Below are positions 1 to 64,000 of a DNA stretch of 64,000 nucleotides, one piece after another; the stretch's first letter is position 1, and each line of letters opens with the position of its first letter. The notes under the pieces are model-generated. The model searched no databases. It saw only the letters and a list, made by a program, of their open reading frames with translations, and had not been told where the DNA came from. The position numbers and the translations under genes were made by a program. The stretch is from a bacterium. Its GTDB lineage: Bacteria > Patescibacteriota > Minisyncoccia > Phycocordibacterales > UBA9973. Where the stretch lies: NCBI GenBank assembly GCA_037143195.1, contig JBAWZD010000002.1, forward strand, positions 72,785-136,784, given 5' to 3'.

Positions 1-90
1 CGTGTGGTACATGTGCACGGAGTCGACGGGTCGTACGGGGCTTGATTTTCATTAGGAGGTGCGTGTGAGATAATACAAATACTAAATTAT

Positions 91-1788
91 ATGGAAACAA
101 AAAACTGCCAAAATTGCCACCTTGATTTCGTTATTGACGAGCGCGACCAAAATTACTATCAAAAGATTGATGTTCCGCATCCCACGTGGTGTCCGAAATG
201 TCGTTTTGAGCGCCGCATGTCTACGCATAATGTATGGAGTGTATACTGGCGGAATTGTGCGAAATGCGAAAAGCGCACGCTTTCCATGTACAACAAAACT
301 GTTCCGATTGAGGTCTATTGTAATGATTGTTGGTGGAGTGATGAGTGGGATGGAACTGAATATGGAATGGAATATGATCCGACTCGAAACTTTTTTGAAC
401 AAGTATATGAGCTCTCAAGGAAGACACCTTGGGTGGCACAGGAAGTCCTCGCCCCAACAATGGTGAATTCTGAATTTTGTAACGGCGCATCATATTTGCG
501 TAATTGTTATCTAACATTTTGGGCTGATTATTCTGAAAATGTTTCCAATGCGTCAGTCATTCTTGAATTGAAAGATTCAACAGATTGTCTTCGTGCACGT
601 GAATCACAGCTTTGCTCGGAATCAATTGGCATCAACAAATGCTACCGGACATTTTACTCAGAGGAATGTGATGCATGTACGGATGTTTGGTTCTCTCGTA
701 ATTGTTACAATTGTACGAATTGCATTGGTTGTGTAAATGTACGAGATGCTTCGTACATGATTTTTAATGTTCAGTATTCCAAAGATGAATATCTGCAGAA
801 ACTTGCTGAATTTGGCTTCGATACATACTCAGGAATTGAGGCAATGAAATCATCTATAAATGAATTTTGGGATACACTGCCATATCGTGAATATACGGGG
901 AATTCGATGAATTTGAATGTTACCGGAGAATATATTTTTGAATCGAAAAATTCCGAAGACATGTATCTTTGTACCAGTGCGGAGGATTCTCGATATTGCC
1001 AGTTCGTCACCGTGCCTTCGGCAAAGGAATGTTATGACTACTCAGGGTGGGGTGCTGGTGCTGAGCGAATATATGAATCACATTCTACGGGGGAGAATGT
1101 TGCGAATGTTAAGTTTTCCTACTGTTCGTACACTGATTGTCTTGATGTTGAATATTCATGGTGGGTGATTTCTGGTAAACAAAATTTCGGCTGCGTGAAT
1201 TTGAAACGCAAAAAATATTGCATTTTGAATAAGGAATATTCCAAGGAAGAATACGAGAAATTGCGTGGAGAAATAATCGCTGACATGAAGAAGAATCCGT
1301 ATGTTGACGAGCAGGGAAGAACATGGACATATGGTGAATCGTTTCCGCTCATGATGAATCACTTTGGCTATAATGAATGTTCAGGGAGCAAATATGCACC
1401 GAAGACTAAAGAACAGGCTCTCGCCGAAGGATATCGTTGGTACGATGATGAACCTGCGCTGCATTCTGTGACGCTTCTAGCAAAAGATCTTCCACAAACC
1501 GTGACTACTACCGATGAATCGGTTTTACGGGAGATTATTGGTTGCGCAGAATGTGGACGTGGTTACAAGATTGGACAACTCGAGCTTTCACTTCTTCAGA
1601 AAATGCAGTTGCCGTTGCCTCACACATGTCCGTCTTGTCGCCAGAACGCCCGTTTTGAGCGATTGAACCCACCCGAGCTCTGGGATAGAAATTGTGCGAA
1701 ATGCTCAGGACCAATCAAGACCGCTTTTTCTCCAGAGGGTAGAGAGACCGTGTATTGTGTGAGTTGTTACCAACAAGAATTCGTCTAG
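91..1788 (+). CDS. Cys-rich zinc-ribbon protein of unknown function (paralog 1 of a tandem pair)
   Basis: 565-aa ORF with ATG start. CxxC...CxxC pairs lie at the N- and C-termini, with a central cluster C-x8-C-x2-C-x2-C-x-C (CTDVWFSRNCYNCTNCIGC). It is about 50% identical to the next ORF, and the C-terminal tail ...TVYCVSCYQQEFV is the same in both. Confidence 0.6.
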   Translation: METKNCQNCHLDFVIDERDQNYYQKIDVPHPTWCPKCRFERRMSTHNVWSVYWRNCAKCEKRTLSMYNKTVPIEVYCNDCWWSDEWDGTEYGMEYDPTRNFFEQVYELSRKTPWVAQEVLAPTMVNSEFCNGASYLRNCYLTFWADYSENVSNASVILELKDSTDCLRARESQLCSESIGINKCYRTFYSEECDACTDVWFSRNCYNCTNCIGCVNVRDASYMIFNVQYSKDEYLQKLAEFGFDTYSGIEAMKSSINEFWDTLPYREYTGNSMNLNVTGEYIFESKNSEDMYLCTSAEDSRYCQFVTVPSAKECYDYSGWGAGAERIYESHSTGENVANVKFSYCSYTDCLDVEYSWWVISGKQNFGCVNLKRKKYCILNKEYSKEEYEKLRGEIIADMKKNPYVDEQGRTWTYGESFPLMMNHFGYNECSGSKYAPKTKEQALAEGYRWYDDEPALHSVTLLAKDLPQTVTTTDESVLREIIGCAECGRGYKIGQLELSLLQKMQLPLPHTCPSCRQNARFERLNPPELWDRNCAKCSGPIKTAFSPEGRETVYCVSCYQQEFV

Positions 1789-1835
1789 TCCTTTTTGGTT
1801 AGGTGCTTTTGTGTGGCATACTACAAATACTCACT

Positions 1836-3533
1836 ATGGAAACAAAAAACTGCCAAAATTGCAAAAGAGAATTCACCATTACGGCGGAGGATGCGGACTA
1901 CTATTCGAAGATGAAAGTTCCGCAGCCACTTTGGTGTTCAGAATGTCGTCGTGTGCGACGATTCTCGTTCCAAAATACATGGAATCTCAATTGGAGGAAT
2001 TGCGACAAATGCGGAAACAGGACTTTGTCGCTCTTTCCTGCTGATCAACAACTGACTGTCTATTGTCAGCCGTGTTGGTGGAAGGATGACTGGGACGGGA
2101 CTGAATATGCGATGGAGTATGATCCGTCGCGACCATTTTTGGAGCAGATGCAGGAGCTCGCGCGAAAAACACCGTATTCTGCGCTGACGAGTTTGTACAC
2201 GAGTTTGAAAAATTCTGATTACTCAAACGCGCTTGCGTGGAGTAAAGATTGTTCGTTCGTTTTCTGGGCGGACTTTTGTGAGAACGTCTACAACTCTTCG
2301 CTCTTGAATACACTGAAAAATAGCGTGGACTGTCTCCGTGGATTTGATTCTGATCTTTGCTATGAATCAATCGGTTTTGAAAAATGTTACCGCACATTCT
2401 ATTCAGAAGAATGTGACAACTGTGTGGACGTTTGGTTTTCACGTAATTGCTATAATTGTACGAATTGTATTGGGTGTGCGAATGTGCGCGGAGAATCGTA
2501 TTGTATTTTTAATGTGAAATATAGCCGAGAAGAATATATGGCTCGTGTTGCAAGCATGCGACTCGATACTCGCGCGGGGATTGATGCGGTATACCAACAA
2601 GCTGATGCGTTCTGGCTTTCAAGGCCGTACCGCGAATACCATGGAAGTCCGCTCAATGTTGCCGTCTCAGGGGAATATGTGTACGAGTCCAAAAATTCTC
2701 ATGAGATGTATCTTGCGAATGGCGCGGAGGACTGCAAATGGGCGGAATTTATAACGGTGCATTCGGCGAAGGATTGTCGAGATTATTCTGGGTGGGGGAA
2801 TAACGCGTCAGAAATATATGAAGCGGTCACTGTCGGAGAGAATGCGAACTCAGTCATGTTTGCACTTGAGTGCTGGCCCGATGTCATGAATTTAGAGTAC
2901 TGTATTTGGAATACTGCAGGGAAGAATAATTTTGGGTGTGTGAATTTGAAACGCAAACAGCATTGTATTTTGAACAAAGAATATACGAAGGAACAATTTG
3001 AAATACTTCGCGCGCAGATAGTCGAAGACATGAAGGTGCGACCATATATTGATGCTCAGGGACGTGCCGTCCCATACGGAGAATTTTTCCCGCACGAATT
3101 GAGTAATTTCCCGTACAATAAATCGAATGCCATGCGCTTCTTTCCAAAGACGAAGGAACAAGCACTCGCCGAAGGCTATGCGTGGAGTGATGCGGTGGCG
3201 CCACTCGTCGCGAGTACTATTCGTGCAGAAGTATTGCCCGAAACGATTCTCGAAGCGGATGAGAGTATCCTGAAGGAAGCGATTGAGTGTAGCGAATGTG
3301 GCCGAGCATACCGAATCGCAAAAATGGAATATGATTTGCTTCAGAAAATGAATCTCCCGCTTCCGCATCACTGTTTGAAATGTCGTGAAAATCGTCGCTT
3401 TGGAAGAATGAATAAGCCGAAATTGTGGGAACGCAATTGTGCGAAGTGCGGATCTGACATACAAACTGCGTATGATCCAGACGGACCAGAGACAGTCTAT
3501 TGTGTGAGTTGTTACCAGCAGGAGTTTGTGTAA
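1836..3533 (+). CDS. Cys-rich zinc-ribbon protein of unknown function (paralog 2)
   Basis: The ORF track begins at 1803, but the ATG giving METKNCQNC... at 1836 aligns with paralog 1. The conserved Cys motifs are identical. A hairpin/T-run terminator follows at about 3536-3573. Confidence 0.6.
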   Translation: METKNCQNCKREFTITAEDADYYSKMKVPQPLWCSECRRVRRFSFQNTWNLNWRNCDKCGNRTLSLFPADQQLTVYCQPCWWKDDWDGTEYAMEYDPSRPFLEQMQELARKTPYSALTSLYTSLKNSDYSNALAWSKDCSFVFWADFCENVYNSSLLNTLKNSVDCLRGFDSDLCYESIGFEKCYRTFYSEECDNCVDVWFSRNCYNCTNCIGCANVRGESYCIFNVKYSREEYMARVASMRLDTRAGIDAVYQQADAFWLSRPYREYHGSPLNVAVSGEYVYESKNSHEMYLANGAEDCKWAEFITVHSAKDCRDYSGWGNNASEIYEAVTVGENANSVMFALECWPDVMNLEYCIWNTAGKNNFGCVNLKRKQHCILNKEYTKEQFEILRAQIVEDMKVRPYIDAQGRAVPYGEFFPHELSNFPYNKSNAMRFFPKTKEQALAEGYAWSDAVAPLVASTIRAEVLPETILEADESILKEAIECSECGRAYRIAKMEYDLLQKMNLPLPHHCLKCRENRRFGRMNKPKLWERNCAKCGSDIQTAYDPDGPETVYCVSCYQQEFV

Positions 3534-3590
3534 ATGAAAAACGGCAGACCATATGGAGGTCTGCCGTTTTTTAATTTTGAGGCGCACGGA

Positions 3591-3989
3591 TTATACTCGA
3601 ACTTCTTGCCAAACGATTTCTGTGCAGTTGAAGTACTCTTTCGTGAAGGCAACTGCTTTTTCGTTGTCGAAGGGTTTACAAGTATACGCATCAACTGAGA
3701 CGAGACATTGGTCGGCTTTGCCTGTGACACTCCCTGAACCGGTCGTTACTGCTGGGTACGTGTACACATGTACGCCCGAAGTGACCCAATGTTGCCAGCC
3801 ACCATATCCCATATTGCCAGCAATATATGCAAGCGCTTGTCCGAGTGGGCGCATGCCAACTAGTTTGGTGAGTTTACTCATAAAATCCTTGATGTCGTCT
3901 TCTGTATAGAGACGATCGGTGAGGCCCTCTATCATGATGCGTTGACGAGGGAGTTTTGGGGCGAGATTGTACCAATTTTTAAATTCCAT
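3591..3989 (-). CDS. S-adenosylmethionine decarboxylase proenzyme-like (pyruvoyl-dependent, SpeH/SpeD family)
   Basis: 132 aa. The motif ...VTSGVHVYTYP...VSVDAYTCKPFD resembles the SpeH self-cleavage and active-site region (ESHISIHTWPE...VDIFTCG). Confidence 0.5.
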   Translation of the reverse strand: MEFKNWYNLAPKLPRQRIMIEGLTDRLYTEDDIKDFMSKLTKLVGMRPLGQALAYIAGNMGYGGWQHWVTSGVHVYTYPAVTTGSGSVTGKADQCLVSVDAYTCKPFDNEKAVAFTKEYFNCTEIVWQEVRV

Positions 3990-4106
3990 AACGTTTGTTT
4001 CTCAAATTCTGCTTTTTATTAAACAAATGTCTAATTTATTAGCTATTTTCAATATAAAGTAAATAAATACTTTACTTTATGACGCACATTTTGGTATGGT
4101 TATTGT

Positions 4107-4949
4107 GTGAAAATATCGAGCACTCGAATCGAAGACGAAGTTATCGCTCTTATTCAAAAACGTTCCATGACAGCAATGGAAATTTTGCAGGGTGTTCGAG
4201 TGGCTCGCCCAAAGACAACAAAGCAGGCCGTGTATTTGGCGATTCGGAATTTGAAACATAGAGAAATCGTGACAATACATGCGAAGCTCGTCTCGCTCTC
4301 GCGAATCTGGATTGACCAAATGGCAGATTTTTATATCTTTGCTCGAAAACAGTATGCTGAGTCGTCAGTGGCAGATAGTGGGTACTTAAATCTAGAAGAA
4401 AAAGATCGAATCACGTATTCATTTAAAAATCCGATCACGACGGATGTATTTTGGGCTCACACGCTCAGTGTACTTACAGAAATTACTCCGCAGAGTGAGC
4501 CAGTCTACATATGGAATCAGCATGAATGGTTTTTCTTGGCACACAGGGAGAGCGAGAGAGCATTGTTTCGCAATATGCGTGAGAAGCGAAAAAGAACGTA
4601 TGTCTTGTCGGCACACAAGAATCATATCGATATGCATGTCGCGAAGGAGTTTGATGGAGACTGGGCACAGTATTACGCACTCGGAGAGCAATTGTTTGCG
4701 AAGCCAAATTATTACACGAACGTAGTTGGAGATTATATTCTGGAAGTTTGGCTCGACGAGAAGATCCAAAGTTCTATCGATTCATTTTACGAGAACTATA
4801 CGTTGCCTACGGAGGAAGCGATTCACGAAATTCAGAGAATCACACGAGAAACAGGGCGAACAAAACTGCGGATTTCGAAAAACAAAAAAAGGGCGAAAGA
4901 AATAAAAAAAATCTTTAGTAAATATTTTCTGATTAAAAACGACAAATAA
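4107..4949 (+). CDS. hypothetical protein, possible N-terminal winged-helix domain
   Basis: 280-aa ORF with a GTG start. A Lys-rich C-terminus is followed by a bidirectional terminator at 4949-5000. Confidence 0.4.
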   Translation: MKISSTRIEDEVIALIQKRSMTAMEILQGVRVARPKTTKQAVYLAIRNLKHREIVTIHAKLVSLSRIWIDQMADFYIFARKQYAESSVADSGYLNLEEKDRITYSFKNPITTDVFWAHTLSVLTEITPQSEPVYIWNQHEWFFLAHRESERALFRNMREKRKRTYVLSAHKNHIDMHVAKEFDGDWAQYYALGEQLFAKPNYYTNVVGDYILEVWLDEKIQSSIDSFYENYTLPTEEAIHEIQRITRETGRTKLRISKNKKRAKEIKKIFSKYFLIKNDK

Positions 4950-5000
4950 AAAACGCCCTCTTTTCCAAACAATCGAAGGAAAAGAGGGCGTTTTTTTATT
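4949..5000. terminator. bidirectional rho-independent terminator
   Basis: AAAAAACGCCCTCTTTTCC...GGAAAAGAGGGCGTTTTTTT lies between convergent genes. Confidence 0.6.
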
Positions 5001-5004
5001 TCTA

Positions 5005-6534
5005 CTATCTCGCGTATTCGATGATGCGTGTCTCGCGAATCATAGTGACTTTGATTTCACCTGGATACTTGAGTTCAGCTTCAATCTTCTTGGCGATATC
5101 GCGAGCCATTTCTTTGGCTTCGACGTCGCTCACTTTTTCTGGAGTAACGAAGATGCGAATTTCGCGTCCAGCTGAAAGTGCGTATGACTTCTCGATATTT
5201 GGGAATGCGTTGACGAGCGATTCCATTTCTTGCAAGCGCTTGAGGTAATTCTCAACACTGTCGCGTCGAGCACCTGGACGGCCACCTGAAATATTGTCGG
5301 CTGTCTGCACGATGACGGCTTCGATTGATTCGTGCGGGCAGTCGTCGTGGTGACTCTTCATTGCAACTACAACGCGTGGATCAGCACCAAACTTCTGAAG
5401 AATACGGATACCGATTTCAATGTGTGTACCTTGGACTTCATGGTCGAGTGCCTTTCCGATGTCGTGTACAAGAGCACCTTGTTTTGCGACAGCAACATCG
5501 GCGCCGAGTTCTTCAGCCATCATTCCGGCGATATGTGCCATCTCAACTGAGTGCTGGAGAACGTTTTGTCCGTAACTTGTTCGGAAATACAATCGTCCCA
5601 AAATAGCAATGATACGAGGATCGAAATTGAAGATACCACATTCGTACACTGCCTGTTCACCTTTTTCCTTGATGATTTTGTTGATATCATCCTTTGCTTT
5701 AGTGACGACTTCTTCAATCTTGGCTGGCTGGATGCGTCCGTCGAGAATGAGATTTTCAAGTGCGACGCGGGCGATCTGACGGCGAACTGGGTCGAAGGCT
5801 GAAATGATGATTGTTCCAGGTGTCTCATCGACGATGAGCTCAACTCCAGCAGCACGTTCAAAGGCGCGAATATTACGTCCTTCTTTTCCAATGATCTTGC
5901 CCTTGATGTCGTCAGATGGGATCGCGACGTTTGTTGTCATTATCTCAGCTGCCGTACTTGAGGCGAGACGTTGAATCGAAGTTGCGAGGATATCCTTTGC
6001 ACGGCGACCGAGACGTTCCTCGGCATTTTGCTCCAATTTCTGCATGCGAACCATGAGATCTTCCTCGCTATCACGCTCGATCTCTTGGATGAGCTGATTC
6101 TTGGCATCGTCACGTGAAAGCCCCGCCACTTTTTCGAGTGTCGAGACGCGTTCGGCGAGCAAATTGTCGGCACGTTCCTTGATCTTCTTGATTTCTTCGA
6201 TCTTGCCCTTTTGAATCTCTGATTCCTTGTCGATTTCTGTCTGGCGCGCGTCAAGGAGCTCTTCTTTTTTGATGAGGCGCTCCTCAGTACGCTTGAAATC
6301 CTCGGCTTTTCGGCGTTCCGTCATACGGATGTCCGAATCAGCTTCGTCTGCCTTCTTCTTGGCCTCGTCGAGAATGCGCTGAGCTTCCTCCTTCGCACCG
6401 ACGAGCATCTGCTTGATATCTATCTCAATCGAGCGTCGCTTGCCGAGGGCGGTGACTTTGCGGAGATAGTATCCACCTGCCACGCCTCCTGCGAGAGCGA
6501 TTATAACGATGAGCAATACAATAAATGTACTCAT
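5005..6534 (-). CDS. rny: ribonuclease Y
   Basis: N-terminal TM helix, long coiled coil, KH region, and HD domain (LQHSVEMAHIAGMMAEELGADVAVAKQGALVHDIGKA). Confidence 0.9.
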   Translation of the reverse strand: MSTFIVLLIVIIALAGGVAGGYYLRKVTALGKRRSIEIDIKQMLVGAKEEAQRILDEAKKKADEADSDIRMTERRKAEDFKRTEERLIKKEELLDARQTEIDKESEIQKGKIEEIKKIKERADNLLAERVSTLEKVAGLSRDDAKNQLIQEIERDSEEDLMVRMQKLEQNAEERLGRRAKDILATSIQRLASSTAAEIMTTNVAIPSDDIKGKIIGKEGRNIRAFERAAGVELIVDETPGTIIISAFDPVRRQIARVALENLILDGRIQPAKIEEVVTKAKDDINKIIKEKGEQAVYECGIFNFDPRIIAILGRLYFRTSYGQNVLQHSVEMAHIAGMMAEELGADVAVAKQGALVHDIGKALDHEVQGTHIEIGIRILQKFGADPRVVVAMKSHHDDCPHESIEAVIVQTADNISGGRPGARRDSVENYLKRLQEMESLVNAFPNIEKSYALSAGREIRIFVTPEKVSDVEAKEMARDIAKKIEAELKYPGEIKVTMIRETRIIEYAR

Positions 6535-6756
6535 ACACGACCTGTAGCCGGTCGTCTAGAAAACGCTTCGAATAGTTCGAATCAAAATGACGGAATATGG
6601 GGAGCACACAATGCGGGAAGTCCTGAGATTCATAATGGTTTGAAGAGTAAACGGGGCTTTTTCTGTACGAACGGCCAAACTAATATACTAAAGTTCGATA
6701 TTCATAGAATACCAGAGCTTTGGCGGAATGTCGAGAAATGGTGCTGTATAGCACAA

Positions 6757-6790
6757 AAAACCACCGCGTGAGCGGTGGTTTTTTGTGCGT
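6757..6790 (-). terminator. rho-independent terminator after clpP
   Basis: AAAAAACCACCGCGTGAGCGGTGGTTTTTTG. Confidence 0.6.
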
Positions 6791-6802
6791 CATGTGTTTC
6801 AG

Positions 6803-7393
6803 TTATTTCCCGTTCTTTGACTTCACAACAATCTCGTCGATGATGCCATATTTCTTGGCTTCGTCGGCGCTCATGTAGTAGTCGCGATCAGAATCTTTTT
6901 CAACTTGAACGATTGGCTTGCCCGTATTCTTCGAGAGAATCTTGTTGAGATTTTCTTTGGTGCGAAGAATATGTTTCGCCACGATTGCGATATCAGATGC
7001 TTGGCCTTCTGCGCCACCCATGACTTGGTGAATCATCACCTCAGAATTTGGGAGACAGAATCGCTTACCCTTCGCACCGCTCGAGAGGAGGACGGCAGCA
7101 GCCGATGCGGCGATACCGACACACACAGTCGAAACATCGGGTTTGATGTGATTCATCGTGTCGTAGATTGCCATTGCAGCGGTGACTGAACCACCTGGGG
7201 AATTGATATAGAGTTTAATATCTTTTTTCGGGTCTTCGTTTTCAAGGAAGAGCAATTGAGCAATGACGATGTTTGCCATGTGGTCATCAATCGCTCCACC
7301 GAGGAAGATGATACGTTCGCGCAAGAGACGCGAGTAGATATCGTACGCGCGTTCGCCAAACTGACTTTTTTCGATGACTGTTGGGATGAGCAT
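6803..7393 (-). CDS. clpP: ATP-dependent Clp protease proteolytic subunit
   Basis: [10 protein letters not shown]...[19 protein letters not shown]...MIHQVMGG contains the Ser/His/Asp triad context. A terminator lies downstream at about 6757-6790. Confidence 0.9.
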
Positions 7394-7457
7394 ATAAGGT
7401 AAGTGTTACTAATAATGTTTTCTGACTATACCACAAAAATATAGAGAGTGTCGCCAA

Positions 7458-7560
7458 ATCAAAATACGTTTTGAGAAGGCCTCGCGCAGGCCCTTCGGGG
7501 GCCGAGCGGCGATGCTCGCGAGCACGCGAGACAGCGTTGCCTTTCAAAACGTATTTTGAT
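7458..7560. repeat. 63-bp-family dispersed repeat, diverged copy, inside 17-bp perfect inverted repeat
   Basis: ATCAAAATACGTTTTGA arms. The loop carries GAAGGCC...GCTCGCGAGCACGCGAGAC...GTTGCC, related to the 63-bp core. Confidence 0.6.
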
Positions 7561-7577
7561 ACTGGCCACTCTGTTTT

Positions 7578-8621
7578 TTATTGCTGAGCTTCGAGGAACT
7601 TAAAGATTTCTTCGTTGAGCATCATGTGCGCAACATACATGCGAGCACGGAGTGGGTCTGCGTCCTGATATGTTTGGATGAGACGCTTGGTTTCGTTTTC
7701 AACTTCTTCGGCTTTTGGTTCGAGTTTTTCTGCTTTTGCGATTTCCATCATGATGAGCTCGGTCTTTGCGCGCTTCTCAGCATCAGGAAGCAAATCTTTT
7801 TGAATATCAGCTTCTGACTTTTGTACGTGTTTGAGATATTCTTCAAACGGGATTCCAGCTTGAGCAATATCTGCCTTGAGACGATTGATGAGATTTTCTG
7901 CTTCGTTCTCAATGAGTACTTGAGGAATTTCGATTGTTGTTGCTTCAGCTATCTTTTCAAGTGTTGCGATACGGCGCTTCTCAAGATCGCGCGCGATTTT
8001 TTCTGCCTTGATATTTTCGCGGAATTTTGTTTTGAATGCATCCACGTTTTCGAACTCTCCGAGCAATTTTACATATTCGTCATCGAGTGTTGCATCGAAT
8101 TCAAGTTTCTCAAATTCAGCATGATCATGTTTCTCACCTGACTGATGAATCTCATTGTGCTTGCGAGCCTTTTTGAGTTCTTTTATTGCCTCGTCGAGCT
8201 CTGCGTCAGTGACAGTTACATCGGCAACAGTTTTGTTTTCAACTGCTGCGATCTTTTTGTATTCAGGAAGTTTGACTTCTGGAAGAGTCGCAACGACTGC
8301 AGTAAATTCGAGGTCGTTGTCTTTTGCGAGTTTGGTGAGCGTGATTGATGGGCGACCAATCGCGTCAATCTTCTCGTCCTTCAAAATCTTTGGGAAATGT
8401 TCATTGATCGCAATATCTGCCATCTCCTCAAGGAGCATCATTGGGTTGAGCTCTTTTTCAAGAATGTTTGCTGGTACCTTGCCTTTGCGGAATCCTGGGA
8501 TTTCGACGTGTTCGCCGGCGCGACTGAGTGCTTTTGCACGGTAGCTTTCAAATACTTCGGCTGGGATTACGACTTCAATCTGGGTTTCGCTCTTTGGTAA
8601 TTTTTTGATTGTATTTTTCAT
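7578..8621 (-). CDS. tig: trigger factor (short form)
   Basis: The N-terminal ribosome-binding domain carries the GFRKGKVP signature. At 347 aa the protein is short, which suggests loss of the PPIase domain. Confidence 0.8.
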   Translation of the reverse strand: MKNTIKKLPKSETQIEVVIPAEVFESYRAKALSRAGEHVEIPGFRKGKVPANILEKELNPMMLLEEMADIAINEHFPKILKDEKIDAIGRPSITLTKLAKDNDLEFTAVVATLPEVKLPEYKKIAAVENKTVADVTVTDAELDEAIKELKKARKHNEIHQSGEKHDHAEFEKLEFDATLDDEYVKLLGEFENVDAFKTKFRENIKAEKIARDLEKRRIATLEKIAEATTIEIPQVLIENEAENLINRLKADIAQAGIPFEEYLKHVQKSEADIQKDLLPDAEKRAKTELIMMEIAKAEKLEPKAEEVENETKRLIQTYQDADPLRARMYVAHMMLNEEIFKFLEAQQ

Positions 8622-8656
8622 GGTTTTCGCATACTAACACAAAAATCAAGCAGGAA

Positions 8657-8771
8657 CAAAAGCACACGCGCCTCCTTTGAAAAGGCAACCCGTTCCGCGT
8701 GCTCGCGGCCGGGCTTCTCGGCGCCAAGCGCCTGCGAAAGGCCTTCTTCAAAGGAGGCGCGTGTGCTTTTG
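8657..8771. repeat. 63-bp-family dispersed repeat copy (8684-8746) inside 25-bp perfect inverted repeat
   Basis: GGCAACCCGTTCCGCGTGCTCGCGGCCGGGCTTCTCGGCGCCAAGCGCCTGCGAAAGGCCTTC is flanked by CAAAAGCACACGCGCCTCCTTTGAA and its reverse complement. Confidence 0.7.
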
Positions 8772-8789
8772 TTTGTTGCTCGTTCGAGT

Positions 8790-8996
8790 TTAGTTTGTGA
8801 GAGACCCTGCGGCGTTGGCGTCGAGGTTGAGGCCGGCTTCGGCGGCGGTTTTGGCTTGGTGATTTTGGATGAGGTCAGTTTGTTTGCGCACGTTTTGGTA
8901 GAGGAAGTAGCCTGCGACAATCAAGATGGCGAGGATGATGACAATACCGGCGAGGGCACCACCGTTTTCTTTTGTTTTGCGCGCGCTTCCTTTCAT
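8790..8996 (-). CDS. small single-pass membrane protein
   Basis: The ATG at 8996 gives MKGSARKTKENGGALAGIVIILAILIVAGYFLY.... One TM helix is present. The longer ORF in the track has no support upstream of this ATG. Confidence 0.4.
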   Translation of the reverse strand: MKGSARKTKENGGALAGIVIILAILIVAGYFLYQNVRKQTDLIQNHQAKTAAEAGLNLDANAAGSLTN

Positions 8997-9038
8997 ATAC
9001 TCTGAGTATATACAATTTTCCGAAAAATGAAAGAAAAA

Positions 9039-9072
9039 ATCACGCACCAATTCGGTGCGTGATTTTTTCGTA
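9039..9072 (-). terminator. rho-independent terminator after ppa
   Basis: AAAAAATCACGCACCAATTCGGTGCGTGATTTTTT. Confidence 0.55.
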
Positions 9073-9082
9073 ATCCCCTCTG

Positions 9083-9667
9083 TTATTTTACTTTCGGAGC
9101 GTAGTTTTTTGCATACACATCGACACATTCTTTGATGACCTTCATTGCTTCTTCTGGTCCATAGAATGTTTCGACGACACCAGTACCTGGTTTCTTGAGT
9201 GCTTTGTAATTCTCCCAGTAGTATTGTGTCTGCTTTTTGAAATATTCTCCGAGCTGATCGACATGCGTGATGTGATCTTGGCGCTTGTCTTCACTGATGA
9301 CGGCGATGATTTTGTCATCAACTTCACCTCCATCGATATATTTCATGATACCGATGACGCGGAGTTCAACGACTGATCCTGGCACGAGTGGCTCAGTGAC
9401 ATTCACGACTTCAATATCGAGTGGGTCGTTGTCCTGATCCCATGTCATTGGAATCGCTCCGTAAGTGAATGGATATGCCATTGAAGAATATCCAACACGA
9501 TCGAGTTTGAGCTGACCACTCTCGGTGATGAGTTCGTACTTGTTGATAGATCCAGCAGAGACTTCGACGATTGCATTGATGATGCACTTTGATTCATCGA
9601 CGACGGCTGGGAGTACGTGCAACAAATTGAGCATGTACTTTGATGGTTCGTGATTGATGTTTGCCAT
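9083..9667 (-). CDS. ppa: inorganic pyrophosphatase (family I)
   Basis: Carries the family I pyrophosphatase fold motifs, e.g. DPLDIEVV...GSVVELRVIGIMKYIDGGEVDDKIIAV. Confidence 0.85.
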   Translation of the reverse strand: MANINHEPSKYMLNLLHVLPAVVDESKCIINAIVEVSAGSINKYELITESGQLKLDRVGYSSMAYPFTYGAIPMTWDQDNDPLDIEVVNVTEPLVPGSVVELRVIGIMKYIDGGEVDDKIIAVISEDKRQDHITHVDQLGEYFKKQTQYYWENYKALKKPGTGVVETFYGPEEAMKVIKECVDVYAKNYAPKVK

Positions 9668-9684
9668 ATGCTTCTATTATATGA

Positions 9685-10860
9685 TTAAGCAGCGTCTTCG
9701 GCTACTGTCTCTTTTTTCTCAACAACTGTTTCACCGTCTGATGATCCTACTGTTTCACCAGCGACTCCTTTGATATCAATTCTCCATCCTGTGAGTTTTG
9801 CGGCGAGACGAACGTTCTGTCCGCCCTTTCCAATCGCGAGTGAGAGCTGATCATCTGCGACTTCAACACTTGCAGTGTGCTCAGTGTCATTGATGACGAC
9901 TGAGAGTGCTTTTGCTGGAGAAAGTGCAGCTGAAACGAATTTTGCTGGGTCAGCATTCCATTCGATGATGTCAATCTTCTCGTTGCCGAGCTCACTCATA
10001 ACAGTTGTTACACGGATACCCTTCTGTCCAACACATGAACCGACTGGATCAACATGTTCGTCAGCTGAGAATACCGCAATTTTAGTACGAGCACCTGCTT
10101 CACGAGCAGTTGATTTGATTTCGACGGTACCACTTGCAACTTCCGGAGCTTCTTGGGCGAAGAGTGCAGTGATAAATTTTGGATGGGTGCGTGATATTTT
10201 GAGAGATACGCCACGAGGAGTTTCTTCGACAGCATAGAGATATGCGCGGATACGCTCACCACGACGGTAGTACTCGTTTGGAATCTGTTCTTCGCGAGGA
10301 AGAATAGCGGTAACGCGACCAATATCGACGAAGACATTGCCGCGCTCCATCTTTTGGATCATGCCACTGACGATATCACCTTCGTGACCGCCAAATTCAC
10401 TCATGATTGCGCCGTGTTCTGCCTCACGGATACGCTGAATGATGACCTGTTTTGCCGTTTGCGCTGCAATACGGCCGTAATCTTCTTTGGCTTCAAGGGG
10501 GAAATTGATTTCCTCACCGACAACTGCGTTTGATTTCATGATGCGAGCATCCTCAAGGAGAATGTGGTGTTCAGGATTGAAGCGAACACGCTCATCGCCT
10601 TCTGGAAGGTCTGGAGTATCAACACCATCTTCTACGAAGTAGACAGTTGATTCATCTGCAACGATTTTTACCTGAAAGAAGTCGGTGCGACCAGTTTCGA
10701 GGTCAAAATGCGCGCGGACGATCTGTCCACGTTTGCCGTAGTCTTTTTTGTAAGCGGCGGCGAGTGCCTGTTCGATGGCATCGATGATCTTCTCGCGGGG
10801 GACTCGGCGCTCTGTTTCGAGCTGATCGAGGGCTATTTTGAGTGCTTTGAGGTCTAACAT
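9685..10860 (-). CDS. nusA: transcription termination/antitermination factor NusA
   Basis: NusA N-terminal domain followed by S1 and KH regions (GARTKIAVFSADEHVDPVGSCVGQKGIRV). Confidence 0.9.
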   Translation of the reverse strand: MLDLKALKIALDQLETERRVPREKIIDAIEQALAAAYKKDYGKRGQIVRAHFDLETGRTDFFQVKIVADESTVYFVEDGVDTPDLPEGDERVRFNPEHHILLEDARIMKSNAVVGEEINFPLEAKEDYGRIAAQTAKQVIIQRIREAEHGAIMSEFGGHEGDIVSGMIQKMERGNVFVDIGRVTAILPREEQIPNEYYRRGERIRAYLYAVEETPRGVSLKISRTHPKFITALFAQEAPEVASGTVEIKSTAREAGARTKIAVFSADEHVDPVGSCVGQKGIRVTTVMSELGNEKIDIIEWNADPAKFVSAALSPAKALSVVINDTEHTASVEVADDQLSLAIGKGGQNVRLAAKLTGWRIDIKGVAGETVGSSDGETVVEKKETVAEDAA

Positions 10861-11059
10861 ATATGATTTTAGCCTTATTTTATAAGGCTCGTTATTAAAT
10901 TTTCTAATTTTTGATACGGCGCGCAGGTACTCCCTTTAAAAAAAAGAGCCGGCCCGATGGCCGACATACCGAAACACCTTATCTAGTAACATATATATAT
11001 TACTCTGGCTGGTAAAAAGTGTCAATACGGGATGTGCGGCGACATAATATGTGTTTGTC

Positions 11060-11147
11060 GCCGCCGAGGACTGACCGAGCGAGCGGTTTCGGAGTATAGA
11101 GCGTAAACTACAAGCGCATTATTACGCGAGCAAGATTCCGCAGGCAA
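11060..11147 (-). repeat. ~90-bp-family dispersed repeat copy (core TTGCTCGCGTAA...GAAACCGCTCGCTCGGTCAGTCCTCG)
   Basis: Reverse-orientation copy in the nusA upstream intergenic region, flanked by short GTGCGGCG/CGCCGCAC inverted repeats. Confidence 0.65.
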
Positions 11148-11228
11148 GATAAATACACTATTATGGCGCCGCACTTACGTGTTGTTGGTTTTCCACAGTA
11201 GAGTGATTGATATCCACTGTCGCGATAA

Positions 11229-11561
11229 GTGATACAATATATGTCTATGGATGCTCCAACACAGAAAGCAGTTCGTTCGTCGCGTTCAAATGTTACCGCG
11301 TTCCTTTTTATTATCATTGGGCTTGCCATTGTCGCGAGTGTGATTGTGTTTTTGAAGAAGACCACAAACAACAATCAGGCACAGAAAGCTGACCTGCATG
11401 CAGGTATTATCAATCAGATCGCGACAGACTCGACCCAAGGAGACTTGAGTACCAAAGAGAAGACCGATATTTTGAAACAAGTGAGCAAAAATACTCCCGT
11501 GACGAGTGCTCAAGACCGAGCGGCGATACTCGATTCTATTAGTAAGGCTTCAACACAATAA
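11229..11561 (+). CDS. small membrane-anchored protein
   Basis: 110 aa with a single N-terminal TM helix (AFLFIIIGLAIVASVIVFL). It lies directly upstream of the GYAW-repeat protein. Confidence 0.4.
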   Translation: MIQYMSMDAPTQKAVRSSRSNVTAFLFIIIGLAIVASVIVFLKKTTNNNQAQKADLHAGIINQIATDSTQGDLSTKEKTDILKQVSKNTPVTSAQDRAAILDSISKASTQ

Positions 11562-11566
11562 GCACA

Positions 11567-13153
11567 ATGACAACTATCACACAGTGGATCAAACAAAAAA
11601 GTGTCATGCTCGGAGTGGTAGCTTCGATAGCAATCGTCACGCTTTTTTCATACGCCACACTCAATCCTCGTTTGACGCATGCCGCAGCGGGCATGGGTGG
11701 AGACCTTCATGGATACGCATGGAGCTCAACTGTGGGTTGGATGAGCATGAACTGCGCTGAGGGCAGTGCTACTGGAGGCACGGTATGTTCAACTTCAAAC
11801 TACAAAGTCACACTCGACCCTGCGACGCAGATTTTTTCGGGATACGCATGGAGTTCAAACGTTGGATGGGTTTCATTTAATTCGAGCGATGTTTCTTTTT
11901 GTGGCTCGCAAGCAGCACTTTCTGCGGGGAGAATGACTGGCTGGGCTCGTGTGCTGAGCGGTGTATATCCGAATGGAGCAGATGGCTGTATCAGTTTTGG
12001 TTCTGCAACGACGAGCACCTATGGCGTGAATGTAGATTCAGTCGCCGGGACATTTTCTGGCTATGCATGGGGCTCAATTACGCTCGGCTGGCTTGATTTT
12101 AGTCGCGTTACGATGACGCCGACCACTGCGACTGTTGATTTGAAAGTCTTTGACCCATCGACAGGTGTTGCGACAAACGGACCACTCACGGTAGCGCTTG
12201 CTTCAGGTACAGGCACTGCAAAACTTTCGTGGACATCAAGTGGTGTTTCGTCATGTACGGCGAGTGTGACTCCTGCGACGACATCATCTGCGACTGACTG
12301 GCATGGATCAGTCGCAACGACGAGTACTGGCGTTACTGTTGGTTACTCACTCGCATCATCGGCGACTTACACATATACAATTACTTGTACGCCATCAGGA
12401 GGGACACTTTCACCCGTGTCTGATTCAGTACAAGTTGTTGTTTCAGGAAGTAGTACCGGAACATATGTTGATCTCAAAGTGCAGGGAGTGAGTGGCCCAA
12501 CAGACGGTCCAATCACTATGCCAGATTGGACTGGTGGACCAGAAGTATTGCTCTGGACTTCATCGTCTGATGTCACTTCATGTGTGGCTGATTCAAGCCC
12601 TCGTGTTTCAGATTGGAATAGTACAACTGCAATTGGAACATCAAGTGTTTCAACCGCGATTACACTTCCATCAAATATGACGACAGGAATGCTTACTTAC
12701 GTGTATAAGATCGTTTGTTCTGGTAGTACAATTGCAACTGACACTGTACTTATCAATGTGCCACCTGCAGACGTGCCAACATGTGCAGTTCGCCCAGGGC
12801 CATACACAATTGGAACAGGAACACATGTACATTTTGAAGTTCCAATCACGATTGCATGGACACCAAGCTTCAATCCGACAGATTTTTCTCTCGACTTGAG
12901 TAGTGCCTCTGGACTTGCTGTTTCGCTTGTTGATACTGCTACAGGCGCACCGGCAACATCAATCACGGCACGAGGTGGACGTCTCGGACTTTGGATTGAT
13001 GGCGCGATGCCGACTTCAACGAAGACCATCGTGGTGAATGCAAGTCCATCGAGTGCAGGTACGGGAGTGACTTCATGTGATTCCGCAAGCATTGTGATTA
13101 ATCCATCGGGCAGCGGAGGTGTTCGCGGTACGTTCCCATGGCAGGAAAAATAA
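11567..13153 (+). CDS. secreted/anchored surface protein with GYAW-x3-GW repeats and Ig-like Thr/Ser-rich region
   Basis: N-terminal signal-anchor. Three repeats of HGYAWSSTVGWMSMN / SGYAWSSNVGWVSFN / SGYAWGSITLGWLDF occur. The rest is low-complexity and beta-rich. Confidence 0.6.
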   Translation: MTTITQWIKQKSVMLGVVASIAIVTLFSYATLNPRLTHAAAGMGGDLHGYAWSSTVGWMSMNCAEGSATGGTVCSTSNYKVTLDPATQIFSGYAWSSNVGWVSFNSSDVSFCGSQAALSAGRMTGWARVLSGVYPNGADGCISFGSATTSTYGVNVDSVAGTFSGYAWGSITLGWLDFSRVTMTPTTATVDLKVFDPSTGVATNGPLTVALASGTGTAKLSWTSSGVSSCTASVTPATTSSATDWHGSVATTSTGVTVGYSLASSATYTYTITCTPSGGTLSPVSDSVQVVVSGSSTGTYVDLKVQGVSGPTDGPITMPDWTGGPEVLLWTSSSDVTSCVADSSPRVSDWNSTTAIGTSSVSTAITLPSNMTTGMLTYVYKIVCSGSTIATDTVLINVPPADVPTCAVRPGPYTIGTGTHVHFEVPITIAWTPSFNPTDFSLDLSSASGLAVSLVDTATGAPATSITARGGRLGLWIDGAMPTSTKTIVVNASPSSAGTGVTSCDSASIVINPSGSGGVRGTFPWQEK

Positions 13154-13177
13154 TCGTATTACTAACTTATCAATAAT

Positions 13178-14308
13178 TTGTATACATATATGTTAAAAAA
13201 AATTCCATCGCTTTTGATTGTGCTTTCGTTCCTCAGTCTCACTGGAGTTGCACATGCTGCACTTGGTACGACTACTACGGCAGATCCGTGCCTCACTTCA
13301 GCTGGCGGTTCATCGACATGGGTTGCTCCAACAGGTGCGGCTCCGTCAAATAATGTCGCTGCTCCAATTAATGTGAGTGGCACAGATCAGGTAAAGCCGG
13401 GCAAATTGACCGTTGGGACACTTCCATGTCCGGCTCCTATCAATAACATCTGGACACCAACGTCAAAATTGACGGTGAATGGCATCACTGATACGGCTGG
13501 ATTTTCAAACTGGGGTGCGACGTTTTTGAGTGGACTTGTTTCTGTCGGCAGTACCTATACAGTTACTGGTACGGCAAAAGCTCCAAAATTATACGTGAAA
13601 GCTGACCCATTGGTGGGCACCTTTTCATCGACAAATCTTCCTCAGATTGCTGCTTTGTTCGGTGGTAATGTTGCTGTTCGAGGCACACTTGGGGTTACGC
13701 AAAATGATGGAAGCGTCCTTCCTTCGTCCGGTCTCACCGTATCAAGTGGATACAATACGATTTATGTTCAAGGTATTCCAGTATGTCTTCAGAATGGTTC
13801 TAATTGTCCTACCGGACTTGGTACTTCGACTACTGGTACGACGACTACCACGAGTTCTTCATGGACTGCGTCGGGAACAAGTCTCTATAATACAAACACG
13901 GGAACAGTCATGCTTGGCACGACTTCAAATATTTACCCAAGCACAAAACTCTTTGTCTCAGGTACTGCTCGCGTTGGTGCTGACGTGAACTATGGAACAA
14001 GCCCTGTACTCAGTGTCGCTCCTGGTACCGTAAACTTTGACGCTCCTGGAGTCATTGGTGGTCGTATGTCTATCAATGGCACTACAGGTGAAGTTACCAT
14101 CCCTGGCAATTTGAAAGTCGGAGGATCGAGTGTCTGTCGTGCAGATGGTACAAACTGTCCGTCAGCAGGTGGTATCACTCTCGGATCGGCGGTATACATC
14201 AATCAATGCCCCGGTGTCGCTTTTGGAATGCTGACAACCGTTGCGAGTTCGTACTGTGATGGCACAACATTTACAACGAATACTCCTGCAGGACATTTGG
14301 TTCCGTAA
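13178..14308 (+). CDS. secreted Gly/Thr/Ser-rich fibrous protein (possible pilus-associated adhesin)
   Basis: Signal peptide (SLLIVLSFLSLTGVAHA). The protein is T/G/S-rich with Cys pairs. A terminator follows at about 14341-14372. Confidence 0.5.
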   Translation: MYTYMLKKIPSLLIVLSFLSLTGVAHAALGTTTTADPCLTSAGGSSTWVAPTGAAPSNNVAAPINVSGTDQVKPGKLTVGTLPCPAPINNIWTPTSKLTVNGITDTAGFSNWGATFLSGLVSVGSTYTVTGTAKAPKLYVKADPLVGTFSSTNLPQIAALFGGNVAVRGTLGVTQNDGSVLPSSGLTVSSGYNTIYVQGIPVCLQNGSNCPTGLGTSTTGTTTTTSSSWTASGTSLYNTNTGTVMLGTTSNIYPSTKLFVSGTARVGADVNYGTSPVLSVAPGTVNFDAPGVIGGRMSINGTTGEVTIPGNLKVGGSSVCRADGTNCPSAGGITLGSAVYINQCPGVAFGMLTTVASSYCDGTTFTTNTPAGHLVP

Positions 14309-14418
14309 TCTGATTCTGGTTGTATACAATAAATCAGTGAGCAAAAAATCCGCGTGAGCGGATTTTTTGCTAGGCAGAATTTTTTTTCATTGATATAATG
14401 AATGAGTAAAAAATTCTT

Positions 14419-16170
14419 ATGCAAATTAACCCTGAGCAACTCAAAAGATTTATTGTTGAAAGTGGACTTGTGTCGACGACAGATATTGCTGCTGCTGAAA
14501 AAACAATCGCAGGTAAGGGAGAAAAAATAGGGCAAGCACTTGTTGCTGCAGGCAAATTGAAAGCCGCAGATTTGAAACGTATCGAAGCATACGTGATTGG
14601 AATTCCGTTTGTGTTTCTTGGGAATGAAAAAATTGAACCAGAAGTGCTCGCATTGATCCCAGAACCAATCGCGCGCACAAACAACGTCGTTGCGTTCAAG
14701 CGAAATGACGATCGATTGCAAGTCGCAATGCTTGATGTGGACGATCTTCCAACGATTGATTTCGTCAAGAAGAAGACTGGCCTCAAAATCGTGCCATGTT
14801 TGACTGATGAAGCTTCGATCAAGTCTGCGCTTCAACAATACAAGAAAAGTCTCAAAGCTGAATTCGATGCAATCATTGCCAAGGAATCAGTGTCTGCAAA
14901 AACGATTGCTGAAGGATCAGTTGCCGACGCGAGTGAAAAGGAATTGAAGGCGCTCGCGGAAGATTTGCCAATCGTGAAGATTGCCGATACGCTCATCGCG
15001 CATGCTATTAGTCAAAATGCATCCGACATTCACATTGAACCAGGGGAGGAGTCACTCGTCGTTCGCTATCGTATCGATGGAATTTTGCACGATGCGATGA
15101 CGCTTCCAAAAGATGTTGCTCCAGGATTGACTGCACGTATCAAAGTGCTTTCTGGATTGAAACTCGACGAGAAACGCTTGCCACAAGATGGACGTTTCAA
15201 AATGGAGAGTGACGGAGAAAAAGTTTCGTTTCGTGTCTCCACACTTCCAACCTACTACGGAGAAAAGACGGTACTTCGTTTGCTTCGCGAAACTTCTCAC
15301 GGATATACGCTTGAGAATTTGGGATTTCATGGTGATGCGCTCGAACGTATTCATACGGCAATGAAACAGCGTGCGGGAATGATTCTTGCAGCGGGACCAA
15401 CGGGAAGTGGAAAGACCACGACGCTGTACACTATGCTCGATATTCTCAATACGACGGATGTAAACATTTCAACCGTTGAAGACCCGATCGAATATCAGGT
15501 GCCACGCATCAACCAAACACAGGTGAAGCCAGAGATTGGACTTACGTTCGCGAACGGTCTCCGTACGTTGCTTCGTCAGGATCCTGACATCATCATGGTG
15601 GGAGAAATTCGTGACGGAGAGACGGCTGGGCTTGCGGTCAACGCGTCTCTCACGGGTCACTTGGTGCTCTCAACGATTCACACCAATAGTGCCGCAGGAG
15701 CGATTCCGCGCATGATTGATATGGGAATCGAGCCGTTCCTAATCGTCTCGACAGTAAAGACAGTAATGGCACAACGTCTTGTTCGCCGACTCACGCATGC
15801 CCGTGAAAAATATGTGCTAAACGATGCTGAGCTTGCTGCGTTGGGCAAACTCATTGATCTTGATGCGATGCTTGCACTTTTGAAGAAAGAAAAAATTATT
15901 GACCCAGCGATTACATGGCAACAAATCCCGTTTTATCGCCCGAAGAAAAGTGAAGAATCAGAAGATGGATACAAGGGGCGTGTCGGTATTCATGAAGTGC
16001 TCACAGTGTCTCAAACGATTCGTGAATTGATTTTGAAGGGAGCATCTCAAGATGTGATCAATGATCAGGCGCGCAAAGAGGGGATGATGACAATGCTCGA
16101 AGATGGAATCTTTCTTGCTGTGCAGGGACTCACAACGACTGAAGAAGTGCTCCGTGTTATCTCTGAATAA
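14419..16170 (+). CDS. pilB: type IV pilus assembly ATPase PilB / GspE family
   Basis: Walker A GPTGSGKTTT, and the GspE_N plus ATPase core are present. Confidence 0.9.
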   Translation: MQINPEQLKRFIVESGLVSTTDIAAAEKTIAGKGEKIGQALVAAGKLKAADLKRIEAYVIGIPFVFLGNEKIEPEVLALIPEPIARTNNVVAFKRNDDRLQVAMLDVDDLPTIDFVKKKTGLKIVPCLTDEASIKSALQQYKKSLKAEFDAIIAKESVSAKTIAEGSVADASEKELKALAEDLPIVKIADTLIAHAISQNASDIHIEPGEESLVVRYRIDGILHDAMTLPKDVAPGLTARIKVLSGLKLDEKRLPQDGRFKMESDGEKVSFRVSTLPTYYGEKTVLRLLRETSHGYTLENLGFHGDALERIHTAMKQRAGMILAAGPTGSGKTTTLYTMLDILNTTDVNISTVEDPIEYQVPRINQTQVKPEIGLTFANGLRTLLRQDPDIIMVGEIRDGETAGLAVNASLTGHLVLSTIHTNSAAGAIPRMIDMGIEPFLIVSTVKTVMAQRLVRRLTHAREKYVLNDAELAALGKLIDLDAMLALLKKEKIIDPAITWQQIPFYRPKKSEESEDGYKGRVGIHEVLTVSQTIRELILKGASQDVINDQARKEGMMTMLEDGIFLAVQGLTTTEEVLRVISE

Positions 16171-16181
16171 TTTTTACCACA

Positions 16182-17399
16182 ATGCTATTTGCTTATACAG
16201 CGCGAGATGCGCAAGGAGAAACAATCGAAGGTACGCTTGAAGCGGCCGATCGTTTTACTGTTGCAAAAGAACTCCGCGAACGAGCACAAACTCCGATCAC
16301 TGTTCGTGAAATTGTACCCAGAAACAGAGTTGCGCTTGGATTGTCTCGCATATTCGCGCACGTGAGTTTGCATGAAAAAATTGTGTTCATGCACAATCTT
16401 TCTGGAATGCTCTCGGCTGGGTTGCCGCTTTTTCGAGCACTCGAGGTTGAGAAGAAACAAAACAAGAATGCGATGCTTGTTACTATTTTTGATGGATTGC
16501 TCGCAACTATTAACCAAGGAGGTACTTTGTCAGAAGGACTTGCGAAATTTGTGGATGTATTTCCACCACTTGTAGTATCGATGGTTCGTGCCGGTGAAGA
16601 ATCAGGAAACCTCGCCGGTACGCTCAAGGAAATCGGAGATAACCTCGAAAAAAGTTATAAGTTGAACCGCAAGGTAAAAGGTGCGTTGATGTACCCGACG
16701 ATTGTTATCTCCGCTATCTTTATTATCGGAGCATTGATGCTTGTGTTTGTTGTACCGACTCTCACGAAAATTTTTAAAGACTTTGGAACGAAATTGCCAG
16801 CGTCAACACAGTTTGTGATTACGATTTCTGATGGAGTTTCTGCTCATCCGATCTTCTTCCTTGATTGTGTCATTGTTGTGTTTGCGGCATTTTTCTACTT
16901 TTTCAATTCAAAGCAGATGCAACGAACAAATGATCGTATGGCTCTTTCGTTCCCGGCGATTAAAAGTATCACTCAGGAAATAAACACTGCTCGTACCGCA
17001 CGAACACTTTCGTCACTCTTGTCTGCTGGAGTCGAAATGACACGTGCACTTTCAATCACCAAAGATGTCGTGCAAAATTCGTATTACAAAGATGTGCTTG
17101 AGCGCGCAAGTATTGCACTTCAAAAAGGAGAAACACTTTCGTCTGTATTCAAAGGGGCGCCTGATTTGTATCCAGTGATGGTAGGAGAGATGGTCGCCGT
17201 TGGAGAAGAAACTGGTGCGTTGACCTCAATGCTTGCAGACATCGCGACGTACTATGAAGAAGAAGTTGACGCGCAAACCAAAAATCTTTCGACCATCGTT
17301 GAACCAATTCTGATGATCTTTATTGGAGCAGCGGTTGGATTCTTTGCGGTATCAATGATTTCACCAATGTATGGTCTCGTGAGTACGCTTTCATCATAA
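16182..17399 (+). CDS. pilC: type IV pilus platform protein PilC / GspF family
   Basis: 405-aa polytopic membrane protein with the typical tandem GspF repeats. Confidence 0.85.
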   Translation: MLFAYTARDAQGETIEGTLEAADRFTVAKELRERAQTPITVREIVPRNRVALGLSRIFAHVSLHEKIVFMHNLSGMLSAGLPLFRALEVEKKQNKNAMLVTIFDGLLATINQGGTLSEGLAKFVDVFPPLVVSMVRAGEESGNLAGTLKEIGDNLEKSYKLNRKVKGALMYPTIVISAIFIIGALMLVFVVPTLTKIFKDFGTKLPASTQFVITISDGVSAHPIFFLDCVIVVFAAFFYFFNSKQMQRTNDRMALSFPAIKSITQEINTARTARTLSSLLSAGVEMTRALSITKDVVQNSYYKDVLERASIALQKGETLSSVFKGAPDLYPVMVGEMVAVGEETGALTSMLADIATYYEEEVDAQTKNLSTIVEPILMIFIGAAVGFFAVSMISPMYGLVSTLSS

Positions 17400-17411
17400 C
17401 AAACAGAGAGT

Positions 17412-17891
17412 ATGCAATTATCATTCCAACACAAAAAAACTCAAGGTTTCATGCTCATTCAGTTGGTAATTGGTATTGTCGTTATTGGCATTCTCTCGGG
17501 AGTTGTTGCGCTCAATCTTGGCACATTTCTCGGGCACCAAGCGATAGACAACGGAGTCGGAGATGTAACGGCGCTCCTTGATGAAGCTCGTTCGCGTACT
17601 CTCGCACATGAAGCTGGATTACAATATGGTGTGCACCTTGAGACGACGAAGGCGGTTCTTTTTTCAGGGGCGACATATTCCACAATGGCCCCAGACAATC
17701 GAACCGTTCTTCTCGACCGCACGGTCGAGATCACCTCGATCTCGCTTGCTGGCGGGGGAACCGAAGTACTTTTTGACCCACTGACTGGAGATACCGAGGA
17801 AGATGGGACTTTTGTTGTGCAGGCAGTCACCTCGATGAGTGGTGCAAAAACGGTTACAATTACTCATGCGGGGCAAGTGAGTAGTCGGTAG
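17412..17891 (+). CDS. type IV (pseudo)pilin, prepilin-type N-terminus
   Basis: KKTQGFMLIQLVIGIVVIGILSG is a class III signal peptide with G|FMLIQ. Gln occupies +5 where Glu is usual. Confidence 0.7.
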   Translation: MQLSFQHKKTQGFMLIQLVIGIVVIGILSGVVALNLGTFLGHQAIDNGVGDVTALLDEARSRTLAHEAGLQYGVHLETTKAVLFSGATYSTMAPDNRTVLLDRTVEITSISLAGGGTEVLFDPLTGDTEEDGTFVVQAVTSMSGAKTVTITHAGQVSSR

Positions 17892-17897
17892 GTTTTC

Positions 17898-18413
17898 GTG
17901 TATCGTATGCAAAAACTATTTTTACGTATGCAGAATTTGAACGAGAAAGGATTCAACCTTGTTGAAATCGTTATCGCAACGGGAATTATTTCTCTGTCAC
18001 TTGTGTCTATTATCGCGATAGCGGGACGTTCAATTGCAGTCTCACATCGTGCACTCAATACATATACGGCAGCGCTCTTGCTTGAAGAAGGAGCTGAGGC
18101 TACACGCATTGTTCGAGACAATAGCTGGGCGACGATTTCAGGTTTGACTGCAGGTGATACCTATTATCCGGTGTTTGATCCTGCGACCAACACGTGGTCA
18201 CTTTCGACAAATCCGACGGATGGGGAGGTAGGTATGTATACTCGATCAATCATTCCACTCAATGTCCTTCGTAATTCAGGAGACGATATCGATGTTTCCG
18301 GGACGCTTGATACGGGGACACGATTCTTTACTGAAAATGTAACGTGGAGAGAGAGTAATGGACAGATGCAATCGAAGACGGAATCATTTTACCTGTCTGA
18401 TATATTTTCATAA
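17898..18413 (+). CDS. type IV pilin-like protein
   Basis: NEKGFNLVEIVIATGIISL carries the G|FNLVE prepilin motif. The true start is probably the internal Met around 17925. Confidence 0.7.
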   Translation: MYRMQKLFLRMQNLNEKGFNLVEIVIATGIISLSLVSIIAIAGRSIAVSHRALNTYTAALLLEEGAEATRIVRDNSWATISGLTAGDTYYPVFDPATNTWSLSTNPTDGEVGMYTRSIIPLNVLRNSGDDIDVSGTLDTGTRFFTENVTWRESNGQMQSKTESFYLSDIFS

Positions 18414-18418
18414 TAGTT

Positions 18419-18967
18419 ATGTGGCACTTTCAACAACAACTGAAAAATTTCGAGACACCTTCTCGCGAGGGAGGGTATTCATTTGTTGAAATTATTGTCT
18501 ATATGATGTTGTTTGTTACACTTTCAACGGTGCTAATCAGTTGTTTGATTGGCATGACCAAAAGTTATCGTGTCATGCGCTCAACAAATGACCTTATTGA
18601 TTCAGCGCATGTTTCTATGGAACGCATGACACGTGAAATACGTGGAGCAACAAGCATTGATTTGACGACGAGCGTTTTCGGAACAGATCCAGGTGTGCTC
18701 AAATTGAATACGACTGATTCGCTCGGGGTTTCGAAGACAGTTGAGTTTGATATGACGGGTGGAGCGCTTGAGATGGTAGACAGTAGTTATGGAACTCCGA
18801 CCGATTTGACGGGAGAAAGTGTTGCGGTGACTTCACTTATTTTTCGCAAGATCACACCCGCCCACGGAAGCGCCGTGAAAGTTGAAATGACGCTACACTC
18901 ACTTCGCTCTCCGATCGATCGTTCAATCTCACTGACTGATACTGTTGAACTTCGCGGAAGTTATTAA
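18419..18967 (+). CDS. pseudopilin / minor pilin-like protein
   Basis: REGGYSFVEIIVYMMLFVTL carries the G|YSFVE prepilin motif. Confidence 0.65.
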   Translation: MWHFQQQLKNFETPSREGGYSFVEIIVYMMLFVTLSTVLISCLIGMTKSYRVMRSTNDLIDSAHVSMERMTREIRGATSIDLTTSVFGTDPGVLKLNTTDSLGVSKTVEFDMTGGALEMVDSSYGTPTDLTGESVAVTSLIFRKITPAHGSAVKVEMTLHSLRSPIDRSISLTDTVELRGSY

Positions 18968-18972
18968 ATCGT

Positions 18973-20250
18973 ATGAATATCCGATCATCACAACAAAATA
19001 CGGAACGAGGTGCTGCGATGATGATTGCCGTAATCTTTTTTATTCTTGCCTCGGTGCTCCTCGTGCTCGGATTATCTGCACCTGCTGCTCGCGAATATCG
19101 TATTGGACTTGATGCTATCACTTCACGTCAAAGTCTTGCTGCAGGAGAGTCTGGGGTTGAAGATGGGTACTATCGTCTTAAAAATGGAATGCACCTCGGT
19201 TCGAGTACCTCATTTTTTATTGGGAATGTTTCTGCTTCGACAACGATTACAAATATTGGTGGCGGAGTTGAAGAGGTGGTTGGTACTGGAAATTCGTTGG
19301 GTGACCAACGTTCAAGCACGCTTCGCGCCGTCGTTGGAAGTAGCGTTCCTCTCCACTATGCTGTTATGTCTGATGATGGAGGTATAGATATGTCTGATAC
19401 ATCGTCGGTTACTGGCGATGTACATGCAGATAAGGAACTTCACGGACAAGATGGCGTCAGTATCAGTGGTACTGCAACGGTGGGAAATTCAGCGGCAGGT
19501 GCTTACGGAGTTGTGCGAGGAGATGATGCTGCACACCAGATTCATGTGGGCGTTGGTAGTGTCGGAAATGTGTATGCGCACACTGTCAACTACACAAATG
19601 CGACGGGGATATTGTACTGCACACTTGTGCTCAGTTCCTCAGGGCCGTGTTCTCCGTATCCGGACCCTGTCTATACAGAACTTCCAATTTCAAGCACCGA
19701 TATTTCAACATGGGAAACAGATGCAGCGAGCGGGGGAGTCATTTCGGGGAGCTATAGTGTTTCGACTGCGGGAGTTACGCTCGGACCAAAGAAAATCAAT
19801 GGTGATTTGATAATTCCTGATTCTGCAAATCTGACGCTCTCTGGGGTGCTGTGGGTCACCGGGAATCTCACAATCACAGGTAGTGGAAGTATCAATCTAT
19901 CTTCAAGTTTTGGATCAAACAGTAGCATGATTATTGTTGATGGTACGATTACTACGTCCGCGGGGAGCCATATTGTTGGGTCAGGAACTCCGGGAAGTTA
20001 TGTCTTGCTCCTTTCGAATAGTACAAGCTCAAGTGCGATTACTTACCGCGGAACAGGTTCGGCGGTTGTCTATGCTCGACAAGGAACAGCTATTTTGAAC
20101 GGTTCCGCTTCGGCAAGTTTTGTCGCAGGACAGACCGTACACTTGTTTGATACGTCCTCTGTTGTGTACGATTCAGCACTGCTCGGCACGGTATTTGTGA
20201 CAGGCGCAAGTACTCCCCCCGCAATTCTCTCGTGGAGAGAGACCAATTAG
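18973..20250 (+). CDS. PilX-like pilus assembly protein (N-terminal PilX_N-type anchor)
   Basis: ERGAAMMIAVIFFILASVLLVLGL at the N-terminus is followed by a large Ser/Gly/Thr-rich domain. Confidence 0.55.
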   Translation: MNIRSSQQNTERGAAMMIAVIFFILASVLLVLGLSAPAAREYRIGLDAITSRQSLAAGESGVEDGYYRLKNGMHLGSSTSFFIGNVSASTTITNIGGGVEEVVGTGNSLGDQRSSTLRAVVGSSVPLHYAVMSDDGGIDMSDTSSVTGDVHADKELHGQDGVSISGTATVGNSAAGAYGVVRGDDAAHQIHVGVGSVGNVYAHTVNYTNATGILYCTLVLSSSGPCSPYPDPVYTELPISSTDISTWETDAASGGVISGSYSVSTAGVTLGPKKINGDLIIPDSANLTLSGVLWVTGNLTITGSGSINLSSSFGSNSSMIIVDGTITTSAGSHIVGSGTPGSYVLLLSNSTSSSAITYRGTGSAVVYARQGTAILNGSASASFVAGQTVHLFDTSSVVYDSALLGTVFVTGASTPPAILSWRETN

Positions 20251-20322
20251 CACGCCGGCGCGCTTCATTGCGAAGATCAGAGGCGCGTTTTTGTGTGCGC
20301 GCCGGCGTGCTATAATCCACCC

Positions 20323-21111
20323 ATGCATAAGAAAAAACTCGTTATCGGTAATTGGAAAATGAACCCAAAATCTCTCCGCGAGGCTGAGGGTAATTTTGCA
20401 CTTATCAAAAAACAACTTCCCAAATTGAGAAATGTTGATGCCGCTATCGCTGCGCCATTCGTGTATCTCTCCTCACTCGGAAAGCTCGCGACTACGTCGC
20501 TCGCCACTGCCGCACAAAATGTGTCCGCTGAAAAGGAAGGCGCATTCACCGGCGAAGTTTCAGTGTCGATGCTCAAATCAATCAAAACCAAGTACGTCAT
20601 CCTCGGTCATTCAGAACGTCGCACGCTTGGCGAGACCAACGCGTTCATCAATAAGAAACTCGCACTTGTGTTGGCGAGCCAATTGACCCCCGTCCTTTGT
20701 GTCGGAGAAACAGAACGCGATCATGATATGTGGTACTTGAGTACGATCAAGACACAGATCGAAGAATGTTTTGCTGGTATCAGCAAGGCGTCTGCGCAAA
20801 AAATTGTCATTGCCTATGAGCCAGTCTGGGCGCTCTCAACGACAGAAAATCGTCGAGACGCAACACCAGAGGACTGTCTTGAAATGCGTATTTATATCAA
20901 AAAAGTTCTTTCGGATTTGTACGGCAATACCGTTGCAGAGAAAATAAAAATTTTGTATGGTGGTTCTGTTGACGAAAAGAACGCTATCGGATTCCTCATC
21001 GGGGGACATGCAGATGGATTGCTCCCTGGACGCGCGAGTCTGACTCCAAAAAAATTCGTCGCACTATTACAAGTCGCTAATTCTATCACTACCACCAATG
21101 ACCTCCGTTAA
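20323..21111 (+). CDS. tpiA: triosephosphate isomerase
   Basis: MHKKKLVIGNWKMN... and AYEPVWAL.T are present. The track ORF starts upstream at a GTG, so the ATG at 20323 was chosen. A TATAAT -10 box lies at 20310-20315. Confidence 0.85.
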   Translation: MHKKKLVIGNWKMNPKSLREAEGNFALIKKQLPKLRNVDAAIAAPFVYLSSLGKLATTSLATAAQNVSAEKEGAFTGEVSVSMLKSIKTKYVILGHSERRTLGETNAFINKKLALVLASQLTPVLCVGETERDHDMWYLSTIKTQIEECFAGISKASAQKIVIAYEPVWALSTTENRRDATPEDCLEMRIYIKKVLSDLYGNTVAEKIKILYGGSVDEKNAIGFLIGGHADGLLPGRASLTPKKFVALLQVANSITTTNDLR

Positions 21112-22216
21112 ATCAATCAAGGATTGCAAAGGCAAATACGTTCTCGTGCGCGCAGATTTTAATGTACCGCTTGCGGATGGCAAGATTCTCGATGCTACGC
21201 GCATCCTCGTTGCACTACCAACGATCAAACTTCTCCAGAAAAAGGGGGCACGTGTTGTTCTCTTGAGTCACATTGGTCGTGACCCTGAGGAATCACTCAA
21301 ACCAGTATACCGCGCTCTCAAAAAACATGTTCCTGTACGATTTGTGGAGGAATTGCTTGGTGCAAAAGTTGAGGAAGCGCTCGCTGAAATGAAGAATGGC
21401 GATGTTCTTCTCCTTGAGAACCTCCGATCAAACCCAGGGGAGAAAGCTGGCGACAAAACGTTTGCCAAAGCACTCGCCGCGCTCGGGGACATGTACGTCA
21501 ACGAAGCATTTCCTGTATCACACCGCGCCGATGCTTCAGTCGTCGCACTCGCGAAACTTCTGCCTGCATACGCAGGACTTCAGTTTGAACGTGAAGTCAA
21601 AGAACTTTCAAAAGTTTTACAGCCAAAGCGACCATTCCTCTTTATCCTCGGTGGAGGCAAAGCTGAAACCAAGATTCCACTTTTGAAGCGATATTTGAAA
21701 GAAGCTGACAACGTATTCATTGGAGGAATTCTCGCAAACAATTTTTTCAAAGCAAATGGAGCGAATGTTGGAACATCAAAGACTGATGACAATCTTCCTC
21801 CACTCGGAGCAATGATCAAAAACAAGAAGCTCATCATGCCGGAAAGTGTCATTGTCGCAAATGCAAACAAAAAGTCTCGCACGACTTCAGTTGACGATGT
21901 CCAAGCCGATGAAGCGATTCTCGATGTGGGTATGCCATCGATCGAAGCGATCGCTCCGATAATCAAAAAAGCGAAACTGATTCTTTGGAACGGACCAATG
22001 GGATATTATGAAGGGGGATACACGAAGGCGACTGGCGCACTGTTGAAATTGCTTGCTGAAGCAAAGGCGGAAACAATCATTGGAGGTGGTGACACATCGG
22101 TACTCGTTGAGCGCAAGAAGCTCGCCGACAAATTCACCTTCGTCTCAACTGGTGGCGGTGCCACACTCGACTATCTCGCAAAGGGGACTTTGCCAGGGAT
22201 AAAGGTGTTGAAATAA
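21098..22216 (+). CDS. pgk: phosphoglycerate kinase
   Basis: VLVRADFNVP, the N-terminal substrate-binding motifs, and a C-terminal GGGDT-type motif (IIGGGDTSV). Confidence 0.9.
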   Translation: MTSVKSIKDCKGKYVLVRADFNVPLADGKILDATRILVALPTIKLLQKKGARVVLLSHIGRDPEESLKPVYRALKKHVPVRFVEELLGAKVEEALAEMKNGDVLLLENLRSNPGEKAGDKTFAKALAALGDMYVNEAFPVSHRADASVVALAKLLPAYAGLQFEREVKELSKVLQPKRPFLFILGGGKAETKIPLLKRYLKEADNVFIGGILANNFFKANGANVGTSKTDDNLPPLGAMIKNKKLIMPESVIVANANKKSRTTSVDDVQADEAILDVGMPSIEAIAPIIKKAKLILWNGPMGYYEGGYTKATGALLKLLAEAKAETIIGGGDTSVLVERKKLADKFTFVSTGGGATLDYLAKGTLPGIKVLK

Positions 22217-22221
22217 AAGAA

Positions 22222-22265
22222 GCGGACAAAATCAAAAACGCCCTAGAGGGCGTTTTTGATTTTGT
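22222..22265. terminator. bidirectional terminator between pgk and HIT gene (20-bp perfect IR)
   Basis: GCGGACAAAATCAAAAACGCCC-TAGAG-GGCGTTTTTGATTTTGTCCGC. It overlaps the HIT gene stop. Confidence 0.55.
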
Positions 22266-22656
22266 CCGCAATTTGTTTTGCGCCATCGTCTTCATATTTT
22301 GTGCCGTGCCAGAGTTCGTAGCCGTCACCTTCGTGACGAGGCATAACGTGTACGTGTGCATGAAAGACGACTTGTCCGGCAAACGTGCCGTTGTTCATCG
22401 CGATATTGAGATCGGGCGAGGGGATGCCTGTTTGGATGCCGTGAGCGACCTTCTTTACGGTGTCCATGACTTTGCTCCAGACATCGGCGGGTGCTTCAAA
22501 TACATTCGCGTAGTGCTCTTTGGGAATGACGAGTGTATGCCCCGGATTGACCGGCATGATGTCGAGGAAGGCGAGGGTGTCGGCGTCCTCGTATATTTTT
22601 TCACACGGGATTTCGCCCGCGACGATTTTGCAAAAGAGGCAGTTTGTGTCTTTCAT
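22243..22656 (-). CDS. HIT-family (histidine triad) hydrolase
   Basis: MKDTNCLFCKIVAGEIP...HAHVHVMPR carries the histidine triad. Only the C-terminal 137 aa of the 299-aa track ORF is HIT-like, so the gene is called from the internal ATG. Confidence 0.75.
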   Translation of the reverse strand: MKDTNCLFCKIVAGEIPCEKIYEDADTLAFLDIMPVNPGHTLVIPKEHYANVFEAPADVWSKVMDTVKKVAHGIQTGIPSPDLNIAMNNGTFAGQVVFHAHVHVMPRHEGDGYELWHGTKYEDDGAKQIADKIKNAL

Positions 22657-22701
22657 ATGGGAATAGTCTAGCATATGCGCGATGCGTGATAGAATACCCC
22701 G

Positions 22702-24444
22702 ATGCAAAGGACTTTTATCGACGCCCGCCACATCCGAGATGAGGACCATAGCCTCGTGGGATATAGTCCACTTCTCACACGACTGCTCGTCAATCGTGGA
22801 TATACGACGCCTGAATTGGCGGAGCGATTTTTGAAACCAAGCTATGACGGACATATGAATGATCCGTTTTTGATGCACGACATGGAGAAGGCTGTTGTTC
22901 GTATTCACCAAGCGATTCAATTGAACGAAGCGATTGTCATTTATGCCGACTACGACTGTGATGGGATTCCGGGGGCGGTCATCGCGTATGATTTTTTTGA
23001 GAAGATTGGATACAAAAATGTGTCTGTGTATATTCCGGATCGTCATCTCGAGGGGTATGGTCTCAACCGAAAAGCGGTGGAGCAATTTGTCGATGCTGGC
23101 GCGAAGCTCATCATCACGATTGACCTTGGTACGAGTAATCACGAAGACATTGCCGTTGCTCAGTCAAAAGGCGTGGATGTGATTGTGACGGATCATCATA
23201 TTCCGCATGAGACACTTCCCGAAGCGTATGCCGTCGTGAATCCAAAAGTCGGTGATACATATCCTGATCCGATGCTCTGTGGTTCAGGCGTCATGTTCAA
23301 ACTCGTCCAAGCATACCTCGCTCGCTACGCGAGCTCGCTCTCCATCACCCCTGGCTGGGAAAAATGGCTCCTCGACATGGCAGGCCTTGCCACACTCTCC
23401 GATATGGTGCCACTCACTGGCGAGAATAGAATCATTGCGCGTTTCGGCATGCAGGTTTTTCAAAAATCTCCACGCCCAGGCATCATGCAACTTTTGCGTA
23501 AACTCAATATTGACCAGCGCACTATCAGTGAAGACGATATTACCTTCATGGTCACGCCACGCTTAAATGCGGCGAGTCGTATGGATTCACCGATGCGTGC
23601 ATTTGAATTGCTCTCCGTGCGCGATAGCGTGCAGGCTGGCATGGTGGCGGATCATCTCACGAAGATCAACGATGAACGCAAGAGTCTCGTCGCGCATATT
23701 ATGAAAGATGTGAAGGCGAAATTGGCCGAGCGTGAGCTCGGCCCAATCATCGTCATTGGCAATCCGGATTGGCGTGTCGGTATTCTCGGTATCGTAGCAG
23801 GGAAAATAATGGAAGAATGGGACAGACCTGTCTTCGTCTGGGGTAGACAGGGAAGCCCGATTGCTGAAGGAGGCACACCGGTCGTCAAAGGTTCCTGCCG
23901 ATCAAATGGTGCGGTCAATATCGTCGAGCTCATGACGGCTGGACGCGAACATTTTTTGGATTTCGGTGGACACGAACTCGCGGGTGGATTTTCAGTCACA
24001 GAAGACACCGTGCACACACTCGAAGATATGTTGTGTGGGCTGTATGAAAGTCAGAAGCGTGATAGCGCCACAAGCGACGGGAAATCAAACACGACTGGTC
24101 CGCAGATTGATGCCGTACTCTCACTCTCTGAGGTCAACGACAACACAGCGACAATGCTCGCCGGCCTCTCACCATTTGGTCTCGGTAATCCAAAGCCACT
24201 CTTTCTCTTTCCTCGCGTCTCCGTCCGCAAAACCAAACAATTCGGCAAAGAAAAAAATCACCTCGAACTCCTCGTTGCCGACGACATGCAAGTCGAGCGC
24301 ACCGCCATGGCCTTCTTCGCCGATGGCGACACGTTCACCCGACCCGTCCGCGAAGGCGATATCATCGACCTTGTTGCGACAATAGAAAAATCCTACTTCG
24401 CTGGACGCACCACCATCCGCCTTCGAATTGTTGATGTGCGATAG
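22702..24444 (+). CDS. recJ: single-stranded-DNA-specific exonuclease RecJ
   Basis: DHH motifs (IYADYDCDGI; VIVTDHHIP) and a DHHA1 domain. Confidence 0.9.
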   Translation: MQRTFIDARHIRDEDHSLVGYSPLLTRLLVNRGYTTPELAERFLKPSYDGHMNDPFLMHDMEKAVVRIHQAIQLNEAIVIYADYDCDGIPGAVIAYDFFEKIGYKNVSVYIPDRHLEGYGLNRKAVEQFVDAGAKLIITIDLGTSNHEDIAVAQSKGVDVIVTDHHIPHETLPEAYAVVNPKVGDTYPDPMLCGSGVMFKLVQAYLARYASSLSITPGWEKWLLDMAGLATLSDMVPLTGENRIIARFGMQVFQKSPRPGIMQLLRKLNIDQRTISEDDITFMVTPRLNAASRMDSPMRAFELLSVRDSVQAGMVADHLTKINDERKSLVAHIMKDVKAKLAERELGPIIVIGNPDWRVGILGIVAGKIMEEWDRPVFVWGRQGSPIAEGGTPVVKGSCRSNGAVNIVELMTAGREHFLDFGGHELAGGFSVTEDTVHTLEDMLCGLYESQKRDSATSDGKSNTTGPQIDAVLSLSEVNDNTATMLAGLSPFGLGNPKPLFLFPRVSVRKTKQFGKEKNHLELLVADDMQVERTAMAFFADGDTFTRPVREGDIIDLVATIEKSYFAGRTTIRLRIVDVR

Positions 24445-24472
24445 AAATAAGTATTTGATACAATAGTTTCTC

Positions 24473-25231
24473 ATGAAAGAAAACACGATTACGATATTTA
24501 CAGACGGATCTTCGCGTGGCAATCCAGGGCCTGGGGGGTGGGGTGCAGTGGTGATTGATGTTTCCGGCAAAGTCTACGAACTTGGTGGCAGGGAAGATCA
24601 TACGACGAACAACCGCATGGAGATTGCGGCGGCGCTTGGTGCGCTCGCGCACATTGAATCGCGCAAACTCGCGGGAGATATTGAGGTCAATACTGACTCG
24701 GCATATTTGCTCCAAGGGATTACGGGTTGGGTGTACGGCTGGGAGAAAAATGGATGGAAGACGAAGACGGGTGACGACGTGCTCAATCAGGATTTGTGGC
24801 GAGAATTGGGCGCGCTCGTTGCGCGACTCAAAATGAAGCATACGCTCATGTGGAACAAAGTCGGCGGGCACATCGGACTCCTCGGCAACGAGCGCGCCGA
24901 TCTCATCGCGACCAACTGTGCTGACAAGACACAACAGCTCCTCTATGTTGGTCCGCTCACTCAATATGAACAGCTCATCGGTGGCTCGGTATTTTCTGGC
25001 ACAAGCGATGACAAAATCGTGCAAAAAAAAGCCAAGAAAAAATCAAGTTCGACCGCACCAGCGTATTCATATGTCTCACTTCTTGATGGTAAGATAGAAA
25101 CACACAAGACGTGGGCAGAATGCGAACGACGAGTCAAAGGTAAAAAGGCAACGAAATTTAAAAAAGTGTTCAGCAAGCAGGAGGAAGATTCTTTGAAATA
25201 CGAATGGAGCACACTCGCTCACAAACCATAG
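24473..25231 (+). CDS. rnhA: ribonuclease HI with Lys-rich C-terminal extension
   Basis: TDGSSRGNPGPGGWGAVV...NNRMEIAAALGAL...TDSAYL. The extra ~90-aa C-terminal tail is basic. Confidence 0.8.
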   Translation: MKENTITIFTDGSSRGNPGPGGWGAVVIDVSGKVYELGGREDHTTNNRMEIAAALGALAHIESRKLAGDIEVNTDSAYLLQGITGWVYGWEKNGWKTKTGDDVLNQDLWRELGALVARLKMKHTLMWNKVGGHIGLLGNERADLIATNCADKTQQLLYVGPLTQYEQLIGGSVFSGTSDDKIVQKKAKKKSSSTAPAYSYVSLLDGKIETHKTWAECERRVKGKKATKFKKVFSKQEEDSLKYEWSTLAHKP

Positions 25232-26697
25232 ATGGATATCTGGCTTCCGGTATTGTAGGCTTTGCCACCGGAATTATTTTTGCTTCGCTTGCTCATATGA
25301 CCGCCCCCGCGACTATAGTCGCGGGGGCGGTCGGCGTTTGTCTCCTCGTCCTCGCCACAATCATTCGCAAAGCGAGATCCTACACACTGGTCGCGGGTCT
25401 CTTCATCTGCGCATTTGTCCTCGGCATGTATCGTGCCGAAATTGCAAAACCGAATACGAAAGATTTTGAAAACAACATCGGCGAGAGCGTCACTGTCGAA
25501 GGTCTGATCGCAGATGAACCATCAGTAAAATCATATGGAGCAGGTTTTACCCTCGCGACGCCTGACCTCAGTTTTTCAGTTCGTACCAAAAAGAATACGC
25601 ATCTCGCATACGGTGACAAAGTCCTCGTGTATGGCACACTCGCACTCCCTGAGAATTTCATGACTGATCAAGGCACGGAATTCGATTACATTTCATATCT
25701 CTACAAAAGTAATGTTGTGTATCAAATCAAAAACGCGAACGCGACCGTACTCGAACACAATCATGGCAATTGGATAGTCGCACACTTGATCCCCGTAAAG
25801 AACGCAATCGTAAACTGTTTCCATCGCATCTTGCCCGCGTCACAAGCCGATCTGCTCGCCGGTCTCAATCTCGGCGTCAAAGCAAACATTGATCCGCAAT
25901 TCCGCGACGACCTCGTCACGACTGGCACGATTCATATGATTGCGCTTTCTGGATACAACGTGACCGTCGTTGCAAACGCACTCCAAAGTTTTTTTATCGA
26001 TATTCTCGGACTATCCATGCGTGTCGCGTCAGCAAGTGGCGCACTGTGTATCGTGCTGTTTGTCGTCATGACAGGGATGCAATCATCGGCGGTGCGAGCG
26101 GGGATCATGGCGCTCATCGGACTTTTTGCGCGCACCAAAGGTCGCACCTATGATGCATTTCGTGCGCTTGTCATCGCCGGATTTTTGATGATACTCTACG
26201 ATCCAAAATATCTGGTTTACGATGTGTCGTTTCAACTTTCATACCTCGCTACGCTCGGTATTCTGTTCGTCACCCCAGTGCTCGAGCGAACATTCGCACG
26301 CGTGCCCAAAAAAGTCGCGTACATTATTCTGCTCCGCGAACTCATGTCCGTCACCCTTGGCGCACAGACAGGAGTCTTGCCCTTCATTCTTTACAAAATG
26401 GGCACACTCTCGCTCATTGCACTCCCCGCAAATGTCGCGATATTACCCGCGGTCCCGCTTGCCATGGGATTCGGCGCGCTCGCGGGACTCATCGGCGCAT
26501 TCAGTCTCGGACTCGCATACCCCGCCTCACTTATCACACACTATCTCCTCAGCTATATCACCGGAGCCGTGCAATTCCTCGCGCGCGTCCCGTTCGCGTC
26601 AGTCGTCATAAAACACTTTCCATTATGGCTGTGTATCTGTATGTATTTGTGTCTAATGTTTTTTTTGTATAAAAAATGGCACAGTGAAAAAGTGTAG
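25204..26697 (+). CDS. comEC: DNA internalization channel ComEC/Rec2 (membrane competence domain only, no fused MBL domain)
   Basis: DUF4131-like N-terminal region (FDYISYLYKSNVVYQI) and a competence domain (GTIHMIALSGYNVTVV). Multiple TM helices are present. The 5' end overlaps rnhA, so the true start may be an internal Met. Confidence 0.75.
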   Translation: MEHTRSQTIDGYLASGIVGFATGIIFASLAHMTAPATIVAGAVGVCLLVLATIIRKARSYTLVAGLFICAFVLGMYRAEIAKPNTKDFENNIGESVTVEGLIADEPSVKSYGAGFTLATPDLSFSVRTKKNTHLAYGDKVLVYGTLALPENFMTDQGTEFDYISYLYKSNVVYQIKNANATVLEHNHGNWIVAHLIPVKNAIVNCFHRILPASQADLLAGLNLGVKANIDPQFRDDLVTTGTIHMIALSGYNVTVVANALQSFFIDILGLSMRVASASGALCIVLFVVMTGMQSSAVRAGIMALIGLFARTKGRTYDAFRALVIAGFLMILYDPKYLVYDVSFQLSYLATLGILFVTPVLERTFARVPKKVAYIILLRELMSVTLGAQTGVLPFILYKMGTLSLIALPANVAILPAVPLAMGFGALAGLIGAFSLGLAYPASLITHYLLSYITGAVQFLARVPFASVVIKHFPLWLCICMYLCLMFFLYKKWHSEKV

Positions 26698-26704
26698 CAA
26701 AAAT

Positions 26705-26802
26705 AAAAACCTCTTTTGAAGAAGGCCTTTCGCAGGCGCTTGGCGCCGAGAAGCTCGCGCGCGAGCACGCGCGACGAGTTGCCTTTTCAAAAGAGGTTTT
26801 TA
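26705..26802. repeat. 63-bp-family dispersed repeat copy (26721-26783, reverse orientation) inside 16-bp inverted repeat
   Basis: The core is the exact reverse complement of the copy inside truB (63/63 by eye). Confidence 0.75.
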
Positions 26803-26814
26803 ATTTCGCCCAAA

Positions 26815-27402
26815 CTATTTCCCGAATCGCTCTTCAACCTTACTCCAATTCAAATTCTCAAAAAAAGCCTCAACGTATTTTTTCTTTTCGCTCGTCGGAT
26901 AATCATAGACATATGAGTGTTCCCACATGTCGATAGCGAGAATGAGCTTTGGTCCGTAGAGGTGCCCCATGTGTTGCTCGTCTACCCACTGTGTGAGCAA
27001 GTGACCTGATTCACTGCAGTAGTAGAGCATTGCCCAGCCGACTCCGCGAGTCATGGCGAGCGCTTTCAAACGCGCGAGAAAGGCATCGAAGCTTCCAAAA
27101 TCTTTTTCGATTTGGTGCGAGAGTGCACCGCCACTTGTGATTGACGCAGGACCACCTTCAAATTGGGAGAAATATATCTCGTGATTTTTCATACCATCGT
27201 GCTCGAAGGCGAAGCGACGCTGAAGTTCGGCAATCTCATACGAATTTTTCTCCGTGTCCTTACTCAATTCGCGAATTTGGTTTTGGATATAATTTGAGAA
27301 TTTTACGTAGCCAGCGTAGAGCTTGAGATGCTCCTCGACATTTTTGGCTGAGATTCCTTTGAGCTCAGGAAGAGCGAATGTTTTTGCAGTGAAGTAATCC
27401 AT
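26815..27402 (-). CDS. sodA: Fe/Mn superoxide dismutase
   Basis: Sod_Fe N- and C-terminal domains, including DMWEHSYVYDY. Confidence 0.85.
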   Translation of the reverse strand: MDYFTAKTFALPELKGISAKNVEEHLKLYAGYVKFSNYIQNQIRELSKDTEKNSYEIAELQRRFAFEHDGMKNHEIYFSQFEGGPASITSGGALSHQIEKDFGSFDAFLARLKALAMTRGVGWAMLYYCSESGHLLTQWVDEQHMGHLYGPKLILAIDMWEHSYVYDYPTSEKKKYVEAFFENLNWSKVEERFGK

Positions 27403-27452
27403 TTTTTTTCTTTACTATTTCTTGACGACGAGACTAGTATACTCTTTTTGGT

Positions 27453-28301
27453 ATGAAAATCCGAACGTTCTTTTTGCTCATCCCGACGATTGTGTCGCTT
27501 GCTTTTCCCCTTACAACAGGGGCTCAAAGCCTCCTTCGTGTAGCGTTTCTCGATATCGGTCAAGGCGATGCGATATATATCGAAGCCCCAAACGGCGCGC
27601 AGATGATAATTGACGGAGGTCCAGAAGGTTCGCTCGAGAGTCCGCTTTCTGCTGTTATGCCATATCTCGACCGATCTATCAATCTGATTATGGTTACGAA
27701 TCCTGACGCCGATCATTATGCTGGATTCATCGATCTCCTCCGCGACTACGACGTCGGTGCAGTGATTGAGCCCGGCACCGTGACTCATACGCCGACGCAT
27801 GCACAATTTCAAAAGGAAATTGCCGAGCGGAATATTCCCGAAGTCATGGCTCGAAAGGGAATGACGATTACGCTTGATCCTGATGCTGGCGTCACATTCA
27901 CCGTACTTTTTCCCGATCGGGACGTGTCGACATGGACGACGAATGATGGATCAATCATGGGTATCCTCACTTATGGCACGACGAAAATTATGTTTACGGG
28001 GGATGCGACAAAAAAGACGGAGCAGATAGTGCTCTCGGAGAATTCGCCGAGTAATTTGGCGAGTGACATTTTGAAAGTTGGGCATCATGGTTCCACGACG
28101 AGCTCGAGTGATGCATTCGTCGGCGCTATCGCGCCGACCACCGCAGTCATCTCCGCCGGTCGCAACAACAAATACGGCCTCCCTAAATCCGAAACCCTCG
28201 CCACCCTCAAGCGCCACAACGTCACAATTCTGCGGACTGACGAGCTCGGCACAATCCTCATTACTTCTGACGGAAAGACATTTACACAGTTATCGCAATA
28301 A
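27453..28301 (+). CDS. secreted MBL-fold metallo-hydrolase (ComEC C-terminal lactamase-like domain as stand-alone protein)
   Basis: Signal peptide, then VAFLDIGQGDAIYIEAPNGAQMIIDGGP and HxHxDH-type motifs (NPDADHYAG) typical of ComEC/ComEA-associated MBL domains. Confidence 0.7.
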   Translation: MKIRTFFLLIPTIVSLAFPLTTGAQSLLRVAFLDIGQGDAIYIEAPNGAQMIIDGGPEGSLESPLSAVMPYLDRSINLIMVTNPDADHYAGFIDLLRDYDVGAVIEPGTVTHTPTHAQFQKEIAERNIPEVMARKGMTITLDPDAGVTFTVLFPDRDVSTWTTNDGSIMGILTYGTTKIMFTGDATKKTEQIVLSENSPSNLASDILKVGHHGSTTSSSDAFVGAIAPTTAVISAGRNNKYGLPKSETLATLKRHNVTILRTDELGTILITSDGKTFTQLSQ

Positions 28302-28381
28302 TAAAATTGTATGGATAAAAGTGACAAACAAAAACCCAGAAATAGAATTGCTCTATTTCTGGGCCGCACATAGTGCTAGGT

Positions 28382-29530
28382 TTAAAGTTTGTCGATATTC
28401 CGAGGGTCTATCATATAGGCTCTCATGATTTTTTTGCCGTTCTCAAGTGACGGCGGGTACTTTTTTATGAGAGGTAGTATACCCTCATAAATTGGGTTAC
28501 CTGTGTACTTTTTCACCGGGTCGGTGATAATGCCACCCGGGAATAATTTTTGGCGTACCATTTCTTGCATGAGACAGATTCCCATGTAATGGACGGCGAC
28601 TTCATCGTACCTTGTGTAATCGCTCAGAATTTTTTCTGGGTTCTTAGCGTACGGTGGCCGGTTGAGACTGTCGAGAGACGCTTGGAGTCTTTTTTGAGAC
28701 ACTATTTTATGGAGTACCTCATAAAAAACTGATTCAAAGGTTTCTGCTTGACTGGGATTGACTGCGTCAATCGTTATCGGCTTTTCGAATACGTTTTGCA
28801 TCTCCCAGCTAGTGTCTGTTGCTCTGTAATAATCAATATTTTGTCCAGACTCGCCATACGTATTCAGCTCAATCGTGCCGGTTGTTCCGCCGACATTCGT
28901 TCCGTTAAAAAACCAATCGACTCGCCCAACATGTTGTTGGTATTGTCTTCCAGTAAGTGTTACTGCAAATGCATCAGATGCAATTTTTTTCTTACTTCCA
29001 TAATGAATAAATTCAATTCTGGATTTTTTGAATTGTAGACCTGTTTCTTTCCAATACTTTATTGCAAAGGGGAGCGCGTTTTGCACCGCGATTTCAACGG
29101 TAGGTAGGTAATCTTTTGGTAAGGGTTCAATTACTGTTTTCCAACCGAGAGTACGGTGCTCGATTACGAGTGTGTCGGTTGAGGCGAATGCAGTCCATTC
29201 TTTTCGAAATACAAAATAACTTGCGCTCGTACCTGGGAGCATTAACATTTGGGTTGCTATCGATTTAACAGTAGTCAAATCAATCGTGTCACTTCTCCTT
29301 TTGTAAAAAGAGTATTTAACCAATGTTGTTTCAACCCCGTCCCCTTTAAAATCAAGGCCGAAGGATAGGGTACAAAATGGTTTATTTTCGTCAAACGCCG
29401 TATCTGGCGTTGACTCGAAAAAGTGAGTCGTGTCAGGTACGGATGCAGTCAACGATTGCTTTTTTGTGCTCGTCGTGGAGCATGCAGCTAAAAGCATAAA
29501 GCTGGCGAGAATTACCATAATTCTAGTCAT
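28382..29530 (-). CDS. lipoprotein of unknown function
   Basis: Lipobox LLAAC|S follows the signal peptide. 382 aa. Confidence 0.5.
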   Translation of the reverse strand: MTRIMVILASFMLLAACSTTSTKKQSLTASVPDTTHFFESTPDTAFDENKPFCTLSFGLDFKGDGVETTLVKYSFYKRRSDTIDLTTVKSIATQMLMLPGTSASYFVFRKEWTAFASTDTLVIEHRTLGWKTVIEPLPKDYLPTVEIAVQNALPFAIKYWKETGLQFKKSRIEFIHYGSKKKIASDAFAVTLTGRQYQQHVGRVDWFFNGTNVGGTTGTIELNTYGESGQNIDYYRATDTSWEMQNVFEKPITIDAVNPSQAETFESVFYEVLHKIVSQKRLQASLDSLNRPPYAKNPEKILSDYTRYDEVAVHYMGICLMQEMVRQKLFPGGIITDPVKKYTGNPIYEGILPLIKKYPPSLENGKKIMRAYMIDPRNIDKL

Positions 29531-29630
29531 GTTTTTATTTTTTTAAAAAAGTGAGTTTTTATGTTTCGTGTTGCATATTAACACAAAATTTTAAAAAATC
29601 AAGTAGAAATACATCGTGAGACGAAACAAC

Positions 29631-29660
29631 AAAAACCGCCCCGTTGGGGCGGTTTTTGGG
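29631..29660. terminator. bidirectional terminator after rpmB
   Basis: AAAAACCGCCCCGTTGGGGCGGTTTTTGGG. Confidence 0.55.
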
Positions 29661-29672
29661 AGATACCATTAG

Positions 29673-29918
29673 TTACTTAATGATTCCAGCCTTTTTGAGC
29701 GCAGCATATGCACCAAGTTTGGTGATTGTGCGGATACCACGAGTACTGACGTCAATGACGAAAGTCTTCTTGAGCTCCGGAACATAGACTCGCTTCTTCT
29801 GCATGTTCGGATACTTACGAACCATGCCGGTTGGGTTGAACTTCGTTGCACGGGTGCGGTTAGAATAGCCACCTGCAACGATCGAACCTTTTTTAGTTAT
29901 TGCGCATACTTTTGCCAT
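29673..29918 (-). CDS. rpmB: 50S ribosomal protein L28
   Basis: MAKVCAITKKGSIVAGGYSNRTRATKFNPTGM... shows the L28 pattern. The internal ATG was chosen over the longer track ORF. Confidence 0.65.
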   Translation of the reverse strand: MAKVCAITKKGSIVAGGYSNRTRATKFNPTGMVRKYPNMQKKRVYVPELKKTFVIDVSTRGIRTITKLGAYAALKKAGIIK

Positions 29919-29931
29919 AGGGATTTGCGAA

Positions 29932-30594
29932 GTGCATGCTATCATAGAGATACATTCTATGCAAGGCTTTCTCGGATCTATCTTCTATATCGTCGTTCTC
30001 ATCATGTCGGTCGTGGTCCACGAAGTGGCGCACGGTTTCGCTGCCGAGAGCCAAGGCGACCCGACCGCTCGCTATGCTGGACGACTCACGATGAACCCGC
30101 TTCGCCACCTCGACATGGTCGGTTCGGTCATTCTTCCGCTCCTCCTCGTGCTCTTTCACGCGGGATTTATGATTGGCTGGGCCAAGCCTGTGCCATACAA
30201 CGAACGCAACCTCCGCAACAAACGCTGGGGGACTGCAATCGTCGCTTCTGCGGGTATCCTCGTGAATCTTTGTCTTGCAATTTTGTTTGGTCTTCTCATT
30301 CGTGTCGCACCACTTGTGCTCGGAAGTTCCGCACAAGCGTTCACTGATATCGCAAGTGTGATCGTGATTGTGAATTTGGTGCTCGCGCTTTTCAACCTCA
30401 TTCCTATTCCGCCACTCGATGGATCCAAAATTCTGTTTTCACTCTTTCCACGAAGCACGATAAAATTTCAAGCGATGGTCGAATACCTTTCACTCCCACT
30501 CCTCATTCTCTTTTTGTTTTATCTCTGGCCACTTATTTTCCCGTTTGTCGGCACACTGTTCACGTTTATCACGGGCACGTCGCTTGGTTTCTAG
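29932..30594 (+). CDS. M50-family (site-2 protease-like) membrane metalloprotease
   Basis: HEVAHG is an HExxH motif, and LDGSKIL is the second zinc-ligand motif. The protein is polytopic. Confidence 0.7.
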   Translation: MHAIIEIHSMQGFLGSIFYIVVLIMSVVVHEVAHGFAAESQGDPTARYAGRLTMNPLRHLDMVGSVILPLLLVLFHAGFMIGWAKPVPYNERNLRNKRWGTAIVASAGILVNLCLAILFGLLIRVAPLVLGSSAQAFTDIASVIVIVNLVLALFNLIPIPPLDGSKILFSLFPRSTIKFQAMVEYLSLPLLILFLFYLWPLIFPFVGTLFTFITGTSLGF

Positions 30595-30603
30595 TCACAC
30601 ATC

Positions 30604-32718
30604 ATGCGCCCCTCACGTCTTTTCATTCTGATCGCGAGTGTTATCGGATTCCTCATTCCGGTGGCACTTTTTGCTTCCACGGGTGGCATTGATGCGACGA
30701 ATCACACCGCACGATTGTGTTCGAACGAGGATTGTTCCGCCTATTCAATCGTCAATTGGAAACCAACAAACGGTGGGGGAGTTTCAATTACCGATACAAC
30801 ACTTTCTGGATATATTTGGTCAAACAAACTCGGATGGATCAATCTCGCGCCAATAAATGGCGGAGTGCACAACACCTCGAGCGGTACAGTCTCGGGCGAT
30901 GCATGGGGCTCGACCGCGAGTTGGGTGAATTTTCGTCCAACACACGGCGGAGTCACGATCAATCCGTCGACGGGGGAATTTTCTGGCTATGCATGGGTTT
31001 CCGGTGGCGGCTGGATGCTGTTTGATTGTTCCAAAGCCGATGCTTGTGTGAAGACTGATTGGCGTCCAACTGTTGTGGTGACGACGCACACCACTCCACC
31101 TCCTCCGCTCATTTGTCTCGACCGCACAGCGCTCAATTATGGAGGATCGCTTCCGTGTGTGTACCCGACACTGTGTACTGATACAACTGCGACCAATTAT
31201 GGTTCCGTTGGAATGTGTACGTACGCATTATTGTGTCAGGATCGAACGGCAACAAATTTCGGCGGGTCATTACCGTGTACGTATACGCTGACGTGTACTG
31301 ACACAACGGCGACGAATTACGGTTCTACCGGTAGCTGCACCTACGCGCTATTGTGTCGAGACCGCACCGCTACCAACTATGGCGGAGCATTGCCATGTTC
31401 CTATGCGACGACTTGTACCGATACTGCAGCGACCAACTACGGCGCGACGGGTGCGTGTACGTATGCGCCACCACCACTATGTCTTGATACAACTGCGACG
31501 AACTACCTCGGTTCATTTCCATGTGTATACGCAAGCACAATCTGTACTGATCCATCAGCTAGCAATTTCCGACAATCTGGCACCTGTGTGTATCCAACAA
31601 TAGTTCACACTGAAACGACCGGAGGGGGAGGCGGTTGTCCAATTTCTACCGCGACTGACATTGTCGGAGAAGTTATCGGCCAAGTAAAAAATAGTTACTG
31701 TAATACGACGCAGACTGTCGGCACGACATACAAAAAAGTAAAAGCGATTCTTGGTACGAGCACTGCCACAAAAGCTGAAGCTGTTGCTGCGACCGTGGGA
31801 GTTGTTGCAAGTGCTGCAACATCAATTTTCACCGCGCTCTTTTTGAATCCACTTTCATTCTCCGAAATCTTCCTGATCCCTGCTCGCTTGTGGTCGCTTC
31901 TCCTCGCTGCGCTCGGACTCAAAAAACGTCACCAGCCATGGGGCACGGTCTATGACAGTATCACCAAACAACCACTTGATCCTGCATATGTGACACTCCG
32001 TACTATTGAAGGAGAAGACGTCGTTTCCAATTTGACCGACCTCGATGGACGATTCGGATTCGTGGTGCCAAAGCCAGGTGTGTATTCAATCTTCGCGCAG
32101 AAGACGAACTATCTTTTCCCATCACAGCAACTCGTCGGACGTGACCACGACGAGCTCTACCGAGATTTGTATTTCGGCGAACACTTTACTGTTGAGAATG
32201 CGGGAGATGTCGTCATCAAAAATATTCCGATGGATCCAATGCATTTCGATTGGAATGAATTCGCGAAGAATCAACAGAACCTCATGAAGTTCTATTCGAA
32301 GCGTGACAAGATTTTGCGTCGCGTGTCCGACGTCCTTTTTGGCGCAGGATTTGCAATTGCGATTCTTGCGACAGTATTTGCCCCAAAACTATACAATATT
32401 ATTGTCCTCGTTTTGTATGTCGGACTCTTCTTCCTCCGTCAATATGGCAAACATTCACGACCATACGGAGATATCACCGATGCGAAAACCGGTTTGCCAC
32501 TTTCATTTGCGCTCATTCGCATCGCGTCGCTTTCAACTGGCGTTGAGGTCATGCACCGCATTGCCGATGCGCAAGGCCGATATTACGCACTTCTCCCAAA
32601 TGCCGACTACAAAGTCCGCATCGATCGCAAACTGCCCGACGGCACCTATCAAACCGCAGTCACTGACCTACCCGCAACCGTCAAGAAAGGCTATCTCTCG
32701 AGTAAATTCAAGGTGTAG
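30604..32718 (+). CDS. large surface/membrane protein with GYAW repeats, eight 20-aa two-Cys tandem repeats, and a C-terminal TM domain
   Basis: N-terminal anchor. Three repeats of LSGYIWSNKLGWINL / VSGDAWGSTASWVNF / FSGYAWVSGGGWMLF. Eight copies of xC(T/Q/R)DxTATNYGxxxxC(T/V)Yxx. A Gly5 linker and about four C-terminal TM helices. The stop codon lies inside a 42-bp perfect inverted repeat. Confidence 0.65.
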   Translation: MRPSRLFILIASVIGFLIPVALFASTGGIDATNHTARLCSNEDCSAYSIVNWKPTNGGGVSITDTTLSGYIWSNKLGWINLAPINGGVHNTSSGTVSGDAWGSTASWVNFRPTHGGVTINPSTGEFSGYAWVSGGGWMLFDCSKADACVKTDWRPTVVVTTHTTPPPPLICLDRTALNYGGSLPCVYPTLCTDTTATNYGSVGMCTYALLCQDRTATNFGGSLPCTYTLTCTDTTATNYGSTGSCTYALLCRDRTATNYGGALPCSYATTCTDTAATNYGATGACTYAPPPLCLDTTATNYLGSFPCVYASTICTDPSASNFRQSGTCVYPTIVHTETTGGGGGCPISTATDIVGEVIGQVKNSYCNTTQTVGTTYKKVKAILGTSTATKAEAVAATVGVVASAATSIFTALFLNPLSFSEIFLIPARLWSLLLAALGLKKRHQPWGTVYDSITKQPLDPAYVTLRTIEGEDVVSNLTDLDGRFGFVVPKPGVYSIFAQKTNYLFPSQQLVGRDHDELYRDLYFGEHFTVENAGDVVIKNIPMDPMHFDWNEFAKNQQNLMKFYSKRDKILRRVSDVLFGAGFAIAILATVFAPKLYNIIVLVLYVGLFFLRQYGKHSRPYGDITDAKTGLPLSFALIRIASLSTGVEVMHRIADAQGRYYALLPNADYKVRIDRKLPDGTYQTAVTDLPATVKKGYLSSKFKV

Positions 32719-32856
32719 CACAGAAAAGTGCAAAAAGGTGCTCTCGGAAGCACCAGCGTAAAATCCTGCTGGATTTTCGCCTCACGCTCGCGCCGTCGCG
32801 CTCCGCGAGTGCTTCCGAGAGCACCTTTTTGCACTTTTCTGTGCTACACCTTGCTT
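32715..32856. repeat. 42-bp perfect inverted repeat with ~58-nt structured loop, overlapping stop codon of surface-protein gene
   Basis: The arm GGTGTAGCACAGAAAAGTGCAAAAAGGTGCTCTCGGAAGCAC pairs with its exact reverse complement. The loop contains a CGCTCGCG motif and an inner small hairpin. Confidence 0.7.
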
Positions 32857-32957
32857 TTTTTCGAGACTCTATGTATAGTACTGACCTAAGCGAGTGCTCC
32901 TAGATATTGTTCGAGTTGCTTCTGGGTGTTACCTTGGCTTTTTATTTTAATTACTAC

Positions 32958-33383
32958 ATGCCTACAATAAATCAACTCTCAAAGAAGGGACGCAAACAAG
33001 TCGTCCAGAAGTCTCGAACGACCGCGCTTTCGCGTGGTTTTAACGCGCTTAAGAACCGCCCAATCTACTATTCGGCTCCGTTCAAGCGCGGTGTTTGTAC
33101 AAAGGTCACAACTACTACTCCAAAGAAGCCGAACTCAGCGCTCCGAAAGATTGCCCGTGTTCGTCTCTCAAACGGAATGGAAGTTACCGCTTACATCCCA
33201 GGTGAAGGACACAACCTCCAAGAACACTCAGTCGTCATGCTCCGTGGTGGACGTGTGAAGGACCTTATCGGAGTTCGTTACCACATCGTTCGCGGACGTC
33301 TCGATGCAGCAGGTGTTGAGAAGCGTCGCCAGTCGCGCTCTCTCTACGGTAACAAAAAGCCTAAGGCTGCCGTCAAGAAATAA
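32958..33383 (+). CDS. rpsL: 30S ribosomal protein S12
   Basis: PTINQL...[16 protein letters not shown]... Confidence 0.9.
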
Positions 33384-33403
33384 TCCTCTAATCTCTACTT
33401 ACT

Positions 33404-33874
33404 ATGCGAAGACCAGTTAAAAAACGAAATATCCCAGGAGCAGACATCAAGTTCGGCTCAGAGCGTCTCGAAAAGTTCATCAACTACGTTATGCTTGATG
33501 GCAAGAAAGACAAATCACGCAAGTGTGTCTATGACGCCCTCGAAATCATCAAGGTCAAGACTGGAAACGAAAATCCTCTCGAAATCTTCGATGCTGCGAT
33601 CAAGAACGTCGGACCAGCAATTGAAGTTCGCTCACGCCGTGTCGGTGGAGCAAACTATCAGGTCCCACGCGAAGTTCGCCCAGAGCGCAAGCAAGCACTC
33701 GCATACCGCTGGATTATCGATGCTGCACGTGGCGGCAAAGGCAAACCAATGGCTGAGAAGCTCGCGAACGAACTCATGCAAGCTTTCAACAACGAAGGTG
33801 CCGCAATCAAAAAGCGCGACGATACAAAGAAGATGGCAGAATCAAACAAAGCTTTTGCTCACCTTGCTTGGTAA
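33404..33874 (+). CDS. rpsG: 30S ribosomal protein S7
   Basis: Canonical S7 sequence. A terminator follows at about 33888-33919. Confidence 0.9.
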   Translation: MRRPVKKRNIPGADIKFGSERLEKFINYVMLDGKKDKSRKCVYDALEIIKVKTGNENPLEIFDAAIKNVGPAIEVRSRRVGGANYQVPREVRPERKQALAYRWIIDAARGGKGKPMAEKLANELMQAFNNEGAAIKKRDDTKKMAESNKAFAHLAW

Positions 33875-34011
33875 ATCACACTTCATTTTTAAAAAATCCC
33901 CCATCGGGGGATTTTTTATTTGCAAAAACGCTCGCGATTCTGTATAGTTTCCGAACAAATGGGACTCGGTGTCTCTTTTTTTATTAGAATTGATTATATA
34001 TAAGTAATTAC

Positions 34012-36177
34012 ATGGAACGCGATTATCCTCTCAATAAGGTTCGAAACTTCGGTATCATTGCCCACATTGATGCCGGCAAGACCACGACATCTGAGCGTGT
34101 GCTCTTTTATACGGGTGTCTCCCATAAGATCGGAGAAGTGCACGAAGGTGAAGCTGTGATGGACTGGATGGAGCAGGAGCGTGAGCGTGGAATCACGATT
34201 ACGGCTGCTGCGACAACATGTTTTTGGACACCGACCTACGTCCCCGACGTCAAAGACTTGAGCAAGAAGTTCCGCTTCAACCTCATCGATACTCCTGGAC
34301 ACATCGACTTCACTGTGGAAGTGAAGCGTTCTCTCCGTGTGCTTGACGGTGCAGTCGTCGTCTTCGACGGTGTTGCCGGAGTTGAGCCACAGTCAGAGAC
34401 CAACTGGCGCTACGCCGACGAGGCCAATGTTCCTCGTATCTGTTTCATCAACAAGCTCGACCGAACAGGTGCAAACTTTGAGAAATCATTCGCATCTATC
34501 ATCGACCGTCTCAGTAAGAAAGCTGTTCGTCTCCACCTCCCAATCGGTCTCGAAGAAAAATTCGAAGGTGTTATTGACCTCCTCCAAAACAAAGCAGTTC
34601 GCTTTGAAGGAGACAAGGGTGAAAAGGTCGTTGTTTCAGACAACATTCCAGAAGATATGAAGGCCGATGTTGCAAAATATCGTGCAGAACTCATCGAAGC
34701 AATCGTTGCAAACGACGATGCAATGATGACTGCATATCTCGATGGTAAAGAGCCATCACTTGCTGACCTCAAAAAGGTGCTCCGCAAGGCTGTTATCGCA
34801 AACGACATCTTCCCAGTGCTCGCTGGAACGGCACTCAAGAACAAGGGTGTTCAGCTCGTGCTCGACGCAGTTGTCGACTACCTCCCATCACCATCTGACA
34901 TGCCACCAATGCATGCAATCAACCCTGACACCGAAGAGGATGTTGTCATCACGGCAAACGACAATGAGCCACTCTCAGCGCTTGCCTTCAAAGTTGCGTC
35001 TGACCCATTCGTTGGACAGCTCATCTTCTTCCGCGTGTACTCAGGAACGCTTTCTGCTGGATCATATGTCTACAACCCACGCACTCGCAACAAAGAGCGC
35101 GTTGGCCGTATCGTTCGTATGCACGCAAACGAACGTGAAGAAGTGAAGAAAGTATTCGCTGGAGAAATCGCAGCGGCAGTTGGACTCAAAGAGGCGATCA
35201 CCTCTGATACACTCTGTGAGCCAGAGCACCCAATCGCCCTTGACCGTATCGTCTTCCCAGAGCCTGTTATCTCGATGCGTATCGAGCCAAAGACAAAGGC
35301 TGACCAAGAAAAAATGGGTATGGCACTCAACCGTCTCGGTCAAGAAGATCCAACATTCCGCGTTTCAACAGATCAGGAAACAGGTGAGACAATAATCGCC
35401 GGAATGGGAGAACTTCACCTCGAAATCATCGTTGACCGTCTCAAGCGCGAATTCACTGTTGAAGTGAACGTTGGTAAGCCTCAGGTTGCGTACCGCGAAA
35501 CAATTTCGTCTGAATCAGAGGCTGAAGGTAAGTACATCAAGCAGACGGGAGGTCGTGGAAACTACGGTCACGTCAAGATCAAGATGAAGCCAATGGTCAA
35601 AATGACCAAGGAAGAAATCGAAGACCTTCCACGCAACACCAAGCGCGAAGAACACTTCGAATTCATCAACACAATCAAGGGAGGAGCTATTCCATTGGAA
35701 TACATCCCAGCCTGTGAAAAAGGATTCAAAGAAGGTCTCGATCGTGGAGTTGTTGCCGGATTCAAAATGGAAGATATTTCTGTTGAACTCTGGGATGGTT
35801 CGTACCACGATGTGGACTCAAACGAAATGGCCTTCAAGATTGCAGCCTCAATGGCAGTACAAGAAGCTGCGAAGCGTGCAAACCCTGTTATCCTTGAGCC
35901 AATGATGAGTGTTGAAGTGGTGACTCCAGACAAATTCATGGGAGACGTCACTGGATCGCTCTCAGCAAAACGTGGAATCATCGAAGGTATGGAGCAGCGT
36001 GGACTCAACCAAGCCGTCAAAGCTGTGGTGCCACTCTCTGAAATGTTCGGTTACATGACGAACCTTCGCTCAATGACAGAAGGTCGCGCAGGATTCACAA
36101 TGGAATTCCTCCGCTACGACATCGTTCCGAAGAACGTTGCTGATGAAATCGTCAAGGCTCGTTCAGCGACAGCGTAA
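34012..36177 (+). CDS. fusA: elongation factor G
   Basis: AHIDAGKTTT G-domain and EF-G domains II-V. Confidence 0.95.
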   Translation: MERDYPLNKVRNFGIIAHIDAGKTTTSERVLFYTGVSHKIGEVHEGEAVMDWMEQERERGITITAAATTCFWTPTYVPDVKDLSKKFRFNLIDTPGHIDFTVEVKRSLRVLDGAVVVFDGVAGVEPQSETNWRYADEANVPRICFINKLDRTGANFEKSFASIIDRLSKKAVRLHLPIGLEEKFEGVIDLLQNKAVRFEGDKGEKVVVSDNIPEDMKADVAKYRAELIEAIVANDDAMMTAYLDGKEPSLADLKKVLRKAVIANDIFPVLAGTALKNKGVQLVLDAVVDYLPSPSDMPPMHAINPDTEEDVVITANDNEPLSALAFKVASDPFVGQLIFFRVYSGTLSAGSYVYNPRTRNKERVGRIVRMHANEREEVKKVFAGEIAAAVGLKEAITSDTLCEPEHPIALDRIVFPEPVISMRIEPKTKADQEKMGMALNRLGQEDPTFRVSTDQETGETIIAGMGELHLEIIVDRLKREFTVEVNVGKPQVAYRETISSESEAEGKYIKQTGGRGNYGHVKIKMKPMVKMTKEEIEDLPRNTKREEHFEFINTIKGGAIPLEYIPACEKGFKEGLDRGVVAGFKMEDISVELWDGSYHDVDSNEMAFKIAASMAVQEAAKRANPVILEPMMSVEVVTPDKFMGDVTGSLSAKRGIIEGMEQRGLNQAVKAVVPLSEMFGYMTNLRSMTEGRAGFTMEFLRYDIVPKNVADEIVKARSATA

Positions 36178-36204
36178 GGTAAGACGACAAACGAATGAAA
36201 GAAG

Positions 36205-36240
36205 CAAAAGGCGCGCCCTTCGGGCGCGCCTTTTGTATAC
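36205..36240. terminator. bidirectional GC-hairpin terminator (copy 1 of identical pair)
   Basis: CAAAAGGCGCGCCCTTCGGGCGCGCCTTTTGTAT lies after fusA. Confidence 0.6.
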
Positions 36241-36388
36241 CGAAATGTGCCAATGATGCGTAGCCATATTTTGGTCAGTTTCTTTTTTTGTGTAGTAGTA
36301 TACAATTAAATGAGATTGATTAATTTAGGTTTATGCTAAGAATGAAAAAAATAATTTTAAACAAATATATCTGGGGGCACTATTTTTA

Positions 36389-37210
36389 GTGTGTTTTTGT
36401 CCTGTTACGTTGTTCGCGCAAGTATTATTTGGTGGTGATACTGGTTTTCGTGTCATATTATCCAATCTTACAACTACATCAGTAACAGTAACTATTCCCC
36501 CAGTTACAGGAAAAGTAGAGAAGGACGCGGTGTTTCATTTAAGAGATGCAACTGATAATAAAAATTGGGTCGGTGGGGATACATGGGCAGACCCAGTCGG
36601 TGGTTTCGATTTCGTTCCCTGCTGTACTGTAAAAATTGCGAACGGAACGATAACAAAAACGTTCACCTTGAAGCCCCAACATATTTATAACATTGATGCG
36701 ATGGTAAATTTTGAAAGCGATTTTCAGGACACCGATGCGATAGAATTTAATACAGGCTGCCCAGACTTGCCGGCCGGTCAACAGCGAGTCTCAGGTTCAT
36801 CATGTGACGACCCGAAACTTTCACCACCGGGAACAGTAAAGTCCTCTGGCTCGTCTGGATCTAACGATACAGGAAGTAACTCAACCTCAGGAGGTACTCA
36901 AAATGGAAATACGCTCGATGTAAAAGCATCAGGATTAAATCTCAAATTGAGTCTTGATAATCCAGTTGGTGATATCAAAACGATACCGGATTTTGTTGAG
37001 AAATGCCTAACCGCGGTGATGCTCCTGCTTTCGCCAATTATTGTGATAATGATACTTTATTCTGGATTCCTTTTTGTTACAGCACAGGGAAACTCAGAAA
37101 AGTTACAGACCGCAAAAAGTACGATTTTATACGCACTCATTGGCGCCGCTATCATTATTGGAGCGAAAGGATTTTCAACGGTAGTCGCGTCATTTTTTAG
37201 TCATTCGTAA
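36389..37210 (+). CDS. secreted protein with C-terminal double-TM segment (TrbC/VirB2 pilin-like tail), unknown function
   Basis: N-terminal hydrophobic signal. The C-terminus AVMLLLSPIIVIMILYSGFLFVTAQG...ILYALIGAAIIIGAKGF has two TM helices. The gene is bracketed by identical hairpins at about 36205-36240 and about 37223-37258. Confidence 0.5.
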   Translation: MCFCPVTLFAQVLFGGDTGFRVILSNLTTTSVTVTIPPVTGKVEKDAVFHLRDATDNKNWVGGDTWADPVGGFDFVPCCTVKIANGTITKTFTLKPQHIYNIDAMVNFESDFQDTDAIEFNTGCPDLPAGQQRVSGSSCDDPKLSPPGTVKSSGSSGSNDTGSNSTSGGTQNGNTLDVKASGLNLKLSLDNPVGDIKTIPDFVEKCLTAVMLLLSPIIVIMILYSGFLFVTAQGNSEKLQTAKSTILYALIGAAIIIGAKGFSTVVASFFSHS

Positions 37211-37222
37211 ACGAGAGAATAT

Positions 37223-37258
37223 ATATTTAGCAAAAGGCGCGCCCGAAGGGCGCGCCTT
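37223..37258. terminator. bidirectional GC-hairpin terminator (copy 2, loop inverted relative to copy 1)
   Basis: CAAAAGGCGCGCCCGAAGGGCGCGCCTTTTGTAT. The stem is identical to that of the hairpin at 36205-36240 and the loop is its reverse complement. Confidence 0.6.
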
Positions 37259-37364
37259 TTGTATTTCTCAACAATTCCTTTGCATAAACTTGATACCCAT
37301 TTTGGTAGTCTTTCTATAGCAAATTGTTCGTTGACAGCACTATAGCAATATTGATATATTTACT

Positions 37365-37670
37365 ATGTACCAGAATAAAGTATTAAGAAACGTTTCTGAA
37401 TTTATAAATAATCTTTCAAACAAAGAGCAAGGAAAAGTTCGACTTGCGCTCGATGCGCTACTGTATGGGCACTTTCAATCAGTCCATACTAAAATGCTCC
37501 GCTTTCCGATTCGTGAGTTGATAGTACTAAATTATCGTATTTTATTTTTCATCGAATCTGACGAAATATATTTTGTTTCTGCATTTACAAAAAAGACAGC
37601 CAAAACGCCGCTTCAGGAAATCGAAAATGCATTGCGAATCTATCACTATCTAAAAAACATATGGAAATAA
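37365..37670 (+). CDS. type II toxin, HigB/RelE-superfamily (Gp49-like)
   Basis: IRELIVLNYRILFFIESDEIYFVSAFTKKTAKTPLQEIENA matches the Gp49/HigB signature. It overlaps the downstream HTH gene by 10 nt. Confidence 0.6.
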   Translation: MYQNKVLRNVSEFINNLSNKEQGKVRLALDALLYGHFQSVHTKMLRFPIRELIVLNYRILFFIESDEIYFVSAFTKKTAKTPLQEIENALRIYHYLKNIWK

Positions 37671-37951
37671 TTAACGGGTTGGAATTTTATACAATGGACG
37701 AAGTCTTCAAAAAGGCTTCAAAATCAAAGGCTTTTATCAAGTCCTATAACGAGGAAGCCATGCGCTTAAATCTCGTCGTGGAGATCAAGCGCGTTCGCAA
37801 AGAGAAGAGGATGACCCAGCTCGCAGTAGCAAAGAAAGCCAAAATGCCACAGTCTGTCATCGCTCGCATCGAGAGTGGTCAACACAGCATTTCGCTCGCC
37901 ACACTCAACCGCATTGCTCACGCCCTCGGCAAACGCGTTCAGCTTGTGTAA
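37661..37951 (+). CDS. XRE-family HTH antitoxin (HigA-like)
   Basis: MTQLAVAKKAKMPQSVIARIESGQHSISLATLNRIAHALG is an HTH_3 domain. Confidence 0.65.
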   Translation: MEIINGLEFYTMDEVFKKASKSKAFIKSYNEEAMRLNLVVEIKRVRKEKRMTQLAVAKKAKMPQSVIARIESGQHSISLATLNRIAHALGKRVQLV

Positions 37952-38465
37952 TTCGAGCAAGTGTCGTCTCCTTAAACTCGACGCCGTAGTTTTTTGTGTT
38001 ACTCGTGTGATTTTAGCCTTATTTTGCTAGGTTATAGGATGTTGCGTTGTATAATTGTAAACAAGGTTCACTCATTTGTAAGTATTTCCCGAGAGCAACA
38101 CTGATAATGGGTTGTTTATCGGGGTATATTTATAAGTAACAGGGTCGAACCCCAGCCCTAACAATCATTCTATGATGAATTATTGTCAGTGTGCACAAAA
38201 GTGTGTAGCGTACATAACTCGCAGGAATGGGCAACGTGATTATGCTTATAAGCATGGTTATAAATGTTGGCCTGTACTTGATAAGAGGTCGTGTTCGGTA
38301 CATAACAAAAAACGATAATAGTTATTAATAACTATTATCGCGAAATGAAAAAGTCTCCTCTCTTTGTCCCGATGGGGACTTTTTCTTTTTTACCTCTACA
38401 TGAGAGAGTATAACCTATTATTTTTATTCTCGCTGTGGAAAAATAAAATAAAGGACATTTTTCAG

Positions 38466-38495
38466 TTGACATAGCCCCTAAATCTGCTAATATCA
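38466..38495 (+). promoter_or_regulatory. sigma70-like promoter upstream of tuf (TTGACA-16/17-TAATAT)
   Basis: Near-consensus -35 and -10 hexamers with 16-17 nt spacing lie about 230 nt upstream of the tuf ATG. Confidence 0.4.
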
Positions 38496-38724
38496 ACCTC
38501 GATAGCTCTCCCCAGGCTATTTTTTCGTGCCTGGGTGCGGACTTTCAGACGGTTAGTGGCTGTGGCAGAGGCAGTTTTGTCTTTTATTTCAAGGCTATTT
38601 TCACGAATAGTTCAAAGGCAAGCTTGGTGCCCCTGCTCTCGCCAGTAACCACCCTCGCGCAGGCTCGCGCATTATTAGTTCTTAATTTTATAAGCTTACT
38701 TTACTAAGTAGCTCAAAAAATCAT

Positions 38725-39924
38725 ATGGCAGAAGAATTCAACCGTTCCAAGCCCCATGTCAACGTAGGAACCATCGGTCACGTTGACCACGGCAAAACTA
38801 CTCTTACAGCAGCGATCCTCACGGTTCTTGCTCGACAGGGAAATGGTTACAGTGCAAAGCTCAAGGGTGTTGGAGATATCGACAAGGCTCCTGAAGAAAA
38901 GGCTCGTGGAATCACGATCGCCCTCTCTCACAACGAGTACGAGACTCCTACTCGCCACTACGCTCACATTGACGCTCCAGGACACGCCGACTACATCAAG
39001 AACATGATTACCGGTGCCGCTCAAATGGACGGAGCAATCATCGTTGTTGCTGCGACTGACGGTGTTATGCCACAGACTCGTGAACACATCCTCCTTGCAA
39101 AACAGGTTGGAGTGCCAAAGATCATCGTGTTCCTCAACAAGTGCGACATGGTTGATGATCCAGATCTCATCGAGCTCGTTGAAGAAGAAGTCCGCGAACT
39201 CCTCACCAAGCAGGGCTTCGACGGCGCAGGATGTCCTGTCATCCGTGGTTCAGGTCTCAAGGCTCTCGAGTCTGCAGACAACAATGATCCATGGGCACAG
39301 AAAGTTCTTGAGCTCGCAAACGCTCTCGATACTTACTTCCCACTTCCAGAACGCGACATCACAAAGCCATTCCTCATGCCGGTTGAAGATATCTTCTCAA
39401 TCGAAGGACGCGGAACTGTTGTTACAGGCCGTATCGAGCGTGGAGTTGTGAAGGTTGGTGAAGAAGTTGAAATCGTTGGAATCAAAGATACACAGAAGAC
39501 AACAGTCACTGGTATCGAAATGTTCAACAAGAACCTCAAAGAAGGTATCGCCGGCGACAACGCTGGAATCCTTCTCCGCGGTCTTAAGAAAGAAGACATT
39601 ACTCGTGGACAGGTGCTCGCAAAGATGGGTACTGTGAAGCCTCACTCTGAATTCGAATGTGAAGTTTACATTTTGAAGAAGGAAGAAGGTGGACGTCACA
39701 CTCCATTCTTTAAGGGATACAAGCCTCAGTTCTACGTTCGTACAACTGACGTGACAGGAGATGTCGTGCTTCCAGAAGGAAAGGAAATGGTTATGCCAGG
39801 AGATACAGTAACCCTCAAGGTTAAGCTCGTTACTCCAGTCGCCATGGAACAGGGAATGCGCTTCGCTATCCGCGAAGGAGGCAAGACTGTCGGTGCCGGA
39901 GTCGTAACCAGTATCATCGCGTAG
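38725..39924 (+). CDS. tuf: elongation factor Tu
   Basis: [18 protein letters not shown] and NKCD motifs. Confidence 0.95.
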
Positions 39925-40001
39925 AACTCGTTCTTAGGTTCTCGGGGCTCGGTTCGAGCATTCGCTCGAACCGAGAACCGAGAAACTAAAACCTCATCAT
40001 T

Positions 40002-40355
40002 ATGGCTACAACAAAAACAAAAAAAACAGCTGAGGCTGCAAAAAGTGGTGAAGTTCGTCTCCGCATCCGCGTTCGAGCCTACGAGAACAAAGTTCTCGAC
40101 AACTCGGTCAAGCAGATCATGGACACAGCACTTCGTCATGACGCAGTCATCGCAGGACCAACACCGCTTCCAACAGAAATCAAAAAGTACACGGTCAACC
40201 GTTCACCATTCATCTACAAGAACACCCGTGAACAGTTTGAAATCCGCGTGCACAAGCGCGTGATTGATATCCTCAATCCAGGTGCAAAAACAATCGAAGC
40301 ACTCACCAGTCTCTCACTCCCAAGTGGTGTCGAGGTGGATGTCAAGATGATGTAG
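40002..40355 (+). CDS. rpsJ: 30S ribosomal protein S10
   Basis: Canonical S10 sequence. Confidence 0.9.
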   Translation: MATTKTKKTAEAAKSGEVRLRIRVRAYENKVLDNSVKQIMDTALRHDAVIAGPTPLPTEIKKYTVNRSPFIYKNTREQFEIRVHKRVIDILNPGAKTIEALTSLSLPSGVEVDVKMM

Positions 40356-40524
40356 AAAATTTAGGTTTGTACTCAAACCAAATTTTCTTATCCCCTCTGG
40401 GGATGTAGAAAACAACCCCGCAAGGGGATGTAGAAAATCCCGCTAGGGATTTAATCCTCAAGGAGCGAAGCGATATTATTAATTCATGAACAGTAGTAAT
40501 AAGCTGTTCCGCTGAAAAGAAAAA

Positions 40525-41142
40525 ATGAAATTCATATTAGGAACAAAACAGAATATGACCGAGTATTTTGCCGAAGACGGCAAAATGCACGCTGCAACGA
40601 TCGTGGCTATTGAGCCAGTCGTCGTTACGCAGATCAAGAACATGGAGAAAGACGGATACACTGCAGTCCAAGTTGGCTATGGAGTCCGCAAGGAAAAGAA
40701 TGTTACCAAGGCTTTGAAAGGTCACTTCGGTGACAACGGTCTCTTCATGTCGACTCGCGAGTTTCGCGTATCAGCAGATGAGGCAGGAAAGATGAACAGT
40801 GGAGACAAACTTACGAGTGAAGTATTTGCTGCCGGTGACGTTGTCACAGTCAGTGGTATCTCAAAGGCGAAAGGTTTCCAAGGTGTCATCAAACGTCATA
40901 ACTTCAAAGGAGGACCTCGTTCACACGGTCAGAAACACTCTGAGCGTGCACCAGGATCCATCGGTGGAGGTCTCCGTAATCGCGTTCCAAAAGGAATGCG
41001 CATGGGAGGACGCATGGGTGGTGAGCGCATCACCGTTTCCAATTTGAAAGTACTTGCTGTTGATGCAGAAACAAACACGCTTCTCATCAGTGGCGCAGTT
41101 CCAGGTCGACGAGGTACTATGCTCGAAATCGTAACGAAGTAA
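40525..41142 (+). CDS. rplC: 50S ribosomal protein L3
   Basis: Canonical L3 sequence. Confidence 0.9.
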   Translation: MKFILGTKQNMTEYFAEDGKMHAATIVAIEPVVVTQIKNMEKDGYTAVQVGYGVRKEKNVTKALKGHFGDNGLFMSTREFRVSADEAGKMNSGDKLTSEVFAAGDVVTVSGISKAKGFQGVIKRHNFKGGPRSHGQKHSERAPGSIGGGLRNRVPKGMRMGGRMGGERITVSNLKVLAVDAETNTLLISGAVPGRRGTMLEIVTK

Positions 41143-41146
41143 TCAT

Positions 41147-41824
41147 ATGAAAAATCCTACATACAACGCAAAAGGCGAAAAGAAAGGAGAGATCAATCTT
41201 CCAGAGAATGTGTTCGGAGTCTCATGGAATGGTGACCTCGTTCACCAAGTACTTCGTGCAATTCGCGCAAACACTCGTGCCGGAACAGCAGATACAAAAG
41301 GACGTGCAGAAGTTCGTGGAGGAGGAAAGAAGCCATGGAAGCAAAAGGGAACAGGACGTGCTCGTCACGGATCATCCCGCTCTCCAATCTGGAAAGGTGG
41401 AGGTGTTACTCATGGACCTCTCGCTGAGAAGAACTACAAACAGAAGGTCAACAAGAAGATGGCAAGCAAGGCTCTTGCAACCGCTCTCTCTGCAAAGATG
41501 AAAGATGGTCAGGTGCTCTTCACAGAGACACTTGGTTTTGGAAAAGCTCCAAAGACACAAGATGCAGCAGCTATCGTTCAGGCATTCGCTAAGATCAATG
41601 GCTTTGAGAAGCTTGCAAAGGCTCGCACTCCAAAGGCAATGGTTGTTATCCCAGCTGTAGACAAAGTATTCTCACAGAGTTTCCGCAACATCCCACAGGT
41701 TTCACTTTCACTCGCCAAGGACCTCAACACGTTTGATGTCCTCAACCACCAGTACGTCATCTTCGTCGATGCTGACGCAAGTGTTGCTACGCTTGAAAAG
41801 CGCTGCACAGTATCAAAGAAGTAA
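41147..41824 (+). CDS. rplD: 50S ribosomal protein L4
   Basis: Canonical L4 sequence. Confidence 0.9.
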   Translation: MKNPTYNAKGEKKGEINLPENVFGVSWNGDLVHQVLRAIRANTRAGTADTKGRAEVRGGGKKPWKQKGTGRARHGSSRSPIWKGGGVTHGPLAEKNYKQKVNKKMASKALATALSAKMKDGQVLFTETLGFGKAPKTQDAAAIVQAFAKINGFEKLAKARTPKAMVVIPAVDKVFSQSFRNIPQVSLSLAKDLNTFDVLNHQYVIFVDADASVATLEKRCTVSKK

Positions 41825-41827
41825 TCT

Positions 41828-42166
41828 ATGGCAACGAAAAAAGTAACCAAAAAAGCTGACAAGAAAGAAGAGAAAGTTGTTGCTCCAAAGAGTTCGATCA
41901 TCTTGAATGCTCGTATCACTGAAAAAGCAGCATTGCTCTCTGAGCAAAACGTGTACACATTCAACGTTGCAGTACATGCAACAAAGAGTGAAATCATCAA
42001 AGCTATCAAAGCGATGTACAAAGTTACTCCAGTTGCTGTTCGCACCGTCAACATGTCCGAGAAAAAGGTCATGCCACGCGGACGCCGAGGCAAAGTAGGT
42101 ACCACCGCAGGTGGACGAAAGGCCTACGTTTATTTGAAAAAGGGCGATAAGATCGAAGTCCTGTAA
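41828..42166 (+). CDS. rplW: 50S ribosomal protein L23
   Basis: Canonical L23 with a Lys-rich N-terminus. Confidence 0.85.
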   Translation: MATKKVTKKADKKEEKVVAPKSSIILNARITEKAALLSEQNVYTFNVAVHATKSEIIKAIKAMYKVTPVAVRTVNMSEKKVMPRGRRGKVGTTAGGRKAYVYLKKGDKIEVL

Positions 42167-42208
42167 TCCGAAGGGAAACCCTCGAGATATACGAAATCTT
42201 TTTAGCGT

Positions 42209-43051
42209 ATGAAAAAATATTCACCGACAACACCATCACGCCGTCACATGACTACCGTCACGTACCGTGGCGTGATCACAAAATCTGAACCGCATAAGGC
42301 GCTCACCTCAGGTGGCAAGCGCGATATGGGTCGCAACAACCTCGGACGCATTACGGTGCGTCACAAGGGAGGAGGCAACAAGAAGCTCTACCGTGATGTA
42401 GACTTCAGTTTTGACAAGAAAGAAATTCCGGCGAAAGTCGTCTCAGTTGAGTACGATCCATTCCGAACTTCATTCATCTCGCTCGTTGTGTACAAGGACG
42501 GAGAGAAGCGTTACATGCTCACACCGAAGTCTGTTCGCCCAGGCGCAACATTCATCGTTTCAGCAGAAGCAACACTCTCGTCTCCAAACCGTCTCCCGCT
42601 CTCAAAAATCCCTGTTGGTACCTTCGTATACAACATTGAGCTCAAACCGCTTGGCGGGGCCAAATTGGTCCGCTCAGCAGGTAACTTTGCTCAGGTTGTG
42701 GCGAACGACAACGGGTACACGCTTATCAAGCTCCCATCATCAGAAGTCCGCAAGGTATCTGAGAAATGCTGGGCAACGATTGGTGAGGTCTCAAACGAAG
42801 AACATCACCTCGTAAACATTGGTAAGGCTGGACGTTCCCGCCATAAGGGTATTCGACCAACAGTTCGTGGTACTGCCATGAACCCAGTCGACCATCCATA
42901 CGGAGGAGGAGAAGGACGCCAAGGCCGTGGAACACGTCGCCCAAAGACAATGTGGGGAAAGGTCACCGGAGGTCGCAAGACTCGTGGACCAAAGAAATAC
43001 TCAAACCACCTCATCGTCTCACGACGCGTCGTCGGAAAGAAGAAGAAATAA
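42209..43051 (+). CDS. rplB: 50S ribosomal protein L2
   Basis: Canonical L2 sequence. Two strong terminators follow at about 43066-43095 and about 43228-43260. Confidence 0.9.
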   Translation: MKKYSPTTPSRRHMTTVTYRGVITKSEPHKALTSGGKRDMGRNNLGRITVRHKGGGNKKLYRDVDFSFDKKEIPAKVVSVEYDPFRTSFISLVVYKDGEKRYMLTPKSVRPGATFIVSAEATLSSPNRLPLSKIPVGTFVYNIELKPLGGAKLVRSAGNFAQVVANDNGYTLIKLPSSEVRKVSEKCWATIGEVSNEEHHLVNIGKAGRSRHKGIRPTVRGTAMNPVDHPYGGGEGRQGRGTRRPKTMWGKVTGGRKTRGPKKYSNHLIVSRRVVGKKKK

Positions 43052-43065
43052 TTTGCATTACACAC

Positions 43066-43095
43066 AAAAACGCGCCCAGACGGGCGCGTTTTTGC
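43066..43095 (+). terminator. rho-independent terminator after rplB
   Basis: AAAAACGCGCCCAGACGGGCGCGTTTTTGC. A second hairpin lies at about 43228-43260. Confidence 0.6.
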
Positions 43096-43357
43096 TTGAC
43101 TTTTTCACCCCAGAGTACTAAATTAAAAATATGTTCGTCCGAAATACAATTATTAGTACCCTCATTATTATCCGCTCGGCGCGGGGGTCTGCTTTTATTG
43201 TATAAATTTCTTGATTCAATAAAACAAAAGCCCCCGCGTACGCGGGGGCTTTTGTTTTATGAGTTTTGAGCCACAGCTCTCGAGAACCCCAAGATTCTTT
43301 AGAGCTGTGGTCCAAAATGAATGACCACGTATTTTCTTCATTAAAAAACCAAAATTT

Positions 43358-43720
43358 ATGACATCAACCATTAGCCAGCTTTCAATAGCTGGAACTCAAT
43401 TCCAAATCATGCACACGATTGCATGTTCATGTCCTTGGCTTAAGCAAATGCTTAAGCGAGAAGAATTTAAATTAAGTACAGAAACGTTCGTCTTAATGAT
43501 GGCAAACGCCCATATGGCAGGATTGCCAAATGAAATTGAGCATGAATACCCTGTCCAATCCTTTTCTGGATGGACCTTTGTTAAAAGGAAGTACAAATCA
43601 GTCTATCTCGTCTCATACAAGAATCATTTGTATGAGTTCACCGGGGCAGGATTTATTTTCGCTGACCCAGACCGTTATTACGGTGCAGGGGCGATAATTC
43701 TTGCTCCAGCAAGAAAGTAA
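43358..43720 (+). CDS. hypothetical protein (inserted between rplB and rpsS)
   Basis: 120-aa ORF with ATG start and no recognisable motifs. Confidence 0.35.
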   Translation: MTSTISQLSIAGTQFQIMHTIACSCPWLKQMLKREEFKLSTETFVLMMANAHMAGLPNEIEHEYPVQSFSGWTFVKRKYKSVYLVSYKNHLYEFTGAGFIFADPDRYYGAGAIILAPARK

Positions 43721-43796
43721 AACGAAGAAAACAAAACTAAGAAAAAAGACGTGAGCGATTATCTGCTTGCGTCTTTTTCTATGGTACACTTTTCGT

Positions 43797-44189
43797 ATGC
43801 AACCAGGGGAACACAAAAAGCCGTTTAGTTTGCGCAAACGTATTCATCATACAAACCACGCACTTCGCGGAGTGGGGATATTTATCAAAGACACACATGC
43901 TGCGTGGCTTCACCTTTTTTTCGCGCTGCTCGCCGTGTATCTCGGATTCTTGCTTCGTATTTCAAATATGGAATGGATCGTTATTCTCCTCACGATGAGT
44001 CTTATTCTTGCTGCTGAAGCTGTGAATACAGCTATCGAAATTGACGTTGACCTCAAGAGCCCAGAATACAATCCCAAAGCACGTGATATCAAAGACATCG
44101 CCGCTGGCGCCGTACTCATCACTGTCTTCCTCGGGGGAATTATTGGAATGATTATTTTTCTTCCAAAAGTATTCGCACTGTTTTATTAA
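43797..44189 (+). CDS. dgkA: prokaryotic diacylglycerol kinase-like membrane protein
   Basis: Three TM helices and AAEAVNTAIE...IKDIAAGAVL, which is DAGK_prokar-like. The internal ATG was chosen. Confidence 0.6.
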   Translation: MQPGEHKKPFSLRKRIHHTNHALRGVGIFIKDTHAAWLHLFFALLAVYLGFLLRISNMEWIVILLTMSLILAAEAVNTAIEIDVDLKSPEYNPKARDIKDIAAGAVLITVFLGGIIGMIIFLPKVFALFY

Positions 44190-44254
44190 AATATGCAAAA
44201 GAAAAAGCGTGCATTGTGAGTACGCTTTTTCAATTTGAATAATTTCGTCGCTCG

Positions 44255-44794
44255 CTATACAACGAGTTTAGCGCGCAATTTGGCGAGCTTCTTGTCAGTA
44301 CAATCACCGCGTAGCTTGATTGTACCAAGCAGATCTGCCGCCTTCATTAGTCCAGGCTCTTTATCCAGACTAATAATTGAGAGTACTCCCTTAAAATCGA
44401 GGCTGGGAAGAGCACTGAGAAAATTTGAACCATTAATCTCAGCTTCTGTTTTGGTTAAAGAAAAAATTATCACCCGAGGCTTTCTTTTTTCTTGCACCTT
44501 CGGCACCACTCCATAGCCGTCAGTGTTAAAAAATGTTCCTCCATCAAAGTGGAGAAACTGTGCATCGATAATCGACGCACAGTTTTCAGCAAGTGGATTT
44601 TTTTTCACTACTGAAATAAGGTAATCAATTTTTTTAAATTCCTTTACATTGATTAGCACATTTGTAAAAACAGGAAACACTTCTGTTTTTAAAAGGCGCT
44701 TCGTAATGACTTTTTCAAGTTTGTCCTCTTTGTGGATGAGAGCATCGGCAAGTTCCCAAAGGAGGAACGCCTCAAGTTGTTGTTGAGTGAACAT
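44255..44794 (-). CDS. hypothetical protein (opposite strand, inside ribosomal operon)
   Basis: 179-aa ORF. It is the only minus-strand gene within the rplB-rpsS gap. Confidence 0.4.
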   Translation of the reverse strand: MFTQQQLEAFLLWELADALIHKEDKLEKVITKRLLKTEVFPVFTNVLINVKEFKKIDYLISVVKKNPLAENCASIIDAQFLHFDGGTFFNTDGYGVVPKVQEKRKPRVIIFSLTKTEAEINGSNFLSALPSLDFKGVLSIISLDKEPGLMKAADLLGTIKLRGDCTDKKLAKLRAKLVV

Positions 44795-44941
44795 TAGATT
44801 TTAAATTTTTGGTTGACGAAACTCAAATACAAAACTACTATTTCGTCAAATAGGGGAATATGGGAGGTAGGGGATTTGACAATCTCCGCGTTTTTGCTAG
44901 TATGTCTGGACACGGCTCCTCGGAGCTATTTTAATTACTGT

Positions 44942-45289
44942 ATGACACGATCACTCAAAAAAGGACCATATGTAGACGAGCGCCTCATGAAAAAGATTGA
45001 GGGTAAAACAGCGCAAGGTTCCGCTGTTATTAAGACATGGGCACGCGCATGTCAGATTGCCCCAGAGATGGTGGGCTTCACTTTTGGTGTTCACAACGGC
45101 AAGGTGCACGTTGAAGTTCTCGTTACTGAAGACATGGTTGGTCACCGTTTGGGTGAATTTTCTCCTACACGTACATTCCGTAAGCACGGAGGTAAGATGC
45201 AGAAGGAACTTGAAACCAAGCAGAAGGAGAGTGACATCGCCGCTGCTCAGGCTGCAAAGGCTTCTACCGCTGATGCCAAGAAGAAGTAA
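44942..45289 (+). CDS. rpsS: 30S ribosomal protein S19
   Basis: [13 protein letters not shown].... The internal ATG was chosen. A Lys/Ala-rich C-terminal tail is present. Confidence 0.85.
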
Positions 45290-45302
45290 TATCTAAACTA
45301 CT

Positions 45303-45734
45303 ATGAAAGCTTTTCTCAAAAACTATCGCCAAGCTCCTCGCAAAGTCCGCCTCGTAGCGGGTCTCATTAAGGGCAAGCCAGTCGCTGTGGCTGAACTCGA
45401 ACTCAAGCACCTTGCAAAGCGTGCTGCTCTTCCTATGGAAAAGCTCCTTGCTTCAGCTGTTGCAAACGCAAAGGTAGGCGGCGCCGATGTTGCAAACCTC
45501 TTCGTCAAAGATGTCACTGTAGACAAGGGCATCGTTATGAAGCGCCACATGCCACGAGCTTTCGGACGCGCTTCAGCAATCCACAAACATTCAAGCCATG
45601 TTACTCTTACTCTCGCTGAGACCGGTGTCAAAGCCATCAAAGAAGAGAAGAAGACCAAGGCCGTGAAAGCTGAGCCAAAGGCGAAAAAGGCTCCAGTAAA
45701 GAAAGCTACTAAGGCTAAGTCAGTAACGAAATAA
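45303..45734 (+). CDS. rplV: 50S ribosomal protein L22
   Basis: L22 core plus a Lys/Ala-rich C-terminal extension. Confidence 0.85.
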   Translation: MKAFLKNYRQAPRKVRLVAGLIKGKPVAVAELELKHLAKRAALPMEKLLASAVANAKVGGADVANLFVKDVTVDKGIVMKRHMPRAFGRASAIHKHSSHVTLTLAETGVKAIKEEKKTKAVKAEPKAKKAPVKKATKAKSVTK

Positions 45735-45737
45735 TAT

Positions 45738-46430
45738 ATGTCAAAAGTTGTCCATCCATACGCACACCGACTTGTCATCCTCCGAGATTGGAAATCTCGC
45801 TGGTTTGCAGGACCAAAGAAGTACCGCGAATACCTCAAAGGAGATGTTCTTGTTCGTGAATACCTCGAGAAGCGCATGCGCGGTCTCTACGTCTCATCAA
45901 TCGAGATGGAGCGCTCACCAAAGTCTACTCGTTTCATCATCCGCACATCACGCCCAGGTATGGTTATCGGTCGCTCAGGTGAGGGATCAACCAAACTCAA
46001 ACAGGAAATCGTCACTTTCATGAAAAAGAAGGGTATTCCAGTTCCAGAAGAACTCAAGCTCGACATCATCGAAGTTATGAACCCAGATGCTGACGCACAC
46101 ATTGTTGCGTATGGTATCGCTGAAGCTCTTGAAAAGCGTCTTCCATTCCGCCGTGTTATGAAGCAGGCTGTAGAGCGTGTTATCGCTACTCGCGGAGTTG
46201 AAGGAGTCAAGATCGTCATCTCAGGACGTCTCGGTGGTGCAGAAATCGCCCGCATCGAAGAGCAGAAGCGTGGATCAATTCCACTTCAGACTTTCCGTGC
46301 AGACGTCGACTACACTCGCGAGCGTGCACACATGACCTATGGAGACATCGGTATCAAGGTGTGGATTTACCGTGGTGAGGTCTTCGACATCAAGGAGGAC
46401 GCAAAAAATTCGACCGTAGCGAAGAAATAA
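45738..46430 (+). CDS. rpsC: 30S ribosomal protein S3
   Basis: KH and S3_C domains. Confidence 0.9.
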   Translation: MSKVVHPYAHRLVILRDWKSRWFAGPKKYREYLKGDVLVREYLEKRMRGLYVSSIEMERSPKSTRFIIRTSRPGMVIGRSGEGSTKLKQEIVTFMKKKGIPVPEELKLDIIEVMNPDADAHIVAYGIAEALEKRLPFRRVMKQAVERVIATRGVEGVKIVISGRLGGAEIARIEEQKRGSIPLQTFRADVDYTRERAHMTYGDIGIKVWIYRGEVFDIKEDAKNSTVAKK

Positions 46431-46450
46431 TCTAATTTAACGATACATTT

Positions 46451-46870
46451 ATGCTTTTCCCTAAGAAAATAAAATTCAGAAAGTGGCAGACCGGACGCAA
46501 GGACATGAGTGCCTTGAAGCCTGACACACGCGGTACGACAATCTCGTACGGATCTTTCGGTCTCAAAGCCGAGACATCTGGACGTATTCGTTCAAACCAG
46601 CTCGAGGCTGCTCGTAAGGCAATGGCACGTCAGATGACAAAGACAGGCAAAGCATGGATTCGTATCTTCCCAGACCGACCATATACTGCAAAGCCACCAG
46701 AAGTGGGAATGGGTAAGGGTAAAGGAGATCCACAGGGATTCTGTATGGAAATTCGCCCAGGCCGTGTCATTTTTGAAATCGATGGTATGGATGAAGCAGG
46801 TGCTCGTGAGGCTCTCCGCAAGGCGGGAACCAAACTCCCAGTCAAAACTCGCGTCGTCTCTCGTGCATAA
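46451..46870 (+). CDS. rplP: 50S ribosomal protein L16
   Basis: Canonical L16 sequence. Confidence 0.9.
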   Translation: MLFPKKIKFRKWQTGRKDMSALKPDTRGTTISYGSFGLKAETSGRIRSNQLEAARKAMARQMTKTGKAWIRIFPDRPYTAKPPEVGMGKGKGDPQGFCMEIRPGRVIFEIDGMDEAGAREALRKAGTKLPVKTRVVSRA

Positions 46871-46878
46871 GTATTTTT

Positions 46879-47139
46879 ATGAAAACAAAAACACCAGAAA
46901 AAAGTAATACAAAGAAGACCGTACTCGCGGGAACTGTCGTCAAAGCAGCAATGCAAAAGACAGTCACTGTAGCGGTCACACGCTTCGAGAAGCACCCAAA
47001 GTATCTCAAGTATCAGACACTTACAAAGAAGTACAAGGTACATGATGAGAACGGAGTTGCAAAAGTGGGGGACAAGGTTGAGATCGTCGAGACAAAACCT
47101 ATCTCAAAAGACAAGCGTTTCACTCTCGTCACTAAGTAA
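46879..47139 (+). CDS. rpsQ: 30S ribosomal protein S17
   Basis: Canonical S17 sequence. It follows L16 directly with no rpmC (L29) between them. Confidence 0.85.
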   Translation: MKTKTPEKSNTKKTVLAGTVVKAAMQKTVTVAVTRFEKHPKYLKYQTLTKKYKVHDENGVAKVGDKVEIVETKPISKDKRFTLVTK

Positions 47140-47162
47140 TAGTTTTAGGTAACACACATTAT

Positions 47163-47540
47163 ATGATTCAGCCACAAACAATAGTCAAAATAGCAGACAA
47201 CGCCGGAGGAAAAGTCGGCATGGTCTTCAAGGTGCTTGGTTCATCCAAGCGTCGCTACGCACGCATCGGCGATGTCGTTGTGATTTCGGTCAAAGTGGCT
47301 GAACCTCGCAAAGGTGTCAAGAAGAAGGGTGTCCACCATGCAGTTGTTGTCCGTCAGCGCGAAGCTATGCGCCGCAAAGATGGTTCATACATCAGTTTTG
47401 ATGACAACGCAGTTGTGCTCATTGGTTCTGGCAAACAGCGCTTTGAGCCAATCGCAGGACGCATTTTCGGACCAATCCCCCGCGAGCTCGGTGAGCGTGG
47501 ATACCAGAAGATTATTTCTCTTGCCCCTGAGGTTATCTAA
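47163..47540 (+). CDS. rplN: 50S ribosomal protein L14
   Basis: Canonical L14 sequence. Confidence 0.9.
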   Translation: MIQPQTIVKIADNAGGKVGMVFKVLGSSKRRYARIGDVVVISVKVAEPRKGVKKKGVHHAVVVRQREAMRRKDGSYISFDDNAVVLIGSGKQRFEPIAGRIFGPIPRELGERGYQKIISLAPEVI

Positions 47541-47562
47541 CGATTAATCTACCTTCAATTCT

Positions 47563-47868
47563 ATGAATATCAAAAAAGGAGACAACGTAATAGTCACAAA
47601 AGGCAAAGATGCTGGTAAGAAAGGCAAAGTCCTCGCAGTATTCCCAAAGGAGAACAAAGTTCTCGTTGAGGGTCTCAACATGAAGAAGCGTCACCAGAAG
47701 AGTACTACTCGTGGAGGCAAAGGCCAGATGGTAGACATTGCTCACCCAGTAAATCGCTCAAACGTCGCAATCCTCGATCCAAAGTCGGGCAAACCAACTC
47801 GCTTGGGTGCCAAGGACGTTAATGGAAAGAAGATTCGCGTCGCTAAGAAGAGCGGACAGGAAGTATAA
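47563..47868 (+). CDS. rplX: 50S ribosomal protein L24
   Basis: KOW motif (KGDNVIVTKGKDAGKKGKV). Confidence 0.9.
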   Translation: MNIKKGDNVIVTKGKDAGKKGKVLAVFPKENKVLVEGLNMKKRHQKSTTRGGKGQMVDIAHPVNRSNVAILDPKSGKPTRLGAKDVNGKKIRVAKKSGQEV

Positions 47869-47869
47869 T

Positions 47870-48430
47870 ATGACTGTAAAAGAAAAAGCACAAAAATCAT
47901 ACGAAGTTTTGAAGCCAAAGTTTGGCTACAAGAACGTCATGGGAGCTCCAAAGCTTTTGAAGGTTGTTGTTGGTTCCGGAACTGGAAACGCTATGAAGCG
48001 CAACAAGAATCACAACGATCTCGTTGCTGACCGTTTGACCAAAATCACCGGACAGAAAACAGCACTCCGTGGCGCAAAGCAATCAATCGCAACATTCAAG
48101 ATTCGTCAGGGCGACCCAGTTGGTGTTTCTGTGACACTCCGCGGTCCTCGCATGTACGGATTCCTCGAAAAGTTTTTCAATATCGCCGTGCCTCGCACGA
48201 AGGACTTCCGCGGATTCAATCCTTCAGCTGTTGACTCAATCGGTAACCTCACTCTCGGTATCAAGGAACACACAATCTTTCCTGAAACTGCAGATGAAGA
48301 TATCAAAGACGTCTTCGGTCTCTCAGTCACACTCGTCTCGAGTGCAAAGACAAAGGCAGAAGGTCTCGCATTCTTCGAACTCATCGGTGTTCCATTCAAG
48401 AAAGAAGAGGACGTAAAGAAAAAGAAGTAA
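47870..48430 (+). CDS. rplE: 50S ribosomal protein L5
   Basis: The internal ATG was chosen. Canonical L5 sequence. A terminator follows at about 48431-48466. Confidence 0.85.
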   Translation: MTVKEKAQKSYEVLKPKFGYKNVMGAPKLLKVVVGSGTGNAMKRNKNHNDLVADRLTKITGQKTALRGAKQSIATFKIRQGDPVGVSVTLRGPRMYGFLEKFFNIAVPRTKDFRGFNPSAVDSIGNLTLGIKEHTIFPETADEDIKDVFGLSVTLVSSAKTKAEGLAFFELIGVPFKKEEDVKKKK

Positions 48431-48466
48431 TAAAAAACCCGCGAGTGAAAGCTCGCGGTTTTTTTA
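48431..48466 (+). terminator. rho-independent terminator after rplE
   Basis: AAAAAACCCGCGAGTGAAAGCTCGCGGTTTTTTTATT. Confidence 0.6.
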
Positions 48467-48493
48467 TTGCCGTACCTGTGCTATTCTTCGCAT

Positions 48494-49072
48494 ATGCAAA
48501 AGCGCAACATCATCACCATCTGTGGCATGCTTGGTTCGGGCAAATCGACCGCTGCCAAGCGTGTAGCTACCGCACTCGGGTATCCGCACTACTCGGCAGG
48601 GGATTTCATGCGCGCGATGGCGAGCGAACGCGGACTGACGATCATTGAACTCAATTTGCTTGCGGAGAATGACCCTGCCGTTGACCGTGAGATTGATGCC
48701 AAGCAAAAGGCTTTTATGGATACCAACAACAATTTCGTGATTGATTCACGTATTGGATGGTTCTTCGCACAGGACTCATTCAAAGTATTTTTGAACCTCG
48801 ATTTGGATACGGCGAGTGCTCGCGTGTTTGGTGATATTCAAGCCAAGAAATCTGAACGCAAAGAGGAAATGTCTGAGACACTTGAGGCTGTGAAGACACG
48901 ACTCTCTGAACGACTCGCGAGTGAGAAAGAACGCTACAACAAATATTATGCGATTGAAAACTATCAAGACCCGAGTCATTTTGATTTGGTGATTGATACC
49001 AAAACGAACGATATCCCAACGGTTGAGCGAATGATTCTCGACGCATATACGGCGTGGCAAGCGAAGGTATAA
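48494..49072 (+). CDS. cmk: cytidylate kinase-like P-loop NMP kinase
   Basis: ITICGMLGSGKST P-loop, a Cmk-like layout, and a Lys-rich C-terminus. Confidence 0.55.
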   Translation: MQKRNIITICGMLGSGKSTAAKRVATALGYPHYSAGDFMRAMASERGLTIIELNLLAENDPAVDREIDAKQKAFMDTNNNFVIDSRIGWFFAQDSFKVFLNLDLDTASARVFGDIQAKKSERKEEMSETLEAVKTRLSERLASEKERYNKYYAIENYQDPSHFDLVIDTKTNDIPTVERMILDAYTAWQAKV

Positions 49073-49875
49073 AAAACGTATATCGGGTATACAAAGAGTG
49101 GGGAGAGACCCCGCTTGTTTGTTTGGAACGACTCCGTGCGAGAGAAGGAATAGATGCGAATGTGCCAATGACGTATGCTGGCCGACTTGATCCGGCCGCA
49201 GAAGGTGAACTTATCATCCTTGTGGGTGATGAATGCAAAAACAAGGATGCGTATAGCGGGCTCTCAAAAACATACGTTGCTGAAATTCTATTTGGTGTAT
49301 CAACTGACACGTATGATTTACTTGGTCTCCCAAAATTAAGTGAAGCACTCAGCAAATCTTCTTTCAAAAAGGCAACTCGTCGCGCGTGCTCGCGCGCGAG
49401 CTTCTCGGCGCCAAGCGCCTGCGAAAGGCCTTCTTTGAAAGAAGATTTGCTGAGTGCTTACCTTGATTCTCGAATTGGCAAACAAATGCAGATGTATCCA
49501 GCATATTCGTCAAAGACGGTCGGTGGAGTGCAGTTACATGCACACGCGCGGGCGGGGAAGGACGTTGATTTGCCTATACATGAGGTGGAACTCATTGCTT
49601 ACGCCGACCTCACGGTCGGCTTGCGTACTCGAGCCGAAGTAATTGATCGAGTCCGCGATCTCACGAGTATTGTCAAAGGTGATTTTCGTCAGACCGAAAT
49701 TCTTGAATCGTGGACGAGTCTTGTAACTGAATTGCCCGAGGAACTACTTGCCGTGAAAGTACACCTTACTGTTTCAAGCGGATTTTATATACGCCAATTT
49801 GCTCATGACATCGGGGAAGTTTTTGGTGCTGACACTTGTTTGTATTCGCTCGTGCGAAATCACATTGAGCAGTAG
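49054..49875 (+). CDS. truB: TruB-family pseudouridine synthase carrying an in-frame 63-bp repeat insertion
   Basis: YAGRLDPAAEGELIILVGD is the catalytic Asp motif. KTYVAEILFGVSTDTYD and MYPAYSSK are also present. The GTG start overlaps the cmk stop. A 63-bp dispersed-repeat core at 49371-49433 is inserted in-frame. Confidence 0.7.
   Translation: MASEGIKNVYRVYKEWGETPLVCLERLRAREGIDANVPMTYAGRLDPAAEGELIILVGDECKNKDAYSGLSKTYVAEILFGVSTDTYDLLGLPKLSEALSKSSFKKATRRACSRASFSAPSACERPSLKEDLLSAYLDSRIGKQMQMYPAYSSKTVGGVQLHAHARAGKDVDLPIHEVELIAYADLTVGLRTRAEVIDRVRDLTSIVKGDFRQTEILESWTSLVTELPEELLAVKVHLTVSSGFYIRQFAHDIGEVFGADTCLYSLVRNHIEQ
49351..49452. repeat. 63-bp-family dispersed repeat copy (49371-49433) flanked by 18-bp perfect inverted repeat, located in-frame inside truB
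   Basis: GGCAACTCGTCGCGCGTGCTCGCGCGCGAGCTTCTCGGCGCCAAGCGCCTGCGAAAGGCCTTC, with flanks AGCAAATCTTCTTTCAAA and TTTGAAAGAAGATTTGCT. Confidence 0.75.
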
Positions 49876-49931
49876 ATGCTAAAACAGACACTAAATGATA
49901 GTGTCTGTTTAAGAATAAGGTTGAGGGGCTG

Positions 49932-50201
49932 TTACTTGCGAAAGAAAAATAACTGAAACATTGTTGAGGCTATGATCATTCCTGCTACGACGAACAGGAC
50001 GAATGTCCCCTTTTTTCTTTTAGCGAATCCGTATGCTCCAAGTAGGAGCATTATTTCGCTGGCTCCGATTGGAACCAGGAAGAAAAATAGAAACCTTAAT
50101 GGCAGAATTGTTGGTATTGTGAATACCAACACACTCTGTACTAGAGTCGTGAAGTGCCCGAGCAGTGCTCCGGGACTTAGTAAATTTTTAGTTGAGAACA
50201 T
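49932..50201 (-). CDS. small membrane protein
   Basis: 89 aa with two or three TM helices. Confidence 0.4.
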   Translation of the reverse strand: MFSTKNLLSPGALLGHFTTLVQSVLVFTIPTILPLRFLFFFLVPIGASEIMLLLGAYGFAKRKKGTFVLFVVAGMIIASTMFQLFFFRK

Positions 50202-50283
50202 AACTATTTTTTTGGTTTAATTATATTATACACCCTAGAAGTAAATATGTCAAGGTTAGACAATGAGTCTCTCAGTGCTGGGT

Positions 50284-50311
50284 AAGGTGAGTTGACACGA
50301 AGCAAAAATCT
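50284..50311 (+). promoter_or_regulatory. sigma70-like promoter (TTGACA-16-TAATAT) restarting ribosomal operon at rpsZ
   Basis: Consensus hexamers lie about 130 nt upstream of rpsZ, and the leader has predicted stem-loops. Confidence 0.4.
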
Positions 50312-50442
50312 GATAATATGAGCGTCGAGGCAGATTAAGTCAGTGGCGTCCGTTTTTCTCCTTTAGTTTCCTAGGTTTCTCCTGCTCTAGGGATATAAAG
50401 AACAAACACGTGATACGCGCTGGCGGGCCTCCTATTTTCACT

Positions 50443-50628
50443 ATGGCAAAGACATCAACAAAATATCGCGCTACGCGCACGCCGAAGTTCTCTACACGGG
50501 CGAAGAATCGTTGTTTTAAGTGTGGCCGAGGTCGAGGTTTTATGCGTGATTTCGGACTATGTCGAATCTGTTTCCGTGAACTTGCCAATGAAGGCATGAT
50601 CCCGGGCGTCCGTAAGTCGTCTTGGTAA
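50443..50628 (+). CDS. rpsZ: 30S ribosomal protein S14 type Z (zinc-binding)
   Basis: 61 aa with C..C...C..C (CFKCGRG...CRICFRE). Confidence 0.85.
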
Positions 50629-50646
50629 TCACTCTAAAGTAAATCT

Positions 50647-51033
50647 ATGGATCCAGTATCAAATATGCTCACAGGAATGAAAAACGCCAATCGCGCACTC
50701 CGCGACGTCGTTGTCGTTCCAGAATCGAAGCTCTGTCTCGCAATCGCACAAAAACTTTCGAAAGAAGGATTTGTCGGTGCTATTACAAAGAAATCACGTC
50801 GCGGACGACCAGTATTTGAGGTTTCTCTCATTGCTGTCGACCGAATCCCAAAGATCAATGAAGTTGTGCGTATCTCGAAGCCGTCACGTCGTATGTACGC
50901 TGGCGCGCAGGATATTAGGTCAATCAAGAATGGCAAGGGATTGCTCGTCCTTTCAACTCCGAAAGGCATTCTTACTGACAAAGAAGCTCGCAAGGAACAC
51001 GTCGGCGGCGAGGTATTGTTCTCTATCTGGTAA
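50647..51033 (+). CDS. rpsH: 30S ribosomal protein S8
   Basis: Canonical S8 sequence. Confidence 0.9.
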   Translation: MDPVSNMLTGMKNANRALRDVVVVPESKLCLAIAQKLSKEGFVGAITKKSRRGRPVFEVSLIAVDRIPKINEVVRISKPSRRMYAGAQDIRSIKNGKGLLVLSTPKGILTDKEARKEHVGGEVLFSIW

Positions 51034-51038
51034 ATTAT

Positions 51039-51575
51039 ATGTCACGAATCGCTAAACAACCCATCCCAATCCCAGCCGGTACAGAGGTCAAACTCGACGC
51101 TGGTGTCCTCACAGTCAAGGGCCCAAAAGGCACGCTTACTCGTGAAGTCAAACCTGATGTCATCATTCTCGTTGACGGTGGCTATGTCACTCTCAAACCA
51201 AAGAATGATTCAGATATCTTTTCTCGCGCACTCTGGGGCACATACGCATCTCATGTCAAAAACATGCTTGCCGGTGTGAACACTCCATACGCGAAGAAAC
51301 TCATCCTCGAAGGAGTTGGATTTAAGAGTGAAGTCAAAGGTACAGACCTCAACCTCGCACTTGGATTTTCTCACGGAGTTGTCGTTCCAATCCCAACAGG
51401 CCTCACGGTTACTGCGGAAAAGAACAACATCACCATCACTGGTGTCGACAAAGAAATGGTCGGTCAATTTGCAGCCAAGGTACGCGCAATGAAGAAGCCA
51501 GAACCATACAAGGGTAAGGGCTTCCGTTACGATACTGAGGTTATCCGTCGCAAACAGGGTAAGAAGGCTGCGTAA
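51039..51575 (+). CDS. rplF: 50S ribosomal protein L6
   Basis: Canonical L6 sequence. Confidence 0.9.
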   Translation: MSRIAKQPIPIPAGTEVKLDAGVLTVKGPKGTLTREVKPDVIILVDGGYVTLKPKNDSDIFSRALWGTYASHVKNMLAGVNTPYAKKLILEGVGFKSEVKGTDLNLALGFSHGVVVPIPTGLTVTAEKNNITITGVDKEMVGQFAAKVRAMKKPEPYKGKGFRYDTEVIRRKQGKKAA

Positions 51576-51595
51576 TCAGTAAATAGATATATCGT

Positions 51596-51943
51596 ATGAA
51601 AACAAAAAACATCAAAACTGAAAAGCGCATGCGTTTGAAGAAGAAGATCCGCATGCGAATCGCTGGGGACGCACAGCGCCCACGTCTCGCTGTCTTCCGT
51701 TCAAACAAATTCATCTACGCACAGGCTATCGACGACAACAAACAGATCACACTCGTTGCAGCAAGTGATTCCGCACAAAAGGGAACCAAAGTTGCTGGAG
51801 CTGAGTTCGTTGGAAAGACAATTGCAGGCCTTTTGAAAGAAAAGGGAATTACTACAGTCGTCTTCGATCGTGGCGGTTTCCGCTACGCAGGTCGTGTTAA
51901 AATTCTTGCCGACGCAGCACGTGCGAGTGGCCTTAACTTCTAA
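51596..51943 (+). CDS. rplR: 50S ribosomal protein L18
   Basis: Canonical L18 sequence. Confidence 0.85.
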   Translation: MKTKNIKTEKRMRLKKKIRMRIAGDAQRPRLAVFRSNKFIYAQAIDDNKQITLVAASDSAQKGTKVAGAEFVGKTIAGLLKEKGITTVVFDRGGFRYAGRVKILADAARASGLNF

Positions 51944-51948
51944 ATTCT

Positions 51949-52635
51949 ATGGCTGAAACTACAAATACAACAAAACCAGCAGGATCAAGCGCTCGCGGTG
52001 GAGCTTCTCGCGGAGGTTCATCATACGGCGGTTCTCGCGGTGGTGCAGCAGGTGCAGGTGCGCGTCCAGGTGGCTCACGTCCAGGTGGACGTCGCCCATT
52101 TACAGAGCGCGCAAAGCCTGAGTACGATCAGAAGATTCTCGCGATTCGTCGCGTGACTCGTGTGGTCTCAGGTGGACGTCGTATGACGTTTAGTGTTGCG
52201 CTCGCTATCGGTGACCGCAAGGGAATGGTAGGACTTGGAACTGGAAAGGCTATCGATACATCAATGGCAATCCAGAAGGCTCAAAAGGCTGCCAAGAAAA
52301 ACATGCTCAAATTGAAGCTCACCAAGACACAGTCACTCCCACATGATATTTCTGCAAAGTTCTCTTCAGCACGAGTTATGCTCATGCCGAACCGTGGACG
52401 CGGACTCATCTCAGGAAGTGCAACACGTGACATGCTTCTCCTCGCTGGAGTCAAGGATGTAACGACAAAGATTCTCTCAGGTTCAAAGAACAAGCTCAAC
52501 AATGCTCGCGCAACAATGAAAGCGTTTGAAGCTATCGGTACAAAAGTTATCCATCACAAGATTGCTTCTGACCGTGCTGAAGCCGCAGCTGCAACAGTAA
52601 AGCTTGCTGAAGAATCTGCAGTGGTCGCGAAGTAA
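51949..52635 (+). CDS. rpsE: 30S ribosomal protein S5 with N-terminal Gly/Arg-rich (RGG-like) extension
   Basis: S5 dsRBD and C-terminal domains, preceded by about 60 aa of GSSARGGASRGGSSYGGSRGG.... Confidence 0.85.
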   Translation: MAETTNTTKPAGSSARGGASRGGSSYGGSRGGAAGAGARPGGSRPGGRRPFTERAKPEYDQKILAIRRVTRVVSGGRRMTFSVALAIGDRKGMVGLGTGKAIDTSMAIQKAQKAAKKNMLKLKLTKTQSLPHDISAKFSSARVMLMPNRGRGLISGSATRDMLLLAGVKDVTTKILSGSKNKLNNARATMKAFEAIGTKVIHHKIASDRAEAAAATVKLAEESAVVAK

Positions 52636-52651
52636 TCTCGAGGAGAAATAT

Positions 52652-53086
52652 ATGCAAACACATACAGTAAAACGAAATACAAAAGAAAAGTCTCATGTTC
52701 AGCTTGGCCGTGGCGGACGCCATGGTAAGACTTCAGGACGTGGAGGCAAAGGACAGACTGCACGTGCTGGTAACAAGCGCCGTCCAGAACTTCGAGATGC
52801 GATCAAAAAGATCCCAAAGCTCCGCGGATACAAATTTGCTTCAATCCAGAACACATTCTACGCAATCAACCTCGATGCACTCAACACTGCGTACAACGCA
52901 GGGGAAGTAGTGTCACTTGAGACACTTATGGCAAAGAAAGTTGTTCGCGTGAAGGGTGGAAACAACCCACGCGTCAAGATTCTTGCTCGTGGAACTCTCT
53001 CAAAGAAACTCTCAGTCAAAGGCTGCACGCTTTCAGCGGCAGCAAAAGCAGCAATCGAAAAAGTCGGAGGAACAGTAGAAGCGTAA
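52652..53086 (+). CDS. rplO: 50S ribosomal protein L15
   Basis: The internal ATG was chosen. GRGGRHGKTSGRGGKGQ is present. No rpmD (L30) lies between S5 and L15. Confidence 0.85.
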   Translation: MQTHTVKRNTKEKSHVQLGRGGRHGKTSGRGGKGQTARAGNKRRPELRDAIKKIPKLRGYKFASIQNTFYAINLDALNTAYNAGEVVSLETLMAKKVVRVKGGNNPRVKILARGTLSKKLSVKGCTLSAAAKAAIEKVGGTVEA

Positions 53087-53102
53087 TCGCTTTCGAACCA
53101 CT

Positions 53103-54377
53103 ATGAATACTTTTTTTTCAAAGCTCAAGATCATTTGGCGCGACAAGGCTTTGCGCAACCGCATGTTTGTCATGCTTGGTTTGCTCGTGGTCTTCCGCTT
53201 GCTTGCGACAATTCCAGTTCCTGGAGTTGACCCAGCTCGTCTCGCACAATTCCTCGCGAACAACCAATTCTTCGGCGTGTTGAACCTCTTCTCTGGAGGA
53301 GGACTCACAACACTCTCGATCATCATGCTTGGTGTTGGACCGTACATCACGGCTTCGATCATCATGCAGTTGCTCACGATGATGAGTACTCGTTTGAAGG
53401 CATTGAACCAAGACGAGGGTGAGGCAGGGCGCAAAAAGTTTGCACAGTACTCACGTATTCTTGCAATCCCACTCGCGCTCTTGCAGGGTCTCGGACTCAT
53501 GTTGCTCCTTGAGAAGCAGGGAATCTTTAGTCATCTCGCACCAGTTGCGCTCATTACGAGTCTCGTGGTCGTGACGGCAGGATCACTCTTCCTCATGTGG
53601 CTTGGAGAAGTGATGACAGAATTTGGAGTATCAAACGGTATCTCAGTCATCATCTTCGCTGGTATCATCGCCGCACTTCCAACACACATTAGTCAGACAT
53701 TGTTCACGTTCAGTGTTGCACAGATTCCTTTCTACGCGCTCTTTATCGTTCTCGGTATTGCGCTCATCGTTGGAGTTGTTGTGATCACTGAAGCTGAGCG
53801 TCCAATCCCCGTGACGTATGCACGTCAGGTGCGCGGGGGAGCATCGACTGGAGGAGTTTCAACATACGTTCCACTTCGTGTGAACCAAGCTGGAGTTATC
53901 CCAATCATCTTCGCGCTCTCAATCTTGCTCTTGCCACAGCTCATTGGAAATCTTATGACGACGTTTGCTCACAATAGTCACTTGCTTGCTATTGGTCGTG
54001 CGCTTGCGAACTTCTCGCAGACGACATGGCTCTACGGCATCATCTACTTCGTGCTTGTATTCGTCTTCACATACTTCTACACAGCAGTGACGTTTGATCC
54101 ACAGCAGATGGCGGAAAATCTCCAGAAGGGAGGTGCCTTCATCCCCGGTATTCGTCCAGGTCTTTCGACCGAACAGTACCTCTCAGGTGTGGTCTCACGT
54201 ATTACGCTCGTTGGAGCATTGTTCCTCGGTGTCATCGCCGTCTTGCCACTCGTTGCTCGTGCCGTCACTGGTATCACTTCGATTGCGCTTGGAGGTACGG
54301 CACTTCTCATAGTTGTTTCTGTGATTCTCGACCTCATCAAAAAGGTTGATGCTCAGATTTCGATGCACGAGTACTAA
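53103..54377 (+). CDS. secY: preprotein translocase subunit SecY
   Basis: Ten TM helices and the canonical SecY motifs. Confidence 0.9.
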   Translation: MNTFFSKLKIIWRDKALRNRMFVMLGLLVVFRLLATIPVPGVDPARLAQFLANNQFFGVLNLFSGGGLTTLSIIMLGVGPYITASIIMQLLTMMSTRLKALNQDEGEAGRKKFAQYSRILAIPLALLQGLGLMLLLEKQGIFSHLAPVALITSLVVVTAGSLFLMWLGEVMTEFGVSNGISVIIFAGIIAALPTHISQTLFTFSVAQIPFYALFIVLGIALIVGVVVITEAERPIPVTYARQVRGGASTGGVSTYVPLRVNQAGVIPIIFALSILLLPQLIGNLMTTFAHNSHLLAIGRALANFSQTTWLYGIIYFVLVFVFTYFYTAVTFDPQQMAENLQKGGAFIPGIRPGLSTEQYLSGVVSRITLVGALFLGVIAVLPLVARAVTGITSIALGGTALLIVVSVILDLIKKVDAQISMHEY

Positions 54378-54386
54378 TATCGTATC

Positions 54387-54503
54387 CGCCGTGCGCATGC
54401 ACGCATAAAAAAAGGCTACCCCATAAAATTCTGTTGAATTTTTGGGCCCGCTCAGGCCGTCGCCTTCCGCGAGGCCTTTTTTTATGCGTGCATGCGCATG
54501 GCG
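54387..54503. repeat. ~30-bp near-perfect inverted repeat with ~57-nt loop downstream of secY
   Basis: CGCCGTGCGCATGCACGCATAAAAAAAGGC pairs with GCCTTTTTTTATGCGTGCATGCGCATGGCG with one mismatch. Confidence 0.6.
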
Positions 54504-54629
54504 TTCCGAATCTGGCGTAGACTTCTCACAGGACTTTATCCACATTTTTTTAATTGTTGCTGATTGTCGTTTCCACTGTAGTTTGATTATAAGTCTAATA
54601 ATAGGCGCAATCTTTAAAAATAAATAATA

Positions 54630-55436
54630 ATGAGCAATCCAAAAAACATTACTAACTACACACAAGTAGTAGAATTACTGAGACCTAAGCCCGAGTGCTG
54701 GACTCCAGACATGATGTACTCTCTCTTTGGTGAAAAACCCGACGCAGACATTCAAGATGTCAAACTTTCGTTTGAAAGATTAGAATACCTCTATTCAAAC
54801 CGGATAAGTCTGATTACATTTGTAAATAGACCAGCGCTGGAGTTAATTCAAAAAGTGAACAACAGATTCAGGAATGGGGAACTAATAATACCAAACCACC
54901 CAGATTTTGACCCGAAGTGTCTTACTGCTATTGAAAAATATCCGACACAAGGACCCTGCCTTATTAGCATAGGTTGTATCCCGAAAAGTAAAGAGAAGAA
55001 TTACTGGAAACAAACACTTGTGCTAGCAGATTATGTTGAAGAATTTTTGCCTGAAATTACAAGTACGCTTTTCTGGAAAGAAGCTCGGCTTGAATTAGTC
55101 AATTTGAGTTCCAATATTGGTTCGTTGTTAGAGGAAAAAGAACCAGGTATTGCTTTGGGTCGACTTAAAGAACTTAAAATTAATCAACATTTTAGGCCAA
55201 GTGCTTCTGAAACACTGCAGCAGATTATCGCATGCGATTATTTGTCTGGTAAAAAGCTGTTCTCCGGTGACTCAACACTGACTTCTGATTTTTTGGCAAT
55301 GGGCGATGTTTCTCCGGTATCTATGCACATGTTCGGCGATTGTTTGGGTATGCTCTCCGCACGAGTTAACAATTACCATGTAGAAATCGGATGTTCATTC
55401 AAGTGTAATTTAGGTTGGTTGGCCATGTTGCAATAA
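54630..55436 (+). CDS. hypothetical protein (low-GC, accessory)
   Basis: 268-aa ORF that is AT-rich relative to its neighbours and has no recognisable motif. Confidence 0.4.
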   Translation: MSNPKNITNYTQVVELLRPKPECWTPDMMYSLFGEKPDADIQDVKLSFERLEYLYSNRISLITFVNRPALELIQKVNNRFRNGELIIPNHPDFDPKCLTAIEKYPTQGPCLISIGCIPKSKEKNYWKQTLVLADYVEEFLPEITSTLFWKEARLELVNLSSNIGSLLEEKEPGIALGRLKELKINQHFRPSASETLQQIIACDYLSGKKLFSGDSTLTSDFLAMGDVSPVSMHMFGDCLGMLSARVNNYHVEIGCSFKCNLGWLAMLQ

Positions 55437-55613
55437 TCAATCAACGGTAAGGAATAATTTGACTTTTTGCGTAGCTTTGCTAGCATCAATTCCGTGGTGT
55501 CCGTCGCTGGAAACAATTGACACCAAACAATAAAGGTCCCAGGTACAATTTGCCTGGGACTTATTTTTTTTATAAGACATTGACAATGTATATACATTGA
55601 GTATACAATCGAA

Positions 55614-55883
55614 TTGATGAATACAGTAATCAATATACGAACGGACAAGAAGGTTCGTGATGAGGCTTCGAGGATTTTTGAGCGCATGGGTCTGACTTTG
55701 TCCGCTGGCATGAATATGTTTTTGCGTCAGGTCATTCAAGAAAAAGGTTTACCGTTTCAGCCGACGCTTGATCCTGAAAAAATTGCCGAAAAATGGAAGA
55801 GGGAAGCGGAATGGGCACTCAAACATGGCAAGGGATATACTTCAACAAAAGAAATGTTTGATGATATTATGGTAGGGAGATAG
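55614..55883 (+). CDS. dinJ: type II antitoxin, RelB/DinJ family
   Basis: INIRTDKKVRDEASRIFERMGLTLSAGMNMFLRQVIQEKGLPF is a DinJ-like RHH fold. Confidence 0.65.
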   Translation: MMNTVINIRTDKKVRDEASRIFERMGLTLSAGMNMFLRQVIQEKGLPFQPTLDPEKIAEKWKREAEWALKHGKGYTSTKEMFDDIMVGR

Positions 55884-55886
55884 CAC

Positions 55887-56165
55887 ATGTACATTCGGTA
55901 TTACACAAAACACTTTCAAAAATCAGTTCAAAAGGTCATTCGTTCGGGCAAGATTAGCCGAACGGAGATAGAAAGCGTGGTTGATTTGATAGCCCAAGGA
56001 GAGCCACTTCCATTGAAGTATCAAGATCATCAGTTGAAAGGAATTTTTCGAGAATATCGAGAATGTCATATAAGAGGAGATCTTCTTTTGGTATATCAAA
56101 TCCAAAATAAGAATCTTATTCTCCTCTTAATCGATATCGGCTCCCACTCGTATCTTGGCGTTTGA
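55887..56165 (+). CDS. yafQ: type II toxin, YafQ/RelE family
   Basis: ...YQDHQLKGIFREYRECHIRGDLLLVYQIQNKNLILLLIDIGSHS is a YafQ-type signature. The gene starts 4 nt after the antitoxin stop. Confidence 0.65.
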   Translation: MYIRYYTKHFQKSVQKVIRSGKISRTEIESVVDLIAQGEPLPLKYQDHQLKGIFREYRECHIRGDLLLVYQIQNKNLILLLIDIGSHSYLGV

Positions 56166-56184
56166 TATGGTATATTCGAGCCAT

Positions 56185-56775
56185 ATGAACGCACCGAAAA
56201 CCTATGTATTTTTTGGGATTGTGGGGGCTGGAAAGGGCACTCAAGTTGAGCTTTTGAAGAAGCTCCTTGCCGAGCAGGACAGTCGCAAGATTGTGTATGC
56301 GTACCCAGGCAATGAATACCGCGCTTTGACTGCTGGCGATGGCTATACAGGGAGTCTTGTGAAGGCCAAACTTGAGCGTGGCGAGCTTCAGCCTGATTTC
56401 TTGACCATCGGGGTCTTTACGAACATTCTCATCCGCGAACTCACAGCGGACTGTCATCTCATCGCCGACGGATATCCTCGCACGCTCGAACAAGAGGCTG
56501 CGTTTACGAGTGCGATGGATTTTTACAAACGCGAGAATGTTGAGATCGTGTACATCGAAGTTTCAAAAGAAGAAGTCATCAAACGCATGAAGCTTCGTGG
56601 ACGCTCTGATGATACCGACGAAGGCATCAATCGCAGATTCTGGGAATATGAGACGAACGTCATTCCGGCGATGCAGGCGCTCAAGACCAAGTCTGGCTAC
56701 ACACTTCATACAATCAATGGCGCGCAGTCGATCGAGGCTGTGCACGAAGATATCAAAAAGGCGCTCGGTTTTTAA
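56185..56775 (+). CDS. adk: adenylate kinase-like NMP kinase (divergent)
   Basis: GIVGAGKGTQ P-loop, sitting in the adk position after secY. It lacks an obvious long LID. Confidence 0.55.
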   Translation: MNAPKTYVFFGIVGAGKGTQVELLKKLLAEQDSRKIVYAYPGNEYRALTAGDGYTGSLVKAKLERGELQPDFLTIGVFTNILIRELTADCHLIADGYPRTLEQEAAFTSAMDFYKRENVEIVYIEVSKEEVIKRMKLRGRSDDTDEGINRRFWEYETNVIPAMQALKTKSGYTLHTINGAQSIEAVHEDIKKALGF

Positions 56776-56778
56776 TCT

Positions 56779-57465
56779 ATGGAAAATATTTCTTGGACAG
56801 TCATTTCACTTGGAGGGTCACTCATTTGTCCTGACCGTGTTGATGGCGATTATGTAAGTGCGATTAGTACGCTCATTCGTACTCGCGCCCAAAAAGGGGA
56901 GCGCTTCGCAATCATTACGGGTGGCGGCAAATTGTGTCGCGAATATCAGGACGCCCTTCGTAAAGCGCACACTCCTTCGAACGACGAACTCGATTGGCTC
57001 GGAATATACACGACTCGTTACAATGCAGAATTGTTGCGACTCGCGATTGGAGACGTGGTAGAACCCGCAATATATCTTGACCCACGTGAGCTCTCGCTCA
57101 CTGGCCGCTCAGTACTCGTGGGTGGTGGATATGAACCTGGTCACTCAAGTGATGGTGCTGCGGTAACGCTCGCAAAATCGCTCGGTGCAAAAAAGGTCAT
57201 CAATCTTTCAAACATTGATTACGTCTACACCGCAGATCCACGCAAGGATGCGACAGCAACTCCGATCAAAACATCGTCATGGGATGATTTTCGCAAACTT
57301 TTGCCTGAGACATGGGACCCTGGTTTCAACGCTCCGTTTGATCCTATCGCTGCCAAAATGGCACAAGAGCTTGGACTTGAAGTTGCGGTCATGAACGGCA
57401 AGAATTTGGAAAATCTTTCAGCATATCTCGACGGCAAAGAATTTGTAGGAACAGTCATTCGATAA
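56779..57465 (+). CDS. pyrH: UMP kinase-like amino-acid-kinase-family protein
   Basis: VISLGGSLI...IITGGG...VLVGGGYEPGHSSD is AAK-fold and UMP-kinase-like. Confidence 0.55.
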   Translation: MENISWTVISLGGSLICPDRVDGDYVSAISTLIRTRAQKGERFAIITGGGKLCREYQDALRKAHTPSNDELDWLGIYTTRYNAELLRLAIGDVVEPAIYLDPRELSLTGRSVLVGGGYEPGHSSDGAAVTLAKSLGAKKVINLSNIDYVYTADPRKDATATPIKTSSWDDFRKLLPETWDPGFNAPFDPIAAKMAQELGLEVAVMNGKNLENLSAYLDGKEFVGTVIR

Positions 57466-57468
57466 TAT

Positions 57469-58242
57469 ATGGCAATCATCATCAAAACACCGAAAGAAAT
57501 TGAAATCATTCGAGAAGGGGGACGACGTCTCGCGCAGGTGCTTGCTGATACGGCAAAGCAAGTGCGCCCAGGGATTTCGGCGACTGAGCTTGATGCGTTT
57601 GCACAAAATGAAATCAAAAAGCTTGGTGATACACCAGCATTTTTGGGTTACAAGCCAGTCGGTCATCGTAAGGCATATCCAGCCGCACTCTGTGTTTCGG
57701 TGAACGCAGAAGTGGTGCACGGAATTCCGAAGGATACGACTATCTTGAAGGAAGGTGATGTTGTGTCGCTTGACCTTGGGCTCAACCACAAAGGACTTTT
57801 CACTGACCACGCTGTGACCGTTGGGGTCGGAGCACTCACCAAAGAAAAACAGAAACTGCTCGCAGTCACAGAACAATCAATGTACGAAGGAATCGAGGCG
57901 ATCAAGCCAGGTGCACGTGTCGGAGATATCGGATTCGCTGTTTCTTCCTATGCAAAGAAGAATGGGAAATATGGTCTCATCAAAGTGCTCGCTGGTCATG
58001 GAGTTGGCAAAGCAATTCACGAAGACCCGTATATCCCAAACTACGGAAAGGCCCACACGGGTGATCCACTTGTACCAGGTATGATTATCGCAATCGAGCC
58101 AATGCTCACACTCGGCACGGAACATGTCGACGAGACAGGGGACGGCTACACACTCAAAACTATCGACGGATCAACCGCCGCACATTTTGAGCATACAGTA
58201 CTTGTTACCGAAACAGGGTACGAAATACTCACTCTTGTGTAA
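57469..58242 (+). CDS. map: methionine aminopeptidase type I
   Basis: Pita-bread fold with metal ligands (D...D...H...E...E). Confidence 0.9.
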   Translation: MAIIIKTPKEIEIIREGGRRLAQVLADTAKQVRPGISATELDAFAQNEIKKLGDTPAFLGYKPVGHRKAYPAALCVSVNAEVVHGIPKDTTILKEGDVVSLDLGLNHKGLFTDHAVTVGVGALTKEKQKLLAVTEQSMYEGIEAIKPGARVGDIGFAVSSYAKKNGKYGLIKVLAGHGVGKAIHEDPYIPNYGKAHTGDPLVPGMIIAIEPMLTLGTEHVDETGDGYTLKTIDGSTAAHFEHTVLVTETGYEILTLV

Positions 58243-58252
58243 AAAATAGAGC

Positions 58253-58401
58253 CTCCGTACGGAATAAAAATACGCCCTTTGGCTTGTCTGCGAAATCTTG
58301 CTCGCGTAACAAATTTTAGGAGTTCATATTCTTTGCTTTGAAACCGCTCGCTCGGTCAGTCCTCGACTGCGCCAAAGGGGTATTTTTACTCCGTACGGAG
58401 G
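58253..58401 (+). repeat. ~90-bp-family repeat copy (58283-58373) inside ~32-bp inverted repeat
   Basis: Arms CCTCCGTACGGAATAAAAATACGCCCTTTGGC and GCCAAAGGGGTATTTTTACTCCGTACGGAGG. The core is CTTGTCTGCGAAATCTTGCTCGCGTAAC...GAAACCGCTCGCTCGGTCAGTCCTCGACTGCGCC. Confidence 0.7.
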
Positions 58402-58433
58402 GGCGTATTTTGCGCCAGCCGACAAGGTAAAAT

Positions 58434-58871
58434 TTATGCCTCCTCGATGATTTCGCGGTAGGTTATGGGTTCTTCAAAAATTTCAGTGGGAGTGTAGCGA
58501 CGGACATAGAGTTCGCTGTCTTGATTCTTGCCTGAGCCTTTCGATTTGAGTGTTATTTCTGTCGCGAGACCTGTGGTGCGGTCGATGAGATTGGCCGCCT
58601 CAAGAATCGCGGCGACTTTGGAGTGTTTGTTTTCTTTGCGATATTTTTCAGCTTGTTCGAAGAGGTATTCAAGCGCTGTTACCGTTGAGATATCTTTAAA
58701 AACCTCGGCAATCTTTTTTGCATTATGTGTTTCGATATGGAGATTCGCCAAATGTTTGGCGTTTTTTTCTGCCATTTTCTTCCACTCATGATCACCGATG
58801 GTCTTCTTCATACCTCTATTGTCGTATGTTCCGTGAAATAAATCAATCTCTGGGCTATAATAGGGGAACAT
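58434..58871 (-). CDS. hypothetical protein
   Basis: 145-aa ORF divergent from the large ATPase gene. Confidence 0.4.
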   Translation of the reverse strand: MFPYYSPEIDLFHGTYDNRGMKKTIGDHEWKKMAEKNAKHLANLHIETHNAKKIAEVFKDISTVTALEYLFEQAEKYRKENKHSKVAAILEAANLIDRTTGLATEITLKSKGSGKNQDSELYVRRYTPTEIFEEPITYREIIEEA

Positions 58872-61607
58872 ATGGAATCATTCGAAGCCAAAAACATACC
58901 CCAGTTCAAATCTCCTGAGGAGGAAGTCGCATATCTCCGTGCGCACCTTGAAAAACAGGAACGAGCACTCGCTTTGAAAGGGGAAGAAGCAAACAAAGAA
59001 AAAATTGCTGACGAAACAATCAAAGCCTATCGATCAATGGATTCGAAAGATGTTTTGTCTCCTGGTCACAAACTCACAAGTTCTGAGCAAGAAGCATTTG
59101 TCCTTCGCCTCAAGCCAGAGCCGCATGACTCAATCATGGAGGAACTTCTTGGTGTTTTGCTTGAGAATGGAGTCAAAAACGCACTTGATATCGTTGACGG
59201 AATGGAGAATCCTCATGTGGCCGATGATTTTCATCGATTCCTTGTTCAGTACCTTCAGTCAACCAAGAAGGTACCAGGGCTTAAAGAGTCAACCGTTTTG
59301 TATCGAGCGCTCGATACACGCCTTTTTGAAGTGACACTTCCTGAAGTAGAAGAGGGAAAGAAAAAGGGACTCAAAGAATTGTTGTCGGCGATGGAGCAAT
59401 TTTATGCGGGTATGCACTCGATTGGCTTTGGCCGTGAGAACAAAGACAAGAGTCATTTCACACTCGAGATTGCACTTGCTAACAATGGAGAACAGTTCGT
59501 GATTTACGCTTCAATCCCGAGCGGCAAAGTCGACTTGTTTGAAAAACAATTGGTTGCAGTCCAGCCTGATGCCAAGCTCGTTGAAGTGACGGACGATTAC
59601 AATATCTTTGCAGAAGGCCGTGACACAGCAGTCGCATCTTATTCAAAATTTGCTGAACACGATATTTTCCCAATCAAAACATATGATTCGTTTGATCACG
59701 ATCCAATGAATATCATCCTTAACGCCTTCAGTAAGTTGAAAGCGCAAGGGGAGGGTGCGGCGATTCAGTTCGTCCTCTGTCCAGAAGACGATGCCTTGAT
59801 GCATCGATTCCATTTGGTCCTCGAAGATGTGAAGAGCGGATACTCTGTCAAAACAGCGCGTAGTATCGGACGACAAATCGGATTTGAATTTTTGCGTGTC
59901 GGTAAAGAGCTTGTGTTTGGAAGCAAGCCAAAAGAAGAGGGAGAGCACAAAGTAAACGAGCGTGCGGTCGAGCATATTACGGAGAAGTTGAAATCAACCT
60001 TGATGGCGACGAATATCCGCATCGTTGCGTCTGCTGAAAACCGCGAACGCTCAACTCAAATCCTCGCCGAACTTGAATCTGCGTTCAACCAATTTACCGA
60101 AGCTGGACGTAATAGTTTCAGTTGGAAGAGAGTAGTTGGTAGTGATTTGCGCGCACTCTTGCACGACTTCTCGTTCCGCATGTTCAACGATTCGCAGAGT
60201 ATGCCGATGAACCTCAAGGAGCTCTCGACCATTTTTCACTTTCCATACGGTATCAACAAGATGCCACAACTCAAACAGGCAAAGAGTACAACAGCGCCGG
60301 CTCCAATCGAAATGGGTACGCAGGGAGTGGCACTTGGTACTAATACGTATCGTGGAGAAACAAAGAAGATTGTTATGTCCAAAGAGGACCGCGTTCGTCA
60401 CTTCTACGTGATCGGTCAGACCGGCACCGGTAAGACAACAATTTTGAAAAACATGATCGCCCAAGATATCGCAAACGGCGATGGATGTTGTTTTATCGAC
60501 CCACACGGTACGGATATTCAAGATATTCTTTCGTATATTCCTCGCGAACGTATCGACGATGTCATTTACTTTGACCCGGCGTACATTCAGCGACCAATGG
60601 GTCTCAACATGCTTGAGTACGATGTAAACTATCCTGAGCAAAAGACATTCGTGGTCAACGAATTGCTCGCTATTTTTAACAAGCTTTTTGATATGAAGAC
60701 AGCTGGAGGTCCGGCTTTTGAACAGTATTTCCGTAACTCGTCACTCCTTGTGATGGAGGACCCTGACTCAGGATCAACACTGCTCGAGATCGGGCGAGTG
60801 CTTGCAGACAAATCGTTCCGAGACATGAAGCTCTCACGTTGTAAGAATCCAATCATCAAACAATTCTGGGAGAACGCAGAAAAGACGACAGGGGAGCAGT
60901 CGCTCGCGAACTTCGTGCCGTATATCACAAACAAATTTGACGTGTTTGTCAGTAACGACATTATGCGCCCAGTTATTGCGCAACAACAATCTGTCTTTAA
61001 TTTCCGTAAGATTATGGACGAGAAGAAAATTTTACTTGTGAACCTCTCAAAGGGACGTCTTGGTGAAATAAACGCCAACTTGATTGGTCTTATCCTTGTC
61101 GGCAAAATTCAGATGGCAGCGCTTTCTCGTGTCGATATGTTTGGCAAACCAATGAATGACTTCTACTTGTATATCGACGAGTTCCAAAACGTTACGACTG
61201 ATTCGATTGCGTCTATTCTCTCTGAGGCGCGTAAATATCGTCTCTCATTAAACATTGCTCACCAATATATCGCACAGCTTGGAGAAAAGATTCGTGATGC
61301 CGTATTTGGAAACGTCGGTTCAATGGCCGTATTCCGTGTCGGTCCCGATGATGCTGAATATCTCGCAAAACAATTTGATCCAGTGTTCACACCGCAAGAT
61401 ATCATTAAACTTGAAAACAGAACTGCGTATGCAAAAATGCTCGTGAATGGTACTCCAGTGAAGCCGTTTAATATTGCGACATTTCCACCACCACAAGGCA
61501 TGGAGGCAATCGTACCAAAAATCAAAGAGCTCTCGTATCTCAAATATGGACGTGATCGTGCTGAAGTCGAAGAGGAAATCATGGCGCGCTACACTGCTGG
61601 AAGATAG
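58872..61607 (+). CDS. large ATPase: novel ~470-aa N-terminal domain fused to VirD4/TraG/TrwB-like (type IV coupling protein / DUF87-type) P-loop NTPase
   Basis: Walker A VIGQTGTGKTT, a DPHG motif, Walker B LYIDEFQN, and a C-terminal region resembling the TraD/TraG C-terminus (NIAHQYIAQL). Confidence 0.6.
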   Translation: MESFEAKNIPQFKSPEEEVAYLRAHLEKQERALALKGEEANKEKIADETIKAYRSMDSKDVLSPGHKLTSSEQEAFVLRLKPEPHDSIMEELLGVLLENGVKNALDIVDGMENPHVADDFHRFLVQYLQSTKKVPGLKESTVLYRALDTRLFEVTLPEVEEGKKKGLKELLSAMEQFYAGMHSIGFGRENKDKSHFTLEIALANNGEQFVIYASIPSGKVDLFEKQLVAVQPDAKLVEVTDDYNIFAEGRDTAVASYSKFAEHDIFPIKTYDSFDHDPMNIILNAFSKLKAQGEGAAIQFVLCPEDDALMHRFHLVLEDVKSGYSVKTARSIGRQIGFEFLRVGKELVFGSKPKEEGEHKVNERAVEHITEKLKSTLMATNIRIVASAENRERSTQILAELESAFNQFTEAGRNSFSWKRVVGSDLRALLHDFSFRMFNDSQSMPMNLKELSTIFHFPYGINKMPQLKQAKSTTAPAPIEMGTQGVALGTNTYRGETKKIVMSKEDRVRHFYVIGQTGTGKTTILKNMIAQDIANGDGCCFIDPHGTDIQDILSYIPRERIDDVIYFDPAYIQRPMGLNMLEYDVNYPEQKTFVVNELLAIFNKLFDMKTAGGPAFEQYFRNSSLLVMEDPDSGSTLLEIGRVLADKSFRDMKLSRCKNPIIKQFWENAEKTTGEQSLANFVPYITNKFDVFVSNDIMRPVIAQQQSVFNFRKIMDEKKILLVNLSKGRLGEINANLIGLILVGKIQMAALSRVDMFGKPMNDFYLYIDEFQNVTTDSIASILSEARKYRLSLNIAHQYIAQLGEKIRDAVFGNVGSMAVFRVGPDDAEYLAKQFDPVFTPQDIIKLENRTAYAKMLVNGTPVKPFNIATFPPPQGMEAIVPKIKELSYLKYGRDRAEVEEEIMARYTAGR

Positions 61608-61646
61608 TTCGATGTGTTGCTCCAAATGTATGGGGGCATGTCTCTT

Positions 61647-61739
61647 GTCTTGTCTGTGAAATCTCGCTCGCGTAATAAATTGTGATGGTTTGTATTCTCT
61701 GCCTCGAAACCGCTCGCTCGGTCAGTCCTCGACTGCGCC
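61647..61739 (+). repeat. ~90-bp-family repeat copy
   Basis: CTTGTCTGTGAAATCTCGCTCGCGTAAT...GAAACCGCTCGCTCGGTCAGTCCTCGACTGCGCC. The variable middle differs from the other copies. Confidence 0.7.
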
Positions 61740-61877
61740 AATGGGCATAATGCCGAATAGAATTTGCAGCAACTTTTGACTTACGATTCGAGCAAATCGA
61801 GCAAAGCAATAGTAATTGACTTTTTTGAAAAAAATGGTAAATTAAAATTATAGTTTCACCTTAAAATAATAAATAGA

Positions 61878-62666
61878 ATGAACAATCTGATTCGTGAGAA
61901 ACTTTTTAGAGTTCAGGAGAACGAAAATAAGATTCACTTTATACTTGCAAATACAAGTATATCTGAAGGGACGCTGGTAAAGGGGGCCGTAGTAGCGCGG
62001 AAAAATCCATACCATAATTATGGGCACGCACTCGGTGCCACAGAGTATGCGATAAAATTAGCGATAGCAGAAGGACTTACTCCTCAAGAAATCAATATTC
62101 TTGGGCTTTCGATGATTTTCCATGATGCTGGTCACAGAGGGCGAGTACACTTGTATGACGAAATGCGAGCAGTTCAACTCGCTGACGAAATACTCGATTT
62201 AAGCGACACGCAATGTGTTCATGGTTATACCAGAGAAAGTGTTACGCAAAATATGCGTAACTTAATACTGGATACGATGTTCCCAGACGCACGTGGCCAA
62301 AAATTGAATCCACTCGCTCGCATTGTACAGGACGCTGACTTGGCTCATCTTGGTCAAGGCCCTGAGTATTGGGTATGGGCCTCAATGGGCCTTATTGAGG
62401 AATTCAATCTCAATAGACTTCATCCGCTAACGCCACAGGATTTTATTGTTGATGAACAGGAAAAGTTTGTAAATTTTTTAGCAAAACTTTCTGGAAGTGG
62501 TGATGTTTATTTGTCGGCCGGTGCAAAGAAAATTTTTCGTAACCCACTCGAAGATGTACTCGCTGTAAAAAAATACAGTTTACAAGCGATTGAGTACGCT
62601 TACAATGTTCGTTATGAAGACGTAACGCTCGACGAATTCAAAAAACAGCTCCTGCAGTTCGCATAA
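61878..62666 (+). CDS. HD-domain phosphohydrolase
   Basis: H..GH...HD..H...D metal ligands (YHNYGHALG; IFHDAGHRG; DADLAHLG). Low GC. Confidence 0.55.
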   Translation: MNNLIREKLFRVQENENKIHFILANTSISEGTLVKGAVVARKNPYHNYGHALGATEYAIKLAIAEGLTPQEINILGLSMIFHDAGHRGRVHLYDEMRAVQLADEILDLSDTQCVHGYTRESVTQNMRNLILDTMFPDARGQKLNPLARIVQDADLAHLGQGPEYWVWASMGLIEEFNLNRLHPLTPQDFIVDEQEKFVNFLAKLSGSGDVYLSAGAKKIFRNPLEDVLAVKKYSLQAIEYAYNVRYEDVTLDEFKKQLLQFA

Positions 62667-62770
62667 AGTGTAATCTGTAGCTTAAAAATTAAGCGGTCAA
62701 AATATGGCCGCTTTTTTTGCGCAAAAATATAGCTCTATTTTAGAGCTAAAGTTGGCACTTCGAAAGTGAG

Positions 62771-62897
62771 CGCGGGCGGATATCTCCTCGGTGCAGTCGA
62801 GGACTGACCGAGCGAGCGGTTTCGAAGCAGAGAATATAAAGTACTAAAATCTATTACGCGAGCAAGATTCCGCAGACAAGCCGAGGAGATATCCGCC
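62771..62897 (-). repeat. ~90-bp-family repeat copy (62792-62880) inside 17-20-bp inverted repeat
   Basis: Arms GCGGGCGGATATCTCCTCGG and CCGAGGAGATATCCGCC. The core is in reverse orientation. Confidence 0.7.
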
Positions 62898-62974
62898 AGC
62901 ACTTATTTGTAAATACCTCCCATTTCTGTTAGTATCCGTGCATTACTATCAGTGCTTATTCATTATTTTTATTT

Positions 62975-63445
62975 ATGCCAACACAGGAAAAATCTCTCAT
63001 TATCGTCAAGCCAGACGCAATTCAGCGCAATCTCGCGGGTGAAATCATTTCACGCCTCGAGAAGAAAGGTCTCAAAATCATCGGTCTCAAGATGATGAAT
63101 CTCGAAGACGCAAAGATTGAAGAGCACTACGCTCACATCAAGGACAAGCCATTTTTCCCAGGCATCCGTGATTTCATGAAATCAACTCCTGTCATCGTTA
63201 TGGCAGTTGAAGGAATCAATGCTGTCAGTTCGATCCGTCTTCTCGTCGGTCCAACAAAGGCATGGGAAGCGACAGCTGGTACTATCCGTGGAGATTTTTC
63301 TCTTTCAACTCAGTCAAACCTTGTGCACGCATCAGATTCAGTTGAAGCTGGTATTGCAGAAATCTCTCGCTTCTTCGAATTTGGTGAATTGTTCACCTAC
63401 GATCGCGTTGATACAGACTTCGTATATGCTGAACACAAGAAGTAA
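62975..63445 (+). CDS. ndk: nucleoside diphosphate kinase
   Basis: IIVKPDAIQRNLAGEIISRLEKKG...NLVHASDS. Confidence 0.9.
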   Translation: MPTQEKSLIIVKPDAIQRNLAGEIISRLEKKGLKIIGLKMMNLEDAKIEEHYAHIKDKPFFPGIRDFMKSTPVIVMAVEGINAVSSIRLLVGPTKAWEATAGTIRGDFSLSTQSNLVHASDSVEAGIAEISRFFEFGELFTYDRVDTDFVYAEHKK

Positions 63446-63500
63446 GAATTTTTTGTCAACTTGCGACAAAAATGTTTGCGTGGCACTTAGGTAATTCACA

Positions 63501-63696
63501 CTTGCACATGATGCTCACACAAGTATAATCGAAGTAGGATTATTTGCCCTGTTACCTAGAACACTTTGTGTACGGGAATCCGCGTTGTTAATCGCCTTGG
63601 CTGTTAGCATAAGATACCCACTTGGCCTCTGGCTAGGGTAACACAACGCAAATAGTCCTAAAAGAAACCTCTCACTCACGTGAGGGATTTTTTTTA
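63501..63696 (+). ncRNA. candidate small RNA / cis-regulatory leader (promoter TTGCAC-17-ATAATC to intrinsic terminator)
   Basis: The -35 box lies at 63501-63506 and the -10 box at 63524-63529. About 160 nt of structured sequence follows, including the long-range pairing CCCTGTTACCTAG...CTAGGGTAACAC. It ends in CCTCTCACTCACGTGAGGGATTTTTTTT at about 63668-63696, about 40 nt before a membrane-protein gene. Confidence 0.3.
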
Positions 63697-63734
63697 CCCG
63701 ATCACACACATTTCCTCACAATCTGCTACACTTT

Positions 63735-64000
63735 ATGGAGATGCCCCGCACTATTATTCTCAATCGACTCGCACTTTCGACTATCGTTCTCGCGATAGTC
63801 AATTTTTTCGCTACGCATTTTTCGTGGTACTCGTTGCTTTGGTGGTTTGATATGCCGATGCATTTTCTTGGCGGGGGAGTTGTCTTTTATTTGAGCGCAT
63901 ATGTGTGGGCTCCGGCGCTCCGTTACGTACCGCTCTGGCGTTTTGTGTACGAAAGCTTGATTACTGCACTCTTGCTCGGACTTCTGTGGGAAGCGCTGGA
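63735..64000 (+). CDS. membrane protein (5' part; runs off window end)
   Basis: The ATG at 63735 gives MEMPRTIILNRLALSTIVLAIVNFF... with several TM helices. No stop codon occurs before the window end. Confidence 0.4.
   Translation, partial: MEMPRTIILNRLALSTIVLAIVNFFATHFSWYSLLWWFDMPMHFLGGGVVFYLSAYVWAPALRYVPLWRFVYESLITALLLGLLWEAL

Follow-up and report, generated by a model that had tools for sequence, protein, structure and literature searches.

Related domains and systems

The cysteine-rich segments described here most closely resemble the treble-clef fingers zf_Tbcl (PF13451) and zf_Tbcl_2 (PF23477, TIGR04272), known examples of which are small stand-alone proteins or tails; zinc binding of CxxC-x17-CxxC domains has been shown experimentally in small proteins of Methanosarcina (M. 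mazei; PMC12704099). We analysed a 64,000-nucleotide stretch of a Patescibacteriota genome (the window), which opens with a pair of genes whose products belong to a family sharing CxxC-x24-CxxC with FY..K..P..CP.CR with zf_Tbcl, and CxxC-x17-CxxC with P..RP.VYC..C with zf_Tbcl_2. The Pfam and NCBIfam matches land exactly on the finger segments of the family, just under the cut-offs. Unlike the known examples, these proteins have two pairs of fingers placed around a core of approximately 400 aa, and part of the family can do without two of the four.

The core is predicted to be a beta-solenoid. In the structural model it shares a 12-residue turn and inward-facing cysteines with the insect antifreeze beta-helix type (Tenebrio AFP, PF02420; spruce budworm AFP, 1m8n; ryegrass IBP, 3ult), but there is no Pfam match to PF02420, no signal peptide, and no T-x-T ladder in register. 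Hexapeptide-repeat left-handed beta-helices and pentapeptide-repeat proteins (the latter multi-copy in some phyla) are of the same beta-solenoid class with short repeated strands, but have 18 or 20 residues per turn as against ~12 in the family. The family has neither the [LIV]-G-x4 nor the A(D/N)LxX signature, Foldseek comparisons to the hexapeptide and pentapeptide folds give E-values of 0.3 or higher, and we do not class the family with the hexapeptide repeats.

A third point of comparison is in gene organization. As in VirD4/TrwB/TraD coupling protein (T4CP) systems such as TraM-TraD and the Bartonella Bep arrays, family genes are found adjacent to a T4CP gene on the same strand, the partner genes occur in tandem, and a domain is common to the ATPase and its neighbour. 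However, the ATPases linked to the family are soluble, paired as one short and one long protein, usually far from virB4, and without a relaxase; the family members have none of the known T4SS signals (BID, XVIPCD), and the linkage is missing at the window locus itself.

The ORF1–ORF2 locus

ORF1 (coordinates 91..1788, + strand; identical to P0001, NCBI WCG55_02585) and ORF2 (1836..3533, + strand) each encode a 565-aa member of the zinc-finger/beta-solenoid family. The listed start of ORF2 is a GTG at 1803, which adds 11 non-conserved residues relative to the ATG at 1836, where the product has the homologous start METKNCQNC; from there ORF2 has all ten segments of ORF1, with each feature offset by +1745 nt. 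A preliminary description, made from the sequence alone, had reported adjacent same-strand paralogs of about 50% identity. The pair is indeed present, although BLASTP places the identity somewhat higher, at 315 of 565 residues (56%), with 72% positives and zero gaps, and this similarity is far above chance. Both proteins are ~66 kDa, acidic (pI ~5) and soluble, with ~35 cysteines each, and neither a signal peptide nor a transmembrane segment was found in them.

At the nucleotide level the two genes are 60% identical, synonymous codons agree in only 54% of cases, and the identical run is limited to the first 26 nt. These values rule out a recent duplication or gene conversion. Adjacent array copies across the family are 30–60% identical and never more. 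Orthologues of ORF2 in other genomes reach 74% identity. ORF1 and ORF2 are ancient paralogs in a very large, uncharacterised family restricted to Patescibacteria. They are also not alone, since a third paralog (580 aa, 36% identical), with TrmB-type regulators on either side of it, is located ~3 kb before the first position of the window, on contig L001, which is 100% identical to window positions 1..8739.

A sigma-70-like promoter candidate (TTTTCA-17-tgGATAAT; 46..74, + strand) is located 17 nt before the ORF1 ATG, although it was identified purely by its consensus, and a scan of the region finds no more promoter-like sites than expected from shuffles. To the right of ORF2 there is a bidirectional intrinsic terminator hairpin, AAAAACGGCAGACC-ATATGGA-GGTCTGCCGTTTTTT (3537..3573), with a dG of -25.1 kcal/mol and a z-score of -5.8, and none of 200 shuffled sequences folds equally well. 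It is common to ORF2 and an AdoMet_dc-like gene (3591..3989, - strand), which had been described as divergent but is convergent to ORF2, with the hairpin between them. The suggestion of an accessory locus is likewise not borne out, as the pair is surrounded by housekeeping genes (AdoMet_dc-like, RNase Y, ClpP and trigger factor). A PADLOC search of the three paralogs and their neighbours gave no defence-component match, and the T4CP-like gene nearest to the pair within the window (58872..61607) is 55 kb away, with none in the 8 kb upstream. At this locus, ORF1 and ORF2 make up a unit that runs from the promoter candidate to the terminator, set among housekeeping genes and with no ATPase close by.

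Zinc fingers at both ends

The proteins are internally duplicated, with the order treble-clef finger pair, solenoid R1 and helix, solenoid R2 and helix, a small conserved domain, and a second finger pair. All of the cysteine motifs quoted in the preliminary description are present in both ORFs, and the view of the pair as multi-zinc, cysteine-rich tandem paralogs in a CPR genome agrees with the four predicted Cys4 fingers. The ORF1 N-terminal pair (91..342, + strand) consists of ZnF1 (residues 1-47; C6, C9, C34, C37), which is zf_Tbcl-like, and ZnF2 (residues 48-84; C56, C59, C77, C80), and the C-terminal pair (1525..1785, + strand) of the zf_Tbcl-like ZnF3 (C485, C488, C513, C516) and the zf_Tbcl_2 finger ZnF4 (C535, C538, C556, C559). 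ZnF2 and ZnF4 have the exact CxxC-17 residues-CxxC spacing in both ORFs, and hhalign shows the N- and C-terminal pairs to be homologous (E 6e-31).

The Pfam and NCBIfam scores fall just short of assignment: PF13451 scores 21.6 bits in ORF1 and 20.8 bits in ORF2 at residues 3-43 (gathering cut-off 24), PF23477 scores 24.4 and 24.3 bits (cut-off 27), and TIGR04272 scores 20.9 and 21.5 bits (cut-off 36). Several close homologues are already assigned PF13451 in precomputed annotation, and homologues as well as the long neighbouring ATPase exceed the zf_Tbcl_2 cut-off. The statement that the pair belongs to no recognisable family therefore holds in that no curated model matches at threshold, but the termini are treble-clef fingers of PF13451 and PF23477/TIGR04272, over threshold in homologues. 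In the model, helix 35-44 comes after C34 of ZnF1, matching the zf_Tbcl layout in which the second CxxC is at the helix start.

Among 432 family members, the four ZnF1 cysteines are complete in 414, and ZnF2 has four cysteines in 279, none or one in 151, and two in just two, such that it is dispensable in ~35% of members. The four fingers are predicted Cys4 sites and, judged from this pattern, each behaves as an all-or-none unit in the family, either retained complete or lost.

These features raise the question of whether the proteins are stand-alone RNA- or DNA-binding proteins, in which the four fingers with basic helices (CPxCRxxRR) would bind, the solenoids would act as spacers, the paralogs would differ in target, and the ATPase neighbourhood described below would be incidental or reflect a shared nucleic-acid substrate. 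Conservation is highest in the fingers (entropy 1.85-1.86), ZnF1 and ZnF3 of ORF2 are net basic (+3 and +5), the few weak fold matches are to zinc-ribbon and ribosomal-protein fingers, and both the TrmB-type flanks of the third paralog and the lack of an ATPase near the pair fit such a role. Weighing against it, the whole protein is acidic, with the solenoids and C-terminal domain net negative in charge, ZnF2 is so often lost, and the reciprocal, same-strand, distance-dependent ATPase linkage in three contexts is hardly incidental. We regard nucleic-acid binding of this type as unlikely, though deserving serious consideration.

Solenoids and central cysteines

An initial AF2 model built from 30 aligned sequences did not resolve the centre (pLDDT <50), and was replaced by one of ORF1 using 139 sequences (ma70edc2cbb8c; pLDDT 86.8, pTM 0.89), in which a solenoid centre is predicted between the finger pairs, albeit with a pLDDT of only 63-70 in the solenoids. 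R1 (463..780, + strand; residues ~125-230) is made up of roughly nine turns of 12 residues each, with a (C/S)-x-x period, and R2 (877..1242, + strand; residues ~263-384) is homologous to it (hhalign E 2e-37) and ends with GCVNLKRKKYCILNKEYSKEEY and then a capping helix. The small alpha/beta domain that follows (1297..1524, + strand; residues 403-478; YGExFP...YNE...PKTKEQA..EGY.W) is modelled with a pLDDT of 80-97. By DSSP, strands in the model are spaced every 3 residues, with long strands every 12 (184, 197, 209 and 221), and the autocorrelation of Cys/Ser positions has maxima at lags 3 and 12, with a period-3 value of 0.5-0.66.

Pfam, NCBIfam, PADLOC and PHROGs searches found nothing above threshold, except for the sub-threshold finger matches and PHROG 15341 on R1, and PDB sequence searches with either the single sequence or a 116-sequence profile gave only LIM-like and ribosomal finger noise. 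No solved fold spanning the protein was matched, and the Pfam and PDB profile searches gave no confident family match covering the central cysteine cluster. That cluster (C184-C214, nt 640-732, within R1) includes the stretch CYRTFYSEECDxCxDVWFSRNCYNCTNCIGCxNVR, which is the same in ORF1 and ORF2 and had been called invariant. This holds within the pair, but across 139 diverse homologues these positions are 61-95% Cys. The cysteines C205, C208, C211 and C214, which lie inside one turn, are 81-95% conserved. Of the 432 members, 283 have all four, 118 have three and 28 have two, with 149 missing at least one and having Leu, Ser or Val instead; R2 is entirely without cysteines of this type. Because the central cysteines are swapped one by one for Ser, Leu or Val, we interpret them as forming a ladder in the core, and not as ligands of an Fe-S or zinc cluster. 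Rather than a conserved metal cluster, they are modelled as the last turns of a narrow solenoid's inward-facing Cys/Ser ladder, with ~12 residues per turn and four 3-residue sides. C205, C208, C211 and C214 may form an internal Cys4 site.

The preliminary description had noted that the spacing is not that of a radical-SAM protein, and we agree, finding no CxxxCxxC motif in ORF1 or ORF2 and no Pfam Radical_SAM match even at E<=10. The spacing also differs from that of a ferredoxin-type 4Fe-4S site, being CxxCxxCxxC and not CxxCxxCxxxCP, with no Pfam Fer4 match; an Fe-S or radical-SAM site is ruled out by the motif and the substitution pattern. A redox or Fe-S enzyme using CxxCxxCxxC as its cluster ligand, an alternative implicit in the preliminary description, could draw on the conservation of the four cysteines within one turn and on a sub-threshold 'zf_RING-like' match at residues 193-215, but given these spacings, the members short of one or more ligands and the homologous repeat without them, it is extremely improbable.

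A second metal-related possibility is that these are zinc or metal buffers or metallochaperones, with the cysteine-rich copies storing or delivering divalent metal. The number of cysteines, the four or more predicted Cys4 sites per protein with a possible fifth in the C205-C214 coil, and the recurrence of CutA1 (divalent-ion tolerance) as a neighbour in 10 of 81 loci are in keeping with this. However, non-Cys residues and exact length are strongly conserved, which is atypical of metallothionein-like buffers, Ser or Leu freely replace the central cysteines, and ancient subfunctionalised paralogs are unexpected for bulk storage, and we consider this role very doubtful. Conservation is even across all segments and includes neither a His nor any other catalytic signature, although Asp, Glu or Cys may still support catalysis.

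A large family in Patescibacteria

A sequence search returned 3,810 matches, all either hypothetical or from Patescibacteria, and every named or best match is from Patescibacteria. Clustered at 50% identity, the family has no fewer than 1,763 representatives (E<=1e-30), with lengths almost always of 550-600 aa. It occupies at least 577 genome loci, and the 80 best of these all come from Patescibacteria MAGs. Inspection of related genomes shows both ancient tandem arrays and same-strand linkage to VirD4-like ATPases. Two or more copies, on the same strand, are present in 52 of 81 loci, with a maximum of nine, and in some Patescibacteria the copies of this 565-aa protein take up 17-20 kb. Of the adjacent array copies, 98.6% are closer to a protein from another genome than to one of their own array. 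Literature searches on the Pfam identifiers, CPR cysteine-rich paralogs and Parcubacteria zinc-ribbon families found no description of the family.

Linkage to VirD4-like ATPases

Family genes are found on the same strand beside or between two soluble VirD4/TrwB-like coupling ATPases, one short and one long, which contain the TrwB_AAD_bind and TraG-D_C Pfam domains. The long ATPase carries a CxxC-x17-CxxC finger, as the family does (PF23477, E 1e-14). The T4CP share of neighbouring ORFs declines with gene distance, from 11.4% at a distance of one to 8.8%, 6% and 2% at two, three and four, and ~0-1% at five or more; the two genes share a strand in each of the 24 adjacent cases, and the linkage is seen in three different flanking contexts. 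In a reverse test seeded with the ATPase, 27 loci were 15 kb or longer; 20 of these contained family genes, directly adjacent to the ATPase in 16. Approximately half of the family loci have no ATPase within 10 kb and the linkage is therefore facultative. Family genes also sit in housekeeping operons, such as dnaK...dnaJ, and inherited synteny in related lineages, as in this context, could account for part of the linkage.

The ATPases also match DUF87/HerA and nSTAND models weakly, which, with the multi-copy nature of the family and a Cys-repeat domain related to R1 in phages (PHROG 15341, of unknown function, E 2.6e-6; Campylobacter phage CPt10_1641), could point to a part in an anti-phage or inter-genomic conflict system around a HerA/FtsK-type ATPase. 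We think this highly improbable, as PADLOC gave no match to family members or neighbouring genes, viral contigs are almost devoid of the family, with a single edge fragment, its genes are inside housekeeping operons, and its evolution is slow and orthologous.

The Bep effectors of Bartonella are tandemly duplicated and are encoded beside virD4, and the family members could similarly be translocated effectors, exported by the T4CP-like ATPases to host cells or the medium, with the C-terminal finger pair as the signal and the Cys ladder oxidised to disulfides outside, as in the insect antifreeze beta-helix. The preliminary description had already mentioned an effector, an idea that the family-wide ATPase linkage indirectly supports. 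The tandem arrays adjoin coupling-protein genes, the C-terminus is conserved and partly basic, and there is no Sec signal; in addition, the small membrane proteins c7 and c18 often precede the ATPases and an LTD/PKD surface protein is downstream. In contrast, the orthologues are stable and length-invariant whereas effectors usually diversify fast, four structural zinc sites and a rigid solenoid make a poor substrate for an unfolding-dependent channel, and no transmembrane segments were found in the linked ATPases. Moreover, most of the 5,713 VirD4-type T4CPs in Patescibacteria have no linkage to virB4 and may be exapted, and the T4CP of S. epibionticum is not essential for epibiotic growth (PMC12102498). 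Export of this kind is improbable.

Implications for Patescibacteria

The reading that we tentatively favour, while allowing that it may well prove wrong, is that the family members are non-enzymatic, client-specific adaptors or cargo of a T4CP-like ATPase system. From the absence of a catalytic signature, the even conservation and the closer orthologues in other genomes, we infer that the proteins would be non-enzymatic rigid scaffolds, with each paralog having its own conserved partner, and the terminal fingers may serve as docking sites, either for the ATPase or for a nucleic acid or protein that both bind. A bolder and distinctly more doubtful proposal is that the family, the paired soluble VirD4-like ATPases, and c7 and c18 constitute an unrecognised Patescibacteria-specific translocation or remodelling machine independent of a VirB4 T4SS, in which the tandem members would be paralog-specific adaptors or cargo. 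If true, this machine would explain thousands of 'orphan' coupling proteins in reduced genomes, and the reciprocal ATPase linkage offers these a concrete candidate partner. A cytoplasmic solenoid of ~12 residues per turn with a Cys/Ser ladder, set between four zinc fingers, would be a new architecture. Patescibacteria genomes are tiny, and yet every copy has been preserved by selection, intact and with orthologues in other species; as the family is costly, conserved and lineage-confined, it is likely to be central to Patescibacteria biology.

The ORF1/ORF2 pair and its genomic setting

The window opens with two same-strand genes, ORF1 (91-1788, + strand) and ORF2 (1836-3533, + strand), each encoding a 565-residue protein. 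For ORF2 this length is counted from the ATG at 1836, which is homologous to the start of ORF1 and gives the conserved beginning METKNCQNC; the listed start is a GTG at 1803. The preliminary description presented these as paralogues of about 50% identity, and the paralogy holds although BLASTP gives a higher value of 56% identity (72% positives) with no gaps across the 565 residues; all of the motifs it quoted are present in the two proteins. The genes share only 60% nucleotide identity and their codons match at just 54% of the identical residues, so the duplication is old. DNA comparison reveals no sign of gene conversion between them except for 26 identical bases at the start. Both paralogues also share ACAAATACT just 5' of the ATG, and this sequence together with the 26 identical bases (window 75-116 and 1820-1861) could be either a translation-initiation or regulatory element that has been kept, or a local conversion tract.

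A sigma-70-like site is located 5' of ORF1 (46-74), and a strong hairpin, flanked by runs of A and T, lies 3' of ORF2 (3537-3573; dG -25.1 kcal/mol, z -5.8). The hairpin is common to ORF2 and an AdoMet-decarboxylase-like gene (3591-3989), which was initially described as divergent but converges on ORF2. Genes for RNase Y, ClpP and trigger factor lie farther downstream, and the setting of the pair is a housekeeping one. Near the pair lies an uncharacterised putative regulator, a 280-aa ORF (4107-4949, + strand) with N-terminal winged-helix-like sequence, for which Pfam gives no family above threshold and similarity to the upstream TrmB-type genes is marginal. Window positions 1-8739 are matched at 100% identity by Logan contig L001 (8135-16873), which reaches 8.1 kb farther upstream and there encodes a divergent third paralogue (L001 3401-5143, + strand; 580 aa, 36% identical), about 3 kb before the window begins. 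This gene sits between two TrmB-type HTH regulator genes (L001 1941-2687 and 6330-7109, both - strand), and a receiver-like 252-aa gene (L001 7247-8005) is immediately upstream of ORF1.

Family size and distribution

The pair belongs to a large family that is restricted to the Patescibacteria. NCBI lists a MAG protein identical to ORF1, annotated as hypothetical, and a word-indexed search with ORF1 returns 3,810 homologues, the best 120 of which are 500-589 aa long with 54-95% identity; labels among the homologues are 'hypothetical', Patescibacteria and Nomurabacteria. When 1.84 billion cluster representatives are searched exhaustively with a profile, 4,443 match, 1,763 of them at E<=1e-30, and nearly all of these strong matches are full-length (550-600 aa). 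Scanning one genome per GTDB species identifies at least 577 family loci, and every one of the best 80 is in a Patescibacteria MAG, with taxon labels (from automated bins) that include Paceibacteria, Nomura-, Staskawicz-, Jorgensen-, Giovannoni-, Niyogi-, Lipton- and Sungbacteria, and Minisyncoccia. One contig with two tandem family genes (L045, CAYJLM010000079.1) is labelled 'uncultured Gammaproteobacteria', and many others carry the label 'Saccharibacteria' from an automated TPA pipeline; mis-binning or mislabelling of Paceibacteria contigs is the probable explanation.

Architecture and cysteine conservation

The two proteins had been reported to have no recognisable family, and nothing in Pfam, NCBIfam, PADLOC or PDB was found to span the protein, but its fingers are members of known treble-clef families. 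Pfam matches are to zf_Tbcl at residues 3-43 and zf_Tbcl_2 (CxxC-x17-CxxC, TIGR04272) at 532-562 (ORF1 numbering), with the same spacing as in those families and HMM scores slightly under the cut-off. The CxxC-x17-CxxC domain binds zinc by ICP-MS in small proteins of Methanosarcina (PMC12704099). Profile-profile comparisons reveal two internal duplications, one relating the N-terminal finger pair (1-81) to the C-terminal pair (480-562; E 6e-31) and the other relating the first of two beta-solenoid repeats, R1 (~112-241), to the second, R2 (~263-395; E 2e-37). The overall architecture is finger-solenoid-solenoid-finger. An AF2 model built from a 139-sequence alignment has a pLDDT of 86.8 and a pTM of 0.89, with values above 90 for the fingers and the 403-478 domain, and of 63-70 for the solenoid turns. 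In the model, R1 and R2 have one-residue strands at 3-residue steps and long strands at 12-residue steps (184, 197, 209, 221), and a capping helix (YSKEEY...) closes each. The sequences of the two repeats align when set out in a 12-residue register. The Cys+Ser column frequency in R1 has an autocorrelation of 0.5-0.66 at all multiples of three. The modelled solenoid resembles the 12-residue Cys-braced helix of insect antifreeze proteins in geometry only; weak sequence relatives of R1 occur in phages, namely PHROG 15341 and Campylobacter phage CPt10_1641. The 141-aa CPt10_1641 (L083 2450-2875) consists almost wholly of (D/N)CxxCx repeats with a cysteine at each third residue, its depositors flagged matches to the insect-antifreeze family PF02420, and it is possibly a stand-alone all-Cys form of the same narrow solenoid.

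To judge from an alignment of 432 non-redundant full-length members, the finger and solenoid cysteines differ in evolutionary behaviour. The outermost of the four Cys4 fingers are nearly always complete, with all four cysteines present in 414 members for ZnF1 (C6, C9, C34, C37) and in 417 for ZnF4 (C535, C538, C556, C559). ZnF2 (C56, C59, C77, C80) is strictly bimodal, with four cysteines in 279 members, none or one in 151 and two in only 2, and ZnF3 (C485, C488, C513, C516) is nearly so (four in 375, none or one in 39, two or three in 18). Such all-or-none loss is expected of real Cys4 metal sites. The predicted sites ZnF2 and ZnF3 are dispensable in part of the family, and about a third of it has dropped the ZnF2 zinc site as a unit. 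ORF1 (window 232-342) and ORF2 (1977-2087) both retain ZnF2.

The central cysteines behave in the opposite manner. Loss is graded, with Ser, Leu and Val as replacements, both in the central coil (C205, C208, C211, C214; four in 283 members, three in 118, two in 28) and in the ladder positions (C184, C193, C196; three in 160, two in 151, one in 90, none in 31), and R2 lacks the central cysteines altogether. The central cluster described as invariant varies position by position, and is therefore best read as an inward-facing ladder of small residues in a very narrow solenoid. The turn with cysteines at positions 1, 4, 7 and 10 (C205 to C214) could nonetheless bind a fifth metal in most members. 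There is no conserved His in the family, conservation is even over the segments, and the conserved residues are mostly aromatic, Asn, Gly and Asp, a pattern typical of solenoids, from which we infer that the proteins are non-enzymatic; that they are Fe-S enzymes is extremely improbable.

Tandem arrays

ORFs were called in 81 loci and searched with the family profile, and 52 of these contain at least two copies within ~20 kb, which nearly always share one strand. The largest arrays have nine copies (L041 and L072) and eight (L016). Neighbouring copies share 30-60% identity (median 40%), and 98.6% of array genes are closer to a copy in another genome than to any in their own array (median 59% versus 43%). 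These are ancient arrays composed of stable orthologous subfamilies. This argues for a distinct conserved role for each copy rather than an arms-race or phase-variation repertoire, and we regard membership of a conflict system as very unlikely.

Linkage to VirD4-like coupling ATPases

Clustering of all non-family ORFs in these loci identifies one dominant neighbour, a soluble ATPase with matches to TrwB_AAD_bind, TraG-D_C, T4SS-DNA_transf and DUF87, and predicted to be a VirD4/TraD-type coupling protein (T4CP). It has two orthologous forms, a short one of ~490-505 aa (T4CP-S) and a long one of ~690-870 aa (T4CP-L), whose strong zf_Tbcl_2 finger (E 1e-14) precedes a tail of low complexity. T4CPs account for 11.4% of ORFs at a distance of one gene from the nearest family gene, 8.8% at two, 6% at three, 2% at four and about 0-1% at five or more, and adjacent T4CP and family genes are on the same strand in 24 of 24 cases. 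The linkage is reciprocal: a metagenome scan seeded by the ATPase alignment finds family genes in 41 of 80 loci, and, among loci of at least 15 kb, in 20 of 27 with direct adjacency in 16. Where family genes are lacking, T4CP-S and T4CP-L are often side by side following the 2-TM proteins c7 and c18.

The linkage recurs in three distinct flanking contexts. The first contains sigma/HARE-HTH, c7, c18 and T4CP-S; the second NRAMP-like, T4CP-S, CutA1, a c14 ORF (nucleotidyltransferase-like by eye), family genes, T4CP-L and an LTD/PKD protein; and the third PaaX-like, DnaK, T4CP-L, family genes, T4CP-S and DnaJ. In many Paceibacteria (metagenome loci L076 5217-16521, L101, L102, L103, L105 and L106), dnaK and dnaJ are separated by a same-strand insertion made up of a long T4CP, at least one and up to several family genes, and a short T4CP, which suggests co-expression with the chaperone operon. 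The LTD/PKD protein (~480-507 aa, with a lamin-tail domain and PKD repeats) is encoded after the long T4CP in L023 (18335-19786), L024 (16816-18339), L012, L026 and L042, and a hydrophobic N-terminus seen by eye suggests a location at the cell surface. CutA1 (divalent-ion tolerance, PF03091, E 2e-20) is the second commonest neighbour (10 of 81 loci), a 100-117-aa ORF that typically has the short T4CP on one side and the first family gene on the other (L011, L016, L022, L023, L026, L029, L036, L040, L065). Its presence would fit a role of the family in metal buffering, which we otherwise consider very improbable.

The only T4CP-like gene in the window (58872-61607, + strand; 911 aa, VirD4/TrwB-like) is 55 kb away from ORF1 and ORF2, and the linkage is therefore a property of the family and not of the present locus. 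The N-terminal ~480 aa of its product are weakly homologous to c7 (E 2e-6) and fused to the ATPase, whereas in other Paceibacteria c7 is a separate 2-TM protein before the short T4CP; the fusion has neither a TM segment nor a zinc finger.

Possible roles of the family

A survey of 2,918 Patescibacteria genomes reported 5,713 VirD4-type T4CPs, of which 148 are near virB4, and noted that epibiotic growth of S. epibionticum continues without its T4CP; its authors raise the possibility that Patescibacteria T4CPs have been exapted to other functions (PMC12102498). Zinc-finger and beta-solenoid proteins are kinds already known, but the full architecture, expansion and T4CP linkage of the present family appear to be undescribed, as no account of them was found in the literature that could be searched.

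Family members could be effectors that are themselves translocated, although this seems unlikely, or they could bind nucleic acid autonomously, a doubtful but more plausible role. The reading we tentatively prefer, while holding it at somewhat less than even odds, is that they serve the T4CP-like ATPase pair as paralogue-specific adaptors or cargo, and that the finger type common to the family and the long T4CP would recognise a common docking partner or ligand. There is perhaps a modest chance that the family is part of a new, CPR-specific ATPase-driven system.

Follow-up and report, generated by a model that had tools for sequence, protein, structure and literature searches.

Palindromic hairpin repeats with a conserved core and mirrored arms, one copy of which is read through in truB

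The window, the stretch of 64,000 nucleotides that was analyzed, carries short palindromic hairpin repeats (~110–140 bp) without coding function that form at least three families in a small clade of uncultured bacteria, probably of Patescibacteria type; the family studied here is called family 1. Its intergenic copies lie in the stretch from a gene's end to the following promoter, the usual place of bidirectional terminator hairpins. We lean, without strong confidence, toward a hairpin repeat element akin to RPE, REP and MITE that occupies terminator positions and evolves by hairpin-templated copying.

Copies, fold and conservation of the core

A covariance model built from the copies detected four family-1 members in the window, including a diverged one that an earlier note on this DNA had placed near 7475–7541. 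The subtype B element at 8655..8773 on the plus strand (8.7k; 8671–8759(+), 111.1 bits), recovered also by inverted-repeat search and folding, has perfect 27-nt arms (8655–8681 and 8747–8773) around a core at 8682–8746 and is bordered by a small ORF/ppa on one side and the tig promoter on the other. Covariance model and inverted-repeat search together defined two elements of subtype A. One, at 26697..26809 on the minus strand (26.7k; 26708–26796(-), 112.9 bits), separates the convergent genes comEC and sodA; its arms (26697–26720 and 26786–26809; 17 nt perfect, 24 nt at 92%) enclose a core at 26721–26785. The other lies in frame in truB at 49343..49459 on the plus strand (49358–49446(+), 110.6 bits), with a core at 49369–49433 and arms at 49343–49368 and 49434–49459 that are perfect over 26 nt, pair at 91% over 35 nt and reach imperfectly to 49334–49468. 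The diverged subtype C copy at 7448..7572 on the minus strand (7.5k; 7462–7554(-), 87 bits), found by palindrome search as well, sits in the interval from the tig stop codon to the clpP promoter. It has perfect 17-nt inner arms (7458–7474 and 7544–7560), a core at 7475–7543 and imperfect outer arms, in one of which a promoter scan placed the predicted clpP -35.

The truB core at 49371–49433 proved, as the earlier note had claimed, to be the exact reverse complement of 26721–26783 (63/63), with identity reaching 69 nt; the 8.7k core matches this sequence at 57 of 63 positions. One 33-mer of the core has three exact matches in the window (8714, 26721(-) and 49401), where shuffled sequence gives an expectation of 0. 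Together with scores of 87–113 bits, these matches exclude low-complexity chance and bear out a dispersed repeat family. Inverted arms do flank every copy, but the lengths previously given for them (18 nt in truB, 16–25 nt overall) were too short, the perfect arms spanning 17–27 nt and, in truB, 26 nt.

A family-1 copy is built of three segments: a GC-rich core of 65 nt (71% GC versus 46% for the window), an inner inverted repeat, CTYTTTGAA ... TTCAAARAG, that is the element's own sequence, and longer outer arms that vary from copy to copy. In all copies the core folds into two small GC hairpins on a three-way junction, forming a T shape on top of a long stem, with fold z-scores of -6.7 to -10. 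Every palindrome in the window with a loop of 45–94 nt carries a family 1, 2 or 3 core; the loops of plain terminators in the window are only 0–11 nt. Families 2 and 3 are built on the same plan as family 1. Transposase, HUH and recombinase domains were absent from the 31 window ORFs scanned, and the proposal of a palindromic element without its own coding capacity was borne out. Copies face either way with respect to transcription, and this sits awkwardly with an RNA role that depends on sequence.

The 8.7k element has an orthologous copy in 4/4 sister species (sp1 to sp4, ~10% apart), and its core block with the inner arms contains 0/87 variable columns compared with 44/173 outside (25%; Fisher test, p=2.6e-9). 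Likewise, the 26.7k element and its orthologue (L001) are identical over an 85-nt core block. The core and inner arms of subtypes A and B are unchanged across four species. Subtypes A, B and B2 and the L002 copy differ from one another by four compensated stem pairs and one change in the hairpin 1 bulge; by our reading of the alignments, none of the other unpaired positions differ among them. Compensatory changes were found at six core pairs in all.

It is possible, if unlikely, that the host itself uses the core as a structured nucleic acid, either a cruciform tip bound by protein or an RNA three-way junction serving in termination, processing or regulation, and that the copies are maintained cis-elements and not selfish DNA. 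The 87 invariant nucleotides amid variable surroundings, the identical 26.7k pair, the six compensated pairs with constant loops and junctions in A and B, and the conserved placement between gene end and next promoter are all consistent with such a role. However, the core stands in both orientations with respect to transcription and also inside a coding region, its presence differs among sister species, and Rfam gave no match. Nor do all cores stay constant, 5/67 positions (~7%) of the subtype C copy differing between sp1 and sp4. Moreover, the compensation could equally come from correction of DNA hairpins, the arms having no G·T pair.

Arms, empty sites and the site upstream of nusA

Our sample was of ~14 copies, drawn from five genomes. 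Of the arm pairs counted in 14 copies, 318 are Watson-Crick, 3 are mismatches and 0 are G·T. All arm differences between the truB copies of the window and of L006 are compensated (5/5), as are the arm changes at the 8.7k locus and at the 26.7k locus, where the comparison was with L001. Changes in one arm are mirrored on the opposite arm with pure Watson-Crick complementarity.

The view that the arms are unique to each locus held within the window but failed in a sister genome, in which a paralogue (L003) shares its arms with the 26.7k/L001 element and matches it over 111 nt at 96%. The 7.5k copy between tig and clpP occurs in sp1 and sp4 but is missing from sp2, sp3 and remoter relatives. Comparison of filled and empty states at this locus, the one clean case of its kind, showed that the whole hairpin is missing, its ~33-nt arms included, and revealed no target-site duplication. 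The empty site of sp2 has no trace of either arm; that of sp3 still has CAGCGTGC, which is similar to the start of the left outer arm. Because the arms are lacking from the empty site and shared by paralogues, they would belong to the element, and the whole hairpin is gained and lost as a unit. The tig-clpP site can lack the element without obvious harm.

As a comparison case we examined a family-2 element at 11027..11170 on the minus strand, located by palindrome and repeat searches and a promoter scan. Its ~95-nt core between imperfect arms of ~23–30 nt repeats the architecture of family 1, and the hairpin adjoins the nusA promoter, TTGACA-17-TAATAT. In sister genomes the site holds a plain terminator hairpin (sp2), a family-2 core that is flipped and has other arms, or one of family 3. 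Between sp1 and sp3/sp4 the family-2 core has opposite orientations, and the 37-nt arms of sp3/sp4 contain the native -35 TTGACGATTTG plus an inverted copy of it. The arms at this site are unrelated to the plain hairpin of sp2.

These data bear on the idea that the element targets, or makes, hairpins at TTTGAA/TTCAAA. Targeting is not supported, since this motif is the element's own inner repeat and the arms are absent from the empty site; making, by inverted copying of the flank as the stem grows, survives in a weaker form because the 37-nt arms upstream of nusA hold the native -35 box with its inverted copy.

A rather improbable alternative, the model of the earlier note, is that the core alone is mobile, with TTTGAA/TTCAAA as its ends, and that it enters the tips of hairpins already in place, for example terminators, or builds a stem by inverted duplication of its flank, the outer arms being local. 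The arms do resemble bidirectional terminators (A-run, GC stem, T-run), a repeated core occupies all large-loop palindromes of the window, and different cores replace one another at fixed sites: plain hairpin, family-2 or family-3 core upstream of nusA, according to genome, and in the truB loop a family-1 core in four species or a family-2-type core in a relative (L165). The native -35 in the sp3/sp4 arms and the CAGCGTGC kept at the empty sp3 site point the same way. A mobile core entering local stems is, however, difficult to reconcile with the empty sp2 site, where neither arm can be traced, with nusA-site arms that are unlike the plain hairpin of sp2, or with arms of at least 24 nt common to paralogues at different loci (L003 versus L001/26.7k), and neither a target-site duplication nor a transposase accompanies the core.

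The copy inside truB

truB (49054..49875, plus strand; 273 aa, TruB_N) encodes tRNA pseudouridine-55 synthase and is the host of the in-frame element. The perfect palindrome at 49343–49459 is 117 nt long, equal to 39 codons in frame, and falls in the segment that links the TDTYD strand region to the helix preceding YSSK, a strand-helix connection when mapped on T. maritima TruB. This confirmed the proposal of a translated insertion in a variable loop. The ORF is unbroken in five lineages despite the insert. AlphaFold2 modeled TruB with a pLDDT of 84.5 overall and values of 45–54 only at approximately residues 101–130, the insert; judging from this model, the protein may tolerate the 39 extra codons as a disordered surface excursion.

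All four sister species (~90% DNA identity) carry the truB insertion with an identical right-hand junction, and L166, whose TruB is 57% identical, retains a 28-nt relic of the element (23/28 positions match; 0/500 shuffles reach the score). Because these genomes carry the insertion or its relic, it is an old feature of the clade, and the earlier note's suggestion of recent mobility is not upheld. Judged by what the note itself had named as the mark of an ancient feature, the insertion is old as well. Nor does identity of the truB and 26.7k cores prove recency, because the cores are extremely conserved, orthologous copies being 100% identical in genomes ~10% diverged.

The core found at this one site occurs in both orientations, + in sp1 and sp3 and - in sp2 and sp4, and the frame is open both ways. 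Its subtype follows another division (A in sp1 and sp2, B2 in sp3 and sp4) and the arm type a third, with sp1 grouping with sp4 and sp2 with sp3. The truB arms of sp2/sp3 resemble those of 26.7k/L001/L003 and look nested, the outer GCAGAAATTTC being common to the L165 palindrome and the inner part to L003. A further truB variant (L009) has acquired 72 nt from the 8.7k locus, taken from its left flank and joined at a TTTTGA microhomology. Core subtypes, and even flanks, have thus been exchanged between copies or alleles. The discordance of subtype and arm type among four species and the captured flank show that gene conversion or recombination between copies does occur, as the earlier note had allowed; core orientation, the reticulate pattern and the flank capture reflect recombination or conversion and not fresh transposition. 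The nested truB arms, like those of sp3/sp4 upstream of nusA, are explained more readily by insertion into local hairpins, or by their growth, than by a fixed moving unit.

Intragenic invertons, invertible segments bounded by inverted repeats within coding regions that give two versions of a protein, are documented in other bacteria (doi 10.1101/2023.03.11.532203). The truB segment is similarly bounded, with 26–29-nt perfect inverted repeats around 65 nt and both orientations coding in frame. We nevertheless consider it very unlikely that this copy is a programmed inverton, in which enzyme-driven phase variation would produce two TruB isoforms: the orientation differences are seen between species only, the scanned ORFs of the window include no recombinase gene, both peptides are of low complexity and modeled as disordered, and an intergenic family-2 copy flips too, so that flipping seems generic to hairpins.

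Repeats do disturb assembly, as the element coincides with contig breaks in relatives (P0242, P0243) and one scaffold has Ns in a family-3 loop, but a reading of the matches as chance GC-rich similarity or assembly artefact is refuted by the 33-mers and bit scores given above and by the same copies at syntenic sites in independent assemblies (NCBI MAG, CAITQP01 and ENA GROS21 contigs).

Relation to known elements and a possible mechanism

REP, MITE and RPE proved to be the right comparison group. RPEs (Rickettsia palindromic elements) are palindromic repeats of ~100–150 bp without their own transposase that occur in intergenic regions and in frame in housekeeping ORFs, and their read-through peptide is compatible with the fold of the host protein (PMC10969869). 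The truB copy is likewise in frame and read through as an extra peptide, a likeness drawn from description, with no claim of related sequence. RPEs enter many ORFs, whereas truB is the sole ORF affected here; in the present family, the center is conserved and the ends are variable, and the truB insertion occurs in both orientations with its core swapped between subtypes. To our knowledge, neither insertion in both orientations nor core swapping is part of the description of RPEs.

REP/BIME and REPIN elements, together with terminator-like MITEs such as SPRITE, ERIC and Correia, are small, non-autonomous, multi-copy extragenic palindromes at gene ends that form stable RNA/DNA hairpins and are often terminator-like (PMC10969869). 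The present family also consists of small palindromic multi-copy hairpins at gene ends, but the scanned window ORFs revealed neither a RAYT nor a transposase, and the filled and empty sites show no target-site duplication. In REPINs, the arms, which are RAYT recognition sites, are conserved and the loop is variable; here this pattern is reversed, with a conserved core and variable arms. ERIC has a conserved central inverted repeat, and we know of no report of locus-specific perfect stems in it.

Chloroplast small inversions, as summarized secondhand, have loops of 5–50 bp between 11–24-bp inverted repeats and undergo recurrent stem-loop inversion (Kim & Lee 2005, via PMC12928735). The 65-nt core between its 17–29-nt arms flips similarly, although those hairpins are local and each is unique, whereas ours form a dispersed family with a conserved loop. 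We know of no such inversions inside ORFs with both frames open. The parvovirus/AAV inverted terminal repeat also has a long stem, ending in a three-way junction with two small palindromic arms rich in GC, and exists in flip and flop forms. Our element has an equal T shape and two tip orientations, but lies within a bacterial chromosome, whereas the viral repeat terminates a linear ssDNA genome; we found no Rep/HUH gene and identified neither a Rep-binding element nor a terminal resolution site, and the resemblance is one of form only.

Under hairpin-templated copying, the reading toward which we lean, one arm would be templated on the other by intrastrand pairing, through template switching or hairpin-directed repair. 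The loop could be flipped by recombination between the arms, as in chloroplast hairpin inversions, and stalled synthesis that switches among copies would yield ectopic conversion and rare new copies. Arm mirroring, flips and exchange would then be consequences of the hairpin's own geometry. The long stem, with a T-run behind it, is probably a terminator or 3'-end hairpin. The T-shaped tip, which is invariant, probably offers a surface that a protein recognizes in DNA or RNA and that is under purifying selection; both functions are read from position and conservation only. Taken together, the family resembles known palindromic repeats, yet its dynamics are unusual, combining a conserved tip, fast-changing stems and read-through in either orientation in truB.

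Copies, fold and constraint of the family-1 repeat

The earlier note described a 63-bp core dispersed over the window, and the sequences at its positions match that description. A 33-nt stretch of this core occurs exactly three times in the window, where no occurrence is expected by chance, and the truB core (49371-49433) is identical at 63/63 positions to the reverse complement of 26721-26783, the identity spanning 69 nt. The core of the 8.7k copy (copies are named by position) differs from these two at 6/63 positions. We built a covariance model for this repeat, family 1, from nine copies, and a scan of the window returned four copies and no more, with scores of 87–113 bits: 7462-7554 on the minus strand (7.5k), 8671-8759 on the plus strand (8.7k), 26708-26796 on the minus strand (26.7k) and 49358-49446 on the plus strand, within truB. 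The perfect flanking arms measure 27 nt (8.7k), 17 nt (26.7k) and 26 nt (truB), and the whole truB palindrome (49343-49459) comprises 117 nt, or 39 codons. The element is ∼110–140 bp in size and is present in at least five copies in the metagenome-assembled genome bin-1343 and in four copies per 64 kb in the window.

All copies were predicted to fold into a long stem that ends in a three-way junction bearing two GC hairpins (z-scores −6.7 to −10), the first with loop TGCT and a bulged T and the second with the form GGCGC-CAA-GCGCC, lengthened by TTC/GAA. An inner inverted repeat, CTYTTTGAA/TTCAAARAG, is conserved, and the true termini, which are the outer arms, vary from copy to copy. All six frames of the core are open merely through GC richness, and coding capacity is absent.

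Among one genome per species, a 29-mer scan found a sole match, bin-1343 (CAITQP01), at five places, and 3/5 of these copies are syntenic with window copies. The window TruB is 100% identical to the NCBI MAG protein WCG55_02860, encoded on a 272-kb contig, and protein look-ups in the ENA GROS21 metagenomes added two more sister lineages. We refer to the window as sp1, to bin-1343 as sp2, to the lineage of contigs L167/L168 and truB contigs L008 and L009 as sp3, and to that of contigs L169-L171 and truB contigs L006 and L007 as sp4. Because the Tig DNA identity is 89–90% in all six pairings, these are four roughly equidistant species. The remoter homologues carry the source labels Patescibacteria, Nomurabacteria or Pacebacteria, and the lineage is probably Patescibacteria-like. 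No family-1 copy was found beside tig in relatives with 72–82% Tig identity.

At 8.7k, the core and inner arms form 87 nt that are identical in 4/4 species, compared with 44/173 variable columns in the neighbouring sequence (Fisher p = 2.6e-9). The 26.7k pair is identical over 85 nt, with flanks only ∼88% identical. Subtype tracks locus across species (B at 8.7k, A at 26.7k), which rules out within-genome homogenisation, or concerted evolution on its own, as the reason why the cores are identical. In our reading of the alignments, subtypes A, B and B2 and the copy at locus L002 differ at four compensated stem pairs and by one change at the hairpin-1 bulge, and no other unpaired position differs among them; constraint is looser on the diverged subtype C copy, in which sp1 and sp4 differ at 5/67 positions. 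These alignments indicate that the core is under constraint.

The element matched no Rfam family at gathering thresholds, and E-value searches of Rfam returned generic long-hairpin miRNA models and noise, with no family match. The pattern GGCAACN{7,8}GCGTGCTCGCG occurred at 120 and 30 loci in metagenome and viral scans, respectively; the rest of the core was present at none of them, and these occurrences were dismissed as chance in GC-rich genomes. BLAST of the element against phages and plasmids gave no match.

The in-frame copy in truB

The ORF that hosts the in-frame copy encodes a TruB_N protein of 273 aa. The insertion lies at the identical place in truB in 4/4 species, and with it the ORF is intact in five lineages, in either orientation, so that the element would be read through in frame. 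The core is in the plus orientation in sp1 and sp3, with the insert peptide ...SF(K/E)KATR(R/S)ACSR...SAPSAC(E/A)RPS..., and in the minus orientation in sp2 and sp4, where ...SFEEGL(S/A)QALGAE...REHA(R/E)RVAFSKE... is the translation of the reverse-complemented core; the predicted peptides of the insert are KATRRACSRASFSAPSACERPS or EEGLSQALGAEKLAREHARRVAFSK. The core is of subtype A in sp1 and sp2 and of subtype B2 in sp3 and sp4; one arm type is common to sp1 and sp4, and a quite different one to sp2 and sp3. Such a reticulate combination of core type, arm type and orientation cannot arise without recombination or conversion. The sp3 variant L009 carries 72 extra in-frame nt between the left arm and the core, which correspond to the left flank of the 8.7k locus in its sp3-specific form, start of tig included, joined at a TTTTGA microhomology. 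This variant is direct evidence of ectopic exchange.

The exact match of the truB and 26.7k cores had been taken in the earlier note to indicate recent mobility or gene conversion; the relatives do not bear out a recent hop. In P0010 (from L166), a TruB with 57% identity, the hairpin is absent and the same loop retains CTTTTGAAGAAGGTCTCACACAGACGCT, in which 23/28 positions agree with the end of the inverted element, a score reached in 0/500 shuffles. Given the site shared by sp1–sp4 and the L166 relic, the insertion predates the four-species radiation by a wide margin. On this comparison the truB insertion is an old feature of the clade, and the earlier note had itself held that sharing among orthologues of unrelated lineages would make the segment ancient. 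In L165, whose TruB is 55% identical, the same protein loop holds a perfect palindrome with 27-nt arms (L165 1765-1871), and the loop of this palindrome is a shortened core of a second repeat family, family 2.

Two further candidates were considered. The match of ‘LEGLQ’ (CTTGAAGGCCTTCAG) in P0017-type TruB proteins, as a collapsed relic, was not significant. The idea that one truB arm is native and the other its inverted copy was not confirmed, the insert-free orthologues being too diverged and the sp2/sp3 truB arms resembling those of an intergenic paralogue. A search of 5.8 billion proteins with the six-frame core peptides found the TruB of the window and no other host protein, and the 64-kb window and fetched loci held no family-1 copy in an ORF other than truB.

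An AlphaFold2 model of the window TruB, built on a 17-sequence alignment, had a pLDDT of 84.5 and a pTM of 0.80, with low confidence only at the N-terminus and in the insert (10-residue blocks over residues 101–130 with means of 50, 45 and 54). Profile alignment to Thermotoga maritima TruB placed the insert between a strand ending at residue ∼91 and a helix starting at residue ∼95, clear of the conserved motifs, in a loop whose length varies among relatives. In TruB structures, neither the catalytic Asp motif nor the thumb loop is close to this site. The model is consistent with an insert at the protein surface that is compatible with the fold.

TruB identity is 70% between genomes that are ∼90% identical in DNA. 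Separately, we considered the element as the cause of the elevated cmk-truB divergence, an idea set aside because this divergence extends over a whole 2-kb island. This cmk-truB-ORF89 island (window 48300-50330, in a ribosomal-protein operon) has ∼78–89% identity to L004, L006 and L008, and the flanking r-protein genes are 93–99% identical between sister genomes. In bin-1343, an extra ORF of 212 aa (L004 5022-5660), missing from the window, lies between rplE and cmk. Several contigs from metagenomes break off or carry N-runs exactly at these hairpins, as in P0242 and P0243 (sp3 truB fragments) and at L161 1103-1112 and 3732-3741; the hairpins break or confuse short-read assemblies and give truncated truB gene calls.

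Arms, gene ends and sites holding several cores

The 7.5k copy, in the tig-clpP spacer, is present in sp1 and sp4 and absent from sp2, sp3 and all remoter relatives. The empty site of sp2 reads AAAAATA joined directly to GTTTCTATTGCTG; it is without the entire palindrome, including the ∼33-nt arms, and neither arm pre-exists. Comparison of the filled junctions of this single site (AAAAATA/TAGAGAG...CACTCT/GTTTT) with the empty one showed no target-site duplication. An sp2 paralogue on another contig, L003, matches the 26.7k copy/L001 over 111 nt at 96%, arms included, and the sp2/sp3 truB arms, GCGCAGAAATTTCCAAAC(A/T)(T/C)TCTTTTGAA, resemble the L003 arms, CGCACAAAATTAAAAACTCTCTTTTGAA. The absence of the whole hairpin from the empty site and the arms common to paralogues indicate that the arms belong to the element.

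Arm changes were mirrored at 5/5 differences between sp1 and sp4 in truB, and so were the changes between orthologues at the intergenic loci, two of them G-to-A (8.7k) and one C-to-A (26.7k). The arms of 14 copies form 318 Watson-Crick pairs, with 0 G·T and 3 mismatches. Since RNA-level compensation would go via G·U, we infer from the lack of G·T pairs that copying is DNA-templated and runs from arm to arm, one arm being copied from the other. The sp4 8.7k copy has an sp3-like left arm, an sp2-like right arm and three mismatches, indicating a recombinant, and the concerted pattern is thus not absolute.

Each intergenic family-1 copy occupies a spacer that separates the end of a gene from the promoter that follows: the 7.5k copy 3′ of tig and 5′ of clpP, the 8.7k copy after a small ORF/ppa and before tig, and the 26.7k copy between the convergent genes comEC and sodA. 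In a promoter scan the predicted clpP −35 fell within the outer arm of the 7.5k copy, and a predicted nusA promoter (TTGACA-17-TAATAT) directly adjoins a family-2 hairpin. The 8.7k copy has terminator form, with an A-run, a GC stem and a T-run at the gene end (AAAAGCACACGCGCCTCC...GGAGGCGCGTGTGCTTTTGTT), as does the 26.7k copy between its convergent genes (AAAAACCTC...GAGGTTTTT); the truB copy is without the A-run/T-run form. However, intrinsic terminators are expected to have a short loop of 3–8 nt, whereas the loops of family-1 hairpins are 65–69 nt, and the full hairpins were not called in the scan.

Plain bidirectional terminators at 22222-22269, 43219-43260, 4948-4996 and 6751-6788 of the window are unusually long perfect palindromes, with arms of 17–23 nt that run past the GC stem and the A/T runs and loops of 0–11 nt, and a process acting across the genome may perfect and lengthen its hairpins. 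The comEC gene contains, in frame in its N-terminal membrane region, a perfect loopless palindrome of 34 nt (25299-25332; GACCGCCCCCGCGACTA followed by TAGTCGCGGGGGCGGTC; translation TAPATIVAGAV), 97% conserved in bin-1343, which looks like an arms-only hairpin in a coding region.

Every window palindrome with a 45–94-nt loop bears one of three repeated cores, whereas the numerous plain bidirectional terminators, whose perfect arms are long as well, have loops of 0–11 nt. Family 2 lies at 11.0k, 58.3k, 61.7k and 62.8k (11027-11170, 58252-58401, 61630-61760 and 62764-62908), and its core of ∼95 nt (TTGTCTGCGRAATCTYGCTCGCGTAA...CCGCTCGCTCGGTCAGTCCTCGACTGC) sits between locus-specific inverted arms in a family-1-like architecture. 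Family 3 lies at 32.7k and 54.4k (32696-32866 and 54387-54503), with perfect or near-perfect arms of 30–63 nt and loops that share AAAATYCTGYTGRATTTT and a GC-rich tail (..GCCGTCGC..TCCGCGAG). Elsewhere in the window, tandem paralogous genes at 91-1788 and 1803-3533 (565 and 576 aa), with treble-clef zinc-finger motifs at both ends, explain direct repeats spaced 1745 nt apart, and diverged 60-nt periodic repeats (63–74% identity) at 31154-31505, in a 704-aa ORF with a CarboxypepD_reg domain (30604-32718), are probably repeated protein modules.

The site upstream of nusA holds a family-2 core in sp1, the same core flipped between unrelated 37-nt arms in sp3 and sp4, and a plain terminator hairpin between the same flanks in sp2. 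A core related to family 3 is found there in L160 (7027-7161) and L161, in 39-nt arms in the remoter relative L160. The right arm in sp3/sp4 holds the native −35 (TTGACGATTTG) and the left arm its inverted copy, which can be read as the best evidence of stem growth by inverted copying of the flank.

Mechanism, known systems and meaning

Our comparisons show that these hairpin repeats form a dispersed family in which the T-shaped tip is invariant, hairpins are present or absent as wholes, the arms change in concert, the core flips and sequence is exchanged ectopically; the in-frame copy in truB is ancient. The hairpin itself may generate these dynamics, in that one arm templates the other, the arms recombine and synthesis switches template from copy to copy. 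The stem with its T-run would act as a terminator or 3′-end hairpin, and some protein would recognise the T-shaped tip. The 31 window ORFs yielded no transposase, HUH or recombinase domain, and no cognate autonomous IS with the same ends was found in these ORFs or the fetched loci.

The main rival is the model of the earlier note, in which the element consists of the core alone and local hairpins are either entered or created by it. This model accounts for the turnover of cassettes at the nusA and truB sites and for the −35 duplication in the sp3/sp4 nusA-site arms, but the clean empty tig-clpP site and the arms common to paralogues contradict it, and whole-hairpin and core-only processes may both operate. 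Rather improbable, in our estimate, is that the tip is the recognition module of an HUH/Rep-like or hairpin/cruciform nuclease encoded elsewhere, with a stem nick triggering hairpin-primed synthesis in undescribed ‘rolling-hairpin’ bacterial chromosomal elements. If true, this reading would bring flip/flop and self-templated stems growing into the flanks under one mechanism, and it would also cover the exchange of cassettes among three families at shared sites and the persistence of a copy within an ORF.

The closest known systems are Rickettsia palindromic elements (RPEs), REP/REPIN and terminator-like MITEs. RPEs are palindromic repeats read through in frame (PMC10969869). The truB copy is likewise a palindromic repeat in frame in an ORF that is intact with the insert; however, RPEs hit many ORFs and in the window and the fetched loci only truB is hit, and we do not claim membership of the RPE family. 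Family 1 resembles MITEs in being <300 bp, multi-copy and without coding capacity. MITEs have conserved terminal inverted repeats recognised by a transposase; in family 1 an inner inverted repeat is conserved and the outer termini vary. REP/REPIN elements combine conserved REP arms, a variable spacer and a RAYT (Y1 transposase), and here the reverse holds, with an invariant core and variable arms; no Y1/HUH domain was found in the window ORFs scanned. Membership of MITEs or REPINs fails because the one filled-versus-empty site has no target-site duplication, the conservation pattern differs and no partner gene was found among the window ORFs scanned.

Parvoviral ITRs form a T-shaped terminal hairpin with flip and flop forms. 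Family-1 elements share the long stem, the two small palindromic arms and the flip and flop forms; however, ITRs form the termini of linear ssDNA replicons that have a nick site and a Rep/HUH nickase, whereas family-1 copies sit inside chromosomal contigs, with housekeeping genes on either side, and no Rep-like domain was found in the window ORFs scanned. As in invertons, inverted repeats bound a truB segment found in both orientations (between species). Programmed invertons have both orientations within one population and a site-specific recombinase; no recombinase was found among the window ORFs scanned. The flips parallel hairpin-loop inversions in chloroplasts (PMC12928735). Unusual features are the reversal of the conservation pattern, the reading of the insert in frame in both directions and stems that are self-templated.

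Metagenome assemblies are broken by these hairpins, which also make proteins look more diverged than they are (TruB 70% versus ∼90% DNA), and gene calling and phylogenomics in such lineages should reckon with them. RPE-like in-frame palindromic insertions are not confined to Rickettsia and occur also in small-genome uncultured bacteria, where a single insertion can outlast speciation, change its orientation and have its core replaced without closing the reading frame of the host gene. The invariant 87-nt centre, together with stems that are free to change and perfectly paired, points to self-templating at the DNA level and to some reader of the T-shaped tip.

Follow-up and report, generated by a model that had tools for sequence, protein, structure and literature searches.

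Known Kinds of Small Repeats and Inverted Sites in Bacterial Genomes

Several kinds of short repeats and recombination sites in bacteria combine a small size with inverted symmetry. MITEs are usually recognised by conserved ends that enclose a variable middle, the terminal inverted repeats being their conserved part. Rickettsia palindromic elements (RPE), which occur in a reduced genome, are selfish palindromic repeats that can sit in frame within genes and are conserved over their full length. The dif and pdif sites measure ~28–31 bp and consist of two ~11-bp inverted arms around a 6–8-bp centre. Integron attC sites are imperfect palindromes of the R''/L''-L'/R' type with RYYYAAC and GTTRRRY boxes, and they lie in one orientation downstream of their cassettes, with intI nearby. 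In invertons, conserved inverted repeats flank a promoter and are recognised by an invertase that is encoded nearby.

REPs are palindromes of 20–40 bp in which the palindrome itself is repeated in high copy number, with a GTAG or CGTC tag at one end (PMC3733652). For REPs and REPINs, roles in transcription termination or mRNA stabilisation have been suggested (PMC3733652), and one report documents REP palindromes as insertion targets of IS elements (PMC1525189). Three further reports describe template switching between inverted repeats, by which arms are homogenised and expanded and the spacer is inverted (PMC8604942, PMC13100816, PMC8794818).

The Conserved Core of Family B

The window, that is, the whole 64-kb stretch of DNA that was analysed, contains four copies of a dispersed repeat that is called family B here. 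The preliminary description had located these copies, and all four were confirmed, with refined borders (Table 1). Family B is a real, low-copy, lineage-restricted and non-coding DNA repeat, whose core of ~92 nt is asymmetric and has no conserved ORF. The core begins with CTTGTCTGCG... and finishes with ...GACTGCGCC, and these ends are not complementary to each other.

Table 1. Family-B features and the associated gene module in the window
Feature	Position	Strand	Remarks
Core c1	11057-11148	(-)	between divergent promoters of nusA and ORF 11229-11561
Core c2	58283-58373	(+)	between convergent map (57469-58242) and ORF145 (58434-58871, minus strand)
Core c3	61649-61739	(+)	41 nt past VirD4-like stop codon; 5' block outward; left end of HD module
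Core c4	62790-62880	(-)	5' block outward; right end of HD module; upstream of ndk (62975-63445)
Invariant 24-nt run AACCGCTCGCTCGGTCAGTCCTCG	58342-58365; 11065-11088; 61708-61731; 62798-62821	(+); (-); (+); (-)	one per window copy
Palindromic unit of c1	11034-11174		arms 11034-11056 / 11149-11174; ~23 bp with one bulge and one mismatch; DNA fold z = -2.5
Palindromic unit of c2	58249-58404		inner arms ATAAAAATACGCCCTTTGG / CCAAAGGGGTATTTTTA, common to orthologous copy in sister MAG
Palindromic unit of c4	62764-62908		arms 62764-62791 / 62881-62908; fold z = -3.8 and -4.4
Inserted HD module	61608-62905	(+)	unit c3, promoter-like site, HD-domain gene 61878-62666, intrinsic terminator 62691-62713, unit c4

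The 26-mer GAAACCGCTCGCTCGGTCAGTCCTCG occurs exactly four times in the window and never in 100 shuffles, and the 5' block is found four times at ≤2 mismatches, where none is expected. The pattern of conserved ends around a variable centre was borne out: a middle of ~30 nt varies between a 5' and a 3' block. When eight copies are aligned, variable columns make up 8 of 52 in the blocks and 28 of 32 in the middle (Fisher p=5e-11), and pairwise identity amounts to 86–100% in the blocks and 47–86% in the middle. The 24-nt run is identical in all eight full copies, which come from three species. The most diverged copy is c1; its middle is ~50% identical to that of the other copies, its core carries a 1-nt indel, and the last 9 nt of the core are replaced by a copy of arm sequence.

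Other readings of the core were rejected. As judged by eye, every reading frame either has stops or is not conserved, which speaks against a peptide. Promoter matches within the core reach at best 9/12, are not conserved across copies and point in directions unrelated to the neighbouring genes. Homology to the sister families A and C was also rejected as unsupported, with local alignment z-scores of at most 3.6 and mostly below 2. The motif GCTCGCG, reported earlier as common to two repeat families, is indeed present in both but is uninformative, since 20 of its 32 occurrences in the window lie outside the repeats. It is enriched relative to dinucleotide shuffles and strand-biased; a maximal-order Markov model gives no over-representation, and the motif was dismissed as a shared functional or Chi-like word.

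A fifth copy was found in the source genome, for which the count covers the 64-kb window and ~15 kb more, and a sister MAG and a third species have two copies each. All nine are intergenic. An exact 20-mer search of the whole sister MAG gave two matches. Exact and gapped patterns of family B had no match in JGI metagenomes, and its patterns had none in IMG/VR viral contigs. Species-representative genomes yielded one MAG, together with three chance matches unrelated to the element, two of them in a near-identical coding context.

The analysed DNA belongs to a metagenome-assembled genome. Short-read contigs that share its sample are interrupted within the repeats (L006, L018, L045), and for L049, a related contig, a loop of the assembly through the repeat is possible. 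Nevertheless, it is extremely improbable that family B is an assembly artefact or a chance similarity: the same units with the same arms recur in independent assemblies (contigs from Logan, one MAG each from NCBI and ENA, and ENA GROS21 scaffolds from several samples), and the motif counts lie far above shuffle expectation.

Copy-Specific Palindromic Arms

The copies had been described as nested in palindromes, which holds for c1, c2, c4 and every copy in relatives, and weakly for c3. In all but c3, left flanks pair with their own right flanks at local scores of 18–29, as against 5–9 for non-partner flanks, and DNA folding gives z = -2.5 to -4.4. The c2 unit has an additional outer layer with the self-complementary 10-nt TCCGTACGGA at each side, and the inner arm of c4 includes a 17-bp perfect part, GGCGGATATCTCCTCGG. 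The palindrome of c3 has decayed; pairing is left only in GTTGCTCCAAAT / ATTTGCAGCAAC, the own-flank score is 11 and the fold z is +1.3. Family-B arms reach 20–35 nt, and the longest, in a sister family, measure 58–63 nt. The arms are not copies of other loci, as their matches in ~450 kb of related sequence are limited to the own partner or the orthologue. Nor do they behave like spacers that match viruses: two arms had no match, and one 17-mer had 26 in a few unrelated phage contexts, none of which extends past the 17-mer.

Several other core families share this architecture in every related locus examined. Units of the sister families A and C are inserted in frame in truB, with a net length gain of about one core length and with one arm encoding the ancestral linker. 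In another relative (L007), an arm includes the last codons of the neighbouring ORF, and elsewhere a 36-nt terminator has been duplicated with its 3-nt loop flipped. The in-frame position of families A and C recalls RPE; no family-B copy, however, lies in coding sequence, and RPE copies are conserved along their whole length, unlike those of family B.

The window is also rich in "empty" perfect palindromes at gene ends, whose arms of 14–26 nt are similar to those of family B. The inner arms of the c2 unit and of its orthologue in the sister MAG (L004) have the form of A-tract / GC stem ... GC stem / T-tract. A terminator scanner called no family-B unit, and the units of c1, c4 and the xer site lack such arms.

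Family B could be a non-autonomous transposable element of the MITE or PATE kind, whose two end blocks would be recognised by a transposase encoded elsewhere; insertion would then favour the loops of hairpin or terminator palindromes, and the arms would be the target rather than a product. Like MITEs, the copies are small, non-coding, multi-copy, intergenic, foldable, better conserved at the ends than in the middle and tied to gene gain. Under such a reading the many empty palindromes of matching arm length are possible targets, several arms resemble bidirectional terminators, and insertion of IS elements into REP palindromes has been reported (PMC1525189). Moreover, the cores of the two copies in the third species are identical and their inner arms partly similar, as a recent copy event would lead one to expect. 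However, the inverted repeats of family B are its variable part, differing in each non-orthologous copy, and its conserved core lacks terminal inverted repeats and a conserved flanking tetranucleotide. No consistent direct repeat that could be a target-site duplication flanks the core or the whole unit, the 10-nt sequence around c2 being restricted to that copy. A scan of 30 window ORFs revealed no transposase or integrase, and the window and ~250 kb of related loci yielded neither a cognate autonomous IS nor a transposase with matching ends. Copies are very few, as the 20-mer search of the sister MAG indicates, the copies are stable at orthologous sites across species, and the arms in truB, L004 and L007 come from the host flank rather than from a pre-existing palindrome. 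Such a transposon is distinctly unlikely.

With REPs and REPINs, family B and its sister families share extragenic positions, the formation of hairpins and a preference for gene ends with occasional placement inside genes. Family B differs in that its core is not palindromic and has no terminal tag, there are ~5 copies per genome and RAYT is not nearby; no RAYT (Y1 transposase) gene was found in the window or the related loci. As to its kind, the best reading of the sequence is that family B would be a MITE/REP-like DNA repeat, with variable arms and a conserved core, unlike the described MITEs and REPs.

Inversion at Orthologous Sites

At the c2 site, between map and ORF145, the sister MAG also has a family-B copy. 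Its flanks align to the window in minus orientation, and its core and inner arms align in plus, so that the core is flipped relative to its surroundings. The left arm of the L004 copy is orthologous to a flank that is unpaired in the window (the minus match extends to L004 2133 / window 58401), and its map-side arm is an inverted copy of that single-copy flank. The outer arms are thus younger than the inner ones.

The core is flipped at a second orthologous site, between rpsO and xer. Its 3' end is directed toward xer in the window genome (L045) and the third species (L046), and its 5' end in L002. A copy lies 60–110 nt upstream of xer in all three species. The outgroup (L051), whose rpsO–xer spacer is 69 nt long, has no family-B unit there, which marks the unit as a gain specific to the lineage. 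At this site L002 and L046 have homologous arms, with common outer flanks and the motif CAGGTAT/ATACCTG; otherwise, they have strongly diverged, each still being complementary to its own partner.

The strand of the copies relative to the neighbouring genes is inconsistent, and it is reversed between species at orthologous sites. The copies c2 and c3 follow immediately after genes, on the sense strand. Copy c1 and the xer-site copy lie between divergent promoters of housekeeping genes, which does not fit the earlier view that the copies cluster around accessory genes.

A Small Gene Module Between Two Inverted Copies

Three of the four window copies bracket a block with the VirD4-like gene and the HD-domain gene; this is geometrically correct, and the block had been interpreted as an accessory island with the copies at its boundaries. 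The interpretation holds for the HD segment. The three nearest comparable relatives (L007, L008 and L009-L014) lack positions 61608-62905, and in them TTTGTAAA and the ndk promoter come immediately after the VirD4-like stop codon. Both ends of the segment coincide within a few bases with the inverted units c3 and c4. The HD protein has 23 detectable homologues in unrelated contexts, and its homologues were rejected as carriers of the repeat, as the loci of those with 63% and 56% identity have no family-B copy.

The VirD4-like part of the 58.4-62.7-kb block, on the other hand, is conserved. This protein of 911 aa (DUF8128 and TrwB-like) shows 65–88% full-length identity to >100 cluster representatives, of which the named ones are labelled Patescibacteria/Paceibacterota. 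The order map/secY, small ORF, VirD4-like gene and ndk is kept in 8/8 related loci, and because of this synteny the VirD4-like gene belongs to the core genome and is not accessory. Family B is a repeat of the selfish-DNA kind that brackets one small inserted gene, and not the border of a large accessory island.

A small gene module between two inverted copies of one site, together with a copy next to xer, resembles pdif modules. One proposal is that family B is a DNA site which a host protein recognises sequence-specifically. The housekeeping Xer-type tyrosine recombinase, for instance, could use it for recombination or as an architectural site, and inverted pairs of such sites would delimit exchangeable gene modules by analogy to pdif. 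The invariance of the blocks across species, the copy upstream of xer in three species and its absence from the outgroup, and the HD module between two inverted units with the same block outward on both sides are in line with this proposal. Yet neither block has the dif-like architecture, and the sole internal inverted repeats are of 4–5 bp (ACCG-N6-CGGT and CAGTC-N3-GACTG). Family B is three times as long as dif. The linkage to xer amounts to one site inherited from one ancestor, and the other copies have no recombinase nearby. A dif-like site in the arms of c1 or in the core was rejected, as the resemblance to the Firmicute dif covers 9 nt. A host-protein site of the proposed type is quite improbable.

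Unlike attC sites, the arm ends of family B have no conserved boxes, c3 and c4 are inverted, and there is no integrase in the window. In contrast to invertons, its inverted repeats are not conserved between copies and no invertase is adjacent, the housekeeping xer standing beside one copy only. The promoter-like matches are weak (9/12) and inconsistent. Inversion between species was observed.

Structured RNA as an Alternative

The preliminary description had offered a small structured RNA as an alternative. In such an RNA, the long variable stem would close a conserved apical domain, and the transcript might be an sRNA, a stabiliser or terminator loop of the 3' UTR, or a hairpin that RNase III processes. 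The arms are wholly different among copies and still paired, and folding energies of the units reach -50 to -90 kcal/mol. Three single-side substitutions in a small 5' hairpin keep the pairing, on the core strand only; c2 and c3 lie on the sense strand directly 3' of genes. In the sister family C, compensatory changes strongly support two small hairpins (15/18 pairs), on the basis of which the class to which family B belongs may be selected as a structured single strand.

For family B itself, the alternative found no support from Rfam, core covariation or strand consistency. Rfam 15 gave no match at the gathering threshold across the 64 kb, and at E<=10 over two family-B units the best hits were plant miRNA precursors, with 17 bits against a gathering score of 44. 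Double-sided changes were seen in 0/15 predicted core pairs on the core strand and in 0/14 on the reverse strand, where it should be considered that the blocks vary little; the centroid fold leaves the core largely unstructured. The orientation to flanking genes is inconsistent and reversed between orthologous copies, c1 and the xer-site copy lie between divergent promoters, and G-U-type asymmetry is almost absent from the arms. Template switching, moreover, yields the same "covariation" without selection on RNA. Two short resemblances were also rejected: the spacing of a reverse-strand CUGAxxGA...CGAA string that recalls a hammerhead is wrong as judged by eye, and an SRP-like GGUCAG.UCC string gets no support from the SRP model. 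A structured RNA is thus improbable as an explanation of family B.

Proposed Template Switching Around a Dispersed Spacer

The explanation that we prefer, and to which we give about an even chance, is that family B is a MITE/REP-like repeat kept as a spacer between inverted repeats, which template switching builds, homogenises and flips. The core would persist as the spacer of long inverted repeats within a small clade of Patescibacteria (Paceibacteria-like). The arms are not a conserved part of the repeat; replication template switching from one arm to the other would both create them on the spot and preserve their complementarity. Such switching would homogenise the arms, lengthen them outward by overwriting the host flank with an inverted copy of the opposite flank, and now and then invert the spacer. 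New copies would be rare and would arise when the core and a few inner-arm bases are copied into another hairpin-prone intergenic site, probably by an ectopic template switch or by recombination rather than by a dedicated transposase. The dispersed copies could then serve as portable homology and as boundaries at which small segments such as the HD-gene module are gained. In favour of this explanation are the arms that match their own partner alone, the empty palindromes, the flips at two orthologous sites and the truB, L007 and terminator cases, which display the same process in sister families.

Like family B, the inverted repeats in the cited template-switch reports have arms that stay complementary while drifting and expand over the host sequence, with the spacer occurring both ways. 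As far as these reports describe them, they are unique short inverted repeats with arbitrary spacers, whereas family B has a conserved and dispersed spacer of ~92 nt between arms of 20–35 nt. A clean empty site flanked by identical sequence was not encountered for family B, and its mobility is therefore deduced from its distribution. One feature argues against a purely neutral or selfish spacer and is left unexplained by it: the two blocks are near-invariant across three species, while the middle and the arms diverge by 30–50%. This invariance points to a sequence-specific constraint, whether by a protein, an RNA partner or a requirement of propagation, in which the 24-nt run may have a function.

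Significance for the Genomes of Patescibacteria

Genomes of the Candidate Phyla Radiation measure ~1 Mb, and mobile elements that can be recognised in them are few; loss is considered the main mode of their evolution. The present locus shows small-scale gain (the HD gene), inversion of a spacer and quick remodelling of intergenic hairpins, and even of a coding linker of truB, around short conserved cores. A bolder view, unlikely though tenable, is that Paceibacteria-type genomes carry an undescribed "hairpin-cap" class of elements, in which the 24-nt block would be a putative site for a host factor that drives exchange. The core families A, B, C and D may each seed a long palindrome from the surrounding host sequence, even where it is coding, and such elements may change orientation, exchange places between sites and form the limits of small gene modules without a transposase. 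The candidate host factor may be the single Xer recombinase, whose gene one conserved copy adjoins. If true, gene cassettes in ultra-small genomes would turn over by a new route that depends on replication or on a recombinase.

Should neither template switching nor a recognition site prove right, family B would be an ordinary lineage-specific repeat. If the invariant block is a recognition site of a protein or an RNA, it would provide a handle on function in organisms that cannot be cultured. If template switching is the cause, family B would be a natural multi-locus example of the birth, growth and flipping of palindromes around a dispersed seed, and it would account for the breaking of assemblies of such genomes at these sites.

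Conserved Core of the Family-B Repeat

Family B is a non-coding repeat of ~92 nt. In its core, a conserved 5' block and a conserved 3' block enclose a middle of ~30 nt, and the core together with the inverted-repeat arms on either side of it forms a unit. Inspection of the window sequence located all four copies (c1 to c4) where the preliminary description had placed them. The 26-mer GAAACCGCTCGCTCGGTCAGTCCTCG from the 3' block has exactly four matches in the window, compared with none in 100 shuffles, and the 5' block has four matches when up to two mismatches are allowed. The view that the ends are conserved and the middle is variable was also borne out. Across eight full copies, including those from relatives, 8 of the 52 block columns vary, compared with 28 of the 32 middle columns (Fisher p = 5e-11). 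A 24-nt run, AACCGCTCGCTCGGTCAGTCCTCG, is invariant in all eight, and pairwise identity is 86–100% in the blocks and 47–86% in the middle. Between c2 and its orthologue in the sister MAG (L004), the 5' and 3' blocks are 96% and 100% identical, respectively, and the flanking genes are 83–88% identical. Because the blocks are conserved far above the middle, the arms, and even the adjoining coding DNA, their conservation is a sign of sequence-specific constraint and speaks against a purely selfish spacer.

The core matches no Rfam family and contains neither a conserved ORF nor a dif-like architecture. A partner for the conserved blocks was sought in the window, where neither strand occurs a second time. 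The alternative of a small structured RNA was checked by searching the core for covariation, and none was found.

The repeat was then considered beyond the window. A 20-mer from the invariant block, compared with 185,579 species-representative genomes, identified a single MAG, CAITQP010000009.1, that holds two true copies (L002 and L004). Three further matches are due to chance and unrelated to family B, two of them lying in near-identical coding context. Two scans of JGI metagenomes and one search of IMG/VR gave zero family-B matches. Three more copies were reached through the gene adjoining the L002 copy: two in a third species (L046) and one in the window genome's own sample (L045), whose contig begins within the 3' block, 77 nt upstream of xer. 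There are thus at least five copies in the source genome and two in each of the two relatives. Given this census, family B is real but confined to a narrow clade.

Coordinates of the repeats, genes, and other elements (L002 and L004, sister MAG; L045, own sample; L046, third species; L007 and L008, relatives)
Feature	Locus	Position	Strand	Remarks
Family-B core c1	window	11057-11148	-
Family-B core c2	window	58283-58373	+
Family-B core c3	window	61649-61739	+
Family-B core c4	window	62790-62880	-
Family-B copies	L046	8721-8812; 9830-9920
Hybrid family-B unit	L049	1028-1121
xer gene	L002	6763-7731
xer gene	L045	111-1061
xer gene	L046	10001-10951
Insertion	window	about 61608-62905		Unit c3, promoter-like site, HD gene, intrinsic terminator (62691-62713), unit c4
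Family-A units	window	7458-7560; 8655-8773; 26697-26809
Family-A unit in truB	window	49334-49468		Inside ORF 49054-49875; 135 nt = 45 codons, in frame; splits TruB_N domain
Family-C unit	window	32696-32866		Arms 58-63 nt, overlapping last codons of ORF 30604-32718
Family-C unit	window	54387-54503
Family-C unit	L004	6879-7019
Family-C units	L007	221-342; 9469-9601
Family-C unit	L008	9846-9965
secY-adk interval	window	54378-56141		268-aa ORF
secY-adk interval	L007	5410-6607		RelB/YafQ toxin-antitoxin pair
secY-adk interval	L008	7265-7317		Nothing
secY-adk interval	L004	4376-7032
36-nt terminator palindromes	window	36203-36238; 37229-37264
T4SS-pilin-like gene	window	36389-37210
Promoter-hairpin element	window	10948-11025	-	Upstream of nusA
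Paralogous genes	window	91-1788; 1803-3533		Function unknown
60-nt periodic repeat	window	31154-31505

Arms and Orientation of the Core

The copies had been described as nested in palindromes. This is correct in that the left flank of each copy has its complement in the right flank of that copy alone, and weak in the case of c3. Own-partner flanks give local scores of 26, 18, 18, 29, and 21, against 5–9 for off-diagonal pairs; the orthologous pair c2/L004 scores 11–12. The exception, c3, has an own-flank score of 11 and no gain in folding stability (z = +1.3). The folding z values are -3.8/-4.4 for unit c4 and -2.5 for unit c1.

Orthologous sites show that the core can be inverted relative to its surroundings. 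L004 is syntenic with 53.4–60.5 kb of the window at 83–94% nucleotide identity. Between map and ORF145, a small minus-strand ORF, the flanks of the two align in the minus orientation and the core with its inner arms in the plus orientation. The inner arms, ATAAAAATACGCCCTTTGG and CCAAAGGGGTATTTTTA, travel with the core, including their one-base asymmetry, and the outer arms differ. The left arm of L004 is orthologous to an unpaired flank of the window, with the minus-oriented match reaching L004 2133 and window 58401, and this same stretch recurs, inverted, as the map-side arm of L004. At the rpsO-xer site, the 3' end of the core points toward xer in L045 and L046 and the 5' end does so in L002. 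The arms of L002 and L046 have the outer flanks and a CAGGTAT/ATACCTG motif in common; the remainder is largely different, with each arm still pairing with its partner. In the more distant outgroup L051 (Xer 87% identical), the rpsO-xer spacer is 69 nt long and holds no unit. The unit lies 60–110 nt upstream of the gene of a housekeeping Xer-type tyrosine recombinase in three species, and this retention is a lead, not evidence. On a related contig (L049), NYN-rpsO is tandemly duplicated. Compared with the two L046 copies, the junction is a hybrid unit that takes its left arm from one copy and its right arm from the other. Unequal crossover within the core would produce such a junction, and so would an assembly path that loops through the repeat.

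The HD-Gene Insertion

Among the genes of the window are ribosomal-protein operons, secY, adk, map, ndk, nusA, and genes for EF-G, ComEC, RecJ, and type IV pilus proteins. For three of the window proteins, the nearest homologues that bear a source name are labelled Patescibacteria, Paceibacterota, or Nomurabacteria, and these labels suggest the taxon. The repeats had been proposed to bound an accessory island at 58.4–62.7 kb that includes the VirD4-like ATPase. Over its whole length, this protein (911 aa, DUF8128 and a TrwB-like P-loop) shares 65–88% identity with more than 100 cluster representatives. The order secY/map, small minus-strand ORF, VirD4-like gene, ndk is common to the relatives L007, L008, and L009–L014, where ndk follows the VirD4-like stop codon within 40–70 nt. 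On sequence comparison, the VirD4-like gene is a core gene of the clade and not an accessory one.

The additional window DNA, delimited by junction alignment with these relatives, is a 1.3-kb module with a single gene, the HD gene. At either end it stops only a few bases from the outer edge of a unit, c3 on one side and c4 on the other; the two units are mutually inverted with the 5' block outward at both sides. The HD protein has just 23 detectable homologues, the closest 63% identical, and the homologue loci examined have unrelated contexts and no family-B copies. The boundary idea therefore holds for this module, absent from the relatives, and not for the larger block.

Related Palindromic Units

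A palindrome scan of all loci revealed one common plan throughout this clade: long, site-specific, near-perfect arms (15–58 nt) around an asymmetric centre from one of a few families, A (65–69 nt, four window copies), B, C, and D. Many "empty" palindromes with arms of 14–26 nt also lie at gene ends in the window. Among close relatives, a given intergenic site can be occupied by centres and arms that differ, or by a simple terminator, even beside 94%-identical coding sequence. Family A differs from family B in having inner inverted repeats that are short and conserved (TTTGAA-AAGGC ... GCCTT-C-TTCAAA). Contigs assembled from short reads of the same sample (L018) end within a family-A unit.

The in-frame family-A unit in truB resembles Rickettsia palindromic elements. 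At the same point of this variable linker, the closest relative (L007) has an in-frame family-C unit, and no unit is present in two other relatives. The net gain in length is approximately that of the core alone, and the ancestral "...EDLL...YL..." sequence, also present in relatives without a unit, is encoded in one of the arms. In L007, the map-side arm includes the final codons of the adjacent ORF in inverted form. Together, these two cases show where arms come from.

The centre of family C (45–70 nt) contains an AU-rich hairpin with a YUGYUR loop and a GC hairpin with an invariant CCGTCG. Since 15 of the 18 predicted pairs in these two small hairpins show compensatory changes among six members, the repeat class may have a structured single-strand function.

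Several other features of the window were recorded. The secY-adk interval, whose genes differ in each relative, starts with a palindromic unit and for this reason has the appearance of a local gene-turnover hotspot. Downstream of fusA, the T4SS-pilin-like gene is flanked by the same 36-nt terminator palindrome, the two copies being identical except for a flipped 3-nt loop (TTC vs GAA), and appears to be a second small gene set between duplicated hairpins. The 7-mer GCTCGCG occurs 32 times in the window against 9.5 expected from dinucleotide shuffles, with a 16:4 strand bias outside repeats; it is not enriched against a maximal-order Markov model. Upstream of nusA, a near-consensus promoter (TTGACA-17-TAATAT) is followed after ~30 nt by a terminator-like hairpin and T-run, and this element could represent a leader, an attenuator, or a very small transcript. 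Two adjacent paralogous genes have identical 28-nt starts, and a 704-aa CarboxypepD_reg-like ORF contains a 60-nt periodic repeat.

Proposed Origin and Relation to Known Repeats

Template switching between inverted repeats is described as a source of arm homogenisation, arm expansion over neighbours, and spacer inversion (PMC8604942, PMC13100816, PMC8794818). Switching of this kind by DNA polymerase would account for every arm feature without selection on RNA, so family B can be read as a DNA repeat that would persist as the spacer of template-switched inverted repeats. The cores of the two third-species copies are identical and their inner arms partly alike, which suggests that the piece copied during spread is the core with about 15–20 nt of arm. 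Apart from the housekeeping xer, neither the window nor the related loci were found to contain a transposase, RAYT, or integrase.

In its behaviour, family B comes closest to a palindromic repeat of the MITE/REP type that also follows the dynamics of template-switch palindromes. It belongs to neither class. Unlike MITEs, it lacks both conserved TIRs and a target-site duplication; unlike REP/REPIN elements, it has a non-palindromic conserved part, no GTAG/CGTC tag, and a low copy number (PMC3733652). Nor is it an attC site, an inverton, or a dif site. The observation of the repeat is confirmed, and its earlier interpretation is partly supported. The unusual feature is that the usual rule is inverted: the centre is conserved and the arms are free. 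Family B would gain in interest if the invariant block turned out to act as a recognition site driving the exchange of modules in these reduced genomes.
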